A DNA stretch of 64,000 nucleotides from Thermoproteota archaeon (GTDB lineage Archaea; Thermoproteota; Thermoprotei_A; Sulfolobales; Ignisphaeraceae): assembly GCA_030550585.1 (NCBI GenBank), contig JAUQPB010000002.1, positions 32,001 to 96,000 on the forward strand. Reading direction: 5' to 3'. Below the pieces are notes generated by a model. The model had not been told where the DNA came from. It made no database searches and saw nothing but the letters and a program-made list of their open reading frames with translations. Position numbers and translations under genes: made by a program. Of this stretch, positions 1 through 64,000 are shown piece after piece (position 1 is the stretch's first letter; each line of letters opens with the position of its first letter).

Positions 1-429
1 TATGCGGCTTGCAGAATCCATGGAGTTCCAAGAACACTAGACGAGATTTCAAAGTTTGCTAAGAGCACTAGAAAGGAGATTGCAAGATGCTACAGACTGC
101 TCCTCAGAGAGCTTAGCCTGAAGATACCAATTGTTGATGCGGCGGACCATGCTCAAAGAATAGCATCAATTCTAGGATTAAGTGGAGCAACAGTCAAAAC
201 AGCCATTGAGATAATTCAGAAAGCCAGGGAACGGGGGGTCACAGCTGGTAGGGATCCAGCAGGTGTTGCAGCTGCAGCAGTTTATATAGCTGCACTCTTA
301 AACGATGAGAGAAGGACGCAGAAGGAGGTGGCAATGGCTGCAGGCGTTACAGAGGTTACAGTGAGAAATAGATACAAAGAGCTCATCAGTGTTTTGAGTA
401 GTGAAGAGCTTAAGGGTAGTAAAAAGTAG
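1..429 (+). CDS. tfb: Transcription initiation factor IIB (TFB), C-terminal part (5' end outside window)
   Basis: Frame 1 reads [16 protein letters not shown]...[15 protein letters not shown]...[24 protein letters not shown], the TFB cyclin-repeat/HTH signature; stop TAG at 427-429. Confidence 0.95.
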
Positions 430-490
430 CAGATGTAGCAATTCCTCTTTGTATTGTAGACCTAAATGAGTATTTTCCTGACTTAAAGCT

Positions 491-637
491 CTAAATAGCT
501 CTGATAGTTTTTACTTCGCCGCTTCTGGCCTTAGCTATAACTCTGTATCCACAGTAAGGACATCTTACAGTCATCATTACTGCTAGTTGAGATTCGTCAA
601 ACTCTCTTCTGCATCGTATACATATATATTTAGTCAT
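491..637 (-). CDS. rpoP: DNA-directed RNA polymerase subunit P (Rpo12), 48 aa, below the ORF-track cutoff
   Basis: Manual translation MTKYICIRCRREFDESQLAVMMTVRCPYCGYRVIAKARSGEVKTIRAI*; CxxC..RCPYCGYR zinc ribbon. Confidence 0.93.
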   Translation of the reverse strand: MTKYICIRCRREFDESQLAVMMTVRCPYCGYRVIAKARSGEVKTIRAI

Positions 638-746
638 GGTAAGCACCCAGCATGTGTAACATGTGTGTAAATATGTTCAAGCAAAGTTTGTACGAAGTAA
701 ACTTTTAAACTCTTCTGTGCAAAACCTCTTTTGGGCATGTAAGCAA

Positions 747-1058
747 ATGAAATCAGAAGAGTGTATGGGGCTACCACCAGAGCTATGTACACAACTAGAA
801 ATGGAATCACAAGTAATCAAGATCAAGCTGGAACATAGAAAAATGGGTAAGGTTGTCACAGTTGTTGAAGGGATTGATGAAAAAGCATTTGATTTAAAGA
901 AGTTAGCCTCCTATTTGAAAACAAAACTGGCTGCTGGAGGAACTATCAAAAACGGCAGGATAGAGATTCAAGGTGATCATAGATCAAGACTGAAGAAAAT
1001 ATTGATTGAAGAATTCGGCTTCAAGCCAGAGAACATAGTATTCATAGAAGAAGAGTGA
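747..1058 (+). CDS. sui1: Translation initiation factor SUI1/aIF-1
   Basis: [29 protein letters not shown] motifs; ATG 747 is a more likely start than 663. Confidence 0.93.
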
Positions 1059-1198
1059 AAGTGTGGTTGCTATATACAAAAATTTTTGTTTTGCCTTAGA
1101 ATATCGATAGAATTATTTGTGTAGAAGAATATGTTCTTGGTTCAGTGCGAGAGCTTATCATCATATACTTTCTCGGGGCTCAGACGGTTTGCCTATCA

Positions 1199-2128
1199 TC
1201 ACTTTCGGGCAAGTTGTAGCACATACCTGGCAATGCTTTTTGCTGGGTTGATACCGGTAACCTTTTGTATTCCTCTCCACTGGGGCGATGCATTAACTTC
1301 AAAAACTACGTAGCCATCCTTTGTTTCTCCAAAGTCTATACCTGCATAGTGAAGCTTTAAAATATCTAAGATCTTAAGTGAATACTCTTGCAACTCCTTA
1401 TCGAGATTCTCAATAGGTTTTGCGATAGCTCCCTGCGCTATGTTAGTCTTCCAGTTCTGGGGGTCTGTCTGTATTCTATAATAAGCTGCAACAATATCGT
1501 TGCCTACAACCAGCACCCTAATATCTCTGTTCGGTTTCTCGATAAATTCTTGAACATATATAGGCTGTTTTATCTGTGCGAGGGTTTTCCCTATGGTGTA
1601 TGCAAGATCCGGACTATCGACTTTTATAACTCCAAAGCCAAGACTGCCTATAAGAGGCTTTATAACTGCTTTAGAAAGTGTTTCAACAACCTTGACCGCT
1701 GTATAGTGATCTTCTACAACAATGGTCTTTGGAACTGGTATTCCGGCTCTGCTAAGCAGGCATAGGCTCAGATATTTGTCTCTTGCTGTCACATATGACT
1801 CAACCGGGTTTACCACTGGTATGCCTGTAAGCTCTACATGTTTGAATAAATCAACTCTTCGTAGATATGTCTCAACAGTTGTAGCAACACCTAAGTCACG
1901 TAGAATAACAGCATCAAAGTCTACGGGCTTCAAAGAATTTGTGTAGACTATTTCATGGGTTCCACCAATAAATGATGTTATGTCTGATGGTCTTATGTAC
2001 ACAGCTTCGCTGCCTAGCTCCTCTATTGCTAGCATTATTTGTCTGACGCTCCAGGGGGGTACAGGCTTGTCTGCTACAACGCTTACCTTCATATCGATCA
2101 TCATTGTTCTAAGTCTTTCAATAAACAC
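1199..2128 (-). CDS. RimK/LysX-family ATP-grasp ligase
   Basis: DKYLS..L..AGIPVPKT, VIKPLIGSLGFG, YVQEFI..DIRVLVVG, EVNASP. Confidence 0.88.
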   Translation of the reverse strand: MFIERLRTMMIDMKVSVVADKPVPPWSVRQIMLAIEELGSEAVYIRPSDITSFIGGTHEIVYTNSLKPVDFDAVILRDLGVATTVETYLRRVDLFKHVELTGIPVVNPVESYVTARDKYLSLCLLSRAGIPVPKTIVVEDHYTAVKVVETLSKAVIKPLIGSLGFGVIKVDSPDLAYTIGKTLAQIKQPIYVQEFIEKPNRDIRVLVVGNDIVAAYYRIQTDPQNWKTNIAQGAIAKPIENLDKELQEYSLKILDILKLHYAGIDFGETKDGYVVFEVNASPQWRGIQKVTGINPAKSIARYVLQLARK

Positions 2129-2744
2129 TCTTTGTAAGACATATAAGTGTTGTTAGAGATTTGTAAAACATCTCTAGCCATTCTATCGCTATAGTTGAAA
2201 CATATATTGCATCATATTCTCCAGCACCGCCTACAATCAACATCTTCGACTTCATCTCGTTAGTGAAATAAATACCGTGTAGAATATCAGATCCTATTAT
2301 TACACCTAGCTGTGTAGATAGTGGGAGTATATAAGGATAGAATTCGGCGTCGCCATATAAAATTGTTGCTAGTATGAAATATGGCATTACATACCCGAGT
2401 ATATTTATAGCAAAAAACTTGCTGGTGACTATGGTGTTTAACGATGACAATGCTATAGCTAGGCTAATCAGAAAAAATAATGATAGGTAGTCCACATTTT
2501 GAAAGCTCCATAAAGCCATCAGTGCTGATGTTGCCAAAGGAGTTACAGCCCCCCTTAAATCTAATGCCACTTTTTTGCTAATCAATTCAACAACCTTCTT
2601 AGAAGTTTTTAATCTAAGCAAATCTATGCTGAGAACAGCTGCCAGCACCACTATAGCTATTAACACATTTTTCAAAGCCGCAAAGCTATAAGCAATTACT
2701 GTTGCTATAAATAGGATGTGGATTTTTGTATTCAATAGAAGCAC
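2118..2744 (-). CDS. Membrane protein, DUF1614-like
   Basis: Multiple hydrophobic segments; LGVIIGSDILH...GGAGEYDAI C-terminal motif. Confidence 0.6.
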   Translation of the reverse strand: MLLLNTKIHILFIATVIAYSFAALKNVLIAIVVLAAVLSIDLLRLKTSKKVVELISKKVALDLRGAVTPLATSALMALWSFQNVDYLSLFFLISLAIALSSLNTIVTSKFFAINILGYVMPYFILATILYGDAEFYPYILPLSTQLGVIIGSDILHGIYFTNEMKSKMLIVGGAGEYDAIYVSTIAIEWLEMFYKSLTTLICLTKSVY

Positions 2745-2811
2745 CTTTTAGTGCATTTAATAAAGTAAATAAATTAAGTTGTGAGACTGTTTATCTCAAG
2801 GTGATGGAAAG

Positions 2812-3624
2812 ATGATAACGGAGGTTATTAAAGCTCTATTCTATGCATGTAACAGCTACCCCAAGGTGTCAGCCCCTCATAGATATAGCCTATCAGATGA
2901 TTTCGAGTTATGCGTCCTCTCCTCGATATTGCCAGCTACAACATCTTATGACTCTGTCTATAACATTGTTGTCGAACTCAGATCTGGAAGAAGAACTGTG
3001 AGAGAGTTGGAAATAGGCAAAATGATTGCGAAAAACATTACGACTCTTTTAAAGGAACTAGGATACAATATTCGAATATCAATTGTTGCATCAACAACAA
3101 TTTTTTTGTATGTAGATGCTTATCTTTCTAATAGAATAGAGAAAGACTTTCACGAAGCTGTTAAAAAAGTTTTTAATGCTTTAAATTTGACACCATCCCA
3201 AGAAACAGTTGAACTACTCAGGATTTTTAATAGTGTAGGTGGGGAGCTTCGCAGAATTATTGATGTATGTGAACTTACCGAGAGGAGGATACTTACTGAG
3301 GATCTAAGCTTAGGCCAGCTCTTTTCAATTATATCAAGATATAGCAGGGATTTCACATTCTTTACCTCACCACAAAGAATATTGGATGTTTTAACAATGG
3401 CGGACAACCTCTTCAAATCTCTTCAAAACGTCAATGCTATTCTAGTAAAAATATTCTTAGAGCTTGCAAAAGATGAGACTCAAATTAGAATAGACTTTGA
3501 TAAAGTGGCTTTAGCCAGCATAATAAAAATGGATTTGGAGATGAGAAAGAAGGGCGTTGATCTCACACATCTAATGCCTTATGTAATGCTGGCGTCTCTC
3601 TACTTAGTGAAAACTAAATTGTGA
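2812..3624 (+). CDS. Divergent CitG-like (triphosphoribosyl-dephospho-CoA synthase family) protein
   Basis: N-terminal PK...HRY...DF pattern and helical body; neighbour of a RimK-like ligase as often seen in archaea. Confidence 0.4.
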   Translation: MITEVIKALFYACNSYPKVSAPHRYSLSDDFELCVLSSILPATTSYDSVYNIVVELRSGRRTVRELEIGKMIAKNITTLLKELGYNIRISIVASTTIFLYVDAYLSNRIEKDFHEAVKKVFNALNLTPSQETVELLRIFNSVGGELRRIIDVCELTERRILTEDLSLGQLFSIISRYSRDFTFFTSPQRILDVLTMADNLFKSLQNVNAILVKIFLELAKDETQIRIDFDKVALASIIKMDLEMRKKGVDLTHLMPYVMLASLYLVKTKL

Positions 3625-4324
3625 TTACTTTAGCGCCCTTATTAGCAGGTATGGAAACATTGTAAATAGTCGTACCATTTATTCTAGCCTCTATTTTTCG
3701 AGCGTGATGGGCATGACCATGTATAGCAATATCAGGCTTTACATCAATGCTTTCTATTATAGGGTATCCCAGGAACTGATATATCGCTGGATTTTCCCCA
3801 GCTATTGTAAGGTAACTTGAGGCATAGTGTGTTATCAAGATGGTGTAGTAATCTTTTTTGCAAACCCTAATCATGTTTATAATGCTCTCCAGACTCTTGG
3901 AATAAATGTCCTCAATTCCTCTAATATTTCTTTGCTGCCACACAGTGGGCTTTTTCAATACACCTCGACCTCCAACAAAACAGACCTCAGATTCACCTAG
4001 CTTAACAACCTTATGATTATTGTTGAGCCATATTACTTGGGGATATGTGGAATAGTAGCTTTCTTCAGTACCAAAATACTCCTCATTGCCAAATACTGCT
4101 ACGACAATTGGTCTGCTATAGATATTTGGAAAAAGCTTCTGTAGAGCAGATAATACCACTCTCATATGGTCAATTCTTCCCTTATCAACAATATCTCCAG
4201 CCATAACAATAACATCAACATTATTAACATTAATTCTATTTAGCGAAGATATCAACATATTTAGGTATTGCATGCCATGAACATCAGCAAAAGCAACGAT
4301 GTTTATAGTCATAATTCTGATCAA
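3614..4324 (-). CDS. Calcineurin-like metallophosphoesterase
   Basis: DVHG, AGD, FGNEE, THY, HGHAH motifs. Confidence 0.88.
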   Translation of the reverse strand: MIRIMTINIVAFADVHGMQYLNMLISSLNRINVNNVDVIVMAGDIVDKGRIDHMRVVLSALQKLFPNIYSRPIVVAVFGNEEYFGTEESYYSTYPQVIWLNNNHKVVKLGESEVCFVGGRGVLKKPTVWQQRNIRGIEDIYSKSLESIINMIRVCKKDYYTILITHYASSYLTIAGENPAIYQFLGYPIIESIDVKPDIAIHGHAHHARKIEARINGTTIYNVSIPANKGAKVITI

Positions 4325-4409
4325 CCAAAAACAGAATCTAGCATCTCAGCTTATAAAATCTGTACAATGATTCAGATTTGTAAAGCCAAAGATATTAAGG
4401 TGCTAAACA

Positions 4410-4634
4410 ATGTTAAGGCCTAGGGGATGTAACGCATCAGGGCATAAGGGCTGGCATGAGGTTAAATGCTCTATATGTGCCAAGAAGCTTTATCTAGGAG
4501 ATGACATCGTTTATCAATGCCCTAAGTGTGGAGCCAAATACAATTTGTATTATTGTCAAGCAGATGCTAAGAGACTTCACATGAAATGTCCGTTTTGCGG
4601 CTCAGACCTTGTATTAGTGGTATACCCTAGCTAG
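4410..4634 (+). CDS. Small zinc-finger protein
   Basis: CSIC, CPKC, CQAD, CPFC motifs in 74 aa. Confidence 0.7.
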   Translation: MLRPRGCNASGHKGWHEVKCSICAKKLYLGDDIVYQCPKCGAKYNLYYCQADAKRLHMKCPFCGSDLVLVVYPS

Positions 4635-4643
4635 AGGGTTGAT

Positions 4644-5003
4644 ATGGAAGTAAGAGACTATTACATTGATAATCATAGAAAGGTTGTGTTTGTGAGCGAA
4701 GGCGGGTCAACAACCATAATATCCGACCTATATCCATGCCAAATAGAACACGAAGACAATTCCAAAGATATTTATAAAATGATAGAAATAGATAACGTGA
4801 AAATAATTACTAAGCATATTAATGTACCTAAACCGTTTACTGATGGAATGTTGGAAATAGCGTGCATAGGCTCGACAGATAAATGTTTTTCAACAAGTAT
4901 AATACTAAAGCTTCCACACGAAATCAACAATGTTTCAGAAATCGAAAGAGTGATAAAGGATGCTATATTCTCTTATGAGAAATGTCTACAAAACCAAAAG
5001 TGA
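4644..5003 (+). CDS. Hypothetical protein
   Basis: 119-aa ORF 9 nt after the Zn-finger gene, purine-rich upstream sequence. Confidence 0.55.
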   Translation: MEVRDYYIDNHRKVVFVSEGGSTTIISDLYPCQIEHEDNSKDIYKMIEIDNVKIITKHINVPKPFTDGMLEIACIGSTDKCFSTSIILKLPHEINNVSEIERVIKDAIFSYEKCLQNQK

Positions 5004-5050
5004 ATAATTTAGCATAGTTCAGAACATCGAAGAAATGCAAAGTACGGAAT

Positions 5051-5377
5051 TCACTTACGAATTACTTCAAGAAGTCTCTTCAATTCTTCCTGAACCATAA
5101 TCTCAATATCTTTGGAGTGAACTCTTATAAGATGGAGATACATCCCCCTCTTTGTGAATGGTCCTTTATCACAGAGGTTGCATCTCATACCATTATTTCT
5201 TTTTACAAGCATTGAAGCCATTTTTTCAACAGATTTTTCGAAGATAGGGGCAATAGATGGTGCTACTAGGTCGTCCAATTCATATTTTTGTGCAAGTGAA
5301 GATGCCTTGCGGGCCACATATTCCACTATTTTCTTTAGCGCAATTTCTTGCCTCATTCTAGAGCTACACCCTTTCAT
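5051..5377 (-). CDS. C2H2-type zinc-finger protein
   Basis: CNLCDKGPFTKRGMYLHLIRVH. Confidence 0.7.
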   Translation of the reverse strand: MKGCSSRMRQEIALKKIVEYVARKASSLAQKYELDDLVAPSIAPIFEKSVEKMASMLVKRNNGMRCNLCDKGPFTKRGMYLHLIRVHSKDIEIMVQEELKRLLEVIRK

Positions 5378-5545
5378 ATAGTATCTATCGCGAATTTACC
5401 TATTTTAAGGTGTGAGTCCTAACACCTACACAGTTCCCTATCCTACTAATAATAGATGTTAAAACAACATGTTTGGTTGATGACAGGAATTTATCATAAA
5501 AACATATAAAATTGATGTTGGCACATATAGCTACAGGTAACAAAC

Positions 5546-6868
5546 TTGTGCAGCTATAGAAAATGTGATAAAAAGGTAGGATTTGCTACAGTAGTGCTAT
5601 TATTATTTGTGATGCAAATCCCCTATGAATTGAAAGGACAAAACAATGTATTGCTCGTTGATGAGCATGATATTCAATGGGTATACACAAATAATTCTGT
5701 TCCACAATCACTATACAAGGATTTCTCAATAGCACTCTCTTACAGCGGTATAAAAGCGACATTTAGCATGGAAACGAGTCTGGTTAACCAGAGTGTTACA
5801 TCTACAGTCAACTTCACTATAAACATTGTTGGAGGCGAACGAATACATTACCTGTATACATCACTCATAGAAATCAACAATTCGAAAAAGCTTATAGAAA
5901 ACGTGGAAGGAAACATTGCAATAGATAAGAATACAATATTGGTACAGTGGCACAAGCATGAGGTAGTAATGTCAGGCAAATTTAATGAAACGCGTGCTTG
6001 GATTCCATTCAAGCAACCATTAGTAGAGCTACTGAATAATGCATCAATTAATCCTGGCAAGGTTATAACAGATGCTAGCGGAGTTTATGTAGCAGAGGCC
6101 ACTCAAGACAACTTCAAATCTATTTACTATCTCTTTGACGTTTATGTAAATAAGAGTAGGTACCTAAGCCTTTACACAAACTCTATACAGAGCTGTGCTG
6201 TACTTGATTCTCTTCCAATGAGAACAGACATAAACATGGACATTAAGATGAGTAGATATATGAGTAAATATGGTATATCAGTAGAAGGCTCTATGCCTAG
6301 CGACATAGTAAACGGATACAAAGCAACTTTATGTATACTACCTCTGTTGATTAAGCTTCAAGACTTGATTCAACACATAGAGGCTGATATGACGCAAATG
6401 AAAATTCATAGTTCTGCATCATTTAATCTATTTTTAACATCGTTTATACCAACTTTTTTGAGAAATATTGCAAACAATGTAATAAATGGTTATGTAAATG
6501 TGATTTCATCGCCTTACCTAAAGGGACATAGCAATGCAATAGTTGTTTCACTCTATAATTACTCTTCTTCGAATATGGCGATGGCAATGGCAATATATAG
6601 TATGAACTACACCAATAATATGAATTACAAGGAGCTCTTGTGCAACCTGTCAAACTATATCATGACCCCCTTTATTAATCAGAATATTTGTAGCGAAATA
6701 AATAAAGCAGTTATGATTATAGGACATGCAAATACAACAACACCAGCTACACAAGGAATCCCTATTAACATGTTTTTAGCATTGCTTGCACTGATTATAG
6801 TGATAGTGGCTGTGGAGACTGGAATAGTGGTATACATGACTATAAAAATTGCGAAACGCAAAAAATGA
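5546..6868 (+). CDS. Secreted/surface protein with C-terminal membrane anchor
   Basis: N-terminal hydrophobic stretch, many NxS/T sequons, C-terminal TM followed by basic tail KRKK. Confidence 0.6.
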   Translation: MCSYRKCDKKVGFATVVLLLFVMQIPYELKGQNNVLLVDEHDIQWVYTNNSVPQSLYKDFSIALSYSGIKATFSMETSLVNQSVTSTVNFTINIVGGERIHYLYTSLIEINNSKKLIENVEGNIAIDKNTILVQWHKHEVVMSGKFNETRAWIPFKQPLVELLNNASINPGKVITDASGVYVAEATQDNFKSIYYLFDVYVNKSRYLSLYTNSIQSCAVLDSLPMRTDINMDIKMSRYMSKYGISVEGSMPSDIVNGYKATLCILPLLIKLQDLIQHIEADMTQMKIHSSASFNLFLTSFIPTFLRNIANNVINGYVNVISSPYLKGHSNAIVVSLYNYSSSNMAMAMAIYSMNYTNNMNYKELLCNLSNYIMTPFINQNICSEINKAVMIIGHANTTTPATQGIPINMFLALLALIIVIVAVETGIVVYMTIKIAKRKK

Positions 6869-7729
6869 TCAGTATACACCCATTAGAAGTAGTGCTACCA
6901 TTCTCTTTCCATTAATGAACCTTGTGCTAACTCTCCTAGACCTTAGCACATTATCAACGTATTCAGAATTCAGCAACATGCTTGTATCAATTTTCTTAGA
7001 TCCTATAACAAAATTGCATGAGTATCCAAATGATGGTATCCAAACCTGGTATTCAGCAACGTACTTGAATACTGATTTGATGCTATTAGCTACATTATCG
7101 TAAACTTGTGTGTAGAAGAATCTTGAACCAGCTTGAGTAACCATAACACCGTTCTCTGTTAATATGCCATTTATTCTGTCAAAGAATTGTTTTGTATATA
7201 AATCTTTTGCTATATCACTTGAGTAAGGATCGGTCAGATCAAGTATAACAACATCATATTGCGCACCTTTTTCATATTCTTTTTCGACAAATCTTTTTCC
7301 ATCTTCAATTACTACTCTAGCCCTCTTGTCAAAGAAAGATCCCTGATGCATCTCTGGCAAGTATTCTTTGGCTAGCTCAACAACATCCTTATCTATATCA
7401 ACCATAAAAGCCTCTTCAACAGTGCTATGCTTTAAGACTTCTCTAAGAGTGGCACCCTCACCTCCACCTATTATTAAAACTCTTCTAGGATTTGGATGGA
7501 GAACCATGGCCGGGTGAACAAGGGATTCATGATATATGAACTCATCAGATGTTGTGCTCTGAAGATACCCATCTAGAACAAGAGCTTTTCCAAAGTCCTC
7601 GACATCGGCTACTATAATTTCTTGAAAAGGCGACCTCTTAATTGTGATGAGGGCGCGTGTCTTTACCACCATTAAACTATTTTTGCCGATTCCCTGAACT
7701 ATTACGGTTCCTAACATCATTTTCCTCAC
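6869..7729 (-). CDS. speE: Polyamine aminopropyltransferase (spermidine synthase family)
   Basis: LVLDG..Q, YHESLVHPAM, VLIIGGGEGATLRE, DVVILDLTDP. Confidence 0.95.
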   Translation of the reverse strand: MRKMMLGTVIVQGIGKNSLMVVKTRALITIKRSPFQEIIVADVEDFGKALVLDGYLQSTTSDEFIYHESLVHPAMVLHPNPRRVLIIGGGEGATLREVLKHSTVEEAFMVDIDKDVVELAKEYLPEMHQGSFFDKRARVVIEDGKRFVEKEYEKGAQYDVVILDLTDPYSSDIAKDLYTKQFFDRINGILTENGVMVTQAGSRFFYTQVYDNVANSIKSVFKYVAEYQVWIPSFGYSCNFVIGSKKIDTSMLLNSEYVDNVLRSRRVSTRFINGKRMVALLLMGVY

Positions 7730-7801
7730 ATTAATTATGCTTATTTAATGCTAAAATTTAAATATAGCTTTAAAATGCTTTTGTGTGTAAATTTGGAGGT
7801 T

Positions 7802-7868
7802 GTGTGATGACCATACTAAACGCTGATCACCTTCTACTGACTGGTGATGTGGGGCCAAAGCGCTGATG
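7802..7868 (+). ncRNA. C/D-box sRNA; D guide complementary to the tRNA-Gln(UUG) anticodon arm
   Basis: C GTGATGA 7804-7810, D' CTGA 7823-7826, C' GTGATGT 7844-7850, D CTGA 7863-7866; guide GGGGCCAAAGC pairs 11/11 with the tRNA-Gln in this window. Confidence 0.8.
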
Positions 7869-7906
7869 AGCAAAGATGTAGCATGTTCAGCATTAAATTC
7901 CATACT

Positions 7907-8581
7907 TTAACTGATCTCTAGCCCTCTTATCATATTAGCTTGATGGTGTATCATTTCCAGCAAGTTATTGTTGGGGCTTTTTATAACAATTTTTATTGAA
8001 TTTTTCTCTACAATAGTTACTATACTACCCCTGACAATACCTGCATGCACTAACTTCATTACTAAATCATCTTGAAATGAACACATAATTCTTGTTATCT
8101 TCACTCTTGTACCAGCATTAAACATTGTCAATGGTTTGTCGCCTTCAATTTCACGAAGCTCTTTCTCATTATATTCTGGGAGCCCTGGAATTGGGTTTCC
8201 ATGTGGGCACACACTAGGTTTTTTCATAAATATCCATAGTTTATCGAAGAACTCGGGAGGCATGTGCTCTAGCATATGAGCATACTCATGTGCTTTGAGA
8301 AGGTCAAACCCAAGATAGTAGTAGAGAAAGTATTCTGCTAGTCTATGTCTCTTAACTATACTTGTAGCGATCTTCCTTCCCTTCTCACTTAACCTAACAC
8401 CTTCATATGGAAGCCACACCACGTAGCCATTAGATTCTAACTTCTTCAAGGTTTTGGAGACTGTTGCTGCAGTGACCTTGAGCTCCTTTGCAATATCGCC
8501 TGTCTTAGCATACCCTAGCACCTCCTCTAATCTATAAATAGCTTTTAGATAGTCTTCTAGAGTTCTTGAATCTCTATTCAA
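7907..8581 (-). CDS. DtxR/MntR-family metal-dependent regulator with FeoA domain
   Basis: EDYLKAIY, HRLAEYFL, AHMLEH, CPHGNPIP; TTG start near 8581 inferred. Confidence 0.92.
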   Translation of the reverse strand: MNRDSRTLEDYLKAIYRLEEVLGYAKTGDIAKELKVTAATVSKTLKKLESNGYVVWLPYEGVRLSEKGRKIATSIVKRHRLAEYFLYYYLGFDLLKAHEYAHMLEHMPPEFFDKLWIFMKKPSVCPHGNPIPGLPEYNEKELREIEGDKPLTMFNAGTRVKITRIMCSFQDDLVMKLVHAGIVRGSIVTIVEKNSIKIVIKSPNNNLLEMIHHQANMIRGLEIS

Positions 8582-8770
8582 AAGTTTGTCCCAAAAGCAT
8601 ATGCTAAATAAAAAACTATTATAGATTTCTTTAATAAAATGATTGATTGGATCCATTCTTATCTTAAAAACAACATCTCAAATTACAGACATGTAATCAA
8701 GGTTCTGCAAAACCCTTACAGTTTATAGAGTAACTGGCTAGAACTAAATATAAATGGATAGGGTAAAGAA

Positions 8771-9130
8771 ATGTTAGAAAGGCTATCAAAAGCCATCAAA
8801 GAGGTAAACATAAGTACAACAAAGATTAGGGCGACATTCAGCAAATCGGTGAGAGGAGGATCTAAGTTCAAGATATTTAGGGGTAGAAAAAACTTAGAGG
8901 AGGATATATCCGACATCGCTACAGTACTTGTTAATATAATGTTAATGGGCAAGGAGAAGGCAAGCAAGTGCAGATACTACGATACTGAGACAGGTTCGTG
9001 TATGTTCCATAGACCAAATGTTATGGTACCAACTCTAGAATACGTAAGTAAAAATGGTATTCTATACATTAACGTATCTAAACATCCGGAGATATGTGCA
9101 GCATGTCCTTATTGGACTCCCAAACAATGA
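8771..9130 (+). CDS. Hypothetical Cys-rich protein
   Basis: 119-aa ORF with C..C..CAACPYW. Confidence 0.6.
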   Translation: MLERLSKAIKEVNISTTKIRATFSKSVRGGSKFKIFRGRKNLEEDISDIATVLVNIMLMGKEKASKCRYYDTETGSCMFHRPNVMVPTLEYVSKNGILYINVSKHPEICAACPYWTPKQ

Positions 9131-9203
9131 GCATCCAGATATGAGATACGTTTCTTTTATAAACTTTAAAATTCTGTATAAGCAATCCATATTGTGAAAC
9201 ACC

Positions 9204-9878
9204 GTGTTGATAGTTGCTCTAGATCCTCCAAATTATGTTGATGTCGTAGAATGGATTGAAAGGAGATATAATGAACTTAAAGATATTGTTCAAGGCTTTA
9301 AGCTAGGATTACCGGCAATTATAAGGGTTGGTGTAGAAACTATCAGCAAAATCTTCAAAGAATACAACGGTCTTTTAATTGCTGATTTGAAACTTGCTGA
9401 TATAGGAGATATAATGGCCCTTACAGCAAGTATTTTGAAAGAACATGGCTTCAACGCTGTAATAGCCCATGCCTTTGTCGGATACAAGCAAGCAATTGAC
9501 GAACTTAGCAATGTTTGTAAAAAGGAGGGTTTGAAGCTCATACTAGTTGTTTCAATGTCTCACAAGGGCTCTGAGGAGTTTCTAGACAGGCATTTGGAGG
9601 GTTTTATCGAGGTTGCTAGAATTGCTGGTGCCTGGGGTCTTGTAGCACCAGCTACAAGACCTATGATCATAAAAAAAGTTAGGGAGGTTGTTGATAGCGA
9701 AATGAAGATCTTATCTCCTGGCGTTGGGGTGCAAGGTGCTGAGCCAGGCACGGCGCTATGCCATGGTGCCGACTACGAGATTGTTGGAAGAGCCATAGCA
9801 TATGCTGATAATGTGAGGCAAAACGCTTTAAAGATTTTAGAGATTCAGAGGCAAAGGGCGGCAAAATGTCGTGGATAG
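9204..9878 (+). CDS. pyrF: Orotidine-5'-phosphate decarboxylase
   Basis: LIVALD, DLKLADIG, SPGVGVQG, IVGRAI. Confidence 0.96.
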   Translation: MLIVALDPPNYVDVVEWIERRYNELKDIVQGFKLGLPAIIRVGVETISKIFKEYNGLLIADLKLADIGDIMALTASILKEHGFNAVIAHAFVGYKQAIDELSNVCKKEGLKLILVVSMSHKGSEEFLDRHLEGFIEVARIAGAWGLVAPATRPMIIKKVREVVDSEMKILSPGVGVQGAEPGTALCHGADYEIVGRAIAYADNVRQNALKILEIQRQRAAKCRG

Positions 9879-10468
9879 TAGATCTATATAAGTATGGAAT
9901 GATTAAAATAGGCAGTTTTAGACTGACTTCAGGATTGGAAAGCCCTTACTACATAGATTTGCGTCTTTTGTATAGCTTTCCAGAGCTTAGGAATAGGGTG
10001 ATAAGCGAAATCATATCGAGGTTTAGCATATTAAAGCAATGTGATGTTGTTTTAGGTGTTGCGACAAGCGGGTTGGTGTTGGCATCTATAATAGCAGATA
10101 GACTGGGCAAACCTCTTGCCTATGTAAGGATCGAGAAAAAGGAGCACGGGACAAAATCGTTGGTAGAGGGAATAGTTAGCGACAAATATGTTGTAATAGT
10201 TGATGATGTTGCTACAACAGGCGGCTCTATAGAGCATGCAGTAGTTGCAGTCAAGGATTTGGGAGGTAGACCTGTAGCAGCTGTCACAGTAATTGATAGA
10301 GAACAAGGGGCGAGAGAGAGGCTGAGGAAATATGGGATTGAATTATATAGTTTGGTCACAGCTCGTGAGATTTTCGATATCCTCTACAGCAATGGGTACA
10401 TAGGGTTCGATATGTACAATAAGATAATTAGGTATATTCAAGATACAAATGTAAGTAACATGCTGTAG
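9866..10468 (+). CDS. pyrE: Orotate phosphoribosyltransferase
   Basis: [28 protein letters not shown] motif. Confidence 0.96.
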
Positions 10469-10524
10469 AATGCAAGCCGAAGAGCTTATATTTTTGTGCA
10501 GCTAAACGATTTTCCTGGGTCTTT

Positions 10525-11457
10525 GTGAAAACATATTTTTATCAACGCGATATCATATCAATACTAGACTTTAACAGAGAAAGCATTGAAACGCTATTTG
10601 AGTATACAGATAAAATGATGAAGTATGCCAACTCAAAGCTTAATTTGTTGAATGGGAAGGTGGTCTCACTGGCATTTTTCGAACCGTCGACAAGAACTAG
10701 ATTAAGCTTCGAGGTTGCTGCGAAAAGGCTTGGAGCAGATGTTATAACGATTGTTGGAGAGGAAGCTTTGAGCATTAGCAAGGGTGAGACACTTGCTGAT
10801 ACTATCAAGATGTTGGATTCTTATTCGGATGCCATAGTAATTAGGCATAAATATGAAGGTGTAGCAAAATATGCATCAGAGATAGCTGAGCACCCGGTTA
10901 TAAATGCTGGTGATGGGAAACAACATCATCCCACACAGACAATGATTGATTTGTATACTATTAAAAAGTTTTTCAATGGTATAGATGGTCTTGTCTATGG
11001 GGTATTAGGGGATTTGAGATATGGCAGAGCCACAACATCATTTATATATGGTCTTTCACTGTTTAAACCAAAGAAGATATATATGATATCGCCTGAAAGC
11101 CTGAGGGCAAGAGAAGAGGTGTTGCATGTACTGAAGGAGAGAGGTATCGCCTTTGAGGAGAGAAGAAACTTGGAAGAGGTTATAGAGGAGCTAGATGTGT
11201 TATATGTTATAAGGATTCAGAAGGAGAGGTTCCCAGATCCACTAGAATATGAAAAGGTTAAGGGGTCGTACAAAGTTACGCTCGATGTTATTAAAAAAGC
11301 TAAGAAAGATTTGAAGATTTTACATCCACTTCCAAAAGTTGATGAGATCGACGAGAGAATAGATAATACGCCATATGCAGCATACTTTACACAGGCAAAA
11401 TATGGGGTGCCGGTTAGAATGGCACTTCTAGCCCTCATTTTTGGTGTTGAACCATGA
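10525..11457 (+). CDS. pyrB: Aspartate carbamoyltransferase catalytic subunit
   Basis: [27 protein letters not shown]. Confidence 0.97.
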
Positions 11458-11936
11458 TTGAAGAGCCTACGCTCACAGTTTCTAAGATTAGAAACGGCAC
11501 GGTAATAGATCATATACCTGCTGGAAAAGCTATGGATATACTAAACGTACTTGGGATTGATGGTAAAGAGGGTTTGAGAATAGCAGTTCTAATGAATGTC
11601 GAGAGTAAGAAGCTTGGAAGAAAAGATATAATAAAGATAGAGGGTAGAAGGCTTTCACCAGATGATCTAAATGTGATAGCATTGCTCGCTCCAAATGCCA
11701 CTATAAACATTATCGAGGATTTCGCTGTAATAGAAAAATACAAAGTCTCATTACCGAACGTAATCACAGATGTTCTTAGATGCCCTAACCCAACGTGTAT
11801 AACCAACAAGAAGGGAGAGCATGTTAGAACAAGATTCAAACTACTTTCAAAAGAGCCTCTCAAGTTGCAATGCGAATATTGTGGAACGGTTATTAGCGAG
11901 AGTGAGGTGGCTAAACTGGTTGCTAGAAAGCACTAG
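11454..11936 (+). CDS. pyrI: Aspartate carbamoyltransferase regulatory subunit
   Basis: [21 protein letters not shown]. Confidence 0.96.
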
Positions 11937-12711
11937 GTTAAGATACATAGTTAAACCTGCTAGGGTCATTGAAAACAAGCCTATATCTGGTAGCATGCAT
12001 ATACTTAGAATTGAGTTGATTAGACATTCTGTAGAGGTTGAACCATTTAACTTTTTCAATATATGGGTACCCAGAGTAGATGAAATACCACTTAGCATAG
12101 CATATGCTGACAGTAAATCTCTATTCTTTATATACAGAATAAGGGGTGTAGGTACAAAAACATTATCACAGTTGAAACCTGGTGAATTCATAGGGGTTAA
12201 GGGACCTCTTGGAAAGGGTTTCAAACCTTTGAATAATAGAAGATGGCTTATAGTCGCCGGTGGCGTAGGAATCGCGCCTGTGCCATTCTTATTAAGCTTT
12301 GCAATAAAAACGAACACAAAGATTGATGTGATCTGGGGTGTGAAGAAAAGCGATGAGTTCTTCGATTTGTCAAATGTTTTTGGTTTAAAGCAGAGAGGCT
12401 GGAGGCTCATCAAAGTCTCAGAAGACTGCCAGGATGGTTTATGTGGAACTGCATTATCGGTTCTAAATAGTGTTAGCATTAATGATTATGATGTTGTATT
12501 GGCTATAGGTCCTCAGCAAATGTTGTTATCATTTTGTAGGATGCTCAAGGATAGAGAAAATGTTTATGTATCGCTAGAGAATATGGTTAAATGCGGCATT
12601 GGAGTTTGTGGCTCATGCTATTTGAAGGGGTCTCACAAATTGCTATGCATTGATGGACCTGTTTTTAAATGCTCTGAAGTGGTCGATCATCTTGAGAGTT
12701 CTATTTCTTAA
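11920..12711 (+). CDS. pyrK: Dihydroorotate dehydrogenase electron-transfer subunit
   Basis: [24 protein letters not shown]...CIDGPVF; TTG start with GAGGTGG upstream. Confidence 0.92.
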
Positions 12712-14014
12712 AGCTCTACTTGATGAGGTTAGAGAGGTTACGGTGTTTGTGAATGAAAATGGTTTTGTGACGCAGATAAGGAATGGTATATACAAAGAAC
12801 TTTGTCAAGAATATGAATGTGAGGATCTGACAGTACATGGTATAGCTCTTCCAGGTTTTATAGATATCCATACACATTTAAGAGGATTGATGTTGGCATA
12901 CAAGGAAGATGAGGAAAGTGGGACAAAGGCTGCAGCCAGAGGAGGGTATACAGCAGTAGTAGACATGCCTAATACAGTGCCCCGAATAGATAACTTAGAT
13001 GCATTCGAATCCAAAATAGCAAAGCTAAGTACAAATGCCTATACAGACTTTGGTATAGCTATTGCACCTCCACAAAATAGGAGTTTCGGTGAGTTCAAAT
13101 CTCTTATAATGAAACAAGAGGTCGTGGCAATTGGTGAAATATTCCCAGAAGAACTGAGCATGCTACCTCAAGTTCTCAGCATCTTAGATCAGCTTAGAGT
13201 TAAAAAACTTGTAATGGTACATCCAGAGCATGAGAAATTTATTAATGAATGTGAAAAAGGCTCTAGATGGTTGTGCAGACCCTTAGAAGCAGAGGTGAAA
13301 TCGTTAATAGAGATACGCAAAATTGTATCTAGATCCTTCCATCATATACCACTTCATGTCACACACGCGACAAACCCTATCACCATAACATATGCAAAGA
13401 ACAATGGATTTACCGTTGATACAACACCACATTACATTTACTTATCGAGTGAAGATGAGTACAGAAAAGGTTGTTTAGCTAAGGTGAATCCACCGCTAAG
13501 ACACATTTCTACAACTATTTCAATGCTTCAATATCTACACCATGTAGATGCTATCGCAACAGACCATGCACCACATTCAATCGATGAAAAAACTAGAGAA
13601 TTTTCTGATTGTCCATCTGGCATACCATCTATTGAGGTAGCCTCAGCACTTGTGATAAACCTTGTTTCAAAAAATATTATCGATTTGAATACGCTTGCCA
13701 GGCTTCTGTCTCTAGGCCCTTCAAAAATTCTGGGCTTAGAAAAATGGGGCTGTATCGACATTGGATGTGTAGCCAGCTACTCTGTGGTTGACCCATGGAA
13801 AGAGTGGGTTATAGATTCGTCAAAGTTCTATTCTAAAGCATCTTACAGTCCCTATGACGGGCTCAAAATCAGGGGATCTGTTGAAGCAACAATAATCCGC
13901 GGTGTTGTTGTACATTTAAATGGAGAAATAGTTTCTAAACCTATCGGTAAACCCATTGGGTGTCTACGCAATGGATCAAGAGCCTTCGCTAAGAACATCA
14001 GTTGCAGGGATTGA
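12692..14014 (+). CDS. pyrC: Dihydroorotase
   Basis: PGFIDIHTHLR, DMPNT, KVNPPLR, TDHAPH. Confidence 0.95.
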   Translation: MRVLFLKALLDEVREVTVFVNENGFVTQIRNGIYKELCQEYECEDLTVHGIALPGFIDIHTHLRGLMLAYKEDEESGTKAAARGGYTAVVDMPNTVPRIDNLDAFESKIAKLSTNAYTDFGIAIAPPQNRSFGEFKSLIMKQEVVAIGEIFPEELSMLPQVLSILDQLRVKKLVMVHPEHEKFINECEKGSRWLCRPLEAEVKSLIEIRKIVSRSFHHIPLHVTHATNPITITYAKNNGFTVDTTPHYIYLSSEDEYRKGCLAKVNPPLRHISTTISMLQYLHHVDAIATDHAPHSIDEKTREFSDCPSGIPSIEVASALVINLVSKNIIDLNTLARLLSLGPSKILGLEKWGCIDIGCVASYSVVDPWKEWVIDSSKFYSKASYSPYDGLKIRGSVEATIIRGVVVHLNGEIVSKPIGKPIGCLRNGSRAFAKNISCRD

Positions 14015-14897
14015 GCTCCTACATCCAATAATGAATGCAAGTGGGTTTCTGGGCTATTCAAAAGAGCATATACGTAGATTGGCTAGCTATGGTTTCTCAG
14101 CCATTGTCACAAAAACCATAACTCCATATCCTAAAAAAGGTTATGACCCCCCAATAATAATTGCACTGTCTAATGGTGGACTTTTAAATGCTGTAGGTCT
14201 TGAAAATCCTGGCAAAGAATGTATAAATGAGATGGTTGAAGAGGCTAAGAAACTGGGGATTCCGATAATAATTAGTGTTGGAGGGGCAACAGAGGAAGAA
14301 TTTGCTGAAGTTGCTGAAGAGGCCGAGCTCAGGGGTGCCACGGCCATTGAATTGAACCTTAGCTGTCCACATGCAAAAGGTTATGGCATTGAAATTGGAA
14401 TGGATCCGCAAAAAGTATTTAGTGTTGTAAAAAACGTGGCTTCGGTTACAAAAATACCTGTCATAGCAAAACTGGGGCTATCAGACAAGGTTTTAGAGTC
14501 TGCTGGAAAAGCTTTAGAGGCTGGGGCTAGTGGGTTAACTTTGATTAACACAATTAAGGCTATGGCTATAGACATATATTCCTTGAAACCAATTTTAACA
14601 AATGTATTTGGAGGATTATCAGGGCCTCCAATACACCCAATAGCCGTGCGTGTTGTCTATGAGGTCTATAGAGAATACAAAGCTGATATAATTGGCTGTG
14701 GTGGTGTAACAAAATGGGAGGATGTAGCAGAGTTTGTGGTGGCAGGTGCAAGAGCAGTTGAAGTAGGCACAGCAATTATCTTCAGTACAACCCAGCATAA
14801 ATTTGTAGAGGAGATGTTGGACAGTCTAAGAAACTGGCTTAAAATGCTTGGTTTTAAAGGTATTGAAGAGGTTGTTGGTATAGCACAAAAGATTTGA
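13971..14897 (+). CDS. pyrD: Dihydroorotate dehydrogenase catalytic subunit (family 1B)
   Basis: MNASG, NAVGLENPG, ELNLSCPH, LINT, GGLSG. Confidence 0.96.
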   Translation: MDQEPSLRTSVAGIELLHPIMNASGFLGYSKEHIRRLASYGFSAIVTKTITPYPKKGYDPPIIIALSNGGLLNAVGLENPGKECINEMVEEAKKLGIPIIISVGGATEEEFAEVAEEAELRGATAIELNLSCPHAKGYGIEIGMDPQKVFSVVKNVASVTKIPVIAKLGLSDKVLESAGKALEAGASGLTLINTIKAMAIDIYSLKPILTNVFGGLSGPPIHPIAVRVVYEVYREYKADIIGCGGVTKWEDVAEFVVAGARAVEVGTAIIFSTTQHKFVEEMLDSLRNWLKMLGFKGIEEVVGIAQKI

Positions 14898-15577
14898 GTG
14901 AGACTGTGCTCAGAGGGAATATCATAATCAGAGCTAACTGCTCGGACAGAGAGCAGTGGATTAGATTAATAAAGAAGGGGGAGGTGAATGCAGTAGATCT
15001 TTGTCTAGAGGACTACTCTAAGAGCGAAGTAGAGGAGATGAACAGAGTTCTGGAAGACCATAATAAGGTTATGATAGCATATGCAACACCTATTCTGAAC
15101 ATATTCTTTTTACTTGTCGGCAGGCTCTTAACTTTGTTTAAACAATTGCAAAAAATAGACGCTGAGATTGTATTAAATAATAGATTGTTATCGCAAATAA
15201 AGCCTTTTATGCAATTCAAAGACATTGAACCAGCTATTATAGAAAAACAGTTGCGAGGGATATTAGCAATGTCGGGTTGGGACATAAACATAGAGTTGCA
15301 TTTGAGAGAGAATAGAGATGGTGTTATGGTTGTTGTCGGCTCAGGTATAACCTATGGCAACAAGTCAAGTGAAATAGGATATAGAATAGAACTTAGCACT
15401 ACAAAAGATGTTGTGTCGACAAGCATAAGCTCGGTAATAGAGATATTGAACTCTGAGGCTTTCATCTTGAAAGGTTTTAAGACATTTATTGATATGGGAA
15501 AAATTGAGGGCGTCTACACATCGTATATCAGCAAGCTTATAGAGAAAAGGGTTGTAGATTTGAAAGAGATTTTCTAA
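14894..15577 (+). CDS. Hypothetical protein at the end of the pyr operon
   Basis: Overlaps pyrD stop; a homolog sits at the same position in the second pyr copy (33842-34702). Confidence 0.65.
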   Translation: MSETVLRGNIIIRANCSDREQWIRLIKKGEVNAVDLCLEDYSKSEVEEMNRVLEDHNKVMIAYATPILNIFFLLVGRLLTLFKQLQKIDAEIVLNNRLLSQIKPFMQFKDIEPAIIEKQLRGILAMSGWDINIELHLRENRDGVMVVVGSGITYGNKSSEIGYRIELSTTKDVVSTSISSVIEILNSEAFILKGFKTFIDMGKIEGVYTSYISKLIEKRVVDLKEIF

Positions 15578-15648
15578 TGAGCTAATGTATTATATCACAT
15601 CTGTGACAAAGCACAGCATTTGTTTTAGAAAATTGATGATAGTCTGTT

Positions 15649-15752
15649 TGGTGCCGCGGCCGGGATTTGAACCCGGGTCTCCCGCGCCTTTTTCTATAAG
15701 GCGTCACGGGCTCGAGAGGCCCGCATACTTGACCGGGCTATACTACCGCGGC
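15649..15752 (-). tRNA. tRNA-Glu(CUC) with a 26-nt intron at position 45/46 (intron 15679-15704), encoded CCA
   Basis: Removing ACGCCTTATAGAAAAAGGCGCGGGAG gives canonical GCCGCGG...CTCTCGA...TGACCCGGGTTCAAATCCCGGCCGCGGCACCA; bulges UGA/AGA flank a CCCG/CGGG helix. Confidence 0.93.
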
Positions 15753-15827
15753 ACTATTACAAAACCAATTTTGTAGTTACCTTAAAAGCTTATTTTAGCA
15801 TTTATCGCCATTGAGGCGCTCTGCTGT

Positions 15828-16169
15828 ATGGTAAGACGTAATAGGGGTGCTATTAGGGATATTGCTATAGAGAGGATGGAGATTCTATTTAAGCTTGGCA
15901 TCGAAGCTGTTAAGAATGGATACACGGATCTAGCCAAACGATATGGCGAACTCTTAATACGGATCTCAATGAGGAATAGAGTCAAAATTCCTAAGGAGAT
16001 TAAGAGGTGGATTTGCAAGCAATGCCATACCATAATGGTTCCAGGATTCAATGCTAGGGTAAGAACGCGTAGAGATGGAAAGGTTTTAAGGGTAGTAACA
16101 AAGTGTCTTTCATGTGGTTGGATACACAGATACCAATTTGTGGTGAGAAGAGGTAGTGGAAGGAGTTAG
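15828..16169 (+). CDS. rnp4: Ribonuclease P protein component 4 (Rpp21)
   Basis: [28 protein letters not shown]. Confidence 0.93.
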
Positions 16170-16449
16170 CAGATATTTCAAAACCTTGAAAAAGCTTAAA
16201 GTGACTCAGCATAGAGCCGATGTGAATATTGGGAAACATGGTTTACACGAAGGTATAATAAGCGAAATTAAAAGGCGTTTAAAGGAACATGGGGTTGTTA
16301 AAATAAGGATTCTCAAAAGTGCACGTAGCAATATTACTGGTGATGATATTAAAAAGCTTGCAGAGCTTCTTGACGCTTTTATTGTAGATGAAAGAGGATA
16401 TACATATGTGCTTATAAGCAGAAAGCGTGAAAAGAAAGCGAGAAGATAA
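16156..16449 (+). CDS. YhbY/CRM-domain RNA-binding protein
   Basis: VNIGKHGL...[16 protein letters not shown]...RGYTYVL. Confidence 0.88.
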
Positions 16450-16468
16450 TCTGACATTGTGATGATTT

Positions 16469-16954
16469 ATGGTTACAGTCAAGGACGTCCCAGCAGACAT
16501 GCTAATAAGAAAGCTTGCAGAGTATCTAAAAGGTAATGTTCCAGCAGTTAAGCCACCTTCATGGGCGATGTTCTCAAAGACAGGTTCGCATAGGGAGAGG
16601 GTTCCAGACGATCCAGATTGGTGGTATATGAGGGCGGCAGCAATACTTAGGAAACTCTATTTAGCAGAGGAACCCCTAGGCGTAGGCACGTTTAGAACTG
16701 TTTTTGGAGGGCTAAAGAGGAGGGGGTCAGCACCTCCTCATTTCAGGAAGGGCGGGGGATCCAATATAAGAAAGATTCTTCAGCAACTAGAAAAAGCTGG
16801 TTTAGTTAGAAAAACTGATAAGGGTAGGGTAATATCAGACGAGGGAAGGAGACTACTGGATACACTAGCTCTAGAAATATTCAAGGATTTATTGAAAGCT
16901 TATCCCGAGCTCTCTAAATATGCTCCCAAATCGTTGATTGCAACAACAAGTTAA
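16469..16954 (+). CDS. rps19e: 30S ribosomal protein S19e
   Basis: TVKDVPA, PDWWYMRAAAILRKLY, IRKILQQLEKAGLV. Confidence 0.96.
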   Translation: MVTVKDVPADMLIRKLAEYLKGNVPAVKPPSWAMFSKTGSHRERVPDDPDWWYMRAAAILRKLYLAEEPLGVGTFRTVFGGLKRRGSAPPHFRKGGGSNIRKILQQLEKAGLVRKTDKGRVISDEGRRLLDTLALEIFKDLLKAYPELSKYAPKSLIATTS

Positions 16955-17004
16955 TTACCCACTAAAAGGTATACATCTTAGGCTATTGCATATGGTGATC
17001 TTAA

Positions 17005-17361
17005 ATGGCAGGCGAAGCAGCTGTGTACAGCGATGAGGAGGTAGAGGCACTACTTGAGAGAAGATATAGAGAGATGTTGGCCAGAAGACAAGAAGCAGAG
17101 CGAAAAAGGAGAGAATTAGAGGAGGAGGCGAGAAGGCAGGAGATACTGAGGTTAATTCTAACTCCAGAGGCAAGGGAAAGGCTCTCTAACATTAAGCTTG
17201 TGAGGCCAGAGATTGCTAGAGCTGTTGAGGATAGGTTGATAGCATTGGCGGTGCAAGGCAGGATAACCCAGCCTATTACTGATGAAGAGCTTAAGAGTAT
17301 ATTAGCCGAGATCTATGAGAGAACAAGGAGAGATTTTAGGATTAATATACGTGAGAAGTAA
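17005..17361 (+). CDS. PDCD5-like dsDNA-binding protein
   Basis: ILTPEARERLSNIKLVRPEIARAVE, ITDEELKSIL. Confidence 0.92.
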   Translation: MAGEAAVYSDEEVEALLERRYREMLARRQEAERKRRELEEEARRQEILRLILTPEARERLSNIKLVRPEIARAVEDRLIALAVQGRITQPITDEELKSILAEIYERTRRDFRINIREK

Positions 17362-17380
17362 ACGGTATTGCGTGTCTCAA

Positions 17381-17539
17381 ATGGCGAGAAACAAACCTTT
17401 AGCAAAAAAACTTAGGCTTATAAATAGAGAGAAATCAAATCAGCCTATACCTGTGTGGGTAACAGTAAAAACAATTAGGAAGATTATGAGAGGCTATAGA
17501 TTGAGGAACTGGCGCAGAGCTAAACTAGGTGATGTGTAA
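17381..17539 (+). CDS. rpl39e: 50S ribosomal protein L39e
   Basis: MARNKPLAKKLRL...NQPIPVWV...RNWRR. Confidence 0.93.
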   Translation: MARNKPLAKKLRLINREKSNQPIPVWVTVKTIRKIMRGYRLRNWRRAKLGDV

Positions 17540-17540
17540 C

Positions 17541-17813
17541 ATGCCTAAAGATAAAAGTGAAGGCATAATCCTAATACCTTTAAGATATGTCTACAGAGCT
17601 GGGAGCAGAAGGGATAGAGGAAAAAGGGCAGTAAGATACATAAGGAGATTCTTAGAGAGGCATCTAGGTGGTAGGGTCATCTTAGACCCCATAATCAGTA
17701 TGTATATCTATAGCAGGAAAATCGAAAAGCCGCCAAGAAAGATATTAGTGAGATTCTTAAAGGTAGATAATGGTATATTCAAGGCAATGCTCGCTGTTGA
17801 GGTGAAGAGGTAG
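17541..17813 (+). CDS. rpl31e: 50S ribosomal protein L31e
   Basis: IPLR...RAVRYIRRFLERH...KPPRKI; conserved operon position. Confidence 0.92.
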   Translation: MPKDKSEGIILIPLRYVYRAGSRRDRGKRAVRYIRRFLERHLGGRVILDPIISMYIYSRKIEKPPRKILVRFLKVDNGIFKAMLAVEVKR

Positions 17814-17817
17814 AAGA

Positions 17818-18498
17818 ATGATAGTTATCGAAAAAGCAAATTATAAGGGCAACCCAAATGTAGGTATATATGTTTTTGCAACAGATAGATATGCTCTAAT
17901 TCCTTTTGATGCGGATGAAAAATTCTCAAATCTTATCTCTAGGGTGCTCCAAGTTCCAGTTATAAAAGCATCGATTGCAGATACTGGTTTGTTGGGAATA
18001 TTTGTGGTAGGCAATAATAAGGGTTTGCTTCTTCCTCAATTGGTAAAGGACTGGGAGCTTAGATTGATTAAAAGTAGCATTGATTTGAGTATAGGAGTTG
18101 TTAAATCGAGATATACAGCACTTGGAAATATATGCCTAGTTAATGACAGGGCAGCTCTTATTCATCCAGAAGCCTATGACGATCTCAAAAAGATTGTTGT
18201 TGATGTGCTGGATGTTGAAATAGTTGAAAAAGGAATTATAGCTGGTTTTTCAACTGTTGGTTCAATAGCTTTTGTTAACAATATTGCGGGGCTGGTTCAT
18301 CCTGAGGCTAGCGATAAAGAGGTTGAATATCTTTCAAATGTTTTTCAAGTTCCTTTTGACATAGGGACGGTCAATTTTGGAGTTGGATTTATAAAGTCTG
18401 GTCTTATTGGTAATACAAAAGGAATTATAGTCGGGGATAGAACTACAGGTCCCGAGCTTTTGAGAATAGGTAAGGTGTTTAGGGTGGCAACCTCATGA
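17818..18498 (+). CDS. eif6: Translation initiation factor 6
   Basis: GNPNVGIY, GNNKG, GTVNFG, TTGPEL. Confidence 0.95.
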   Translation: MIVIEKANYKGNPNVGIYVFATDRYALIPFDADEKFSNLISRVLQVPVIKASIADTGLLGIFVVGNNKGLLLPQLVKDWELRLIKSSIDLSIGVVKSRYTALGNICLVNDRAALIHPEAYDDLKKIVVDVLDVEIVEKGIIAGFSTVGSIAFVNNIAGLVHPEASDKEVEYLSNVFQVPFDIGTVNFGVGFIKSGLIGNTKGIIVGDRTTGPELLRIGKVFRVATS

Positions 18499-18755
18499 CA
18501 GATGTGAAGATATATAAAGTAGATGGAGTGATGCTAATATCAGCTGATAGGTTGCCAAGGTGGCAAAGGTTTTCAATGGAAGTGAGAGCAGTTAGCGAGA
18601 AGCACGCTCTAGAATATGTCTATTCTGTGCTTGGAGGTAGACACAAGGTTAAGAGAGCAAATATAAAGGTGCTTAAGATAGAGGAGGTGCCACTTGAAAA
18701 AGTTGAGAGCAAATATATAAGGGATTTGGCTACACTAACTAGAATGGTGATTTAA
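18495..18755 (+). CDS. rplX: 50S ribosomal protein LX (L18Ae/eL20)
   Basis: EVRAVSEKHALEYVYSVLGGRHKVKRANIKV. Confidence 0.92.
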   Translation: MTDVKIYKVDGVMLISADRLPRWQRFSMEVRAVSEKHALEYVYSVLGGRHKVKRANIKVLKIEEVPLEKVESKYIRDLATLTRMVI

Positions 18756-19222
18756 TGAGTGTTGACAGAGCTGGAGCAGAGGAGGCCATACAACAGCTAC
18801 TTCTTCAGCTTGAGGAGCTTAGAGAGGCTATTAGAGTTGTGCAAACAAGGTCTCTTGCAATATCATCTGAACTACAGGAAATCAGAATAGCATATGAGAC
18901 TCTTAACACCATTCAAAAGCTTTCACAACAAGACGTCTTCACATCGCTTGATAGAAATGGTTATGTATTTGTAAAGGCAAGGCTAGCTTCAATAGACGAG
19001 GCTATTGTTAGGGTTGGCAGAGAATATTATGTGTCGCTTCCAATAGATAAGGCAAAGGGGGTCCTTATGGAATATGAGAAGGAACTTGCTGATGAACTAA
19101 GGGAAGCAGAAGCTGAGCTGAAGAAGCTTACCGAGCTTTACAATCAGATCCAGAAAAAGATGCAAGAGTATGTAGCTATGCTGCAAACTGGTCAGAGAGG
19201 TGGAGGTGCAAAACAGAGCTAA
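18755..19222 (+). CDS. pfdA: Prefoldin alpha subunit
   Basis: Coiled coil-beta hairpins-coiled coil; FVKA...VRVGREYYV; operon position. Confidence 0.9.
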   Translation: MSVDRAGAEEAIQQLLLQLEELREAIRVVQTRSLAISSELQEIRIAYETLNTIQKLSQQDVFTSLDRNGYVFVKARLASIDEAIVRVGREYYVSLPIDKAKGVLMEYEKELADELREAEAELKKLTELYNQIQKKMQEYVAMLQTGQRGGGAKQS

Positions 19223-19237
19223 ACAAGGTATCTCCTA

Positions 19238-20155
19238 TTGTTTGGGAAAATAAAAAAGATTTTTCAAGACTTTGCACAGCAAATATCAAATACAGTTCTA
19301 TATAAGACGCTGGACGAAAAAGATGTTGATACATACTGCAACAATCTTTTCATGCAACTTGTAGAATCTGATGTTGCTTATGAAGTTGCTGAGAAGATTG
19401 TTAATAATATTAGGCAACAACTACTAGGAAAAAAAGTTAGAAGAGGCGAAGACGTGAAAAGCTACATAGATAAGATTGTGGAGGAATCATTGGAGAACAT
19501 GCTTAAAAGCATAGGATCCTTTAATTTAATAGACTTTGTGAAAACAACTTTATCGAAGGAAAGACCAGTTAAAATAATGTTTATGGGTATCAATGGAGTT
19601 GGAAAAACAACTACCATAGCCAAGGTCGCGAATATCTTGAAGAATAATGGTCTAAGAGTTTTAATGGTAGCAGCCGATACATTTAGAGCTGGGGCACAAG
19701 AGCAACTCCAAAGACACGCAGAAAGAGTAGGTGTGGCATTTATTGGTGGTAGATATGGTGCCGATCCAGCAGCGATAGCATATGATGGTATTGTCTATGC
19801 GCAAAAGAATGGATTTGATGTTGTTTTGATTGACACAGCTGGTAGAATGCATATAGATGTCGATCTGATGAACGAGCTTAGAAAGGTTGCAAAAGTGGCT
19901 AGACCGCATCTTAAGCTTCTTGTTTTAGATGCTTTAACAGGTAATGATGCATTAGAGCAGTTGAGAGGTTTTGAAGAAGCTGTTGGTGTAGACACAGTTA
20001 TCTTAACAAAGGTTGATGCTGATGCCAATGGCGGTGCAGCTCTAACTGTGTTAATTGGTGTTGGAAAACCAATTGCATATCTAGGTGTTGGTCAGAGATA
20101 TACCGATCTGATTGATTATAATCCTGGTGTTGTGCTTAAAATGCTTTTTAAGTAG
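19238..20155 (+). CDS. ftsY: SRP receptor FtsY
   Basis: GINGVGKTTT, DTFRAGA, DTAGR, TKVDADANGG. Confidence 0.96.
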   Translation: MFGKIKKIFQDFAQQISNTVLYKTLDEKDVDTYCNNLFMQLVESDVAYEVAEKIVNNIRQQLLGKKVRRGEDVKSYIDKIVEESLENMLKSIGSFNLIDFVKTTLSKERPVKIMFMGINGVGKTTTIAKVANILKNNGLRVLMVAADTFRAGAQEQLQRHAERVGVAFIGGRYGADPAAIAYDGIVYAQKNGFDVVLIDTAGRMHIDVDLMNELRKVAKVARPHLKLLVLDALTGNDALEQLRGFEEAVGVDTVILTKVDADANGGAALTVLIGVGKPIAYLGVGQRYTDLIDYNPGVVLKMLFK

Positions 20156-20190
20156 ATTTTAGTGATAATAGGTATGAGAGGGTAGAAAAA

Positions 20191-20388
20191 GTGTCGAAAA
20201 CATTGGAAGAAGCGTTCAAGAACATGGGAAAGGTTTTGGAGCTGGCAGAGAAGCCTGATGGGGATGAGTTCAAGCAGATTCTAAAACTGACCCTCCTCGG
20301 TTTTACACTTATAGGCGTCATATCATTTGCTGTGGCCACGGGTCTCTACTACTTGATGGCAGCGCTTGGCATAGCATCAATATCTTAG
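20191..20388 (+). CDS. secE: Protein translocase SecE/Sec61-gamma
   Basis: VLELAEKPDGDEF followed by a single TM; between ftsY and spt5. Confidence 0.9.
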   Translation: MSKTLEEAFKNMGKVLELAEKPDGDEFKQILKLTLLGFTLIGVISFAVATGLYYLMAALGIASIS

Positions 20389-20397
20389 AGGCGAGAT

Positions 20398-20907
20398 GTG
20401 ATGGAAGAGATACAAAATAAGAATGAGCAAAAAGAAGAAGGTACTGAAGCAGCTATCTCAAAACAAAATAGCTTTTTTGCTGTTAGAACCACAGCTGGTC
20501 AAGAACTCAACGTTCTTCTAATGCTTGAAGTGAGAGCGAGAACAGCTGGTCTGCCTATATATTCAATCGTTTCGCTACCAAATCTAAAAGGCTATGTAGT
20601 CATGGAAACGCCAGGTCTTCACGTTGTTTATGAAGCCATAAGAGGGTTGAAACACATCAAAGGCAAGGCTTCTGGAACTCTTAAGTGGGAGGCTCTAGAA
20701 TCGTTGCTGAAACCCAAGTCACTTATTGATATGCTAAAAGAGGGTGAGGAAGTCGAAATAATAGCAGGGCCATTTAGGGGAATGAGGGCAAGGGTTGTTG
20801 GCGTGGATAAGGTTAAAAACGAGGTCTCATTAAGTGTTTTAGAAGCGAGCTATCCATTAACAATAACAGTTCCTATAGATTATATTCGACTAGCTAGAAA
20901 GGAGTGA
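20398..20907 (+). CDS. spt5: Transcription elongation factor Spt5/NusG
   Basis: [19 protein letters not shown] motif [10 protein letters not shown]. Confidence 0.95.
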
Positions 20908-20914
20908 TCGAACC

Positions 20915-21424
20915 ATGGCTCGAATAAAGGTGGTGAAAGTACAGATAGAAGGAGGTAAAGCGTCAAATGCACCTCCCCTAGGACCTGCCCTAGCTGATGC
21001 TGGACTTAATGTAAATGAGGTTGTTGAGAAGATAAACAGCATGACTGAAGCCTATAAAGGATATACTGTTACTGTTAAGATTGTTATTGATTTAGACACC
21101 AAGAAATATGACATATTCCTTGAATTGCCAACAACAACAAGTTTGCTACTCAATATGGCTAAAGTTTCAGAGCCTTCTGGAGATCCAGCTCATAAAAAGA
21201 TTGGCAACATAACTCTAGAAGATGTTATTAAAGTTGCTCTACTTAAAAAACAAGAGCTAACAGCAAAAAGCCTAAAAGCGGCTGTTAAAACCATTCTTGG
21301 ATCGGCCAGATCTATAGGTCTAACAGTAGATGGAAAAGATCCTAAGGAGCTGGTTGCAGAGCTGGAGAGAGGGTTGTATGATGAAGTTTTGAAAAAATAT
21401 GAAGAGGAATGGTCTAAGAGGTGA
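20915..21424 (+). CDS. rpl11: 50S ribosomal protein L11
   Basis: [30 protein letters not shown]. Confidence 0.96.
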
Positions 21425-21430
21425 GATGAT

Positions 21431-22087
21431 ATGAGCTCTTCCGTAGGTGAGCTGAGAGAACCTTTGAAAAAAGCAATTCAACTTGCCTTACAGGTAAAGA
21501 GACCTTGGAAATATGTGCAATCAATTGAGTTGATACTAACATTTAGAGGTGTTGATGTAAAAAAGCAGCAGGAGTTCAAATTTAGAGATACAGTATTTTT
21601 GCCCAAAGGAGTTGGCAAAGATATTAAAGTTTGCATTGTTACAGATGATGCTATGGTTCAGAAGGTAGTAGAGGCTGGGGCATTTATGGCAATAGGTAAA
21701 AGTGATTTATCGAAAATTGATAAAAAAGGTGCTAAAAAGATTGCAAGCAAATGTGACTGGATTTTAGTCAGATCCGATCTAATGGGCATAGCTGGTAGAG
21801 TTCTAGGTCCAGCACTTGGACCTAGAGGTAAGGCACCAATTCCGTATACTCCAACAGCCGATATAACACAGCTAATTAGTAGGTATAAGAACGCTGTTAG
21901 GCTTCATTCTAAGGAACAACCCTGGGTGGGATGTAAAATAGGTGTTGAGAAGATGTCTCTAGACGATTTAGTTGAGAACGCTCTTCATGTTTTGAACTAT
22001 GTAGAGGAAAAGATTAAAAGACCTCTATTACAAGTTGCAAAGATATATGTTAAAACAACTAGTAGCCCACCAATAGAAGTTTTCTAA
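21431..22087 (+). CDS. rpl1: 50S ribosomal protein L1
   Basis: GRVLGPALGPRGKAP, YVKTTSSP. Confidence 0.95.
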   Translation: MSSSVGELREPLKKAIQLALQVKRPWKYVQSIELILTFRGVDVKKQQEFKFRDTVFLPKGVGKDIKVCIVTDDAMVQKVVEAGAFMAIGKSDLSKIDKKGAKKIASKCDWILVRSDLMGIAGRVLGPALGPRGKAPIPYTPTADITQLISRYKNAVRLHSKEQPWVGCKIGVEKMSLDDLVENALHVLNYVEEKIKRPLLQVAKIYVKTTSSPPIEVF

Positions 22088-22101
22088 GGTGTTGAAAGCA
22101 T

Positions 22102-23187
22102 ATGAAAGCAAAATTTGCGAGAGAATTAGAAAAGATAGTAAAGGTCTATTCAAAGCAGGGAGTAGGGGAACAACATATTAGAAGATCTCTCGAGGAGAAA
22201 AGGAAGGTCGTTGAAGAAGCAAAAAAGCTTTTATCATCATATAAAAGTCTTATTATAGTGGATGCAACCAATGTCCCATCAAGATACATAATGTTCCTTA
22301 GGAAGAAATTGGAGGGTCTTGGCGTAGTTAAACTTTATAAAAACAACTTGCTCTACATAGCAATGAAAGAACTTGGTATGGCAAATGCAGATGAGATGGC
22401 GAAATACCTGCAGAATCAAAACATTGCTGTTTTTATAAATGCAAATCCATTTGAGGCTAGGTTACTGTTAGATAAGATTGCAATGCCTTGGAAAGCTAAA
22501 CCAGGCGACAAAATTGAACATGAAATTGTGGTTCCACCAATCAATACTGGTGTTAAACCAGGGCCTATGATGAGCCTCTTCAGCAAGCTTAAAATACCTA
22601 TTCAAGTTAGGGATGGTGTGATTTGGATAGCTAAAGAAGCTGTCATAGCTAGGCCAGGTGATGTCGTTACACCAGAGCTTTCATCACTATTTGATAGACT
22701 TGGTATTGAGCCAAAATTTATCAAGCCTAGTATAAAGGCTGCTTATGAAGGAGGTATTATAATACCTGGGGAAAAACTTGTTTTAGATATTGACGCCATA
22801 AGAAAGGAGTTTGCGGATGCAATCTCAAATGCAGTCAACATAGCCTCAGAGATTGTGGTTCCGGATCCAATTGTGGTAAAAGCTTCGATTTTCAAAGCAT
22901 ATTCAAGAGCGTTGAAACTTGCCGTAGAGACTGGTGTAGTAACAAAGGATACAGCAACTTTGGTGCTATCAACAGCGGTTGCAAGAGCTTATGTCTTAGC
23001 ACAAATCCTAGCATCTAAGTCTCCTGATCTTGCTCAGCAACTGCAGTTATCTATCACCATTCCACAAGCTGTTCAACAGCCAGAGGCTCAGCAAGCTTCT
23101 AAGGCTGAGGAGAAGAAAGAGGAGGAGAAGAAGGAGGCTGTTTCAGAGGAACAGCTAGCAGAAGGTTTATCAGCACTCTTTGGCTAG
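22102..23187 (+). CDS. rpl10: 50S ribosomal protein L10 (P0)
   Basis: KNNL, TGVKPGP, acidic tail EEQLAEGLSALFG. Confidence 0.95.
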   Translation: MKAKFARELEKIVKVYSKQGVGEQHIRRSLEEKRKVVEEAKKLLSSYKSLIIVDATNVPSRYIMFLRKKLEGLGVVKLYKNNLLYIAMKELGMANADEMAKYLQNQNIAVFINANPFEARLLLDKIAMPWKAKPGDKIEHEIVVPPINTGVKPGPMMSLFSKLKIPIQVRDGVIWIAKEAVIARPGDVVTPELSSLFDRLGIEPKFIKPSIKAAYEGGIIIPGEKLVLDIDAIRKEFADAISNAVNIASEIVVPDPIVVKASIFKAYSRALKLAVETGVVTKDTATLVLSTAVARAYVLAQILASKSPDLAQQLQLSITIPQAVQQPEAQQASKAEEKKEEEKKEAVSEEQLAEGLSALFG

Positions 23188-23342
23188 CTTTGGCTAATCA
23201 AAGTTATTTTACTTAAAGACATAAATGTTTGTTGCAACTTCTCACCTCTAGAATTCTCCAACATGCGATAGTATAGAGCTAAGTTGGTTGCCAGAATATT
23301 TTTGAATATCTTTATGAGGCGCATTAATTTGTATTGTTTAGA

Positions 23343-23984
23343 CTAGACCTCTATATTTGCATGCCTCTTCCTAAGCTCTTCCTCATTCTTCCCAAGTCTA
23401 TGCATGAGCTCGGCTATAACAGCATCGAGAAACACCATGGTACAATCCTCAAAAAGTGTTCCAAGAGGGGCTAGCGGCTCATGCAATCCCAGTACTTGTC
23501 TAGCAAAATAGTCTTCTACTTCACTTATCTTTGTTCTTCCAGGAACCTCAACCACGACATCAGCTATTTTTGCTAATGGAGAATCTATATAGGTCGTTAT
23601 CGCAATAACAGTTGCATTAACCTTTTTAGCAGCTTCAGCAGCTGTTATAATCAATGCCGTTCTTCCAGAGCCGGAAATAGCTACAACAACATCGCCTTTT
23701 TCGACGGGCGACACAATGGTGTCTCCTAGCACATAAACGTCATAGCCAAGGTGCTTTAGTCTCATAGCAAAGGCTCTTCCAACAAGACCGCTTCTGCCAG
23801 CGCCCATCACAAGAACTCTTTTGTTTTCTTTATAAGCCTCCTCCAAAACCTTTATGAAAGCCTCGACCTGATTTTTTTTGAGTACCGATAAGGATCCCAT
23901 CACAAAATTGGCTATCTGTAAAAAGGCTCTGTAAAACATTGGTAGAGACTCAGCTAATTCAGGATTGCTCAATATTTTCCGCAC
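23343..23984 (-). CDS. hxlB: 6-phospho-3-hexuloisomerase (SIS domain)
   Basis: [29 protein letters not shown]. Confidence 0.93.
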
Positions 23985-24116
23985 CTGTAGCGAAACCCCA
24001 ATTTCTGGTGAATAAAATAAAAGTTTTTATAAAAAATAGACCTTAATATAAAATAAAACATCGGAATACAGCAATAAAACTCAAAAGCTTTCCGCAGTAA
24101 TATAAATTTGGGTTGG

Positions 24117-24193
24117 GCCGCCGTAGCTCAGCTCGGTAGAGCGCCGGCCTTGTAAGCCGGTGGTCGCGGGTTCAAATCCCGCCGGCGGCTCCA
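24117..24193 (+). tRNA. tRNA-Thr(UGU), encoded CCA; integration target (att core 24147-24193)
   Basis: GCCGCCG acceptor stem, CTTGTAA anticodon loop, GGTTCAAATCC T-loop. Confidence 0.96.
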
Positions 24194-24236
24194 GCAATTG
24201 AATGAACTCAACTCCTTCTAAAACACTTCTGAAATC

Positions 24237-24267
24237 ATATTGCATGTGATGGATATCGACCATGCAA
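24237..24267. promoter_or_regulatory. Left-end conserved motif ATATTGCATG-N6-ATATCG-N2-CATGCAA (candidate integrase arm/accessory site)
   Basis: Same blocks and spacing as 44355-44385; contains inverted TTGCATG/CATGCAA. Confidence 0.6.
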
Positions 24268-24387
24268 TTGCCGGAGGCATCTATAAGAGTCAATGACTTT
24301 TACACATCCTTTAAATAGAAAGAAACCTGCACCAGTATAACTACTACTAGAACGGTAGGTTTCTAGAAACCTGGTTCTTGAAAACTT

Positions 24388-24606
24388 CTAGAGCATATAG
24401 TTCTAGAAGCTACAGAACTAGGCTATGGAACATGCTGGATTGGTGCATTTGATGAAGCTGAAGTCAAGAAGATTCTGAATATACCGGATAGATACAGAGT
24501 TGTAGCATTAATAACAATAGGTATAGCTTCAGAATCACCATCACCAAGACCTCGAAAACCGCTGAAAGAGATAGTATCTCTAAACATCTTTGGCAACCCA
24601 TGGTGA
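24388..24606 (+). pseudogene. Nitroreductase, C-terminal fragment only
   Basis: LEHIVLEATELGYGTCWIGAFDEAEVKKILNIP...LITIG...RPRKPLKEIV; in-frame TGA at 24379 and no start. Confidence 0.85.
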
Positions 24607-24985
24607 TTACTCAATAAATATTGCACCAGATGATAGCGATATCTAAAGCATTTATGCTACACCTAACTCTAATCTAGCATAACGATATAGCTAAGCGTCT
24701 TTGGATAGAGATTGATGTACAGTATCCATGCTGTATAGAGTGTAATTGATTATCCAGAATCTCCTATCGAGATCCAGTAAACCAGGGTTCTAGAACTAAG
24801 TGTCTCAAGCTCTATTTGAAGTAGATCTATTGACTAGATACACCACCATCATTATCATAGGGATAGAGATACACCATTGTATCTCTATAGCGATAGATTT
24901 TTTAGCCTAGATCTATCGAGATAGACTTGGTGTAGAGTTTTGTCGAATTTTTGAGAAGCCTAAGCTCTATGTCTATGCACCACCT

Positions 24986-25795
24986 ATGATATCTCTCTTT
25001 TCAGCTATACTCTATGGTTTAGCTGCTCTTACCAACTATTTTACTGGTGAAGATCAGTACCTCTGGGAAAGTATCGTATATACGCTCTATTCTCTAGGTT
25101 TTCTAGGACTCTATGTGCTACTCTCAATTATTGCTGCATTAGAGCCTCGTCTAGAGGTCTACATGGTTGGTTTAGGTCTTGTAGCATCTATCTATGCTAT
25201 CTATCCAGCAATTGTCTTAATGGTTTTTGGCGGTATCGTGATATATGCTATAATGTTTTTCTATCTAATGGTATCTGTCACATATCACCCAAAGGTCTAT
25301 GGATACAGTAGGTTCTGGGGTATACCGAAGATTCTTCCAATCATAGTTGGTGCTCCAGTAGCTACTCGTGAGCTAGCTACAATAGTTTGGGAGATATATA
25401 ATCTACATAAGGTTCCTAACATGGAGCCACTAACAACACTAACTCTAGCGATATTGGTTCCAGTACTAATCATGTGTCTAGGAGATATACCTCCCTATAG
25501 AAGGATGGTGAAAATTCTACAGCTACTCGCTATAGCTATAGCAACTATAGCTTACCTATGGCTACTTCGCATAGAGATAGCAGGGTTCCGGATACCCCAT
25601 ATAGTGCTTCAGAAACTAGAAGAATACAGAGCTATAGATATGTTTGAGAAAGGGTTTAGAGCTATAGGGATGCTAGGTCTTTTAGCTTCAGTAGCAACAT
25701 TTGTAGAAGTATTGAAGCATAGCGCAGATGTAAAGAGCTATAAAAAGAAGAGACAAAGAGCTATAGAATCGGTAGAAGAAGTAGAGCTGGTGTAG
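24986..25795 (+). CDS. Multi-pass membrane protein of unknown function
   Basis: 269 aa with many hydrophobic segments and a charged C-tail; ends 19 nt before the CRISPR array. Confidence 0.65.
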   Translation: MISLFSAILYGLAALTNYFTGEDQYLWESIVYTLYSLGFLGLYVLLSIIAALEPRLEVYMVGLGLVASIYAIYPAIVLMVFGGIVIYAIMFFYLMVSVTYHPKVYGYSRFWGIPKILPIIVGAPVATRELATIVWEIYNLHKVPNMEPLTTLTLAILVPVLIMCLGDIPPYRRMVKILQLLAIAIATIAYLWLLRIEIAGFRIPHIVLQKLEEYRAIDMFEKGFRAIGMLGLLASVATFVEVLKHSADVKSYKKKRQRAIESVEEVELV

Positions 25796-25814
25796 CAAGA
25801 TAGAGCCACTAGAG

Positions 25815-28800
25815 CTTTCTACTCCCTTTCGGGAGTTTCTAGGTCTGTACCTAGCGCTCGGTCTCGCGTTTGGAGCATTCGACTTTCTACTCCCTTTTGG
25901 GAGTTTCTGTAAGTTCGAAATGTTTCCAGCATCAGACAAAGTGACTGTGACTTTCTACTCCCTTTTGGGAGTTTCATACTTGCTGTAGCTAAGTGCGTAG
26001 ATGTAGACAAGCTCATGACAACTTTCTACTCCCTTTTGGGAGTTTCTAGTTTACGCGTACTTAGATGCACCTGTGCAAATAAAAATCGAGACCTTTCTAC
26101 TCCCTTTTGGGAGTTTCATCTATTAAAAAACTAAAAGAGAGAATCAGACAAGAACATACCTTTCTACTCCCTTTTGGGAGTTTCCTAGCGTTAGGGTAGT
26201 CAAGGTGGTGGTGCCTCAAGTTGTTAAGCCCACTTTCTACTCCCTTTTGGGAGTTTCGCCAACGAGTTGCCAGAGGTAATCGAAGATATTTACGCCTACT
26301 GGAGGCTTTCTACTCCCTTTTGGGAGTTTCATGCATCTAATGCTGAACTCAATAGAAATAGTGCAAGAGATTTAACTATACTTTCTACTCCCTTTTGGGA
26401 GTTTCTCTGATATATGACACTCTAAGTGCAATAATTCAAGCATTTATACGCCTTTCTACTCCCTTTTGGGAGTTTCTGATGATATTGCTGTTGTTCTTGG
26501 TACATCGCTACTTGGATTGAAGCTTTCTACTCCCTTTTGGGAGTTTCCCGGACGGGGGCCCATGGCGAAGATATATATGTTTTGACCGAATCAGCATATC
26601 TATTCTTTCTACTCCCTTTTGGGAGTTTCACAATTAACAATCCCGATTTTAGTGTCTATATGCTTAGAAACAAAAACTTTCTACTCCCTTTTGGGAGTTT
26701 CATAGAGCTCTACATTGCTTCTCAATATCAGCAGAGTACTCTGTCCTTTCTACTCCCTTTTGGGAGTTTCCCAGACAAATATCATGTTATACTACGAGAT
26801 GTTGTTAATAAATTAACTTTCTACTCCCTTTTGGGAGTTTCGCTGAAATTGTGCATCCATTAGATACAGTTGAAACATTATTAACCTTTCTACTCCCTTT
26901 TGGGAGTTTCATTCAGTACAGAGGGTGGGGAGAAGGATGGAGTTGCGTGAATTCACTTTCTACTCCCTTTTGGGAGTTTCATTGTTCATACACCTCCCCC
27001 CACCCATAAACATCACCACACTATACTCCTTTCTACTCCCTTTTGGGAGTTTCCGAGTATCTTCTTGAATATGCTCAACAAGAAATCGAACGGTTCTTTC
27101 TACTCCCTTTTGGGAGTTTCCAATCCTTCACGAGCGTTCTTCAGTATATCCGTCTTTAATTCCCACTTTCTACTCCCTTTTGGGAGTTTCAAAACGGTAT
27201 GTTGTAGTACATAGCAACATCACCTACCACCCTATTCTTTCTACTCCCTTTTGGGAGTTTCGCTATTACATGCACATATACATCACAGACAATATCAGGT
27301 TATTCAGCTTTCTACTCCCTTTTGGGAGTTTCCAATAGAAAACTATTGATGATTGAATTATATTGCAGAGATACTGGTCTTTCTACTCCCTTTTGGGAGT
27401 TTCGCAGAGCGGGGTTTTTATATGTTTTTTGAATTGAATGTATATACACTTTCTACTCCCTTTTGGGAGTTTCAGTGCTGACTTTATAGCGATAACAAAA
27501 GACACTATATATGTGCAGCTTTCTACTCCCTTTTGGGAGTTTCTTATATGTAGAGACAGTATCGTTGCAGTCAATTCAGATTCAGTCTTTCTACTCCCTT
27601 TTGGGAGTTTCGAAGCCAAAGAAAACATAGAGGAAAACATACTGGTTATGAAGATAACTTTCTACTCCCTTTTGGGAGTTTCCCATCAATTGATGAATGG
27701 TATGAGTGGATGGTTGATGTATTATCAGCTTTCTACTCCCTTTTGGGAGTTTCAGCTCAACCCTATTGATGTTGAGAAATTCCTCTCTAGACTTAGACTT
27801 TCTACTCCCTTTTGGGAGTTTCGAGACATATCTAAAGCTGAAGAAAATATACATTGATCCGCCAAAGAACCTTTCTACTCCCTTTTGGGAGTTTCGAGTT
27901 TCAGAAATCGAAAGAGATCAATGTTGGTCGACCATCAAGTCCATTCGTCTTTCTACTCCCTTTTGGGAGTTTCAAAAGAACGTTGATAAAATCGATTTTT
28001 TGAGGGATTATCTCAAACATCTTTCTACTCCCTTTTGGGAGTTTCGTAACACAGACCATAAAGTCGAGACATCTAATCACCACTCTAACGGATATCTTTC
28101 TACTCCCTTTTGGGAGTTTCTATCTGTGGATGTGCTAAAGATCTACGGTGAGCTTGGTAGATACTCTTTCTACTCCCTTTTGGGAGTTTCAGATAGAATA
28201 GACTATATAACATTCTTATTAGCAGAGAAGATACAGAATCTCTTTCTACTCCCTTTTGGGAGTTTCCTAATGCTTTCTTTACCTCAACAAGAACCTCGAG
28301 TATGATATCTTTCTACTCCCTTTTGGGAGTTTCTTGATCCACCGGTCTATGTGTTGAGATACGAAAGATCCTGCTCCTTTCTACTCCCTTTTGGGAGTTT
28401 CTGTGTATTATGTTCATTATGATAGTAAGAGCGGTAAGTTGCTTTCTACTCCCTTTTGGGAGTTTCGTTGTATATGAGTTGTTCATAGTATATCCTTTTT
28501 CTGCATAGATCGCTTTCTACTCCCTTTTGGGAGTTTCTTATACAGATCCACTAGATTGATTTCTTTTGCTTTCTTTTCTCTCTTTCTACTCCCTTTTGGG
28601 AGTTTCCTATGTGTTTCAGAATCTTCTGATGCATAGAAATATAAATAGTACTCCTTTCTACTCCCTTTTGGGAGTTTCTTTGCTAGCTCTTATTCAACGA
28701 TAGAGAGATTAGCTAAGGATATAGTCTTTCTACTCCCTTTTGGGAGTTTCATCTGAAACTGAATTTGTAAATGTTGTTGAAAAATTAAAAAACGAAATCT

Positions 28801-29036
28801 TTCTACTCCCTTTTGGGAGTTTCGGAGAATAGTCCTCAAGCTTTGGGGTCTTGATAGTAAGCACGAGAAAACCTTTCTACTCCCTTTTGGGAGTTTCTAG
28901 AGAATGGAAGCTTGTTGCACTTAAAAATGAAAATGAGTTCGTTGACTTTCTACTCCCTTTTGGGAGTTTCATAGAGGGGAGAGGCTGGAGCCGGCAAGAA
29001 GAGTCAGGAGTCTTTCTACTCCCTTTTGGGAGTTTC
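25815..29036 (-). CRISPR. CRISPR array, 46 repeats / 45 spacers (manual count), no leader and no cas genes in window
   Basis: 25-bp repeat CTTTCTACTCCCTTTTGGGAGTTTC (minus strand GAAACTCCCAAAAGGGAGTAGAAAG, ending in GAAAG); spacers ~40-57 nt; only the leftmost repeat is variant, marking the trailer. Confidence 0.97.
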
Positions 29037-29445
29037 TGGTATAGCTACCTCAGGTCTAGTGTTAGCGTCATTCATAGCATGTAGGCTTAAGAAACCTCTA
29101 TCTTATGTTAGGATAGACAGAAAGATCCACGGTACACAGTCTATTGTTGAAGGTGTTGTAGAATCAAAAAACTGTTTAATAGTAGATGATGTAGCAACTA
29201 CTGGAGGATCTATAGAACATGCATATAACGCCATAAAGGAGGTTAGGGGTATGCCAACAGCAGCATTAGTGGTTGTAGATAGAGAACAAGGAGCAAGAAA
29301 GAAGATAGAGTCACTCGGTATGAAATTCTATAGCTATATTAATGTATCAAACATCTTCAAGTATCTTTATGAAAAAGGATTAATCGATACAAGAACCTAT
29401 GACGAAGTTATTAACTATATTAAGCGTTTTAGTCAAGATCTATAG
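29037..29445 (+). pseudogene. pyrE: Second pyrE, 5'-truncated and fused to the CRISPR repeat
   Basis: [11 protein letters not shown]...[16 protein letters not shown] aligns with 9866-10468 from about residue 64; first ~60 codons missing. Confidence 0.9.
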
Positions 29446-29524
29446 ACAGTGCCCAAAGAGTTCATCATTGTAGACAGAAATGTTTTATAGTTTACAGATA
29501 GTAGCATTAGATTTGGGCATAAAG

Positions 29525-30454
29525 ATGATCACATCATTTAAAAATAGAGATGTGGTATCAATACTGGACTTCACTAGGGAAGAACTCGAGACATTGTTTG
29601 AGTATGCAGATAAATTCCGCAAAGTTGAGGGAAAACTGAATCTACTAAACGGAAAGGTGGTTTCTCTCGCTTTTTTTGAACCATCTACTCGTACAAGGCT
29701 CAGTTTTGAAGTAGCAGCAAAACGTCTAGGTGCAGATGTTGTATCAATCATAGGTGAGGAAGCCTCCAGTATAGCTAAAGGCGAAAACTTGGCAGACACA
29801 ATACGTATGCTTGATGCATATTCCAATATTATAATTCTAAGACATAGATATGAAGGAGCAGCAAAATATGCTGCAGAAATAGCCGAAAACCCTGTTATCA
29901 ATGCTGGCGATGGTATTCAACATCATCCAACACAAGCTATGATCGATCTATATACAGTAAAGACACTCTTCGGATCAATCGATGGATTAGTGTATGTTGT
30001 TTTAGGGGATCTTAGATATGGAAGAGCAGCAATGTCATTCATATATGGTCTTTCTCTATATAAGCCCAAGAAGTTGTATGTAGTTGCTCCTCAACTATTA
30101 CGTATACGTAACGAAGTTCTACAAATACTGAAAGAAAGAGGTCTACCTATCGAAGAGAAAAATGATGTGAGAGAAATAATCAGTGAAGCAGATGTTCTAT
30201 ATGTTACACGTATCCAGAGAGAAAGGTTTCCAGATCCTATGGAGTACGAAAAAGTTAGAGGTTCGTATATTGTTACACTAGATCTTCTAGAGAAAGGTAA
30301 GTCTACATTAAAAGTTCTACACCCTCTACCAAAAGTAGATGAAATAGACCATAAAGTTGATACATCAAGATATGCAGCCTACTATCTTCAAGCTAGATTA
30401 GGTGTACCAGTAAGAATGTCTTTATTATCCCTAGTTTCTGGTGTAGAGATATGA
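29525..30454 (+). CDS. pyrB: Aspartate carbamoyltransferase catalytic subunit (second copy)
   Basis: [20 protein letters not shown]; collinear with copy 1. Confidence 0.96.
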
Positions 30455-30933
30455 GTTCAGAAAACATACACACGTTGGTGGTTCCAAAAATACTGAATGG
30501 AACTGTCATCGATCATATACCAGCAGGTAGAGCTCTAGACATACTAAAGGTATTGAATATAACTGGAGGAGAAGGCTGGAGAATAGCGGTACTATTGAAT
30601 GTTGAGAGCAAGAAGTTAGGTAGAAAAGATATAATAAAAATAGAGCGTAGAAAATTAACTTCAGCAGAAGTAAACGTCATAGCACTCATAGCTCCTACAG
30701 CAACTATAAACATTATCGAAAATTTTGTTGTAGTCGAGAAGTTTAAGGTAAATGTGCCAGAGGTTATAGAGGGTGTAATTAGATGTCCGAATCCTACATG
30801 TATATCGAATAAAGAACGAGAACCAGTAAAGTCTAGGTTTAGAACATTATCAAAGGATCAGCTTATATTTCGTTGCGAATATTGTTCAACCATTGTAACT
30901 AGAGATGATATACTAAAGCTTATCATAAGATGA
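30451..30933 (+). CDS. pyrI: Aspartate carbamoyltransferase regulatory subunit (second copy)
   Basis: [21 protein letters not shown]. Confidence 0.95.
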
Positions 30934-31716
30934 ATGTTATGTCTATTAAACCTGCCAAAATATTAAGAATAGATAGAATAGCTGAAAATACGTATCTCTT
31001 AGCTGTAGAATTATTTACGCATATGGACAATATTTCTCCGTTCAATTTTTATGGTTTGGGTACCTCGCGTAGATGAAATACCCTTAAGTATAGCATTTTT
31101 GGATAACAACATTATATATTTTCTATTCAAAGTTAAAGGTCTAGGTACAGAAACACTCTCTAAAATGTGTAAAGGTGAGATAGTAGGTTTAAAGGGGCCT
31201 CTAGGTAGAGGTTTTATCGTTGAAGACTATACGAAAAGTGTACTAGTGATAGCTGGAGGTATAGGTATAGCTCCCATCCCTTTCTTCATATATAGGTCAA
31301 AATACAAGAAGCTCGATGTTGTATGGGGAGTTAAACGAAGAGAAGAACTTTTTGATTTAAATATATTTAATCAAGATATTGGAGATAGGTATAGATTATT
31401 TATGGCAACAGAAGACTGTAGCTATGGTTTTTGTGGAACAGCTTTAGAGAGGCTAAAGAATATTCCACTAGAAGATTATGACATCATATTAGCAGTAGGA
31501 CCACAACCTATGTTGAAAGGTGTATGCGAATACATAAGAAACACTAACCTAGAAGCATATGTAGCTCTTGAAACAATGGTTAAATGCGGTATAGGTCTAT
31601 GTGGTAGTTGCTTCATTAGATCATCAAACAAGCTTCTCTGTATAGATGGACCAGTATTTAGATGTGATGAGGTGATACAGCATCTTGGAAAGACTAATAA
31701 TAGCAAAAACATATGA
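30930..31716 (+). pseudogene. pyrK: pyrK second copy with a frameshift in the T-run at 31046-31050
   Basis: ATG 30930 frame gives [11 protein letters not shown]...SPFNF; the continuation [13 protein letters not shown] is in another frame (31051); copy 1 reads [14 protein letters not shown]. Confidence 0.8.
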
Positions 31717-32956
31717 AGATGGTTATTTGAAAGAGATAATGGTGTTAGTTAATAAAGGTATTGTTGAAAGAAGATTTAACTATATCGACAAGAATCTATG
31801 TAGAGATTATGAATGTATAGATCTTCGTGCTAAAGGCATACTTCTCCCAGGGTTCATAGATATCCACGTACATTTACGTGGACTTAAACTTAGTTATAAA
31901 GAAGATGAAGAAAGCGGTACGAAGGCTGCTTCTAGAGGTGGTTTTACAGCTGTTGTAGATATGCCTAACACTTTACCACGAATAGATAACAAACAAGCTC
32001 TTCAAGAAAAAATAGAAGCACTTAAGCTAAAGAGTAGAGTTGATTTTGGAATCTATGTATCTCCAGCAAAAGACTATAGGGAAATGTATGACATGTTGTA
32101 TGAAGAAGGTGTTGTAGGTGTAAAATTCTTTCCTCAAGATCTTCACCTATTCCCCAAGATCCTCAATATTACTAGTTCCAGAGATCTAAATAGAATAGTG
32201 ATTGTTCATGCAGAACATCCATATATGGTGAATGATTGTGAAGCTGGTTCTAGATGGATGTGTAGACCTATTGAAAGCGAGCTTTCAGCTCTAGATATTG
32301 TTCACATGCATGTTAAAGAAAATATGAAGATCCATATCACACATATAACAAATGTTCTAACACTATCTTTAGCAAAAAGATATAAATTCACTACAGATAC
32401 TTGTCCACACTATCTCTACTTAGATTCTTCTCACGAGAAGGAAATGGGCTGTATAGCTAAAGTAAATCCTCCTCTTAGAACTCCTTCAACAAGATACTCA
32501 TTATTGAAACTACTGAAAGCATTTGATGCAGTTTCCTCTGATCATGCGCCTCACAGTTTCGATGAAAAACTTCTTGATTTCTCGATGTGTCCATCAGGTA
32601 TAGCTTCTCTAGAATTGACTGCTTCCTTAATCCTAAACTTAGTAAATTTAGGTGCTATAGATCTAGATGACGCTGTAAAGCTCTTATCTCGAGGTCCCTC
32701 CAAAATACTTGGACTCAAGAGATGGGGATGTACGTATATTGGTTGTATAGCTAGTTATACTGTAGTGGATATGAATAAAGAATTTCGTGTTGATCCTGAA
32801 ACATTTTATTCGAAATCTAGATTTTCGCCCTACAAAAAGAATGTATTAAAGGGTGTAGCTACAGCAACTATAGTCAGAGGCGGTATTGTTTATATCGATG
32901 AAGGATATGAAGAGAAAATCGAACCTGAACCTTTAACAAAGTTTATGGTGAATTAA
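31685..32956 (+). CDS. pyrC: Dihydroorotase (second copy)
   Basis: PGFIDIHVHLR, DMPNT, KVNPPLR, SDHAPH. Confidence 0.95.
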   Translation: MERLIIAKTYEDGYLKEIMVLVNKGIVERRFNYIDKNLCRDYECIDLRAKGILLPGFIDIHVHLRGLKLSYKEDEESGTKAASRGGFTAVVDMPNTLPRIDNKQALQEKIEALKLKSRVDFGIYVSPAKDYREMYDMLYEEGVVGVKFFPQDLHLFPKILNITSSRDLNRIVIVHAEHPYMVNDCEAGSRWMCRPIESELSALDIVHMHVKENMKIHITHITNVLTLSLAKRYKFTTDTCPHYLYLDSSHEKEMGCIAKVNPPLRTPSTRYSLLKLLKAFDAVSSDHAPHSFDEKLLDFSMCPSGIASLELTASLILNLVNLGAIDLDDAVKLLSRGPSKILGLKRWGCTYIGCIASYTVVDMNKEFRVDPETFYSKSRFSPYKKNVLKGVATATIVRGGIVYIDEGYEEKIEPEPLTKFMVN

Positions 32957-32958
32957 TT

Positions 32959-33864
32959 GTGCTGGAAACAGTTGTAGCCACAATAAGTCTTAGACATCCT
33001 GTAATGAATGCTAGTGGTATACTTGGAACACATAGAGAACATATATCAAGACTTGTAAGTTATGGATTAGCTGCTGTAGTTACAAAGACCATAACCCCAG
33101 AACCTAGGGAAGGTTATAATCCACCAATAATAGTTGAGCTACCTACAGGTGGATTAATTAATGCTGTAGGTCTAGAGAATCCTGGCAAAAATGTTATTAA
33201 AGAGCTTGTAGAGGAAGCTAAAAAATATAGCATACCTATTATAGTTAGTATTGGCGGTAGAAATGAAGATGAATTCATTGAGGTTGCTGTAGAAGCAGAT
33301 ATGAATAAAGCTGATGCTGTAGAGCTTAACTTAAGTTGTCCTCATACCAAAGGATATGGTGTCGAGATAGGGGTAGATCCTAAAAATGTGTACTCAGTAG
33401 TTAAAGCAGTTGTTTCAACAATAAAGATACCTGTTGTAGCTAAACTAGGGTTAAGCGATAGAGTAGTTGAATCAGCAGAAAAAGCATTAGAGGCAGGAGC
33501 CAAAGGTTTAACGCTCATAAACACAATAAAGGCTATATATATAGATGTATATTCTTTAAAGCCTGTATTAACGAATATCTATGGAGGTCTTTCTGGTACC
33601 CCAATACATCCTATAGCTGTCAGAATTGTCTATGATGTGTATAAAGAAACTAAAGCCGATATAATAGGATGTGGAGGGGTAGTAAACTGGCAAACAGCAG
33701 CAGAAATGATTCTAGCTGGAGCAAAAGCTATTCAAGTAGGAACAGCATTAATGCGTGATCCAAAGAGAATTGTAGAAGATATAGTTAAAGGATTGAGTGA
33801 ATGGCTAGAAACAATAGGAATAAAAGAAATTTCACAAGCAGTTGGTCTCGCTCATAAGGTGTAA
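32959..33864 (+). CDS. pyrD: Dihydroorotate dehydrogenase (second copy)
   Basis: MNASG, NAVGLENPG, ELNLSCPH, GGLSG. Confidence 0.95.
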   Translation: MLETVVATISLRHPVMNASGILGTHREHISRLVSYGLAAVVTKTITPEPREGYNPPIIVELPTGGLINAVGLENPGKNVIKELVEEAKKYSIPIIVSIGGRNEDEFIEVAVEADMNKADAVELNLSCPHTKGYGVEIGVDPKNVYSVVKAVVSTIKIPVVAKLGLSDRVVESAEKALEAGAKGLTLINTIKAIYIDVYSLKPVLTNIYGGLSGTPIHPIAVRIVYDVYKETKADIIGCGGVVNWQTAAEMILAGAKAIQVGTALMRDPKRIVEDIVKGLSEWLETIGIKEISQAVGLAHKV

Positions 33865-34702
33865 AGATGTGTCTATACTCGTTATATCAACATTAAACAC
33901 GAATTTAGCGATGGAGATAAATCGATACATTAAAGAGTTGAGTAATAAATATTCATATATAGTGACATATGTATGGGAATACTTGCCTCAACACTCTCTA
34001 GAGATACAATATTTCCATAAACCATTGGCTAAACTCGAGAAAGACTTTGAACAAATAGTAAAACTAAAGGAATTGATAGTATTTGTGAACACTATTTGCA
34101 TAGATTCTGTAAGACAACAATTAATGAATTACATAGACAGTAAAGTGGATAACGTTGTACTAATTGATTATTGTCTCAATCATGTTTCTTGTTATAAGAA
34201 TCTACTATCGCTACCTCCGTATATTACTATCGTAAAAACATTCATAGACCGTATAACCACAATTTTTTCAAATATCGACGAAATATTGATACGTATAAAG
34301 ATATGCAGAGAATGCTTGAAGACTCTTTCTATTCTACATAATATCGATACTATCAAGACTATAGATCTGTTCCAAGAACTAATAAGACAAGTTATTAAAA
34401 ATCATTACAGAATAGAAATTTCAATTAATACGATTACAGAATTTCTTTTAACTGCAAGAGGGATAGTGAAGGGGTACAGAGAAGAGAGAGCATATATGTA
34501 TAGAGTTGAGATATCTGAAGAACATACGAATAAAAGCTACATGCTACAACTTTTAGCAATCCTATTGTTAATAACCGATGGATATAATAAAGCTATGAGA
34601 AACATCTGCATCTCAGACATTGGTCTAGATGAAGGACTTTACTCAATCTTCTTTGCATATCTTGTTAAACATGGTGCAAACATCTCTGTGAATATACTCT
34701 AG
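33842..34702 (+). CDS. Hypothetical protein, homolog of 14894-15577
   Basis: Same position after pyrD; similar C-terminus (YRVEIS vs YRIELS; DIGLDEGLY vs DMGKIEGVY). Confidence 0.6.
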   Translation: MVSLIRCKDVSILVISTLNTNLAMEINRYIKELSNKYSYIVTYVWEYLPQHSLEIQYFHKPLAKLEKDFEQIVKLKELIVFVNTICIDSVRQQLMNYIDSKVDNVVLIDYCLNHVSCYKNLLSLPPYITIVKTFIDRITTIFSNIDEILIRIKICRECLKTLSILHNIDTIKTIDLFQELIRQVIKNHYRIEISINTITEFLLTARGIVKGYREERAYMYRVEISEEHTNKSYMLQLLAILLLITDGYNKAMRNICISDIGLDEGLYSIFFAYLVKHGANISVNIL

Positions 34703-34887
34703 ATAACGTTATATTAATGATGTAGCGACACAATACTTTTAATTGCTAAATACTAGCTAAAGATGTTTCACAATATATAGTGTTGTTTCAAAATCCTATA
34801 GAATTACTTCTATTGAGGCAATTTTAATTTATTTACCAGCTATAGACATATTTACCGATACAAGGATAAATAGTTTGGGATAACGAT

Positions 34888-37392
34888 ATGGAGTCTAAAA
34901 AACGTATAGCCATATATGTGGTAGTGATAATTGTTTTGGCTAGCATTACTATATATAGCTATTATTATCTAGTGAGAGAAAAAGATAAAGAGATAACTCC
35001 AAAGACATTACCAACAGAATCCATATCTCTAGTCACAGAAACAATACTTGTGGAGATTTCAACACCTACAACGAATACCATCAAAGAAGAGGAAGATATC
35101 ACAAAAACTACATTAACTACACCTACAACTTTTCCACAAGAAACGATAACCACAGTTATTAACCATACTACTAGTCAACCACCTTTATATCACCTATCGA
35201 CAGAAACCTTTCCACAGGAAAAGGGTTTAGCTATGAATATAATCTATTATCCCAAAACAGTTATTTCGTGTTACGAGAAAATCGAAGTAATGTTCAATAT
35301 ATCGAACCTAATGTACAGAAATCCATACAACTCAAGCGACATAGATGTTGTAGGATACATCTATACACCAAATAACGAGGTTATCAAAATTCCAGCGTTC
35401 TACACAAGGAACTACACGATTCAAAGTATGGGATCGAGGGAACATATAGTTTTATTCAATACGCCACCTCTCTGGGCATTACGTTTTACACCAAAAGTCT
35501 CTGGAGAATATAGGGTAGTTATAGAGGCTAGAAACAGTAGTGGGGTAAAAATTTCGAGTGAAGAGCTGAAGATACAGGTTTCTGAATGTAGAAACAAAAG
35601 AGGATTCATATCAATTGATGAATCAAAGAAATTCTTGGTGTTTGAAGACGGATCTTCAGAAATAATGCTAGGCATAAACTTAGCTTGGCCTCCAAACAAA
35701 CTTGAGGCTATATCCTTCTATAGCTCATGGTTCAAAAGACTTAAAGAACTAGGTGTTAAGGTTGTACGCATAGGTCTTGTTCCATGGTCTCTAAATCTAG
35801 AATGGAGTAATTTGAATCGCTATAGTTTAGCAGATGCAGCAAGAATAGATGAAATCATCAGATTGGCAGAAGAACATGATATCTACATAATATTTGTGTT
35901 TATGTGGCATAACGAACTTGCAGATGATTGGGGAAACAATCCATATAATGCTTTAAGAGGAGGGCCTATAAAGAATCCTGAAGAATTTTGGAGTAATCCC
36001 ATAGCCATAGATATATTCAAGAATAAGGTGAGGTACATAATCGCTAGATGGGGTTATTCGCCACATATACTTGCATGGGAATTAGTCAATGAAGCTGATC
36101 TAACATCAAACTTCTTTAGCATTAGAGATGCTTTTGTTAATTGGGTTAAAGAGATAAGTAGTTATGTAAAGTTACTTGATCCCTATAAACGACCTGTAAC
36201 TGTAAATCTTGCAGACTATAACTCAGAACCAAGAGTATGGAACATAGAGAGTATAGATTTGATAACAGTCCATAGATATGGACCCACAGGGTTTAAGGAT
36301 ATAGGATCCTCAATACCAAGTATAATAGATTCTCTATGGAATACCTATAGAAAGCCTGTAGTGATAACAGAGTTTGGTGTAGATTATAGATGGATAGGGA
36401 TGCAGGGATTTACCGGAATTCCGTATTGGGCTATAGATAGAGAAGGTATAGGTCTTCATGAAGGATTATGGAGTTCCACTTTATCAGGATCTCCTATATC
36501 GGCCATGAGCTGGTGGTGGGATACACAAATAGAGAGATACAACCTGTTCTATCACTTTAAAGCTTTATCTGAATTCCTAAAAGGTGTTGACCCAGTAAAA
36601 GGAAGACTAAGTAGATTAAATGTATATGTAGAATCAGCTTCAACTATCGAAGGCAATACAACTTCCTTAATACTTTATCCAAGTGCTGGATGGATCTGGG
36701 TTTCACCAGTAAAACAGAACATCTACACTATACACCCTAACGGAAAGATAGAGGGTGATACATCGCTACTTAGTGGCTTTGTGTACGGTAAAGGACATAA
36801 CCAGCGGACTCTGAATCCCATATTCATAGTTACGTTTCTCGATAGAGGTAGAATGATCTTGAATGTAAATTCTGTAGGAAGAGGATCAGCAGTAGTATCG
36901 ATATATGTCAATAACACAAAGATAGAGGAGAAAGTGTTACCCGATATAGATGGTAAAAGTGATGAAGATGCTAATGAGTATAATATCGACATTACAATAG
37001 ATTTTGAACCTGGCACATATGAGATTAGAATAGATAATGAAGGTACAGATTGGTATACATGGAACTACATAGTATTCGAAAACACTATATACGCTTCAGC
37101 AAAGGTGCAGGCAATAGGTTTAGGTAATAAGAGTTTTGCAATAATGTGGATAAGGAATACAGACTTTAACTGGTGGAATTATGCAGTATTAAACAAATCA
37201 CCTATACCTCTAAAGAATGTAGTGATTTCAGTAGAAGGTTTAGAAGATGGTATGTATGTAGTTGAGTTTTGGGATACATTTAGAGGAGAAGTAGTAGAAA
37301 GTAAAGAGGTAATGGTTACTCAAGGAAAAGCACGCATATCAATAGATAGTTTAGAGAAGGATCTAGCTTTAAAGATGTATAAAACAGAGTAA
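34888..37392 (+). CDS. Membrane-anchored clan GH-A (GH5-like) glycoside hydrolase
   Basis: N-terminal TM and Thr-rich linker; RYIIARWGYS..ILAWELVNE (acid/base), HRY, VVITEFG (nucleophile), WWW. Confidence 0.82.
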   Translation: MESKKRIAIYVVVIIVLASITIYSYYYLVREKDKEITPKTLPTESISLVTETILVEISTPTTNTIKEEEDITKTTLTTPTTFPQETITTVINHTTSQPPLYHLSTETFPQEKGLAMNIIYYPKTVISCYEKIEVMFNISNLMYRNPYNSSDIDVVGYIYTPNNEVIKIPAFYTRNYTIQSMGSREHIVLFNTPPLWALRFTPKVSGEYRVVIEARNSSGVKISSEELKIQVSECRNKRGFISIDESKKFLVFEDGSSEIMLGINLAWPPNKLEAISFYSSWFKRLKELGVKVVRIGLVPWSLNLEWSNLNRYSLADAARIDEIIRLAEEHDIYIIFVFMWHNELADDWGNNPYNALRGGPIKNPEEFWSNPIAIDIFKNKVRYIIARWGYSPHILAWELVNEADLTSNFFSIRDAFVNWVKEISSYVKLLDPYKRPVTVNLADYNSEPRVWNIESIDLITVHRYGPTGFKDIGSSIPSIIDSLWNTYRKPVVITEFGVDYRWIGMQGFTGIPYWAIDREGIGLHEGLWSSTLSGSPISAMSWWWDTQIERYNLFYHFKALSEFLKGVDPVKGRLSRLNVYVESASTIEGNTTSLILYPSAGWIWVSPVKQNIYTIHPNGKIEGDTSLLSGFVYGKGHNQRTLNPIFIVTFLDRGRMILNVNSVGRGSAVVSIYVNNTKIEEKVLPDIDGKSDEDANEYNIDITIDFEPGTYEIRIDNEGTDWYTWNYIVFENTIYASAKVQAIGLGNKSFAIMWIRNTDFNWWNYAVLNKSPIPLKNVVISVEGLEDGMYVVEFWDTFRGEVVESKEVMVTQGKARISIDSLEKDLALKMYKTE

Positions 37393-37674
37393 ATATAGAA
37401 TACAAAGCAGATACCAATGTTTCAACACTTTTATTATCTATTTTGTTTGTATTCACAATATCTCTACATAATATTACAATATTGAACTCTATAGATGGTC
37501 GGATACCAATAGATATATTTAATAAGGCTCTCTACATGTATAGTTTATGTTACATTTATCAAAATCATTAATTAGGTGATTTATAGAATATGAATAGGGT
37601 GTATCTATTTCCTAACTTCTGTGAAGAACAATCATAACCTCGGAGAACCCGAGATTGTTGAAAAACGCTGAGAG

Positions 37675-38322
37675 TTAAGCAGAGCGTTTCTTGTACATGT
37701 AGGAGTAGTTTGTTAAGTCTATAACCTTAGATGTATCCGTTTTGTATCGGTGTTCTTGTCTTAATGTTATAATTACATGTAAACCCATCTTGCTTAAATT
37801 CTCGAGAATTTCAGGGAATATGTATTCTGATGCATATTCGTCAAGATAGTTAAGAGGATCATCTATTATGGTTATAGGGGCTTTTACTAGTAAAGTGGTA
37901 ACCAACATTACTCTTCTCCTTTGCCCCATTGAGAGTTCTCTTAATCTAGCTTTTTGAGCATGGGTAAGACTGACTATCTCCAGCGCTTTTTCAGCCTCGC
38001 TTCTTTCCACGGGTTTCATGTACATGTATGGAACCAGCCTTAAGTAGTCAATAACCCTCAACTCTAGGGGCAAATCCACGTCCTCGGGAACGTAGTATAT
38101 GTCTTTCCTATGTTTTGTTATGTCAACTCCGTTAAAGGTGATCTTACCTCGTAAAGGAGGTAGAAGAGTTGCAAGCGTTCTTGCAAGTGTGGTTTTACCA
38201 ACACCGTTGGGACCAACAAAGATCAGAATATCATTCGCGTTAACGCTAAAGTTTAATACCCCAATAACCGGAATCTTACCATATCCGCATACTAGATCAG
38301 TTGCTTGTAACATGTTCATCAC
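37675..38322 (-). CDS. ABC transporter ATP-binding protein
   Basis: GPNGVGKTT, LSMGQRRR, IIDDP. Confidence 0.9.
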   Translation of the reverse strand: MMNMLQATDLVCGYGKIPVIGVLNFSVNANDILIFVGPNGVGKTTLARTLATLLPPLRGKITFNGVDITKHRKDIYYVPEDVDLPLELRVIDYLRLVPYMYMKPVERSEAEKALEIVSLTHAQKARLRELSMGQRRRVMLVTTLLVKAPITIIDDPLNYLDEYASEYIFPEILENLSKMGLHVIITLRQEHRYKTDTSKVIDLTNYSYMYKKRSA

Positions 38323-38788
38323 CCATCAATCCCAATATACCACTTAAATCGAATACAATGTTGATTGACTGAAGTAGAAGAGGTATAAGAGCAAGGAAGT
38401 ATTCTGGATAGTACTTCAACACTATTAACCCAATCATGGACGGAACTAGAGGCCCTGAAACTGTTGCTAAATACAATCTCTCCAGGGGTACATAATCTAG
38501 GGGCTCTAATCGTATCATATGGTTGCTGAGCATAACAGATACATCGATGTCTAGTATCGCGAAATGAACAAGCTCGTGTAGGAGCGTTCCTGCAATAAAC
38601 AATGCTATTATGGCAATTGACGATAATATAAAGCTTAACCCTAAGTCAAGTGATGCCCATGTCATCATAATAGAGCCTATTGTGCAAGTCAATGCAAGGA
38701 GAATAGTTGGCTTACTTACGAGTAGGTGTTTTAGAATTAAGCTTACAAATAGACTGTATTTTCTTTTCTTTACAACTGCTTTAGCCAT
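38297..38788 (-). CDS. Small membrane zinc metalloprotease (HExxH, M50/zincin-like)
   Basis: LLHELVH after TM helices, SGP motif, N...D near the C-terminus. Confidence 0.65.
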   Translation of the reverse strand: MAKAVVKKRKYSLFVSLILKHLLVSKPTILLALTCTIGSIMMTWASLDLGLSFILSSIAIIALFIAGTLLHELVHFAILDIDVSVMLSNHMIRLEPLDYVPLERLYLATVSGPLVPSMIGLIVLKYYPEYFLALIPLLLQSINIVFDLSGILGLMGDEHVTSN

Positions 38789-40167
38789 GGAATCACCTTG
38801 TATCTTATAAAATATCCAACCTTAACAGGCAAATCGTAAAATAAAATAGAGATGATGAACACCGATATGGTGTATGCAACAGCCATCGTGGTAAGATAAT
38901 TTTGTACTATTTTTTGTACTATTATCCGCCCCATGAGCGTGCCCACGATAAGGTAAAACATAAAACACTTAATAATCTCAAAGTCTTTTTCAACTCTATT
39001 AAGCGTGAACATTCCTGCTAGCAATCCTGTAGTTAAAATGAGTATGGGAACACCTTCTAGCTCGATTAAGCCAAAAACGTGGAGAACGCTGTATATGACT
39101 AATGCATATAACCAACCAAATGAGAAAACAGAAATAACGTTCAATACCCTTGTAGAAAACCTTGTATTCGTAAGGAATTTAACGTAATGCATGTATGAAT
39201 CAATGTACCTATCCACGACATTTAACAATGGAGGAACTACGAACATAGCTAGACTCCCGAAAAGACTGCCGAGCATCAATGCAAGTAGTGTTTCCTCGTC
39301 AAAACCTAAATCACGAACATTGGTTGTTACACCTCCTACGCTTATAGATAGTATTACCTTCTCCCCAAGTGCGAGCTTCCCGAGAGCTATGAGTAGAAAT
39401 AGAAACGCAGTAGTTGCGAGTATGTATGGACTGAATGATGCGTATCCAAGGCTTCTTAACACTTCAACTTTTGGAATTTTACTCATGAAAAGGTCGGTTA
39501 GTATCTTAATCAGTACTGGTGAAATCGAGTAAGCGATCAACACCAAAAGTAAACTCAAAGGTATCGAGATTACCATGCTAATGCCCAGTATTATTATCGA
39601 TAATAGTGATGACACGGTTGCTGTAATCCTTATGTTATGCCAGGACGCTATCAAGAATCCAAGGAGAAGTATGTATGTTGTGAAGAATATGTACATATTC
39701 AATGGGAGCTTCAGAACATGGATGTTTAACACGAACAGAAGTGAAAGAGGAAGAATCAACAACATGTAGTTGAACACGGAAAATAGAAGACTAACATCTT
39801 GTACCTTAGCGATGGGGTGCTGGTACAACTTAAGCTTTTTAAAAGAATTAAACCTGTTGATATATAGAAATCCTACTAACAGGAAGAGGAATATGCTGAA
39901 CGTGATGTAACCACTAATTATTCTCAATCTATGGGTAATGTCTAATTCTGTCAGGATGTCTAAGTACTTAGTGAGCTCTTTTCGTATATATAGCTCGTTA
40001 GCAATGAAGGAAAATATGATACTTAGCGGAAATAAGTAATCTTGTATTACGAGTAAAAAGTAACATCTAAAAAGGAAAAATATTGGGAGAAAAATATAAA
40101 AAATCTTCTTACATTTATTCATATTCGACATTACCTGCACTTGCAATTTAGAGTAACGAAGAGCCAT
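38770..40167 (-). CDS. Polytopic membrane protein (probable ABC permease)
   Basis: Roughly a dozen hydrophobic segments; overlapping neighbours in an operon with the ATPase. Confidence 0.6.
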   Translation of the reverse strand: MALRYSKLQVQVMSNMNKCKKIFYIFLPIFFLFRCYFLLVIQDYLFPLSIIFSFIANELYIRKELTKYLDILTELDITHRLRIISGYITFSIFLFLLVGFLYINRFNSFKKLKLYQHPIAKVQDVSLLFSVFNYMLLILPLSLLFVLNIHVLKLPLNMYIFFTTYILLLGFLIASWHNIRITATVSSLLSIIILGISMVISIPLSLLLVLIAYSISPVLIKILTDLFMSKIPKVEVLRSLGYASFSPYILATTAFLFLLIALGKLALGEKVILSISVGGVTTNVRDLGFDEETLLALMLGSLFGSLAMFVVPPLLNVVDRYIDSYMHYVKFLTNTRFSTRVLNVISVFSFGWLYALVIYSVLHVFGLIELEGVPILILTTGLLAGMFTLNRVEKDFEIIKCFMFYLIVGTLMGRIIVQKIVQNYLTTMAVAYTISVFIISILFYDLPVKVGYFIRYKVIPWLKQL

Positions 40168-40583
40168 GAAATAGAAACACTACACTCTTCGACGTCACCT
40201 TTGCATGTAAGTAAAGGACAGGCTAAACCACAAGTTGCTAGATACACAGCGATGAACACTGCAGCTAGTATCACAATGGTGATTAATACTCCGTAGAGAA
40301 ACAACCTAGTTTTATAGCTTTTACTCGATTGCTTCTTGTGTATTGAGTAAGTAGTTAGAAGCGCTGAAAGTGTGGATAGTGGTATTATAGTGTGGGGGTT
40401 TCCGTGGTAGGAAACAACACAACTGTTGTTCTCGCAATAACTCCCGCTTATATTTATCAGGGGGATTCCCAGCCCGATGATTGATAATAAGACTGACGCA
40501 AGGAAGACTACTTGAGCTATTAAAACTGTTAACATCAAAGTTGTTGCCACGTAATACAGTCCCAGTATTACATGCCTTTTCAT
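40131..40583 (-). CDS. Small Cys-rich membrane protein, first gene of the 4-gene operon
   Basis: Three hydrophobic segments, Cys clusters (CENNSC, CGLACPLLTC..C); GGTGAG-like RBS upstream. Confidence 0.55.
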   Translation of the reverse strand: MKRHVILGLYYVATTLMLTVLIAQVVFLASVLLSIIGLGIPLINISGSYCENNSCVVSYHGNPHTIIPLSTLSALLTTYSIHKKQSSKSYKTRLFLYGVLITIVILAAVFIAVYLATCGLACPLLTCKGDVEECSVSISWLFVTLNCKCR

Positions 40584-40669
40584 AACCTGCTCTCACCTAC
40601 TGTTAAAATCTCATGTATGAAATAGTTAAAAAATCTTTATGAACGTAGAGTGATCATGAATGTGTATGT

Positions 40670-41080
40670 TCAACTACATATGCTTAAAATTCGTCTCTTT
40701 TCGCAACTTGTGGTCTACCATAAGGTTGTAGAACTTTCTCCGAAAGCCTTCAGGCTGTCTTTAGCGGTCTTGAGCTTCTCTCTGCTCGTTGATTTTGCTT
40801 TCTCCAGGGTACTGCTTGAGAACTCTGGCTAGGTGCTTGGGGACGCTCTTAGGATTTTTGCTGTTTTGCGGTAGGCTTTCTCCTGCTTCCTTAGCTTCAC
40901 AATGTATTTCTCCTTCTTTCTCAAGGAGTAGAATAACGTTTTCGGACACTTTTACTATCTGATTACTGTCTTACTGTTACTTATCACGTTATTTTACTAT
41001 TTATTGCTATTGCTCCTGTTGATTTATCCATCCTCTGCAACTCTATTCTGCTACTCTGCGAACAGAAAAACCATCCATGT
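40670..41080 (-). pseudogene. Degenerate tyrosine-integrase remnant
   Basis: Broken frames give FSVRRVAE (cf. SGxRxxE) and PEGFRRKFYNLM (cf. PKxLRKxFYNxM of SSV-type integrases). Confidence 0.4.
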
Positions 41081-41161
41081 AAAACACTCTCCTCACATAA
41101 AACCCTGTATCCTGTGTTTTGCATGATTGGTAACATGTCTTCATCATGAATCAGCTAGTTT

Positions 41162-41590
41162 ATGTCTAGACGATTAATCCATGGAATCCTCGGTTTACCC
41201 AACTCGCCTAAGTTCCTTAAGCTGTATCAATTTCACTTTCAATTCTTTCCATTATATTCAACGAAAACAATATCAAATAAAGTTACTATATTACTAGCTA
41301 TATTTAAATTTAATGGGAAATGGTATGCAATTACATCAAGTTTTACAGCTGGAACCATACTATGGGAGATAGAGGATCCTACATCAACGGTTTTTACCTA
41401 TGTTAAAACAATATTCGAGAAAGGTCGTGAAAATCCCTGCATATATCCTGTTACTACATCTAATGGCGAAATAAGGTTCATGATGTCATTGGCCACAGAT
41501 ACAGAATTTGGTAGTCGTCATAAAATCTATGTATTTGACACACACTTCAACCTTTTGGAGGAATACGACATCATTACATATAGAGTTTAG
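41162..41590 (+). CDS. Hypothetical protein or gene fragment
   Basis: 142-aa ORF, beta-rich; coding-like sequence continues past the stop. Confidence 0.35.
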   Translation: MSRRLIHGILGLPNSPKFLKLYQFHFQFFPLYSTKTISNKVTILLAIFKFNGKWYAITSSFTAGTILWEIEDPTSTVFTYVKTIFEKGRENPCIYPVTTSNGEIRFMMSLATDTEFGSRHKIYVFDTHFNLLEEYDIITYRV

Positions 41591-41819
41591 TCAGCAGGAC
41601 AATCATTTTACCTAGATCCATGGTACATCTACATAAATCAAGATCAATCTCCCACAAGAACTTTTCAAAACTCAGGTATATGGCCTGGAGCATATATAGA
41701 GATATATAGACTTAAGACAAACTATAGATACTACATTGAGGAGAAATAGAATCCTACAGATCAGTCTCAGCGATATAATTGATACTTTAGTAAAATATAG
41801 TTGAATGTAGTTCTATTGC

Positions 41820-41980
41820 TGGAGCCGCCGGCGGGATTTGAACCCGCGACCACCGGCTTACAAGGCTTGTTCATATATATGTTGATTTGCATGAGCGATA
41901 TTTGTTGCATGCAATATCTAGTTGCAGATGTATTTGTTTTATGTCAAAGATTCTCTGATAAGCTTTTCGATGTATCTGGG
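41820..41980 (-). repeat. Inverted 161-bp copy of the integrase 3' end plus tRNA-Thr att core (att core 41820-41866)
   Basis: Reverse complement of 44292-44452 with 1 mismatch; its core is identical to the tRNA. Confidence 0.93.
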
Positions 41981-42069
41981 CTGTTTTCTTCTTGATGTTT
42001 TTAGGAAATGTTTATAAGCGTTGTTTCTATTAATGTTTATTAAGGTAATTCATGTCTGAAAAGTTGCTG

Positions 42070-42350
42070 AGACCCTACTCGTTTCGGGTAGACCTTTGAA
42101 GAGCACTAGCTTCTACTGGAGGAAGAAGATAGCGGATTACCAGTCCACTTTGAACAAGTACGAGTTAAAGACCTCTAGGAGGCTTAGGAGAATGTACAAA
42201 AAATGGAGAAAACAGATCAGGAACTACGTAAACTGGGTTGTGAGGAGCGCTATGGAGTGGTTGTACTGGAGAAGAGTATCAAGAGTGGTAGTTGGCCATC
42301 CAAAGTACATAGCTCAAAACAGCAGTAAAAGCTCCAAGATCACCAGATGA
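42070..42350 (+). pseudogene. tnpB: TnpB (IS200/IS605/IS607 family) internal fragment
   Basis: LVSGRPLKSTSFYWRKKIADYQSTLNK...SRRLRRMY...VSRVVVGHPK, a typical archaeal TnpB segment; RuvC termini absent. Confidence 0.8.
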
Positions 42351-42402
42351 GAACCATAACACTTATTAACTCGCTAAGTATGTAGGATACCGAGGTGGGA
42401 AC

Positions 42403-42729
42403 ATGGAGGAGGTATCCAATAACTCATCAAATATTGATGAAGTCGAGGAGATTATTAGAGACGCTACTGGAGCATTCTATAGATTTTTGGACTATATCAT
42501 GAATCCTGAAAACTATTCTATAGATAGTATAGAGTACAAGTTTAGTGATGTAATCGAAAAGGCGAGAGCCGTTGCGAGTAAGTTAAGAAGTAGAGGCAGA
42601 GATGATGAAGCTTCTCGTATATCAGCAGTAATCGAAGCACTTAAATATCTACGCAGTATGGCTCGCTCAGTAGCTAGCAAACATCAAACTACTTATTCAG
42701 ATCGAGAGAGACAGAAAGTGTCTATATAA
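42403..42729 (+). CDS. Hypothetical helical protein
   Basis: 108-aa ORF with GAGGTGG RBS. Confidence 0.6.
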   Translation: MEEVSNNSSNIDEVEEIIRDATGAFYRFLDYIMNPENYSIDSIEYKFSDVIEKARAVASKLRSRGRDDEASRISAVIEALKYLRSMARSVASKHQTTYSDRERQKVSI

Positions 42730-42876
42730 TTTCTATTATAAATTTTTTTCAAGATACTGTGGTCGAGAACATCTGTAGCTCTTCCTCAGTTGGTAGCACA
42801 TGTAGTGTTAGCCTTTTCCTCCCCCGGTTTTCAATATGCCTGCCCCAGTAGGGGCGTTCACGAGGAAATCTGCTTC

Positions 42877-43064
42877 AGCACTCTATAGATCCTGGTAAAG
42901 AGACGTTGCCAAAGGTTCTCGCGAGGATCATTAAAGAAAGATACGGAAAAGATATCGATGAAGAAAAACTGGTAGAGATCTTAAGAGGACTCGAGCTAGC
43001 AAAGATCATATACATTGATAGAAGATACTATAAAGCTAGACTCGATAAATCGCTGATGACATGA
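42877..43064 (+). pseudogene. 3' remnant of a gene that abuts the integrase start
   Basis: Open frame ...DPGKETLPKVLARIIKERYGKDIDEEKLVEILRGLELAKIIYIDRRYYKARLDKSLMT*, winged-helix-like, no clear start. Confidence 0.45.
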
Positions 43065-44333
43065 GTGTGTGGTTTGTGGTTCAAGGATCTCGATCTATCT
43101 AAGATCTCTGATGATGCTCGCTACAAGTTGTTCGAATACATTGTGAACGTTAAGAAGCTCAAATCATCTGATCTCTCTATCTCGTATTCGACGTTTAGCA
43201 GGGTTAGGAATAGAAAGATACCTGTATCAGATTCACTACTCATAAAGATACTTCAGCACATAACACCCGAAGAATTTGCAAAGCTGGTGTCGGCTGGAGA
43301 GAGGCTTAGAGCTCTAGGTATAGTTAAAGAGGATGGATCTATAGACTACTCACTAGCGCTAGAATTTGTAAAGCTCATACTAAGAGACGAGTACCTGAAA
43401 AACCTAGTGCTGAGGTTCGTTGTCCAAGAGTTTAAAGAAGATATTAGGAAAATGCTTGGAGTGAGTTTCGCAGGCATAAAGCTTGAGTGGAGTGAAGACT
43501 TCGAGAACTTTCTATCAGAGAGAAAGAAGCGTAGAAAGGTAAGAGACCCAGAGACCATAAACTACTACAGAAACCTATTCAAGAAACACCTAGAGGGGAA
43601 AGAACTATCAGAAGAACTAGTAGAATACGTAGCTAACCACAGAAACGGGTGGCTTAGGAACGTATTCAGACACTATATACAGTACCTATACCACAGGAGA
43701 AGAATTCCCCCAGAAACATTTGGCTGGATAATGGAGGTAGTCCCCTCAAGAGGGTACAAACTAGATGTAAGACCCTACCAAATCTCCATAGAAGATGTTA
43801 GAAAGACCCTAGAGTTCTTGAAGGAGAACCACAAACTGTACTACACAGTATACAGAACAATGCTAGAATCAGGAGCAAGATTCGAACACATACTGGAGAT
43901 GATAAGGACATGGAACCCTAATGAAGTAGTGGTCATAGAGTCCATAGATCTGGAGACGGAGAGGTTAGTGTGCTTCGAGGATAGGGGGTTCTGCAGATAC
44001 TACCTAGGGCTGAGAGGTCACCAGAAACCGTGTGAATGGATATACATGTCTAGAGGTACTATAGAGCTCTTGAAAACACTAGCACCCAAAGATATTGATA
44101 GGAATAGTGTTAGAAGGTATGCCAAGAGGCATAACCTAACCCTACCGAAGATGTTTAGGAAAGTCTCATGGAGGATAATGGTTCAGACCATGCCTAAGGA
44201 GGTAGCGAGGTTTATCCAGAGCAGATTCGGAGAACTAAAGACAAGCGAAGCGAGGTACGAAGACCTACTAACAGAAGCAGACAAACACTACCCCAGATAC
44301 ATCGAAAAGCTTATCAGAGAATCTTTGACATAA
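43065..44333 (+). CDS. int: Tyrosine recombinase/integrase (SSV1-like catalytic domain, N-terminal HTH-like extension), intact
   Basis: ESGARFEH (R), PKMFRK (KxxR), FIQSR, EARY (catalytic Y); ends 72 bp before the att repeat. Confidence 0.9.
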   Translation: MCGLWFKDLDLSKISDDARYKLFEYIVNVKKLKSSDLSISYSTFSRVRNRKIPVSDSLLIKILQHITPEEFAKLVSAGERLRALGIVKEDGSIDYSLALEFVKLILRDEYLKNLVLRFVVQEFKEDIRKMLGVSFAGIKLEWSEDFENFLSERKKRRKVRDPETINYYRNLFKKHLEGKELSEELVEYVANHRNGWLRNVFRHYIQYLYHRRRIPPETFGWIMEVVPSRGYKLDVRPYQISIEDVRKTLEFLKENHKLYYTVYRTMLESGARFEHILEMIRTWNPNEVVVIESIDLETERLVCFEDRGFCRYYLGLRGHQKPCEWIYMSRGTIELLKTLAPKDIDRNSVRRYAKRHNLTLPKMFRKVSWRIMVQTMPKEVARFIQSRFGELKTSEARYEDLLTEADKHYPRYIEKLIRESLT

Positions 44334-44354
44334 AACAAATACATCTGCAACTAG

Positions 44355-44385
44355 ATATTGCATGCAACAAATATCGCTCATGCAA
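44355..44385. promoter_or_regulatory. Right-end copy of the conserved 31-bp motif
   Basis: ATATTGCATG-CAACAA-ATATCG-CT-CATGCAA, matching 24237-24267. Confidence 0.6.
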
Positions 44386-44405
44386 ATCAACATATATATG
44401 AACAA

Positions 44406-44452
44406 GCCTTGTAAGCCGGTGGCCGCGGGTTCAAATCCCGCCGGCGGCTCCA
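44406..44452 (+). repeat. attR: 3' half of tRNA-Thr(UGU)
   Basis: GCCTTGTAAGCCGGTGGCCGCGGGTTCAAATCCCGCCGGCGGCTCCA, 46/47 identical to 24147-24193. Confidence 0.93.
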
Positions 44453-44579
44453 AATAATTGGCTTCATCTCTATAAAGTAATTTACCATACTTATTTAATG
44501 TTGTTTACAAAATTGAGAAATTTCGGTTGAAGCTCCAGCCACAATAGACGATGGTGGTACACGAATTTGTTGAGTATGA

Positions 44580-46139
44580 TTAAGCTTTGGGTATGAGCTC
44601 TTCCATGTTTTCTTTGATTAGGCTGTTGCGTAGATCGAGCCACATTTCTACACAGCTTCTATATCTGTCTTCTTCTTTTAGTGTTAGCGCTTTTTTTATT
44701 ACCTCTGCCAGTGTCTTGGGTATATCGCTTAACCAAGGCATGTACATATTGTCTAGTGCCTCGACATCATCTGCAACAGCGTTAACAAATTCTCGATATG
44801 AGATCGCCTTACCTCTTAGTCGTAGCGCTAGGTCTAGCACTTTTTTTGCAAAGTCTTTTAGCATGGTCTCTCCATCCTCGATCTTCTCCATGGGTATTGG
44901 ATAGCCGTAGACATTCTGCAAGAGGGCTATGTTAAGAATTAGCCTGTGCTTTGGTATAGAACTTGACAACATGTATGCTAGTGTCATGGCCAGGCTGTAA
45001 GCGTCGTAGCTGAAATCTGATGTTCCTCGTACAAGGGCTAGAGGATCAGCATATGCAGGTGTTAGCCTCGCAAATTTATAGCCGTGGGCAGGATCGCCTA
45101 AGGCTCCGCTGAAATCTGTTAGCATAGGTACATAGCCGTACTTGTCGCTGGTTTGGCGTAGAAGTATGTTCTTAGGCTTTATATCCATGTGAACAATGTT
45201 TGCTAAGTGGGCTAGTGCAGTTGCACCAACAACTCTTATAAGTATGTACATAGACTCATTTAGATTTAGCGATCCCCGTTTCTTCACAAAATCTTCTAGA
45301 TCACCCATATCAGCATATTCCTCTACGATAGCAGGCGAATACAATGAATATGTGTCTTTGTCTAGCTTGTTCTTCATGATGAGGAGGGCATATATAGAAG
45401 AAATGTAGTTGCTATATATAGTCAACTCTTTCAGAATAGCATTGTCATAGCCTTTAATTGCTATAAGATCGCTAACCTCTTCCTTGTCTAGTGTGCGAAC
45501 GGTAAATCCATGTATATAACCCCTTACCAAGTCCATAAAATTTCTGTTTACAGCAATGTCCTCTTTCAGAACCTTTAAGGCATAGACATTCCCAGCCCCG
45601 TCCCTTGCCTTAAAGACGTAAGTATAGCTACCCCTATCATTTATCAGTTCTTCTATTATAAAACCATATAATCCCCTCTTCCTCCATAAGGTTATGTAGA
45701 CTCCCTCCACATTTTCAACACATGCTTTAACATAGTTCACAAGCTGGGGGTCAATATCTGTTAGAGGTATTTCTTCAACAAATACATTTACTGCTGTGTA
45801 CTTATTTGCCGCCTCTATTAAATCATGAAGGGCACCAGAACCAGACCCAATTATCTGCCCTTCCCAATTCTCTTTCAGCACCGAGACCACAACATCTTTT
45901 ACGGTAAAAACTCTGAGAACTTTATCGCCGAAAACAAACTTGAAATGAAATAAACTATCTTCTGTTGCTGTTCTAGTAGTATCGGCAATCATTTTAGTTA
46001 TTGATGTAGAACTTACAGTTGTTGTACCCAGAAACCGTCTATCCTTAGCTAACAAAATAGAAGCTAAAACCAGAGGATCTGAAGCATACTCACTAATAGC
46101 ATCTAGATTCTTACACGTGCGCAAAGCCATAAATACCAC
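44580..46139 (-). CDS. Hanks-type Ser/Thr protein kinase
   Basis: GSYTYVF, YALKV, HMDIKPKNILL, DFSG, TPAYADP. Confidence 0.9.
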   Translation of the reverse strand: MVFMALRTCKNLDAISEYASDPLVLASILLAKDRRFLGTTTVSSTSITKMIADTTRTATEDSLFHFKFVFGDKVLRVFTVKDVVVSVLKENWEGQIIGSGSGALHDLIEAANKYTAVNVFVEEIPLTDIDPQLVNYVKACVENVEGVYITLWRKRGLYGFIIEELINDRGSYTYVFKARDGAGNVYALKVLKEDIAVNRNFMDLVRGYIHGFTVRTLDKEEVSDLIAIKGYDNAILKELTIYSNYISSIYALLIMKNKLDKDTYSLYSPAIVEEYADMGDLEDFVKKRGSLNLNESMYILIRVVGATALAHLANIVHMDIKPKNILLRQTSDKYGYVPMLTDFSGALGDPAHGYKFARLTPAYADPLALVRGTSDFSYDAYSLAMTLAYMLSSSIPKHRLILNIALLQNVYGYPIPMEKIEDGETMLKDFAKKVLDLALRLRGKAISYREFVNAVADDVEALDNMYMPWLSDIPKTLAEVIKKALTLKEEDRYRSCVEMWLDLRNSLIKENMEELIPKA

Positions 46140-46327
46140 TACTGGTTGTGCCCACTATACAGACTATCTAATAAGATTAATAAAACTGTAGATGAATGTT
46201 TATCACAATCTCCGCAACGTAGCTCGGCAGCATGTTGTTGAAAATCATTTACATTGCCATGTTATAATACTACAAACACTGTATTTGTATCAATACTGCA
46301 CTTTGACTTGCATCTTTCGATGTCCGA

Positions 46328-46648
46328 CTACTCTGCTTCAAATTCTTTAACTATTATTGTTGTTAGCCCCATCACTATCTCTGTTTGGTGTTGTAATTGT
46401 GTTGGTTGTTCTATCTTTTCCCCGTTTACATATGTGCCGTTTTTGCTCCCCAAATCCTCGATATACCACTTGCCCTGGTCTTCCCTATAGAATATTCTGG
46501 CATGTTTTCTAGATACGAAGGGATCTGGCAAAACAATGTCGCATCCAGGGTCACGCCCAATGATATAGGCACCGGGCTTGAGCTTGACAATGTGCTGGAT
46601 TGGAGTTGCACTACTTTTTATGGTTAAAACAAGTGTTTTGTCACTCAC
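46328..46648 (-). CDS. FHA-domain protein (ArnA-like)
   Basis: IGRD, VSRKHA, DLGSKNGTYVNG. Confidence 0.93.
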   Translation of the reverse strand: MSDKTLVLTIKSSATPIQHIVKLKPGAYIIGRDPGCDIVLPDPFVSRKHARIFYREDQGKWYIEDLGSKNGTYVNGEKIEQPTQLQHQTEIVMGLTTIIVKEFEAE

Positions 46649-46657
46649 AGTCTCACC

Positions 46658-47890
46658 CTATTCATATCTTCCACTCAGTATCCTAGATATAAGTGCTACC
46701 ACCTTTTTAACGACATCCGGGGATAGACCCTCTTTTTCTAGTTGTGCCTTGAGGTCTATCGTTTTCGTGTACAGCTCCCTGTTTTCAACAACTATGGTTG
46801 AATTGGCAATATTCTCAAGCACATTCATGAGCTTATCTGCCGATAGTTGCCCGTAGAGGTCTTTTGTTATTATCGAGGCAACTCTGATTAGGTTGACCTC
46901 TCTGAAAACTGTATTGTCCACCTCAACAGCATCTGGTGGTGCAATGTGAACACACGGTATGGTTACATTGGTTGGTGGCAACTCTTTTTCAGCTCCGTCA
47001 GTTTGTGTGTAAATGCCAGTTACTGTTGCTAGGTATGACATGCCTCGCTTCTGCGGTGGTACTAGAAGCTCGCCTACAACGGTTATAGTCTCCCCCTCAT
47101 GTACATCCCCGACCTCAATCTCCACACCACCTCTAGTGGTGTAGGCGGGCTTGTTGTATATGTAGACGCCCACACCTGGCGCAGTCTTTATCAGAATCCT
47201 CAGATTCTTTGCACTCAGTCCTCTGTATGCCGAAGCCATTTTCTCGATGAGGCTCGGCATCTTGGCGGGGTCGTCTAGGTGCTCGAAAAAGCCGTTTGTC
47301 TTCAAGGCTATGCCCGATAAAAGCTTCTCGTTGTAGTCTTCACCAACACCAATAACAAGGGATACCGAGACATGCTTGCCGAGCTTCCCAGCCATATCCA
47401 GAATTCTGTCCCTGTCTCTGACCCCTGTAGTCGGGTTCCCATCTGTCACCATAACCATCTTCACACTTGGCACAGCATCCCTCTCTCTGCTCTTCAGCTC
47501 CTCTCTAACACGTGTAGCATCAGCATACATCTGCTCTAGAACAGAGTATATGTTCGTACCACCGCCAAGCTTTATATCAGCTACAGCCCGAACAATCTTA
47601 TCGGTGTTGCCCACCTTCTCTATATCAAGAACTTTGCTTACCTTACCATAGAAGCTGTAGACAGAAATGTAGTCATCCGGGTCTAGAAGTTTGACCATCC
47701 TGAGAACAGAGTCCTTTGCAAAAAATATCTTAGAGCCATCCATAGACCAGCTACTATCTAAAGCAACAAGATATGCAGACCTAGTCTTGAGAGCACCCAC
47801 ACCTTTGACACGAATCATAAAAGGGACAACATCATTCCTACCCTCAACAACAAACAACTTAGAAAGCCTAACATCCAGAGCCAGAGACAT
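46658..47890 (-). CDS. vWA-domain protein (ArnB-like)
   Basis: MIDAS DSSWSM, GGGTN, VTDG, IGVGEDYNE. Confidence 0.9.
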   Translation of the reverse strand: MSLALDVRLSKLFVVEGRNDVVPFMIRVKGVGALKTRSAYLVALDSSWSMDGSKIFFAKDSVLRMVKLLDPDDYISVYSFYGKVSKVLDIEKVGNTDKIVRAVADIKLGGGTNIYSVLEQMYADATRVREELKSRERDAVPSVKMVMVTDGNPTTGVRDRDRILDMAGKLGKHVSVSLVIGVGEDYNEKLLSGIALKTNGFFEHLDDPAKMPSLIEKMASAYRGLSAKNLRILIKTAPGVGVYIYNKPAYTTRGGVEIEVGDVHEGETITVVGELLVPPQKRGMSYLATVTGIYTQTDGAEKELPPTNVTIPCVHIAPPDAVEVDNTVFREVNLIRVASIITKDLYGQLSADKLMNVLENIANSTIVVENRELYTKTIDLKAQLEKEGLSPDVVKKVVALISRILSGRYE

Positions 47891-48196
47891 GCTTTTTAAG
47901 CACCGTCTCTAGTCGCTATATATTATTTTACCTCAGCTGAGCTTTTAAGTTTTAGACATAAGTATTTGCAAGCATGTAAAGAGATGAAGATGAATAGGAT
48001 ATAGACAGCTAAATTTAACAGCTAGCCTAGAATTCGTTGTAGCCACAATTAACTTTACCCCATTGTTACCTCCATAAATACTTTTACGCTATTCCATTAT
48101 TATTTGTGAAATATTGTTGAAAGATTTTCTTGTTAAGTTTAACAGGGTGTTGAAGAATATGTTTAAAATAGTTGCCACCTACTCTTACTCAATTCA

Positions 48197-49762
48197 ATGG
48201 CGGTTTCTATGGACAGGTTCGAGGGTTTTAAAATTGTTCTTACTGGTGATGAATCTCTTGTGAGTACATATCACCATACATACTTAGGTTTTTCGTCAGG
48301 ATTGCCAATGGATGTTTTCCCTAGCCTTCTAGGAAACATAATTTTTCCTACTTTAAGTGGAGAACATGGCAGGATGAAGACAAGTCAATATGGTTTGTGT
48401 AAGATTGAAGCCTCTCTGATTGATAACGGTTTTTCGAGAAGTGATGTGGCTATTGTCGATCCTAGGAGGTTGGATGAGGCTATAGGGCCTGAGACAAGGG
48501 TTTTGGGCATCGGGGTTCTAGACCCTTTGGGCATAAACTATGGAACAGCTCTCTTGCGCGTTGTTCTAAGTTTGATGGGGGTTGAAACTCGTTTGCAATC
48601 CTACATGTCTTGGGCAACCATGAAGATATTTAATAATGATGCTGTGAAGAAGTATAGGAATAGAATAAAGGTTATTGTTGGAGGACAAGGTGTTTGGGAG
48701 ATAATTGATAGCGGGCTTCAGCATAGGCTTGGCATAGATTGCATTGTCGAGGGTGAGGGAGAGCTTGTCGCACCAAAAATTTTTAGAACAGCTCTAGAAG
48801 GTGGGGAAATCCCAAGCTATGTGAAAGGTCCGCCAGTACCCGTGGACAGGATACCTGTTATAAAAACTCCTTCCAGAGGTCTTGTAGAGGTTACGAGAGG
48901 GTGTGGGAGAGGGTGTCTATTCTGCAATCCCACACTATTAATGTTTAGATCAATACCAATGGATAAAATACTTAAAGAGATAGCTGTTAACATTGAAGGA
49001 GGCGAAAGAAACATAACGTTGCATTCAGAGGACTTTCTAAGGTATGGCTCAACGTCTCTACTACCAAATGAGGATAAGGTTCTAAACCTGTTAAACACTG
49101 TTACAAAGATACCGGAAATAAATAGCATTTCAATAGATTTTGTAACAGCATCAACAGCCTTGTCAAACCCTAAATTAGTGAAGACTGTTGGTGGTATGCT
49201 GGGGCTTAGTGACAGAAACCCAGCAATAATTCAGATGGGTATAGAAAGCGGTAGCCCAAGAATAATAAAAATTATTGCCCCTGGCAAGCCAAAGCCTTTC
49301 AATTATGAGGAGTGGCCGAAGATAGTGGAAGAAGCTGTTAATCTATTAAACGACTCGGGCTGGTGGATATGTGCAACAATAATAGTGAATCTTCCGCAAG
49401 AGACTGAAGAGGATATAGAAATGAATATGAGACTTGTAGAGAGGCTAGAGCATTACAACGTCTTTGTATTCCCATTGCCATTCATACCCTCTGGAAGTCT
49501 AAGAAAAGTAAAGGATATGGCAGGAACACATAAAATAGTTAGTACAAGAAATTTGGAGCTCATAGCCCTAGCAGTATATGATGCCATCAAAAAGATCAAA
49601 TCTTTATCAAAACACCTTGTAGCAAAAGCACCCTTTGGCGTAAGACAAGTGCTAGGTGCGTTACTCTATGTAGCTTCAGTCATAGGTCTTAGAAGATTAC
49701 AAAGAAACTCACTCGACGCTATAATAGATCATTTTAAAGCTCGTGAAAGAATATTGATATAG
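48197..49762 (+). CDS. B12-binding-domain radical SAM protein
   Basis: EVTRGCGRGCLFC (CxxxCxxC), GEGE, GIESGS. Confidence 0.88.
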   Translation: MAVSMDRFEGFKIVLTGDESLVSTYHHTYLGFSSGLPMDVFPSLLGNIIFPTLSGEHGRMKTSQYGLCKIEASLIDNGFSRSDVAIVDPRRLDEAIGPETRVLGIGVLDPLGINYGTALLRVVLSLMGVETRLQSYMSWATMKIFNNDAVKKYRNRIKVIVGGQGVWEIIDSGLQHRLGIDCIVEGEGELVAPKIFRTALEGGEIPSYVKGPPVPVDRIPVIKTPSRGLVEVTRGCGRGCLFCNPTLLMFRSIPMDKILKEIAVNIEGGERNITLHSEDFLRYGSTSLLPNEDKVLNLLNTVTKIPEINSISIDFVTASTALSNPKLVKTVGGMLGLSDRNPAIIQMGIESGSPRIIKIIAPGKPKPFNYEEWPKIVEEAVNLLNDSGWWICATIIVNLPQETEEDIEMNMRLVERLEHYNVFVFPLPFIPSGSLRKVKDMAGTHKIVSTRNLELIALAVYDAIKKIKSLSKHLVAKAPFGVRQVLGALLYVASVIGLRRLQRNSLDAIIDHFKARERILI

Positions 49763-49788
49763 GATAAGCATTTAAATCAAGGTTGTTG

Positions 49789-49835
49789 TGGCGGGCCCGC
49801 GGGGATTCGAACCCCGGATATCCGGCTCCAAAGGC
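49789..49835 (-). repeat. Degenerate 3'-half copy of tRNA-Arg(GCG) (old att site)
   Basis: TGGCGGGCCCGCGGGGATTCGAACCCCGG...TCCGGCTCC..AGGC matches 51340-51386 with ~5 mismatches. Confidence 0.85.
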
Positions 49836-49977
49836 TGAAATTGAAATGAGGCATGAAATTAAATATGGATTGTAACGATTTAGAAGAGATAGTAGGAAGC
49901 TTTGCAACAGATAGTTTGTTCTTACTACAACACTCTTTAATCTCTTAAAGCCGTATATAATAGATGGGTGAAACTAA

Positions 49978-50178
49978 GTGGCTAAGGTAATAAGAGTGAA
50001 GTATGAGAATGGGGTGCTCAAACCCCTGGAGAAGCTGGATGTCTCTGAGGGTGAGGTTTTGCTTGTTAAGGTTCTTCGAACGGAGTTGGCTGAGAAGGTG
50101 TTTGGCTCTGTAAATGTTGATGAGAAAACATTGGAGAGGGTTCTAAAGGAGGCTGAGGATGAGCTCGGTATTTATTGA
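49978..50178 (+). CDS. vapB: AF2212/DUF104-type antitoxin (VapB)
   Basis: VIRVKYENGVLKPLEKLDVSEGE; overlaps the PIN gene. Confidence 0.88.
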   Translation: MAKVIRVKYENGVLKPLEKLDVSEGEVLLVKVLRTELAEKVFGSVNVDEKTLERVLKEAEDELGIY

Positions 50179-50593
50179 CAGTAATGTGATAATCAAGTAC
50201 TTTGCAGGTGATTCATTAGCTAAGAAGCTGCTGGAACCCATTATCTACGGAGATGCTATAGGCTACGTTAATACCATTGTTATTTCCGAGGTTATATTTA
50301 TCTTGATTAAGCTACTCACCGGTAAGAAGGCTTATGAGCTTAAGAGTAGCCCAGAAACCGTAAAGGATGCGCTTAAATCGTTGAATATCCAGATACAATT
50401 CTTGAGAGAATACTTCTCAGAGCTTGAAATAAATGAGAGGGTGAAACAGATGGCCATAGAGGTAATGGAGGAATACGGGCTACTGCCCAACGATGCGCTA
50501 ATAGCATCGACTTGTAGATACTATGGTATAGACACGATACTCACATTCGATGAAGACTTCAAAAGAGTGCCATGGCTCAAAGTTGTGTGCTAG
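50159..50593 (+). CDS. vapC: PIN-domain toxin (VapC)
   Basis: VFIDSNV, SEV, LLPNDALI, TFDEDF. Confidence 0.92.
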   Translation: MSSVFIDSNVIIKYFAGDSLAKKLLEPIIYGDAIGYVNTIVISEVIFILIKLLTGKKAYELKSSPETVKDALKSLNIQIQFLREYFSELEINERVKQMAIEVMEEYGLLPNDALIASTCRYYGIDTILTFDEDFKRVPWLKVVC

Positions 50594-50694
50594 TATATAC
50601 GTTTGATGGAGCCCTTTGATAGCTGTTGATTTCCATATACACATAACAATGAGGTTGATTGAAGAGCGTATTCATACTAGAGAAGCTAGTTTCG

Positions 50695-51285
50695 TTTATG
50701 GATAAGCGGGTATTAAAGTAACTGTTCTACCCCCAGTAGCTCCCTGGGTTACTAACGATTATTTGTACAAAATGTTGTCTTATAACCCTAAAAGGTTGAT
50801 AGGATTTACCTCGGTAGTTCCGGACCCTGCAGATATAGCAATTAAAGAACTTCGTAGAGTAGTTCAAGATCTGGGGCTTAGAGATCTGGAGCTTCATCCG
50901 CCAATGCAAGGATTCCGCGTTTGATATAATCACATCAAAGGTTCTAAGGGTTGTCGAAGATCTTGTGATTCTTGTGATGATGCATGATATGTTAAGTGAC
51001 CTATTGGCACTATACTTTAAACCTCCGCTAGGAGGCATGACTTACCCTACTCTGATAGGGTAGGGAACTATGACTTCATCCCCCTTGCTGCTACTAAACA
51101 CAGTTATAGTCTACGCACATATGGGCAGTTTCTTTAGTTTTAGGATGTTTATTAGTTTCGCGACCTCACATCTAAATATCTACCTTGATACATCATATAA
51201 TATCCTAACCATAGCTTAGAGAATGGTCCTCAGACGTTAGCTAAGTAGATTAGAAGTCTAGGGGCAGACAGATTCATTTTTAGTA
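50695..51285 (+). pseudogene. Amidohydrolase-2 family pseudogene
   Basis: Frameshifted pieces: NDYL...PKRLIGFTSV.P...AIKELRR...LGLRDLELHP, VYAHMG, NIYLDTSY, GADRFIF. Confidence 0.7.
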
Positions 51286-51339
51286 GAGTTGAAGTTTACC
51301 GCTAAATACGGAACTTAGCAGAACTACTTTAACTGTTCA

Positions 51340-51417
51340 TGGCGGGCCCGCGGGGATTTGAACCCCGGTTCTCCGGCTCCGCAGGCCGGCGCTTTGTCCA
51401 AGCTAAGCTACGGGCCC
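51340..51417 (-). tRNA. tRNA-Arg(GCG), encoded CCA
   Basis: GGGCCCG acceptor stem, CTGCGGA anticodon loop, GGTTCAAATCC. Confidence 0.95.
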
Positions 51418-51538
51418 CTCTATCAACTTATTTTATTGTAGTTTTTAGATCTTGTTGCTTTATATCTATCTCTATTCATTAATCGGATCCACGGCTTTTA
51501 AGCTTAGACCATCTAAAGATTTTGGTGGGTATTATGAG

Positions 51539-53122
51539 ATGCAAAGAGCTATTGTAAGTGTTGCTATGGAGATTGCATTAGATGGTTCGGCTAACTATGC
51601 TGGTGGTTTGGGTGTTTTGGAAGCCGATAAATTCTATGGGGCTGCAAGACTTGGCTTGCCATATATTTCAATTGCGCCGTTTTATCCTAGTGGCTATGTT
51701 GATTGGGATTCCGTGAATAGAACTAGATTGTTTGTCGAGGTTAGACACAGACATAGTATGTCTTTTTTGTCTAAGTTGAGGTATATCGGCTCTATAGAGG
51801 CTAGAAGAGCTAATGGAAGTATACTGGCTGAGGCAGATCTCTTCGAATATGTCTACGGCTCTGCAAAGGCTATATTGTACAGGGTTAAGAAGCCACTGTC
51901 AGTTGCTAGGCTATTCAGATATCTGTATAGACATCACAGTGATGAATGCACCTACTATATGGTTGCTGCTGCCATCTCTGCCGAGATAATAAAGAAGATG
52001 GCCAAGGGTGTTCAAATACATGTTGTAGATGTTCAGGAAGCGCATTTGGCTTTACTTCCATATCTTTTGCCAAAAGAGGTTAAAACAAGGTTTGTGACCC
52101 ACACCCCAGGTCCATGGGGCCATCCGAAGCTGTGTAAAGAGGCTGAGGAGGTTCTCGGAATATCGCTTCCAAATGTTAAGACAATGACGGAAGCAGCCAT
52201 GGAGATAGCTGAAAAGGTCTTTACAGTTTCTAGAAAGCATTTTGAAGTGACGAAAATGTTCTTTCCGAAGTACGTTAGCAAAATGAGTTATATAACCAAT
52301 GCAATAGATATTGAAAGGTGGCAGAGAGTTGAAAAGAACATAGATTCTGTGGAGAGGCTTGCAAAAACACATGAACAGTTTAAAGAGGAGTTCAAATCCA
52401 TTATAAAGGCTCTTTCAGGTAAGTCGGTTGGGGATAGAATGGTTGTATCGTGGGTTAGAAGGATAACTAAATATAAGAGGCCATATTTCATTGAATGGCT
52501 TATGGAAGAAAATGGCGATCTCAAGGACAGGATATTTGTTGTTGTGTCTGGAAAGCCGCATCCAAGCGATACGTGGGGAAGAGAGATAGCAACAACCTTT
52601 GCAAGATTCGCCAAAGTTGCTAGCAACTTCTTCTACTATCCAAGTTATGGAATAGAATTTGCATACTACGCCTTATCATCATCAGATCTTTTGCTCTTCA
52701 CACCATTTAGTTGTTGGGAAGCAAGTGGTACGAGCATGATGAAAGCAGGGGTCAACGGGGTGCCAACACTATCGTCTAGAGATGGTGCTAGCCTAGAACT
52801 TATAGAGGACAACTTCAATGGCTGGTTCTTTGGAAAGGAACTCCAGAATTTCATAGATATAGACTCTGAAGAGGCTAGAAAAATTGATGAGGATGACTAT
52901 GCAGACTTTGTGAAGAAACTGGAAAACATAGTAAGCATCTATGAAAGTGATAAGGATAGATACTATGAAATAGCTTATAATGCATACAAAACATTTATGC
53001 CAGTCGTAGACATTAAGAGACTTCTAAGACAATACTACAGCGATTTGATAGAGGGCAAAACTGAAGAGGCTGAGAGGAAGATTAGTAGTAGTCACCCGTC
53101 CCTACAACAAAGCACTAATTGA
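51539..53122 (+). CDS. glgP: Alpha-glucan/glycogen phosphorylase (short archaeal form)
   Basis: YAGGLGVL, RRITKYKRP, GKPHP, EASGTSMMK PLP-lysine motif. Confidence 0.92.
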   Translation: MQRAIVSVAMEIALDGSANYAGGLGVLEADKFYGAARLGLPYISIAPFYPSGYVDWDSVNRTRLFVEVRHRHSMSFLSKLRYIGSIEARRANGSILAEADLFEYVYGSAKAILYRVKKPLSVARLFRYLYRHHSDECTYYMVAAAISAEIIKKMAKGVQIHVVDVQEAHLALLPYLLPKEVKTRFVTHTPGPWGHPKLCKEAEEVLGISLPNVKTMTEAAMEIAEKVFTVSRKHFEVTKMFFPKYVSKMSYITNAIDIERWQRVEKNIDSVERLAKTHEQFKEEFKSIIKALSGKSVGDRMVVSWVRRITKYKRPYFIEWLMEENGDLKDRIFVVVSGKPHPSDTWGREIATTFARFAKVASNFFYYPSYGIEFAYYALSSSDLLLFTPFSCWEASGTSMMKAGVNGVPTLSSRDGASLELIEDNFNGWFFGKELQNFIDIDSEEARKIDEDDYADFVKKLENIVSIYESDKDRYYEIAYNAYKTFMPVVDIKRLLRQYYSDLIEGKTEEAERKISSSHPSLQQSTN

Positions 53123-53795
53123 TCATTTTAGTTTTAGCATCAAAATCTTTTCGAATAACGTTATTAAGATGTTCAATAACATACTTAGTTTGGCGAAACA
53201 CTCTCTTTCCATAATCAAAAAACTCTATATTTGCACAATATCCACACTTCTTTAGTGCGTCGTTAAGAATACCCTTGTGATGTTTAGGCAGAAATGCCAG
53301 TATATATTTGTGGTTCTTCAGCTTTTCTAAAACAATGGAAAGAATATTTACAAACTTGTTTCTGTGTTCATGGTCAAGCTCCTTAGGTGGATAATCGTAA
53401 TTAGCGAATGGATAATATATATCAAGCTCTCGAGGAACCAATATCATAGGCTCTGAAAGTATGTAAACTTGAACCATATCTTGAATGCCATATGCACCTA
53501 GATATTTATCTACCATGCGATGAACAGGAGACATCCTATATGGCTTTATACTACTACAAGGCAAGATCAAAGCATAGCTTTTCAATGTATATTTCGAGTT
53601 AAAAACATTGATTAGGAAATTGTGCCAATAAATAACATGTTCATGTTCAAATAAATTGCAGTGCCTATTATTCCTCAGAACTATCTCGCCGGGTTTTATG
53701 TACATCAATTCCTCTATCTCTGACCCAAGTACAGAATGTATATAATCTATAAACAGTTTTTCTATTGATGGATTCAAAAGAAGCACCAAAAACAT
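53115..53795 (-). CDS. DUF5591-type protein (archaeosine-synthesis associated domain)
   Basis: LPCSSIKPY..SP.H, SEPM.LVPRELD..YP.ANYDYPP. Confidence 0.7.
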   Translation of the reverse strand: MFLVLLLNPSIEKLFIDYIHSVLGSEIEELMYIKPGEIVLRNNRHCNLFEHEHVIYWHNFLINVFNSKYTLKSYALILPCSSIKPYRMSPVHRMVDKYLGAYGIQDMVQVYILSEPMILVPRELDIYYPFANYDYPPKELDHEHRNKFVNILSIVLEKLKNHKYILAFLPKHHKGILNDALKKCGYCANIEFFDYGKRVFRQTKYVIEHLNNVIRKDFDAKTKMIN

Positions 53796-53999
53796 GGTTA
53801 TGCATTGTTGTTACCTTATAAATTGAGGGACTCATAACTAAAACCGCTTTAATAAACTAATTTAATAAACTAAATCGCCATAACGATGGTAATTCATGAA
53901 CAACACCTTCAACTCATATCAACATCCTATATATTATGAACATAGTTTGCGTCATATGATAAAAGCATTGCCTCTGAATGGCTGTGGGGATCAGCGATT

Positions 54000-54383
54000 T
54001 TGGAATACAGTTTTCTTTGGGTAGAGGGCTCAGAAATGTATTATTCCGTAAAGTTTATAACCCTCTTTAGAGGTGTAGAGACTTCGAGGTGTAGGGTTGT
54101 GGTTAGGGTTGACAAGGTAATCCATGTCAAAGATGAGACAGCATTTTTGAGCAAAGGGATAAAGGCGCTTAGATACTCAACTGTTGCAAAGCTGCTCAGA
54201 GTTTTCAAGAATCCCCAGCTCGGTGCAGAGTTGTCAGAGGTTCTGGATAAGGGGCCTGTATACATAGTCAAGTTCAAGAACTATACAGTTGTTGTCTTGC
54301 CTGATAGAACGCATGTTGTAGAAGCTAAGTCAAAAGAAGAGGCAGAAAGTGTTGTGGAGGAGCTTGCAAGGGCTGTAGCATAA
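54000..54383 (+). CDS. Hypothetical protein
   Basis: 127-aa ORF (start may be ATG 54036). Confidence 0.5.
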   Translation: MEYSFLWVEGSEMYYSVKFITLFRGVETSRCRVVVRVDKVIHVKDETAFLSKGIKALRYSTVAKLLRVFKNPQLGAELSEVLDKGPVYIVKFKNYTVVVLPDRTHVVEAKSKEEAESVVEELARAVA

Positions 54384-54431
54384 AGGTGAAGAATTCAATT
54401 AAATATGTGAACTAATACTTTTTTTAATAAA

Positions 54432-55415
54432 CTAGGTCTTGAAGCATTCTAAGACCTTTTTCTTTAATTTTAATGCGTTTCTCTCTGGTACAGAATCGAA
54501 GGTAAAGTTTCCACCTCCGGTTTCCATTCCTGCTGCATACTTCAGCTTGTTTTCGTCGCGTAGCATCCCATATATCTCAATGTGTAAATGATAAAAGCTA
54601 TATTCTCCTTTTAGGGGGCTTTGATGAACTGTCATAATATATGGTGTTGGTTTAGAGAAGAGCTTCTTCAAGCCGCATAAGCTGTACTTTAGGATATTTG
54701 CAAGGTCTGCTATTTCATTTTGTGATAGTTGTGTTAGTAGCTGTAGATGTTTTCTTGGGTATATGTGTATTTCGAATGGCCAATGTGAGTAGAATGGCAT
54801 GAATGCAACCCAACTGGAGTTTTCCAAGATAATCCTTATATTGTCTTCCAGCTCTGTCCTTAGTATATCGCAGAACAAGCACCTTTTGTTTTCCTCCCAG
54901 TATTTCCTAGCATTTTCTATTTCTCTGAGCACTCTCATGGGTATGAATGGCGTCACATATATTTGGCTATGTGGATGTGTTAGTGATACTCCTATTTCTC
55001 TACCTTTGTTTCTGAACCATAGAAAATATTCTGCATAATCTTTTTTCATCTCCTCTTTTTGTTTCTCGATGACAAGTTTGACCACATATTCTATTTGCTC
55101 CTCAGGCAAATCACTTAAATCATCTAGGTCATGTTGCGGCGTTTCTACAACAACATAGCATTTTCCGCTTGCTTTAGCCGTTTTATAGAATCGATGTTCT
55201 GTAGGATTTGGGGGATTTTCAATCAACATAGGAAATCTATTTTCTAATATAAGAGCCTTCCAGTCATACCCTGTCTCAGAGGTTCCTGGACAAAAAGGAC
55301 AGAAAGATGTTGGTTGCCATGGTCTTGCACTTCTAATATTTGAAACCATTACCCACTCTCCTAATGTGGGATCCCATCTAAGTTCCATGACAAGCTCCTC
55401 TTCATTGCCAGGCAT
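54432..55415 (-). CDS. galT: Galactose-1-phosphate uridylyltransferase
   Basis: ELRWDP, CPFCPG, NRFP, SLTHPHSQIY. Confidence 0.94.
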   Translation of the reverse strand: MPGNEEELVMELRWDPTLGEWVMVSNIRSARPWQPTSFCPFCPGTSETGYDWKALILENRFPMLIENPPNPTEHRFYKTAKASGKCYVVVETPQHDLDDLSDLPEEQIEYVVKLVIEKQKEEMKKDYAEYFLWFRNKGREIGVSLTHPHSQIYVTPFIPMRVLREIENARKYWEENKRCLFCDILRTELEDNIRIILENSSWVAFMPFYSHWPFEIHIYPRKHLQLLTQLSQNEIADLANILKYSLCGLKKLFSKPTPYIMTVHQSPLKGEYSFYHLHIEIYGMLRDENKLKYAAGMETGGGNFTFDSVPERNALKLKKKVLECFKT

Positions 55416-55422
55416 GGAGACC

Positions 55423-56706
55423 TCACTTGTGGCGTGTGATTCCTTTATCTACCTTCACAATCCAGCCTCTAGTTCCAATGCCTTTAGAAAGCATTGTACT
55501 AAGTGCTTTATGAGCCGTTTCAACGTCTTTAAATAATGCTATTACACAACCTCCGAGGCCAGCGCCAGAGAGTTTTGCACCCAAAGCGCCATTGTCTATG
55601 AACTCTTCAACTATTTTATCAATTTCGGGTAAGCTTACATCGTATAGACTACTAAGTAAGTTATGCTGGTAGGTCATTATATTACCTATTATATCTATCT
55701 TACCTTTTCCAACAATCTCTTTAGCTCTTTCATGATCTATTTCAAGTGTTTTTGCAACTTCTGTATAGGAGGGTTTATATCCTCTAAGAACCTTTATTGC
55801 TAACATAGTTGAATTATGTGCTTTAATCGTATACAGTATTCTGTTCTTAGCCTTCTCATCTAATTCATGCAAATAAGGCTGAAGTTGTTCAATAGTTAAA
55901 GAGCTCCATTTGGGCTCCCAATACCTATACCCAAGCAATCTTCTTAAATCGGCTGGTGCTATAGACATAAGCTTTTCTAAACCTATCTCTATCTCTTTTT
56001 GTCTTTTGGGATGTATATCAGCTGTACTGTGTCTAATGCCACTATCGATTACAGCAAAGATCCCTTCATTAAATGATATCGATTCCACATTATATGGCGG
56101 TACAGTCTCAATTATTGATACATTGCCGAATGCAGCAGCATATTGATCAAGTCTTCCACATGGGATGCCTAGAACATCGTGTTCTGCAACATACGCAAGT
56201 TCAGCAACATCCTTTACAGCAAGACCTAAATTGAATAGTTCATTTAAAAATCCTATGAATGCCACAAGCAAGGTTCCACTACTTCCTAATCCAGAAGCAA
56301 TTGGCACCCAGCTTCTAATCCAAGCCTTAGCACCACCAACTTTATAGCCTTTTTGCAAAAGAGCTATAAGAGCTGCTCTCAAGTAGTTTCCAAACCATTT
56401 CTGCTTTGGCAGTATTTCAAGACTTGTAAGCTCTATTTTATCAAAGTGTTCTCCGCCCTCATCAAGCAAATTACCTGAATAAACCTCAACGGACTTCTCA
56501 TCAGTTCTTCTCCCTGCAATATATGTTCGTAGATTTATCCCTACAGAAACCACGGGCAAACCTTTATAATCTTGGTGTGTATTTAGAAAATCTAAACGAC
56601 CAGGGGCAGACACTACAACTTCGGGTTCTAAACCAAATGTCTTCTTAAACTCACTAGCAACAATATTAACATTCATATCAGCTTCATTTAAAACATGTGA
56701 ATGCAT
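55423..56706 (-). CDS. galK: GHMP-family sugar kinase (galactokinase-like)
   Basis: SAPGR...HQDY, PIASGLGSSG, CGRLDQY, GAKLSGAGLGG; adjacent to galT. Confidence 0.85.
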   Translation of the reverse strand: MHSHVLNEADMNVNIVASEFKKTFGLEPEVVVSAPGRLDFLNTHQDYKGLPVVSVGINLRTYIAGRRTDEKSVEVYSGNLLDEGGEHFDKIELTSLEILPKQKWFGNYLRAALIALLQKGYKVGGAKAWIRSWVPIASGLGSSGTLLVAFIGFLNELFNLGLAVKDVAELAYVAEHDVLGIPCGRLDQYAAAFGNVSIIETVPPYNVESISFNEGIFAVIDSGIRHSTADIHPKRQKEIEIGLEKLMSIAPADLRRLLGYRYWEPKWSSLTIEQLQPYLHELDEKAKNRILYTIKAHNSTMLAIKVLRGYKPSYTEVAKTLEIDHERAKEIVGKGKIDIIGNIMTYQHNLLSSLYDVSLPEIDKIVEEFIDNGALGAKLSGAGLGGCVIALFKDVETAHKALSTMLSKGIGTRGWIVKVDKGITRHK

Positions 56707-56811
56707 CTCTAATCATCTGCATTTAAACTATTTTAGGGGCTTTTAATCATTAATTCAAAAACAACGTATTTAAGCATCTATAAAATAATAGTCGATGAAC
56801 ATTTGAGATGT

Positions 56812-56887
56812 TGGATGATGAAACTGGGCCGGCGTTAATGCAGAATGTAGAAGGATGAAGAGGATTTGTTCCTGCCCCCGCTGATAA
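56812..56887 (+). ncRNA. Candidate C/D-box sRNA
   Basis: C ATGATGA 56815-56821, D' CAGA 56841-56844, C' ATGAAGA 56855-56861, D CTGA 56881-56884; GC-rich guides in AT-rich intergenic DNA. Confidence 0.6.
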
Positions 56888-56898
56888 ATTTCTAGGCA

Positions 56899-57780
56899 TT
56901 ATAGAACATTCTTAGTCTTCGACTTTACAACAACATCTACGGTTACATGGTATTTCCTAGGCGCAACACCCCTGATAACATGTCCTCCAAGAGGCTCTAC
57001 AACAGCGCCAAGGGATTGTGCATAGGTGGAGACAGTTTCGTAAGCTTTATGCAAGGCCTCACGTTTATTTGGGGCCTCTACAAACAGATGTGGATGTAGG
57101 TAACCACCAATTTTTACAGCATCCAACGCAACTTTGAATGCATCTTTAAATGCGTCTGGATAGGGCAATAAGATTCTATCAAATTTCTCGTTTAACGAAG
57201 ATGTAATCGTTAGTGCATCGCCGTGAATAATATCATTATATGCTTCAACTCTGTTTATTTCAATATTTATCCTGGCATAGTGTACAGCAAATTCGTTGAG
57301 ATCTATTGAGACAACGTAAACTGGTTTAGCATATTTAGATACTATTATGCTATAGGGTCCAAATCCTGCGAACATATTCAAAATTTTCTCGCCATTTCTT
57401 GCAATTCTTGCAATTCTGATATGGTCAAAACCTAGAACTGGTGATATATACACCTTAGTGAAGTCTACTTTAAACATACATCCATGCTCCCTATATATGG
57501 TTTCGCTTTTTCTCTCTCCAGCAAGATGGATGTACTCCCTAACTCTTTCAAAGCCTTGTACAGGTGATGCGGCAAGCCAAACACTCTTCACATAGGGAAT
57601 TTCACGCAGTATTTCCTCGCCTATCGACTTGTATACCTCTGTTGGAACATCGAAAGACTTTCTGATAATTGCGACATCCCCTATTATTTCAATTCTTTTC
57701 CAAATTACCTTTGCAAAATCAGGCCCAACAACCCTTTCTGCAATTCTTTTTAAAAGAGGAGTTCTAGACGAAGCTGACAT
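56899..57780 (-). CDS. Trm5/Tyw2-family tRNA methyltransferase
   Basis: IIGDVAI, ETIYREHGC.FKVD..KVY.SP, NMFAGFGPY, DLN. Confidence 0.88.
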   Translation of the reverse strand: MSASSRTPLLKRIAERVVGPDFAKVIWKRIEIIGDVAIIRKSFDVPTEVYKSIGEEILREIPYVKSVWLAASPVQGFERVREYIHLAGERKSETIYREHGCMFKVDFTKVYISPVLGFDHIRIARIARNGEKILNMFAGFGPYSIIVSKYAKPVYVVSIDLNEFAVHYARINIEINRVEAYNDIIHGDALTITSSLNEKFDRILLPYPDAFKDAFKVALDAVKIGGYLHPHLFVEAPNKREALHKAYETVSTYAQSLGAVVEPLGGHVIRGVAPRKYHVTVDVVVKSKTKNVL

Positions 57781-57839
57781 CTAATGTTGCACCACGCTTT
57801 GTTTAAAACCATTATGACTAGTTAATAGAATTCGTAAAA

Positions 57840-57898
57840 GCTCAGCATTTCCGGCTTTCTTCATCGAGAACACTCAAAAGACCCTCTGATCATCATTA
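57840..57898 (-). ncRNA. Candidate C/D-box sRNA immediately downstream of tRNA-Gln
   Basis: Minus strand ATGATGA-TCAGAGGGTCTT-TTGA-gtgttctcg-ATGAAGA-AAGCCGGAAATG-CTGA; two 12-nt guides. Confidence 0.7.
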
Positions 57899-57909
57899 CC
57901 TTATTTTGT

Positions 57910-57985
57910 TGGTAGCCGGGCGGGGATTCGAACCCCGGTCACGGGGGCCAAAGCCCCGCATCCTTGGCCGCTAGACGACCCGGCT
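57910..57985 (-). tRNA. tRNA-Gln(UUG), encoded CCA
   Basis: AGCCGGG acceptor stem, CTTTGGC anticodon loop, GGTTCGAATCC. Confidence 0.95.
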
Positions 57986-58102
57986 ACTCGACACATTTTG
58001 ATATATTGATATGGGGTTATAAAGTTTTTGTTACGTGATTCTAGTTTGATTAACTTTAGATGCAAGTTCGCTTAATTAAATTGCTTCCTTTTAGGGGTCT
58101 GT

Positions 58103-59551
58103 GTGAGTCTTTTGAGGAAGATTCATGATGTATTTGGTTGGAATAAATCGGTTAGCCCTATCAGAAAAAATCTTAGATATCTGAAAAGTGATAAGGCTGA
58201 TGAGCTTTGTTTAGAAGTTTTAAAGAAATACAATGTTGGCATGGCTGAAGTTACAATATGTATTGATAAATTTGGTGTTGCAAGATATCTTATAAACGAG
58301 CCTTTTGTTGATGAGACTCTTTTCAATGCTTACAACCAAATTATGGAGCATCTATACTCATCGTACTTCAATTTAGAATCGTTGGAGGACGTTAGAAAGG
58401 CTGTTAATAGAGTTGCTTCTCAGATCGGCCTTAACGATGTTGTTCAAAAATACTATGATGTATTGATGTATTATATAATCAGGGACAGTAGGGGATATGG
58501 CATATTAGATGTTGTGCTAAAAGATGATAATATTGAGGATGTGGAGCTATCTGATTGGAGAAAACCTATAACTGTTGTACATAGGGACTTTCTATCATAT
58601 GAAGCATTGGTGACAAACATACAGTTTCAAAGCGAGGAAGAAGCTAAAAGCTATATAGATAAGCTTGCCATGAAATGTGGTAAAGCAATATCTTATGCAA
58701 AGCCAGAGTTGCATGGAACACTTCCAGAGGGTTTTAGAATTGCTGCAACTATAGGTGATCCTGTTAGCTCCAGTCCAACGTTTAGCATTAGAAAGTTGCC
58801 TGGGGTTCCAATAGATATCGTGAAATTGGTTAAACAAAACGTTCTAAACTATAATATAGCATCATTAATATGGCTAATTAATGATGCTAAGCTTTTCTAT
58901 GTTATTGCTGGTGGAAGTGGCAGTGGAAAAACAACATTGCTGAATGCCTTTTTGCAGTTATCGAATCCAAATTGGAAAATAGTGGTGGTGCAAGATGTTC
59001 CAGAAATTAAACTTCCTCTAAGACCTAGATTTATGCAGTTCTATGGTGAGGACTCAGATGAGCTGTTACAAAGATGTTTTACAGCTCTTCGTTATAGACC
59101 TGATATTTTGGTTGTGGGAGAGGTTAGAGGTCGTGAAATAACCGCCCTTGTAAGAGCCATCGCCTCAGGATCAGGTTCTGCTACAACCTTTCACGCATCT
59201 ACTCCAGATGAATATGAATTAGCGATAAGAGGTCTTCTGCCACGAGATCTATACACCATGTTATCATTAAACACGGCCCTAATGGTCTTCATTTCAAGAG
59301 TTCGTAAAGGGTATAATGTTGAGAGAAAGGTTTGGAAAATATATGAGAGAGTTGGCGATGAATGGAGAGAAATATATGACATGGATAAAGGTGACTCTAT
59401 TTTGAAAAGCTATATTATTAAAAGACTTGCCAAACGACTTGCTAGAGATGATATAGAAGCCGAATATGATTATAGAATAAAGGTTTTAGAAAATGCGGGT
59501 GATGGTTATGAATCGATTGAGAGAATACTCAAGAGATACTATGGTCTTTAA
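58103..59551 (+). CDS. Type II/IV secretion (TadA/VirB11-like) ATPase
   Basis: RGYGILD..L.DDNIED, FSIRK, GGSGSGKTT, ALRYRPD...VGEVRG, TFHA. Confidence 0.9.
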   Translation: MSLLRKIHDVFGWNKSVSPIRKNLRYLKSDKADELCLEVLKKYNVGMAEVTICIDKFGVARYLINEPFVDETLFNAYNQIMEHLYSSYFNLESLEDVRKAVNRVASQIGLNDVVQKYYDVLMYYIIRDSRGYGILDVVLKDDNIEDVELSDWRKPITVVHRDFLSYEALVTNIQFQSEEEAKSYIDKLAMKCGKAISYAKPELHGTLPEGFRIAATIGDPVSSSPTFSIRKLPGVPIDIVKLVKQNVLNYNIASLIWLINDAKLFYVIAGGSGSGKTTLLNAFLQLSNPNWKIVVVQDVPEIKLPLRPRFMQFYGEDSDELLQRCFTALRYRPDILVVGEVRGREITALVRAIASGSGSATTFHASTPDEYELAIRGLLPRDLYTMLSLNTALMVFISRVRKGYNVERKVWKIYERVGDEWREIYDMDKGDSILKSYIIKRLAKRLARDDIEAEYDYRIKVLENAGDGYESIERILKRYYGL

Positions 59552-59552
59552 A

Positions 59553-60281
59553 CTAGTGGGCTCCCTTCTTCCTACCTGTTCTCCTAGCTGCGATATGTCC
59601 AACCTTTCTTCCTGGTGGAGTCCTTCTCGATACTGTAGTAGGCTTTGACTCACTCTGGTGCGAGCCACCGCCATGTGGATGGTCAACAGCATTCATGGCA
59701 ACACCTCTTACGCGAGGCCACTTTCTTGCCTTCACCTTCCACTTATAGTAAGAGTTGCCAGCTTTCAATAGAGGCTTCTCTAACCTGCCACCACCAGCCA
59801 CAACGCCTATTGTTGCTCTTGCATCAAGTAGAACCGATTTCTGCTTTCCGCTTGGCAAGGTAATTATTGCATGTGTCGATGTTTTGCCTGTCAATATTGC
59901 ATATGAGCCACCACTTCTCACAAGTTTGCCCCCATCAAATGGTCTCAACTCTATATTGCATATCCTTGCACCCTCTGGTATGTTTCTCAGTGGAAGTATA
60001 TTGCCGTTAGATGGACTTGCATTGGGCCCTATCTCAATTATTTGCCCAACTCTCAAACCTTCTACAGCAACATTATAGAACTCTTCACCGTTTTCAAGCT
60101 TTATCAATGCTATGGGAGCACTTCTACCAGGCTCATGCAAAATATCAACAACAATGCCTTTTAGTGTACTTGTTGGGGGAATATACGGATATTTAACTGG
60201 TGCTATTCTTAAGTGTTTTGGGCTTCTGAATGTCGGTGTTCCTCTACCCATTCTTTGAACTAATATTCTCTTACCCATTAT
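59553..60281 (-). CDS. rpl2: 50S ribosomal protein L2
   Basis: MGKRILVQRMGRG, WPRVRGVAMNAVDHPHGGG. Confidence 0.96.
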   Translation of the reverse strand: MMGKRILVQRMGRGTPTFRSPKHLRIAPVKYPYIPPTSTLKGIVVDILHEPGRSAPIALIKLENGEEFYNVAVEGLRVGQIIEIGPNASPSNGNILPLRNIPEGARICNIELRPFDGGKLVRSGGSYAILTGKTSTHAIITLPSGKQKSVLLDARATIGVVAGGGRLEKPLLKAGNSYYKWKVKARKWPRVRGVAMNAVDHPHGGGSHQSESKPTTVSRRTPPGRKVGHIAARRTGRKKGAH

Positions 60282-60305
60282 CTTACACCTACAATACATC
60301 ATTAT

Positions 60306-60743
60306 TTACTTAAGTGCAACAAATAGTGTGCTTCTTGTTGCCTTTAAGCCAGGCTCACCGTGTTTTACCTGCTTTGTTGTCGGCGCAAATTCTCCTAGGT
60401 AATGCCCTATCATTTCAGGGGTTATTTTGACGGGAACAAACTCCTTGCCATTGTGAACAGCAATTGTCAGTCCAACCATGATGGGTAAAATTATCATGTC
60501 CCTCACATGAGTTTTGATAACAGTTTCCTTACATTCACTAACAAGTTTTTGTCTAGCTTCAATAATTTTTTCGAGAAGTCTTCTATGTCTAGGTGAAAAA
60601 CCTCGTGATAAACTTCTCCGAGCTCTGGCATTCAATATCTTCACAAGATCATCCATAGGCATGTCTATCAACTCCTCTAAACTTCTTCCTCTATACTTAA
60701 ATTTTTTCCATTCTACTGGTAACTCCCAGCACTGCTTACTCAT
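60306..60743 (-). CDS. rps19: 30S ribosomal protein S19 (uS19)
   Basis: [31 protein letters not shown]. Confidence 0.96.
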
Positions 60744-60922
60744 AGCATTTTAGCACCTAGCACTGCAAACTATGATTTAATAACACACAGTTTATAAGTA
60801 GATATCAGGCCATTTTATGATTGCGTTTTGTTTTTATAAAAACTTATTAACACGGATCCTAGAAAATATTTTCCTTGCAATGATTAGTTAGGTTATTAGA
60901 TCTAGCAGCGAGGTTTGTGGAA

Positions 60923-61024
60923 ATGGGCGGTAAGCAAAAGACAACGCTATTCATAGTTAAATCCAGCAGTTCGCAACAGGAGGAGAGGGGTAAAAAGCCT
61001 AAGAAGGAGAAAGAAAAGATGTAA
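60923..61024 (+). CDS. Candidate 33-aa basic small protein upstream of rpl3
   Basis: MGGKQKTTLFIVKSSSSQQEERGKKPKKEKEKM*, GAGGT 8 nt upstream of the ATG. Confidence 0.4.
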   Translation: MGGKQKTTLFIVKSSSSQQEERGKKPKKEKEKM

Positions 61025-61056
61025 GGGTAGTTATGTCTTCGCGGAGGTGAGAACGG

Positions 61057-62082
61057 ATGGCACATAGAAAAACAAGCGCTCCTAAGAGAGGCAGTCTCGG
61101 TGTAAGGCCTAGAAAAAGAGCTTCTGAGATTATTCCAAGGGTGAAAAACTGGCCAATAATACAAACAGATACACCAAAACTTCTAGGCTTCTTAGGTTAT
61201 AAAGTTGGAATGACACATGTTATATTAGTGGATGATAGACCAGGGACACCTACGCAAGGCAAAGAAATCTTTGTGCCAGTAACAATTATTGAAACACCAC
61301 AGATGGTTCCAATAGCTATGAGGGTATATGGCATTAATGAATATGGTGGTCTAGGACTTTTAAAGGATGTATGGATAGAACCTCCCAAGGAGATAGAAAT
61401 ATGGAGACGAATACCAACATATAGACCTTCAGCAAATATTAATGAAAGGATAGAGTGGATCAAGAATAACATTTCTTCAATAAAACGAGTGTCTGTCGTT
61501 CTTGCAGCAAATGTTAGATCCGTTGGAGGTTTGAGCAAGAAGGCGCCCGATCTAATAGAGGTTGCCATAGGTGGGGGAGATATAAATCAAAGAGTTTCAT
61601 ATGCAATAGACATAATGGGAAAGAACATCACTGTCGATGCCGTCTTCAGTCCTGGACAATTTATTGATATTATAGGTGTGACAAGGGGTAAGGGGTTCCA
61701 AGGGGTGATTAAGAGATTTGGTGTAAAAGAGTTGCCAAAATGGCACAAACACAGAAAAGGAAGCAGAAGAATTGGAAGTAGAAGTCCAACAATTGGTGCC
61801 ATGTCTGAGGTACCACAAGCTGGTCAAATGGGATTCCACCGTAGGACAGAGTTCAATAAGAGGATTATTGCCATGGGAGATGATGGATATGCTATAACCC
61901 CCGCAGGCGGTTTTCCGCATTATGGTATAGTCAAATCAAAGTGGATAATGATATGGGGTAGCTGTGCAGGCACCCCCAAGAGACCCCTCGTTCTTAGATG
62001 GCCTATAAGACCACCTAAATGGATCCCCTCCGCCCCACCAACAATAGTCTATGTAAGTCTAGAAAGCAAGATCAGGGGTTGA
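61057..62082 (+). CDS. rpl3: 50S ribosomal protein L3
   Basis: PKRGSLG..PRKRA, GYKVGMTH, GKGFQG, AGQMGFH.RTEFNKRI. Confidence 0.97.
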   Translation: MAHRKTSAPKRGSLGVRPRKRASEIIPRVKNWPIIQTDTPKLLGFLGYKVGMTHVILVDDRPGTPTQGKEIFVPVTIIETPQMVPIAMRVYGINEYGGLGLLKDVWIEPPKEIEIWRRIPTYRPSANINERIEWIKNNISSIKRVSVVLAANVRSVGGLSKKAPDLIEVAIGGGDINQRVSYAIDIMGKNITVDAVFSPGQFIDIIGVTRGKGFQGVIKRFGVKELPKWHKHRKGSRRIGSRSPTIGAMSEVPQAGQMGFHRRTEFNKRIIAMGDDGYAITPAGGFPHYGIVKSKWIMIWGSCAGTPKRPLVLRWPIRPPKWIPSAPPTIVYVSLESKIRG

Positions 62083-62087
62083 GAGAT

Positions 62088-62906
62088 ATGGTTAACAAAT
62101 TTATAGTTGTATATCCTATTGAAAAGAGATATGGAACTCTACTAGACCTGAATGGAAATGTTGTCGATAGAGTTGAACTTCCTCTGATCTTTAGTTATCC
62201 TATTAGAATAGATCTGATTAGAAGAGCGGTTATATCATCCCTAACAGCAAGACTTCAACCAAAAGGTAGAGACCCCCTAGCTGGCAAAAGAAGAGTTGGA
62301 GAATCATGGGGTATAGGATATAGTGTGGCAAGGGTTCCTCGACTGGATAATGGTAGGGCTGTTTTTGCTCCCAATGTTGTTGGCGGAAGGAGGCAGTTCG
62401 CACCAACAACATTGAGGAGAATTCACGAAGATATAAATAAAAAAGAAATGAAAATTGCAATTATTTCGGCATTATCTGCACTAGCTGATCCTAAATACGT
62501 CTTTTCTAGAGGGTATTCAATTCCTCAACAAATACAGTCACTACCAATAATTGTGGTTAACGAATTTGAGAATATTAGCTCATCTAAAGAGGTTAGAGAG
62601 TATTTAATGAAGACTGGTCTTTGGCAGAATGTCGAAAGAGCGCAAGAAAATACAAAAATCAGAAGTGGAAAAGGAAAGATGAGGGGAAGAAGATACAAGG
62701 AGCCCAAAAGCATATTGTTCATAATTTCATCTATTCAATCTCCAATTGTTAAAGCCATTAGAAATCTGCCAGGAGTAGATTACCTCACTCCAGAAACCTT
62801 AGATATATGCAAGCTTGCACCTGGTGCAATGCCAGGCAGACTTGCTATTATAACACAAAAAGCTTTGGATGCACTTTCAAGGCGCTTTGTGGTGGAGAAG
62901 CCATGA
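62088..62906 (+). CDS. rpl4: 50S ribosomal protein L4
   Basis: R.DLIRRA, ESWGIG...ARVPR, GKGKMRGRRY, LAPG..PGRL. Confidence 0.96.
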   Translation: MVNKFIVVYPIEKRYGTLLDLNGNVVDRVELPLIFSYPIRIDLIRRAVISSLTARLQPKGRDPLAGKRRVGESWGIGYSVARVPRLDNGRAVFAPNVVGGRRQFAPTTLRRIHEDINKKEMKIAIISALSALADPKYVFSRGYSIPQQIQSLPIIVVNEFENISSSKEVREYLMKTGLWQNVERAQENTKIRSGKGKMRGRRYKEPKSILFIISSIQSPIVKAIRNLPGVDYLTPETLDICKLAPGAMPGRLAIITQKALDALSRRFVVEKP

Positions 62907-63175
62907 GCCAGGACGTTATAAGTAAGAAAAATGTAATTGTAAGTGTTGTTACAACAGAAAAAGCATATCTACTAGCTGAAAAATATAACTACATAACTGT
63001 AAAAGTATATAGAAATGTCAATAAAAAGGAGATAAAAGAGTACATTGAAAAGACACTTAATGTGAGGATAGTGAAGGTAAATACCTTAATTGATAGAGAT
63101 GGTTATAAAAAGGCTTATGTCAAGCTAGCACCAGAGCATAGAGCACTTGACATTATAGAAAGGCTTTCACGATAA
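62903..63175 (+). CDS. rpl23: 50S ribosomal protein L23
   Basis: TTEKA, KVNTLI...GYKKAYVKL. Confidence 0.94.
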   Translation: MSQDVISKKNVIVSVVTTEKAYLLAEKYNYITVKVYRNVNKKEIKEYIEKTLNVRIVKVNTLIDRDGYKKAYVKLAPEHRALDIIERLSR

Positions 63176-63185
63176 CATTTATGAG

Positions 63186-63241
63186 AAAATGATGTAACTG
63201 CCGAGTACTGAAAAATGATGATAGGATCCCCTACCTGAATC
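63186..63241 (+). ncRNA. Candidate C/D-box sRNA downstream of rpl23
   Basis: C-like ATGATGT 63189-63195, D' CTGA 63208-63211, C' ATGATGA 63215-63221, D CTGA 63235-63238; 12-13-nt guides. Confidence 0.7.
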
Positions 63242-63265
63242 ATGGTTTTATGAGGTTTCGGATTA

Positions 63266-63538
63266 ATGTCGTCAAAATCTGTAAAAAGAATAAACATGTT
63301 TTTGTTAATCAATGACGAAAATCAATTAGATTTTATCGTAGAAAGACTGAAAAATATTTGCAAGGAATGTACATGTAGCTTTAATGTCCGTCGTAGTAAT
63401 ATCATTGAAAGATTTTATTATATAGCTATAACAATTCATATGAATGTAGAAGAGGTTAAGAAGCATATAGAAGAATTGACAAAAGAAATAGATCCATTTA
63501 TTTCATGGCATAAAATAGAAGTCATAGAAGTTAGATAG
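63266..63538 (+). CDS. Hypothetical protein (possible ferredoxin-like fold)
   Basis: 90-aa ORF with alternating beta/alpha pattern. Confidence 0.5.
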   Translation: MSSKSVKRINMFLLINDENQLDFIVERLKNICKECTCSFNVRRSNIIERFYYIAITIHMNVEEVKKHIEELTKEIDPFISWHKIEVIEVR

Positions 63539-63551
63539 CAGATAGAAATTC

Positions 63552-63968
63552 TTAGACAAGAATTGCCAGTCCAAAGGGCGGTATCGATATCAATATGATT
63601 TTTAGAATGCGTGGAACAAGTATTTGACTAGGCTTTGCCAAAGATATTACGGTAAATAGAATCAGATATGCTATTGATGTAAATAGAGTTATGAATCTAA
63701 AGAACAAAACCTCTATGCCTAAGATTATCATCGTTAAACCAATAGTTATAAACAGATCCGGCAACAACTCATTGCAGGTGTTGCTATGCTCCTTCTCTGT
63801 TCTATGCATATTAAAAAATGGTCTTAAAAATTTTAATAATGAAGCAACTATGATGAATAGCATTAGTGTTGATGCGACATCGCCTGTGAAGATAAAGTAT
63901 AGAAACAGCTCTAATAGGAGCTTATGTTGGTTATTATTCTTGAGCACTATTATCACATTTACTGACAT
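63552..63968 (-). CDS. Hypothetical membrane protein (start may lie outside window)
   Basis: Several hydrophobic segments. Confidence 0.45.
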   Translation of the reverse strand: MSVNVIIVLKNNNQHKLLLELFLYFIFTGDVASTLMLFIIVASLLKFLRPFFNMHRTEKEHSNTCNELLPDLFITIGLTMIILGIEVLFFRFITLFTSIAYLILFTVISLAKPSQILVPRILKIILISIPPFGLAILV

Positions 63969-64000
63969 TAGTATTGTAGATACGATAAGGAATGCAAATG

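Follow-up and report, generated by a model that had tools for sequence, protein, structure and literature searches.

A probable composite island of congeneric chromosomal DNA within a small integrative element at a tRNA-Thr gene of a hot-spring archaeon

INTRODUCTION

Elements that integrate at tRNA genes have been proposed to capture flanking DNA; in the portion of the literature cited here, this idea was put forward for the tycheposons of Prochlorococcus (bioRxiv 10.1101/2020.12.28.424599). In archaea, the cited sections of the SSV literature assign SSV-type integrases to fuselloviruses and to two small Sulfolobus/Saccharolobus plasmids of 6970 and 5740 bp, and describe pXZ1 and SSVA as targeting two tRNA genes that differ by a few bases (PMC8371274). 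For the Thermococcales, the corresponding sections report rearrangements between integrated elements that are driven by integrase or by homology (PMC5495485; PMC8371274).

Here we describe an island in a 64,000-nucleotide stretch of an archaeal genome (the window, to which all positions refer). The host genome is a metagenome-assembled genome, and its source is hot springs. We compared the island with other genomes (G numbers) and with sequencing runs (X numbers). Our main reading, to which we give roughly four chances in five, is that the island in the host tRNA-Thr(TGT) is real and composite, made of two joined donor fragments within a small integrative element.

RESULTS

The island spans 20.2 kb, is bounded by a 47-nt att repeat and contains an intact SSV-family integrase. 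The host tRNA-Thr(TGT) gene lies at 24117..24193 (plus strand; tRNA model, 76 bits), and its last 47 nt, the 3' half, form att1 (attL, 24147-24193, plus strand). Comparison of att repeats placed att3, the attR at the host site, at 44406..44452 (plus strand). Att1 and att3 are direct repeats with 1 mismatch over 47 nt, one of them completes the tRNA, and the integrase gene lies between them, the arrangement of a tRNA-targeting integrative element. The outline given in the initial annotation, about 20 kb between direct att repeats with an intact integrase, was therefore correct. Following att1 is the left arm of the element (arm a, or P' arm; 24194..24386, plus strand). The same sequence follows tRNA-Thr(CGT) in G005, and relatives of it (75-83%) follow tRNA-Gly in G011 and G002, with one more in G010 where no tRNA was called. 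The att arms were resolved at the single-base level, and the putative att site of the element is the 47-nt 3' half of tRNA-Thr(TGT) or tRNA-Thr(CGT).

To the left of the island, the rpl-L10-SIS-tRNA order is kept in G004, G005, G007, G008, G014 and G015. Past att3 the flank is merely 65-71% identical to G004 and G005; from 48118 on, it is 90-94% identical to G007. An empty site was seen only in another species, G008, which has tRNA-Thr(TGT), 290 nt and then the homologue of window 48224-49705. Among congeners, gene order is interrupted at tRNA-Thr 3' ends.

The element backbone (42372..44405) holds a 108-aa ORF (42403-42729), a 52-aa ORF (42906-43064), the integrase gene (43065-44333) and the right (P) arm, all on the plus strand. 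The 422-aa integrase matches PF16795 (E 3e-24; 86 bits, cut-off 27), which identifies it as an SSV-family tyrosine recombinase. Its catalytic domain could be aligned to the structures of two SSV-type integrase chains, 4DKS and 3VCF, with the R, KxxR, R and Y retained, and its identity to SSV integrases is 23-33%. In class I "suicidal" SSV-type integrases, att lies within the ORF and the gene is split on integration; here the ORF is whole and att3 starts 72 nt past its stop. No tRNA relic was found upstream of the integrase. We conclude that the backbone is, by all appearances, a small, non-autonomous integrative element whose integrase gene would stay unsplit upon integration. Scans of the island ORFs against Pfam, PHROGs and NCBIfam gave family matches only for the integrase, an ABC ATPase and an IS605 OrfB fragment. 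The claim that viral, plasmid-replication and conjugation genes are missing held up in these scans, and with no capsid, replication or transfer gene among the scanned ORFs the island does not classify as a virus, a plasmid or a conjugative element.

Left of the backbone is an IS200/IS605-type remnant (41981..42371, plus strand) with a TnpB (OrfB) fragment (42096-42350; PF01385, E 8e-11). The stretch 41978-42041 is multi-copy in G002, and an identical junction with the 114-nt arm described below was found in G011. A contig of run X4, a run in which the host flank has depth 0, spans 42313-43102. We considered a 2.1-kb att-bounded relative in G002 as an active minimal element and rejected it, its integrase being decayed. 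A paralogous integrase element at tRNA-Arg (contig C4) carries no near-identical foreign block. Searches with the host-tRNA-to-joint pattern, the predicted attP and the joint between CRISPR and pyrE gave 0 matches in metagenome and viral contig collections, from which the samples may be absent, and no circular form was found.

The cargo consists of two blocks. Donor block 1 (24387..29036, plus strand) begins with the tail of a nitroreductase gene (24387-24605, plus strand). As the initial annotation had it, this gene is headless. The last 73 of its 172 codons are retained; G005 and G004 have the full-length native gene, as does an 11-kb contig from run X4. A membrane ORF follows (24986-25795), and 24387-25839 is 99.6% identical to contig C9 of G005. 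Repeat comparison bore out the CRISPR array reported for the cargo (25815-29036, 46 repeats, sense on the minus strand) and revealed it to be leaderless. The leader is conserved at the resident arrays (91%) and in G004; in the island, pyrE DNA replaces it. The island lacks cas genes, and Cas1 had no match anywhere in the genome of the recipient. Without leader and cas genes, the island array is not a functional CRISPR locus. Island and resident spacers gave only 19-20-nt chance matches to the host genome and the compared loci.

Donor block 2 (29037..41819, plus strand) combines part of a pyr operon with a glycosidase-like gene, an ABC cluster and DNA from the 3' side of a tRNA-Thr(CGT). It starts inside pyrE (29037-29445, plus strand), and pyrB, pyrI, pyrK, pyrC and pyrD follow on the same strand (profile matches). 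These genes share the order of the resident pyrFEBIKCD operon (9204-14897), and identity between the two copies is 50-71% at the protein level and about 65-69% at the DNA level, in agreement with the headless pyrE, resident gene order and clear divergence described initially. The reading frame of pyrK is broken, but in the window copy alone. With 7 synonymous, 6 non-synonymous and 3 intergenic changes, substitutions unique to the window are too few for an assessment of selection. After pyrD come a 286-aa ORF and an 834-aa glycosidase-like ORF. A trailing hypothetical had been thought common to both operons; the two proteins proved non-homologous (19% identity, E 0.03). The matches behind the GH5-like label of the larger ORF, to clan GH-A-type families, are all sub-threshold. 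The glycoside hydrolase first proposed as selected cargo is only a candidate for that role; the host already has a 57% identical paralogue. The block continues with an ABC ATPase and three ORFs on the minus strand and ends, at 41819, with a 142-aa ORF in the 3' flank of the donor tRNA-Thr(CGT). The housekeeping-type DNA is indeed donor chromosome, but it extends to 41819 and not to ~37600. Contigs of run X4 cover 29037-37679 and 37650-41830.

Where did the cargo come from? Over 8.8 kb the cargo shows 99.5% identity to G005, and its identity to G004 is 97.7%; for the orthologues of the host itself the figure is about 65%. This pyr operon is the sole pyr operon of G005 and G004, and in a PyrB+C+D tree the island copy grouped with these two genomes (support 100/100) and the resident copy with G014. 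Block 2 has a GC content of 0.357 and is donor-like rather than host-like in composition: its tetranucleotide usage correlates at 0.969 with donor loci versus 0.867 with the host, closer to the donor than any of ~300 random host chunks. Donor-type contigs of runs X3, X4 and X8, in which host-flank depth is 0-6, hold the native upstream parts of pyrE and nitroreductase. The proposal of a congeneric donor is thus borne out. We conclude that the cargo is ordinary chromosomal DNA, ~17.6 kb in all, of another species in the host's genus, and that its two blocks, which are not neighbours in the donor, are joined end to end in the island.

Perhaps the assembler created the island? A chimera would need two co-occurring congeners with the element, between which assembly crossed from host to donor-type DNA and back at repeats that they share: about 240 nt of att plus left arm, and 161 nt of right arm plus att. 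The genome is derived from a metagenome, and donor-type organisms are common in the related samples X3, X4 and X8. Run X1 contigs break precisely within the shared att/left-arm stretch, ending at 24142 and resuming at 24364, and no listed contig connects the host flank with block 1 by way of att1 and the left arm. In X1, island contigs also have only 60-90% of the flank depth. However, X1 depth climbs with GC, from 128 (GC 0.36) through 135-156 (0.38), 155 (0.39) and 166-178 (0.41) to 194-212 in the flank (0.42), a trend that fits sequencing bias rather than a second organism.

Of the junctions, only those at 24386/7 and 29036/7 are peculiar to the island. Both are blunt, sharing no more than 1 nt, and the joints at 41980/1 and 42371/2 were also found outside the host, in G011 and run X4. 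An independent assembly of run X1 produced an 8735-nt contig (28947-37679) that crosses the joint between CRISPR and pyrE by 90 nt, and a further X1 contig begins 23 nt left of the 24386/7 joint. Other observations argue against misassembly as well. In X1, block 2 was found solely joined to the CRISPR repeat, on a contig unbroken over 29037 and with no fork to native pyrE. Its carrier would therefore lack pyrF and the pyrE head, unless it had a second operon, as the host does. The 389-kb contig contains whole CRISPR arrays internally, whereas arrays break contigs in G005, which suggests a long-read assembly. Finally, a chimera would require two misjoins. We consider a chimera unlikely.

A third att copy, absent from the initial annotation, bears on how a real island could have formed. 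It is inverted (att2, 41820-41866) and is followed by 114 nt identical to the spacer and 3' end of the integrase gene (together 41820..41980, minus strand). This segment forms a 161-nt inverted repeat with 44292-44452 (99% identity; 114/114 matching positions outside att). In G004, the sequence of 41295-41866 adjoins tRNA-Thr(CGT), and in run X4 the sequence beyond 41980 runs on as the reverse complement of the integrase (44262-44291). We conclude that att2 and the 114-nt arm represent the attR of an element copy at the donor tRNA-Thr(CGT). Since this inverted donor attR stands at the cargo end, the cargo adjoined an element copy in the donor.

Block 2, which ends in the attR junction, was thus probably taken from beside the element copy in the donor tRNA-Thr(CGT). 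In route (a), two donor fragments, one of them with integrase and att, would close into a circle, which the integrase would then insert into the host tRNA. In route (b), the host would already harbour an element copy, and imported donor DNA would recombine into it, with one side anchored by element homology and the other joined illegitimately. The route is inferred, and the two fit the evidence equally well. Of the transduction- or F'-like delivery first envisaged, pick-up beside a donor element is supported by the inverted attR, but recombination into a resident element would serve as well as delivery. The inverted orientation of the donor attR would require an additional rearrangement. Several inversion and excision schemes were tried, and none was uniquely supported; flipping 24194-41819 yields an intact attP and an attB-like site, yet it too is not uniquely supported.

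Could taken-up DNA have been inserted by random illegitimate recombination, landing in the element by chance, with no role for the element? The bluntness of both island-specific joints would suit such an event. However, a donor fragment that ends in the same element (attR plus right arm) and sits inside the host's copy would be an unlikely double coincidence, and we regard this explanation as highly improbable. An ancient paralogous pyr operon, or an old duplication retained in the lineage, would explain the identical gene order but can be set aside almost entirely, given that the other 16 congeneric genomes each show a single pyrD segment, that the island copy is nearly identical to G005 and G004 while the resident copy clusters with G014, and that genes are truncated at both block ends.

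DISCUSSION

The composite island preserves, all together, the site in the recipient, the species of the donor, the junction on the donor side and both of the new joints. This preservation makes a route of large interspecies transfer in archaea directly testable, and the case falls in an archaeal group without genetics. A CRISPR array would here have moved between species as passive cargo. We suggest, very tentatively, that a minimal integrase element common to hot-spring Crenarchaeota could act as a cross-species shuttle or landing pad for blocks of >10 kb, whole CRISPR memories included. If so, cells only about 65-70% identical in DNA could swap large chromosome blocks. On this reading, the blunt joint at 29036/7, which lies right at the leader edge of the repeat, the cut site of the spacer-integration enzyme, would hint that one of the donor breaks came from this enzyme; the recipient itself gave no Cas1 match.

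How does the island compare with described systems? In the portion of the preprint cited, tycheposons are likewise tyrosine-recombinase elements at tRNA genes that grow beside the tRNA and carry "flanking DNA from other hosts" (10.1101/2020.12.28.424599). Unlike the tycheposons as described there, the island has an archaeal host and an SSV-family integrase and lacks a replication module; its donor species and donor-side attR can both be seen, and its cargo is inverted and built from two non-adjacent donor blocks. With SSV-type systems, including the two small plasmids that we take to be pXZ1 and pSSVi, it shares the tRNA 3' half as att, two near-identical tRNA genes as apparent targets and an alignable R..KxxR..Y catalytic domain. 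It differs from them in the att site downstream of an unsplit gene and in the absence of virus and plasmid genes. Inverted att and element copies, and synteny breaks at tRNA-Thr 3' ends, recall the Thermococcales cases as far as the cited sections describe them; here, the outcome would be a gain of foreign DNA, beyond inversion, and a rearranging activity of the island integrase is putative. Homology-facilitated illegitimate recombination occurs in naturally transformable bacteria; we know of no archaeal case in the literature searched. The island resembles it in having one homologous anchor, the element, together with blunt illegitimate joints, but the anchor here would be a mobile element common to several species. 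By analogy, we conclude that the island is probably a new and unusually explicit archaeal variant of the flanking-DNA capture previously proposed for bacteria.

An integrase element at tRNA-Thr

The host tRNA-Thr(TGT) gene occupies 24117-24193, and its last 47 nt (att1) reappear with one mismatch at 44406-44452 (att3), as expected from the direct repeats reported in the initial annotation. A third copy, att2 (41820-41866), is inverted and lies within a 161-nt inverted repeat paired with 44292-44452. The integrase had also been called intact, and rightly: 43065-44333 encodes 422 aa with a PF16795 match, aligns with solved SSV-type integrase domains and retains R..KxxR..Y. Its stop codon precedes att3 by 72 nt; hence, integration leaves the gene unsplit. 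Relatives of this integrase are located at tRNA-Arg, -Ser, -Gly and -Thr genes, in records titled Desulfurococcaceae, Ignisphaera sp., Pyrodictium, Caldisphaera and others. Viral, replication and conjugation genes were said to be missing, and in the remainder of the interval, searches of three libraries likewise detected no families for viruses, replication or transfer; the sole mobile-element match besides the integrase was a TnpB fragment (42096-42350). The element is small and non-autonomous. Near the end of its left arm (24194-24386) is a perfect 14-nt palindrome, GGTTTCTAGAAACC (24355-24372), and the relative in the congener G005 has similar motifs.

To judge from identity, both sides of the island are of the host type: on the left, identity is 70% with G004 and G005, the donor-type congeners, and 85-86% with the relative G007; on the right, it is 65-71% with the former pair and, from 48118 on, 90-94% with G007. 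Both tRNA-Thr genes mark synteny breaks among congeners at their 3' ends, which makes these positions recurrent points of recombination. The segment that separates att3 from the flank conserved in G007 and another relative, G008 (44453-48117), holds a kinase ORF and two others of 106 and 410 aa; they are host-like in composition and absent from this locus in both relatives, and the segment may be an older addition beside the tRNA. The gene at 48118-49790 sits downstream of tRNA-Thr(TGT) in the host and G008 and behind tRNA-Thr(CGT) in G007 (L048, G007:C3), a differing placement that is a rearrangement broken at a tRNA-Thr 3' end.

The cargo comes from a congener

Does the cargo derive from a congeneric chromosome, as first proposed? 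Among 41 related genomes searched, the pyr-to-glycosidase stretch is near-identical in two congeners, G005 (99.5%) and G004 (97.7%), and 64-75% identical in the remainder. In each of the two it is the only pyr locus; pyrD segments number one apiece in 16 of 16 other genomes of the genus and two in the host. In a PyrB+C+D tree, the island copy falls beside those of G005 and G004 (support 100/100, branch 0.0008); the resident copy groups with G014. Tree and identities thus agree on the proposed origin. The composition of cargo block 2 (29037-41819) is donor-like, exceeding every one of ~300 random host chunks. In G004, the counterparts of block 1 (24387-29036) and block 2 lie on separate contigs. 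The host already has counterparts of the cargo pyr genes, nitroreductase, glycosidase-like gene and 142-aa ORF; the ABC cluster and membrane ORF do not duplicate host genes.

Two joints are specific to the island

Att1 is followed by the left arm, the start of which also lies downstream of tRNA-Thr(CGT) in G005. At 24386/24387 the arm bluntly abuts codon 100 of a 172-codon nitroreductase, and at 29036/29037 the final CRISPR repeat abuts mid-pyrE with at most 1 nt of shared sequence. Read on the minus strand, att2 comes after the final 114 nt of the element right arm and before sequence that exactly matches the 3' flank of the G004 tRNA-Thr(CGT), which identifies it as a donor-site attR. The arm/IS-remnant joint at 41980/41981 occurs in the relative G011 as well, and 42371/42372 is bridged by a contig of metagenome run X4, where host-flank depth is 0. 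Since these two joints are found elsewhere, only 24386/24387 and 29036/29037 are island-specific.

A conserved leader lies on the pyrE-joint side of the repeat in resident arrays and in the G004 array. Pyr sequence now occupies that side; the imported array is therefore leaderless, with the joint at the leader edge of the repeat. This blunt joint falls within 1 nt of the leader-side repeat edge (29012-29037), the position at which spacer integration attacks a CRISPR repeat. On the donor side, the sequences at the breaks are TATTGC|T and TATTGT|T. Neither the host genome (99.9% complete) nor that of G007, its nearest relative, gave a match to Cas1 (PF01867), and G004, G005 and G008 each have one. 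Resident in the host are four arrays that retain leaders, and C4:773157-781807 holds five RAMP genes. The imported repeat (25815-29036) differs from the resident one (arrays on C1, C3, C4 and C7) at a single loop position, with T instead of A, and might be accepted by host crRNA processing.

Public metagenomes

Each of the 22 runs listed is a hot-spring metagenome; four (X1, X3, X4 and X8) were compared with the window over a 20-kb stretch. In X3, X4 and X8, with host-flank depth of 0-6, contigs of 10.8-11.7 kb match 29037-37679 (X8: to 37615) and extend from there into the native head of pyrE, as checked against G005. Host-flank depth is high in X1 (194-212), where a single contig of 8735 nt spans 28947-37679 unforked at 29037, thereby bridging the CRISPR/pyrE joint. 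Another X1 contig starts at 24364, 23 nt left of the 24386/24387 joint. Among the pieces listed for the runs compared, none crosses 24143-24363, and the att3 side falls outside the 20-kb stretch; host-island linkage hence rests on the assembly itself. X1 island contigs have depths of 128-178, increasing with local GC, a trend that we infer to be sequencing bias.

Over ~6.9 kb drawn from the flank, block 1, 37650-41844 and pieces of the element, X1 and the window show no differences. Within block 2 (29037-37679) there are 10 differences in 8.7 kb, the X1 base being donor-like every time; later exchange with donor DNA, or another source population, is possible. A T run at 31045 has 5 residues in the window and 7 in G004, G005 and all four runs. 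The shorter run disrupts the pyrK frame, in the window only, and may be an assembly error.

Possible routes of capture

Two integrated copies would be expected to give four junctions, and the island retains three of them: attL and attR of the host, and attR of the donor. The cargo is thereby linked to a donor copy of the element. Perhaps donor fragments were circularised and then integrated, or imported donor DNA recombined into an element copy already in the host? Both routes would be compatible with the island, and each would require just the two blunt joints. Over 42372-43273, the window has 4 differences from an X3 contig, whose depth equals that of the host flank, versus 10 plus 4 gaps from an X4 contig; this closeness to X3 hints weakly at recombination into a resident copy.

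Among the papers listed in our literature search, none describes an archaeal example in which the donor species is identified and the donor attR retained, although this is no proof of absence. Rearrangements between integrated archaeal elements have been reviewed (PMC8371274), and the Prochlorococcus tycheposons are tRNA-integrating elements proposed to capture flanking DNA (bioRxiv 10.1101/2020.12.28.424599).

Follow-up and report, generated by a model that had tools for sequence, protein, structure and literature searches.

Homologous recombination between a CRISPR spacer and its protospacer reportedly mobilises CRISPR loci in staphylococcal phages (Varble et al. 2019) and is not known to us from other settings. 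Among crenarchaeal arrays, locus F of Saccharolobus (Sulfolobus) solfataricus is, according to Garrett et al. 2015 (PMC4390879), leaderless and carries an 899-bp fragment of a pNOB8-like plasmid between two repeats, and is therefore a precedent for long DNA in that position. The same review lists CCN among three PAMs reported for the type I-A systems of Sulfolobales and places the PAM end normally toward the leader. Archaeal integrative elements of type II (pNOB8-like, lambda-paradigm) that occupy tRNA genes are the subject of PMC8371274 and PMC9899855, which also deal with gene capture and Hfr-like mobilisation.

Here, we analysed the window, i.e. the whole stretch of 64,000 nucleotides from assembly GCA_030550585.1 (G000), in which a CRISPR array is joined to a truncated pyrE gene. 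Coordinates given without a contig name are those of the window.

The imported island and its attachment sites

The segment 24387-41980 is set apart by its similarity to G005, a different species of the genus. It is ~99.5% identical to that genome (29037-37818 versus G005:C13, 99.5% up to that contig's end; 24387-25839 versus G005:C9, 99.6%), whereas the flanks 1-24200 and 54458-56622 share only 65-70% identity with it. Judged from these identities, the segment is evidently a ~17.6 kb island recently imported from a G005-like sister species. It is flanked by attL, which lies within tRNA-Thr(TGT), and by an integrase gene and its attR, and it unites two donor loci that are found on different contigs in G005 and are not adjacent in the donor. 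Part 1 is the donor array with its trailer-side flank, cut exactly at the leader-side repeat edge, and part 2 is 12.8 kb of donor chromosome reaching from codon 64 of pyrE to the attachment site at tRNA-Thr(CGT). The outer parts of the island and the sequences next to its ends comprise the following features.

24117..24193, plus strand: tRNA-Thr(TGT), called by ARAGORN; the 47 nt at its 3' end (24147-24193) form attL, the att core of the integrase element
24194..24386, plus strand: left end of the integrative element, 86% identical to G005:C15:74-291 (tRNA included) and 75-81% identical in G011, G002 and G010
24387..24606, plus strand: 3' fragment of a nitroreductase gene (last 72 codons and stop), left breakpoint of the import, 99.6% identical to G005:C9
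24986..25795, plus strand: ORF for a 269-aa membrane protein on the trailer side of the array, donor-type, no Pfam family, within the 99.6% match to G005:C9
33842..41814, no strand assigned: rest of the imported segment, with a 286-aa ORF, an 834-aa ORF, an ABC ATPase, four more ORFs and the downstream flank of the donor's tRNA-Thr(CGT)
41815..41980, minus strand: att copy in inverted orientation (41815-41866) with 114 nt of integrase gene 3' end and spacer, serving as left arm of an inverted repeat (161 nt, 99%)
43065..44333, plus strand: intact tyrosine integrase of 422 aa (PF16795 at 3e-24)
44406..44452, plus strand: attR, which repeats the 3' half of tRNA-Thr in direct orientation (1 mismatch) and adjoins the end of the integrase gene

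Homologues of the element's left end adjoin tRNA-Thr genes in G005, G011, G002 and G010. The nitroreductase gene of G005 encodes 170 aa (PF00881 at 3e-39), and the import begins in mid-gene, the left breakpoint (24386/24387) being an ordinary illegitimate join with 1-2 nt overlap. A wild contig of metagenome run X6 diverges from the window exactly at 24387, and a contig of run X1, which has 0 differences to the window, begins 23 nt to the left of the breakpoint, at 24364. The homologue of the 269-aa ORF occupies the same place beside array 1 of G004. On the right, the G005 match reaches 37818, where the G005 contig ends; 41295-41866 is 95.6% identical to G004 sequence next to the tRNA-Thr(CGT) of that genome, and one X6 contig is continuous over 35426-41830. 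The stretch 41815..41980 is the element's scar at tRNA-Thr(CGT) of the donor.

The two copies of att at 24147-24193 and 44406-44452 have the same direction and agree at 46/47 positions; with an intact integrase adjoining att, and att on both sides, the locus has the make-up of a type II (pNOB8-like) element at a tRNA gene. An integrase paralogue, 76% identical, is located at C4:242983-244218. A casposon was considered and rejected, as the genome gives no match to the Cas1 family and its only long inverted repeat (161 nt) consists of att and the integrase gene end.

The assignment of the island to this host deserves attention, since the G000 assembly derives from a metagenome and consists of 7 contigs, with a contamination of 1.95%. 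The fused piece might belong to a rearranged G005-like strain or to a free element, the MAG contig being chimeric at tRNA-Thr and the att repeats (47-161 nt), which would be compatible with any of the other mechanisms discussed below. Both island ends are att or inverted-repeat sequences that occur in more than one species, the nearest relative (G007) has the left and right flanks on different contigs beside two different tRNA-Thr genes, the X1 sequence in Logan is interrupted between contigs at 41844 and again near 41984-42081, and the C4 end also carries a 99% G004-like patch. Nevertheless, a misassigned host seems unlikely to us: contig C3 of G000 shows the matching rearrangement, i.e. the sequence that adjoins tRNA-Thr(TGT) in G007 is linked to other DNA at C3:227691; the left junction 24386/7 to element sequence is found in X1; and the X1 island contigs are of similar depth (128-178).

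The leaderless array, the pyrE fragment and their junction

The inner part of the island, and the resident operon with which it has to be compared, contain these features.

25815..29036, minus strand: CRISPR array with 45 spacers (40-57 nt, most often 46) between 46 repeats, right-to-left transcription expected, trailer on the left, without leader
29012..29036, minus strand: terminal leader-side repeat, a perfect copy whose last base (29036) is the junction, bridged by an X1 contig
29037..29082, minus strand: pyrE stretch adjoining the repeat, 46 nt, the modal spacer length, followed by AGG at 29083-29085 (CCT on the crRNA-sense strand)
29037..29445, plus strand: pyrE fragment, residues 64-198 of 198, with the phosphoribosyltransferase domain; it lacks codons 1-63 as well as the promoter side
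29480..33864, plus strand: imported pyrB, pyrI, pyrK, pyrC and pyrD (Pfam), all frames open
9204..14897, plus strand: resident pyr operon (pyrF, pyrE, pyrB, pyrI, pyrK, pyrC, pyrD; Pfam domains), intact

Regular, identical direct repeats and 45 unique spacers, 11 of them of the modal length of 46 nt, identify the array as CRISPR. The 25-nt repeat, CTTTCTACTCCCTTTTGGGAGTTTC, is the same in 45/46 copies, the leftmost alone being variant (TTTC for TTTT). The Rfam model CRISPR-DR17 places the borders of the 25-nt unit identically, 29012-29036 included, at 38.8 bits, i.e. below the gathering score of 42; its plus-strand call for the repeat was set aside and the leader-based orientation preferred. 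We took the repeat as a CRISPR-DR17-like member of the crenarchaeal type I-A/III family. That orientation follows from arrays C3:33419-36431 and C7:275275-276886 of G000, which have a common 228-nt AT-rich leader (91% identical) directly after GTTTC, and from 16/16 informative arrays of eight relatives with the leader on the GTTTC side (22 array rows less five at contig ends and one degenerate 3-repeat cluster); in G004, the csa1-cas1-cas4 cassette comes next after the leader.

A leader is therefore expected after 29036. Coding sequence begins at 29037 instead, and no orphan leader was found in the whole assembly, both leaders present belonging to other arrays. Considering the leader-type flanks of all 16 informative arrays, flush fusions are not the norm. 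No further repeat (<=4 mismatches) occurs past 29036 between C7:61036 and C7:275275, so that the locus, having no repeat on both sides and no leader beyond, does not represent a completed Cas1-Cas2 integration (a 'giant spacer'). On these points, the orientation of the array, the missing leader and the lack of support for a giant spacer, the first-pass annotation of this DNA had been right.

The exact TTTT repeat is present in no other array of G000, and the 45 spacers have no match beyond 20 nt in that genome. G005 possesses the same variant first repeat and flank, with different spacers. Regarding adaptation genes, one Cas1 each was found in G004 and G005 and none in G000 or in G007. In the G000 assembly (gaps possible), PF01867 (Cas1) gave 0 matches, while the control genomes responded, and the set of cas1, cas2 and cas4 was not found; the csa1-cas1-cas4-cas6-cas3 cassette of G004 had no tblastn match in G000. 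Type III RAMP genes are present. Since the array is without a leader and the assembly without cas1, we infer that the array is a fossil.

On the other side of the junction, the sequence from 29037 corresponds to residues 64-198 of the 198-aa PyrE of G005, whose pyrE is intact and stands in the same gene order as in the resident operon at 9204-14897. The PF00156 match begins at profile position 35, i.e. the window copy is not a full-length PyrE, and a listed ORF (29026-29445) begins at TTG within the repeat; the copy is presumably a dead fragment. The genes that follow it agree with the donor (PyrB, 100% aa identity to G005 and 98% to G004; DNA of the pyr block, 99.5% and 97.7%), while the resident operon shows 50-71% aa identity to this second cluster and is syntenic with G005, G004 and G007 at 65-86% DNA identity. 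The fragment itself shares 56% aa identity with resident PyrE, and its DNA is 99.7% identical to G005. By this comparison, the resident operon is evidently not the source of the fragment at 29037.

These data bear directly on the main reading of the first-pass annotation, namely a microhomology-mediated deletion in G000 of the leader, cas genes, pyrF and 5' pyrE. The frame across the junction (V-S-G-I-A-T-S-G) does resemble resident PyrE, and 5-6 bp of microhomology had been proposed on that basis; that alignment was made to resident pyrE and not to the donor. The donor reads GTTATTGT followed by TGGTATAGC and the window GGAGTTTC followed by TGGTATAGC, with 0 nt common to the repeat end and the donor, and the microhomology idea therefore fails. 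Neither of the predictions made for a donor held: donor pyrE is without AGTTTC at that codon, and no such repeat lies upstream of the pyr operon in G005. The resident operon is intact, both pieces are ~99.5% identical to G005 and on separate contigs there, and in G004 the sequence after the homologous array consists of a leader, csx1 and cobalamin genes rather than pyrF. Hence, we give an in-place deletion next to no credence.

The join at 29036/29037, described as flush in the first-pass annotation, leads from the terminal (46th) repeat straight into codon 64 of pyrE. One 8735-nt Logan contig from metagenome run X1 (depth 127.7) covers 28947-37679 and crosses the junction, including 90 nt of the array, with its unique last spacer, to the left. 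It results from an independent k=31 assembly, has no competing path at the junction, and shows 10 substitutions and 2 indels relative to the window; therefore, it is not a copy of the GCA_030550585.1 assembly, and a junction that it bridges is not an assembly artefact. The array-pyrE junction is confirmed as real. For a mis-join at the repeat, reads continuing past it into further spacers or a leader had been expected; run X1 gave the opposite, as its dominant contig crosses the junction.

A pure artefact of assembly or reads could still be argued from the lack of a second junction copy in JGI metagenome or GTDB genome contigs, but it is very improbable given the X1 contig with its 12 differences. 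The 34-nt junction had 0 matches in JGI metagenome contigs, and the five matches of its 19-nt core in JGI metagenome and GTDB genome contigs (two metagenome, three genome) were all to unrelated DNA without further similarity. In agreement with a foreign origin of the island, wild contigs of X3 and X6 part from the window at exactly 29037, upstream of which they continue for 4255 and 6819 nt with different sequence, and in the Logan contigs of X2, X3 and X6 (runs partly covered) the wild pyr locus is present and the junction absent.

Mechanisms that could join a repeat to pyrE

The AGG that follows the first 46 nt of the fragment would correspond to a PAM one spacer length from the repeat. By chance, NGG is found at exactly L=46 for 3.7% of positions, at L=45-47 for 9.8% and at any L of 40-57 for 44%. 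The argument depends on a CCN PAM for the window repeat family, without which AGG means nothing, and the only protospacer found when 682 spacers were compared with G000 and the fetched loci has AAT at the PAM position, not CCN. The suspicion, voiced in the first-pass annotation, that the spacer-integration site was involved finds support.

The window array spacers had no match in GenBank phages and only array-to-array matches among 26 genomes of the family, and each of the three newest had 0 matches in IMG/VR. None (0/682) of the distinct spacers from G000 and eight relatives matched pyrE, most G005 arrays being unassembled. The genus does take spacers from sister-species chromosomes: a G004 spacer matches G005 at 49/50 aligned nt, ~10.5 kb upstream of G005 pyrE, compared with 45/50 in its own genome.

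A second G000 array (C4:787332-788859) also ends flush, on a primase-polymerase gene without its first 36 codons; the N-terminal part of that gene was not found in the assembly. It has NGG at L=42, which is uninformative because 44% of positions have NGG within L=40-57.

One explanation would be that two fragments of broken donor DNA were joined illegitimately (blunt, NHEJ-like), with one break at the repeat edge by chance. The other internal breakpoint of the island, 24386/24387, is just such an ordinary join (1-2 nt overlap), and the region around the tRNA-Thr att sites is heavily rearranged. However, a random break would fall <=1 nt from the leader-side repeat edge in an estimated ~3% of cases (2-3 nt of the ~71-nt unit), the second array shows the same flush edge, and NGG at the modal spacer length is itself a 3.7% coincidence, all of which makes a chance join quite improbable.

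An alternative that we regard as possible but rather doubtful is a stalled Cas1-Cas2 spacer acquisition, in which only the transesterification at site 1 (the leader site) took place and the second step never followed. In the version considered here, the second step would have failed because the PAM side was still attached to kilobases of DNA, and replication or repair would have fixed the branched intermediate as a fusion and freed the leader. The junction is the exact bond of the site-1 chemistry and has the right polarity, the minus-strand 3' end being joined to GAAAC...: the window reads ...GGGAGTTTC followed by TGGTATAGC, and the donor ...GTTATTGT followed by TGGTATAGC, the geometry being taken from PMC5815122. 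According to that source, site 1 is efficient and site 2 weak in type I-A of S. solfataricus, and both blunt and 3'-overhang ends are used; according to bioRxiv 10.1101/2022.05.30.494039, Cas4 systems insert the non-PAM end first at the leader site while the uncut PAM end is held by Cas4 in a half-site intermediate. From such an intermediate, a PAM one spacer length from the junction is predicted, and a PAM-like motif is observed there, with the PAM caveat given above (AAT, not CCN, at the sole protospacer found). The second flush junction in G000 also fits.

On the other hand, Cas1 is needed in the cell of the event and was found in neither G000 nor G007, so that the second case, a resident-type array, would have to be old or to depend on Cas1 in trans, and the resolution of the intermediate is hypothetical. 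We know of no in-vivo precedent for a fixed, kilobase-long half-site product, which also counts against this explanation. That a CRISPR integrase can join a kilobase-long DNA end to the leader-repeat boundary in vivo, and that stalled products can be fixed, is conceivable rather than probable. If it were true, the integration site would be a natural breakpoint for leader loss and fusion to foreign or chromosomal DNA, integrase elements could move the fused pieces between species, and the window junction and the second flush junction in G000 would be footprints of one reaction.

Among the mechanisms, we tentatively rank first a recombination between a spacer derived from pyrE and DNA that carried pyrE. 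According to this scheme, the array would have gained, in a G005-like cell, an ordinary 46-nt pyrE spacer next to a CCT motif, and this leader-end spacer would then have undergone homologous recombination with pyrE-bearing DNA. A crossover inside the spacer would yield the remaining array and a repeat followed by pyrE from the protospacer onward, with the leader and one repeat going to the reciprocal product; it would leave a base-exact repeat edge without microhomology and would also silence a self-targeting spacer. As the pyr block lies beside the integrase element of the donor, the fused array-pyrE piece would later have entered G000 together with that element.

Such recombination does not need Cas1 in the present host, and it would suit the spacer-like geometry (AGG exactly 46 nt from the repeat), the absence of microhomology at the junction and the recurrence of a flush fusion at the second array. 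Against it, a free-standing pyrE spacer is in no array found, a pyrE spacer would be self-targeting in a G005-like host, and G000 is known as the host of the island from the MAG contig only. No sequence corresponding to the reciprocal product (5' part of pyrE, spacer, repeat, leader) was encountered, and the assembly contains no second copy of the 46 nt following either flush junction.

Comparison with known systems

If our reading holds, the window records a very recent chromosomal transfer between two hot-spring Crenarchaeota species (~0.5% divergence over 17.6 kb), tied to a tRNA-Thr integrase element and with a cargo that includes a 45-spacer array and a five-gene pyrimidine block. The two imported pieces meet at the exact bond of spacer insertion, with a PAM-like motif one spacer length away. 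A leaderless array fused to imported pyrE would then be a rare natural record of CRISPR machinery or spacers joining long DNA and, if one of the CRISPR-linked mechanisms were true, arrays would be hot spots of recombination at which long DNA is joined and the array itself is disarmed, a role little studied beyond a few bacterial cases. The junction also offers a testable in-vivo case for the question of whether Cas1-Cas2 half-site products escape into genomes.

The favoured spacer-protospacer recombination resembles the staphylococcal case in that a short spacer would serve as crossover homology and in that an array would be fused to target-flanking DNA and moved by a mobile element. It differs by the archaeal host, the chromosomal gene as target, the tRNA-integrating vehicle and the lack of an observed free-standing spacer.

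Compared with locus F as described in PMC4390879, the window likewise has a crenarchaeal array without a leader and with frozen spacer content, in which long DNA abuts repeats in spacer position. In contrast to locus F, this long DNA is chromosomal (the pyr operon of a sister species), measures at least 12.8 kb and has a repeat at just one of its ends, and the whole array was imported across species.

The likeness to a half-site intermediate (PMC5815122; bioRxiv 10.1101/2022.05.30.494039) lies in the lack of a repeat duplication and in a PAM-like motif one spacer length off, on the unprocessed side. Such intermediates are known in vitro and from structures, with substrates of tens of nt, whereas the present one would involve kilobases, be fixed in a genome and have lost the leader.

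Finally, as in the type II elements described in PMC8371274 and PMC9899855, an intact integrase adjoins attR, att is the 3' half of a tRNA gene, and the imported chromosomal block directly adjoins the donor att site. Unlike those elements, the window has 2.4 kb of element DNA without conjugation genes and att copies that are partly inverted (the 161-nt inverted repeat), and its cargo includes a CRISPR array.

The CRISPR array and its junction with pyrE

The window (C7:32001-96000) is part of G000, a 1.76 Mb assembly of 7 contigs, and the runs containing this stretch are hot-spring metagenomes. The features concerned are the following:

9204-14897: complete pyrF-E-B-I-K-C-D operon
Left of the array: 269-aa membrane-protein ORF, with its stop codon 19 nt before the array start
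25815-29036: CRISPR array, with the 25-nt repeat CTTTCTACTCCCTTTTGGGAGTTTC in 46 copies separated by 45 unique spacers
From 29037: 3' two-thirds of pyrE, directly after the last repeat, which ends at 29036
Downstream of the pyrE fragment, in this order: pyrB, pyrI, pyrK, pyrC and pyrD

Spacers measure 40-57 nt, most commonly 46 nt (11/45), and the repeat boundaries are identical to those of the 25-nt Rfam family CRISPR-DR17, at 38.8 bits and thus below the gathering score of 42. The first-pass annotation had oriented the array with its leader due at 29037, which is borne out at both ends. The single deviating repeat is the leftmost one, i.e. it lies opposite GTTTC, and is common to G005, a different species of the genus and likely donor type, and G004, another sister species, and therefore fits a trailer. 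On the GTTTC side, two other G000 arrays, whose TTAT repeat differs by one base, are directly followed by a 228-nt AT-rich flank (91 % identical). Among relatives, we considered 22 array rows from eight genomes and excluded five at contig ends and one degenerate three-repeat cluster; in all 16 informative arrays the flank after GTTTC recurs between arrays and contains TATA-like runs, and in G004 the genes that come after such a leader-type flank are csx1 in one case and csa1-cas1-cas4 in a second. At 29037 the leader is indeed missing, as had been proposed, with pyrE sequence in its place, and neither an orphan leader nor a further repeat beyond the array was found in the G000 assembly.

The junction is real. 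We aligned Logan contigs of four metagenome runs to window positions 23901-43900, and a single 8735-nt contig of run X1 (depth 127.7) spans 28947-37679, comprising the last two repeats, the unique final spacer between them, and the pyrE fragment through to an ABC-transporter gene. With 10 base differences and 2 indels relative to the window, this contig is independent evidence, drawn from a slightly different strain. A second X1 contig (depth 154.7) begins at 24364 and shows zero differences through 25907; it therefore includes the left breakpoint of the imported island (24387-41980), with no more than 23 nt to the left of it. In X3 and X6, from two other studies, contigs align rightwards from exactly 29037, with 4255 and 6819 nt of other sequence upstream, and the alignment of an additional X6 contig starts precisely at 24387. 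No further copies of the junction turned up when JGI metagenome contigs and GTDB genomes were scanned for its pattern.

Array content is variable despite the absent leader: the X1 array shares the window's first spacer and has a different second one (from 25908), and the G005 reference has the same variant first repeat and flank but shares none of its first spacers.

Sister-species DNA in a tRNA-Thr integrase element

The donor PyrE has 198 residues, of which residues 64-198 are retained in the window. PyrB of the second cluster shows 100 % protein identity to G005 and 98 % to G004, in each of which the matching gene is the sole aspartate carbamoyltransferase gene. From 29037 to 37818 the DNA is 99.5 % identical to contig C13 of G005, as far as that contig reaches, and 97.7 % to G004. 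Upstream of the equivalent of 29037, G005 has intact pyrE and pyrF and further genes in the order of window 1-14774, at only 65-71 % identity, which identifies the first pyr operon of the window as the native one. On the trailer side, 24387-25839 matches the end of G005 contig C9 at 99.6 % identity, and the breakpoint at 24387 truncates the gene for a 170-aa nitroreductase to its last 72 codons. The flanking DNA, i.e. 15644-24202 on the left and, for example, 54458-56622 on the right, is at the native level of 66-70 % identity to G005. In G004 the homologous array (contig C2) and the pyr locus (C4) lie on separate contigs, with over 36 kb to the nearest contig end in each case, so that the two partners are not neighbours in the donor type.

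With 33-36 % at 30000-38000 and 38-41 % in the native flanks, the G+C content fits a foreign origin. An 834-aa ORF in the imported block (34888-37392) matches no Pfam family and has a 54 % identical paralogue at G000:C4:634378-636903.

The island lies in an integrase element with these landmarks:

24117-24193: tRNA-Thr(TGT), whose 3' 47 nt recur twice in the window
41815-41866: inverted copy, 52 nt identical
44406-44452: direct copy, 1 mismatch
Ending 72 nt before the direct copy: intact 422-aa integrase (PF16795)

A 161-nt inverted repeat (99 %) holds the inverted att copy and the last 42 nt of the integrase gene; its arms (41820-41980 and 44292-44452) bracket that gene. At 41977-42081 the Logan contigs of X1 and X6 continue in alternative ways, so both orientations, or other copies, may coexist. 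Left of the inverted copy, 41295-41814 corresponds to DNA that in G004 flanks tRNA-Thr(CGT) on its downstream side, a few kilobases past the pyr operon, and one X6 contig spans 35426-41830 unbroken. Therefore, the second imported segment is a continuous 12.8-kb piece of donor chromosome. It starts in the middle of pyrE, ends at the att site of the donor itself and carries the scar left by a member of the same element family. Positions 24194-24386, the 193 nt that follow tRNA-Thr(TGT), recur beside tRNA-Thr genes in G005 and three further relatives (G011, G002 and G010) and are read as the putative left end of the element.

In G007, the nearest relative (about 86 % DNA identity), tRNA-Thr(TGT) is followed by DNA that G000 has on contig C3 (C3:208469-243964), and tRNA-Thr(CGT) by the counterpart of window 48118-64000. 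Judged by this comparison, the G000 chromosome is rearranged between the two tRNA-Thr loci. The assignment of the island to G000, as opposed to a G005-like strain, depends on the MAG contig; a wrong host is unlikely.

Possible routes to a flush fusion

Left and right of the junction, the sequence reads GGGAGTTTC and TGGTATAGC in the window, GTTATTGT and TGGTATAGC in the donor G005, and GTTATTGTC and GGTATAGC in G004. At the junction, repeat end and donor have no base in common; the microhomology suggested by the first-pass annotation was read off the resident pyrE and is not relevant here. As leaders begin with TTG, the T at 29037, and no base besides it, might just as well stem from the start of the lost leader. 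AGG at 29083-29085 of the + strand reads CCT on the crRNA-sense strand, where a 46-nt 'protospacer' would follow directly on its 3' side; in this segment NGG occurs at the exact offset of 46 for 3.7 % of positions, at offsets 45-47 for 9.8 % and at any offset of 40-57 for 44 %. CCN is one of three PAMs of Sulfolobales type I-A systems, with the PAM end normally toward the leader (PMC4390879). The sole protospacer found for this repeat family has AAT at the PAM position, and CCN may not be its PAM.

One G004 spacer (locus L027, G004:C2, about 288213) matches G005:C13:36254-36303, about 10.5 kb upstream of pyrE, in 49/50 aligned nt and G004's own copy in only 45/50; it looks as if directed against a sister-species chromosome, and its target is flanked by AAT at the PAM position.

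A second flush fusion, known from the assembly alone, lies on another G000 contig:

G000:C4:787332-788859: second array, 22 TTAT repeats, without leader (array and adjoining gene together: C4:787332-789416, locus L038 9333-11417)
G000:C4:779035-781909: three RAMP genes (type III), beside this array

Its trailer flank is 91-95 % identical to G007. At the third base after the last repeat begins a primase-polymerase-like gene, which lacks the first 36 codons of four longer homologues, is 80 % identical in amino acids to the protein P0002 and occurs in none of the 16 other genomes of the genus; from 536 nt beyond the junction the DNA is 99 % identical to G004. Flush fusions are thus found in 2 of the 4 informative G000 arrays versus 0/16 in relatives. 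A break falling by chance on a repeat edge, expected in roughly 3 % of cases, is quite improbable, as two such edges together with the NGG offset make this reading unattractive.

Behind this second junction, C4:789395-790482 (the contig end) is 99 % identical to G004:C2:111176-112143, which adjoins a tRNA gene, and 98 % to G005:C29:3112-3238; on these alignments it is another patch of sister-species DNA.

Two CRISPR-linked routes would yield an exact repeat edge without microhomology. In the one we tentatively rank first, a normal 46-nt spacer would have been acquired from pyrE and would later have crossed over with pyrE-bearing DNA, leaving what remained of the array fused to the PAM-side flank while the leader and one repeat departed in the reciprocal product. 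Every step is ordinary, Cas1 is not needed in the present host and the primase case fits naturally; the genus also takes spacers from sister-species chromosomes (the 49/50 nt match of G004 to G005). Against it, no free-standing pyrE spacer was found, and such a spacer would be self-targeting in a G005-like host. The other, somewhat less likely, would be the leader-site half of a spacer integration on DNA whose PAM side was never cut, then fixed by replication; a half-site intermediate in which Cas4 still occupies the PAM end has been described in vitro (bioRxiv 10.1101/2022.05.30.494039).

G000 yielded neither a match to the Cas1 family nor a homologue of the type I-A cassette of G004, so the imported array cannot grow there, and with the leader promoter absent its transcription is not predicted. 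Cas1 is likewise missing from G007 and present in nine genomes (G004, G005 and seven more) out of the 16 others in the genus. The G000 assembly contains 137 repeats altogether: those of four arrays, three in an array remnant at the end of a contig, and one that stands alone.

Under either route, a G005-like cell is the most likely place of origin of the fusion. The fused piece would then have moved with the adjoining integrase element, an order of steps that we infer; Hfr-like mobilisation beside an integrated plasmid is known in S. islandicus (PMC9899855).

Comparison with known systems

Among known systems, locus F of S. solfataricus comes closest; it is leaderless, and an 899-bp plasmid fragment lies between its repeats (PMC4390879). 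In contrast, the long DNA of the window is a chromosomal operon from another species, it has a repeat on one side only, and the array is itself cargo. With regard to the element, reshuffling at tRNA genes by integrase elements is described for other archaea (PMC8371274), and like these the window region is reshuffled at its two tRNA-Thr genes.
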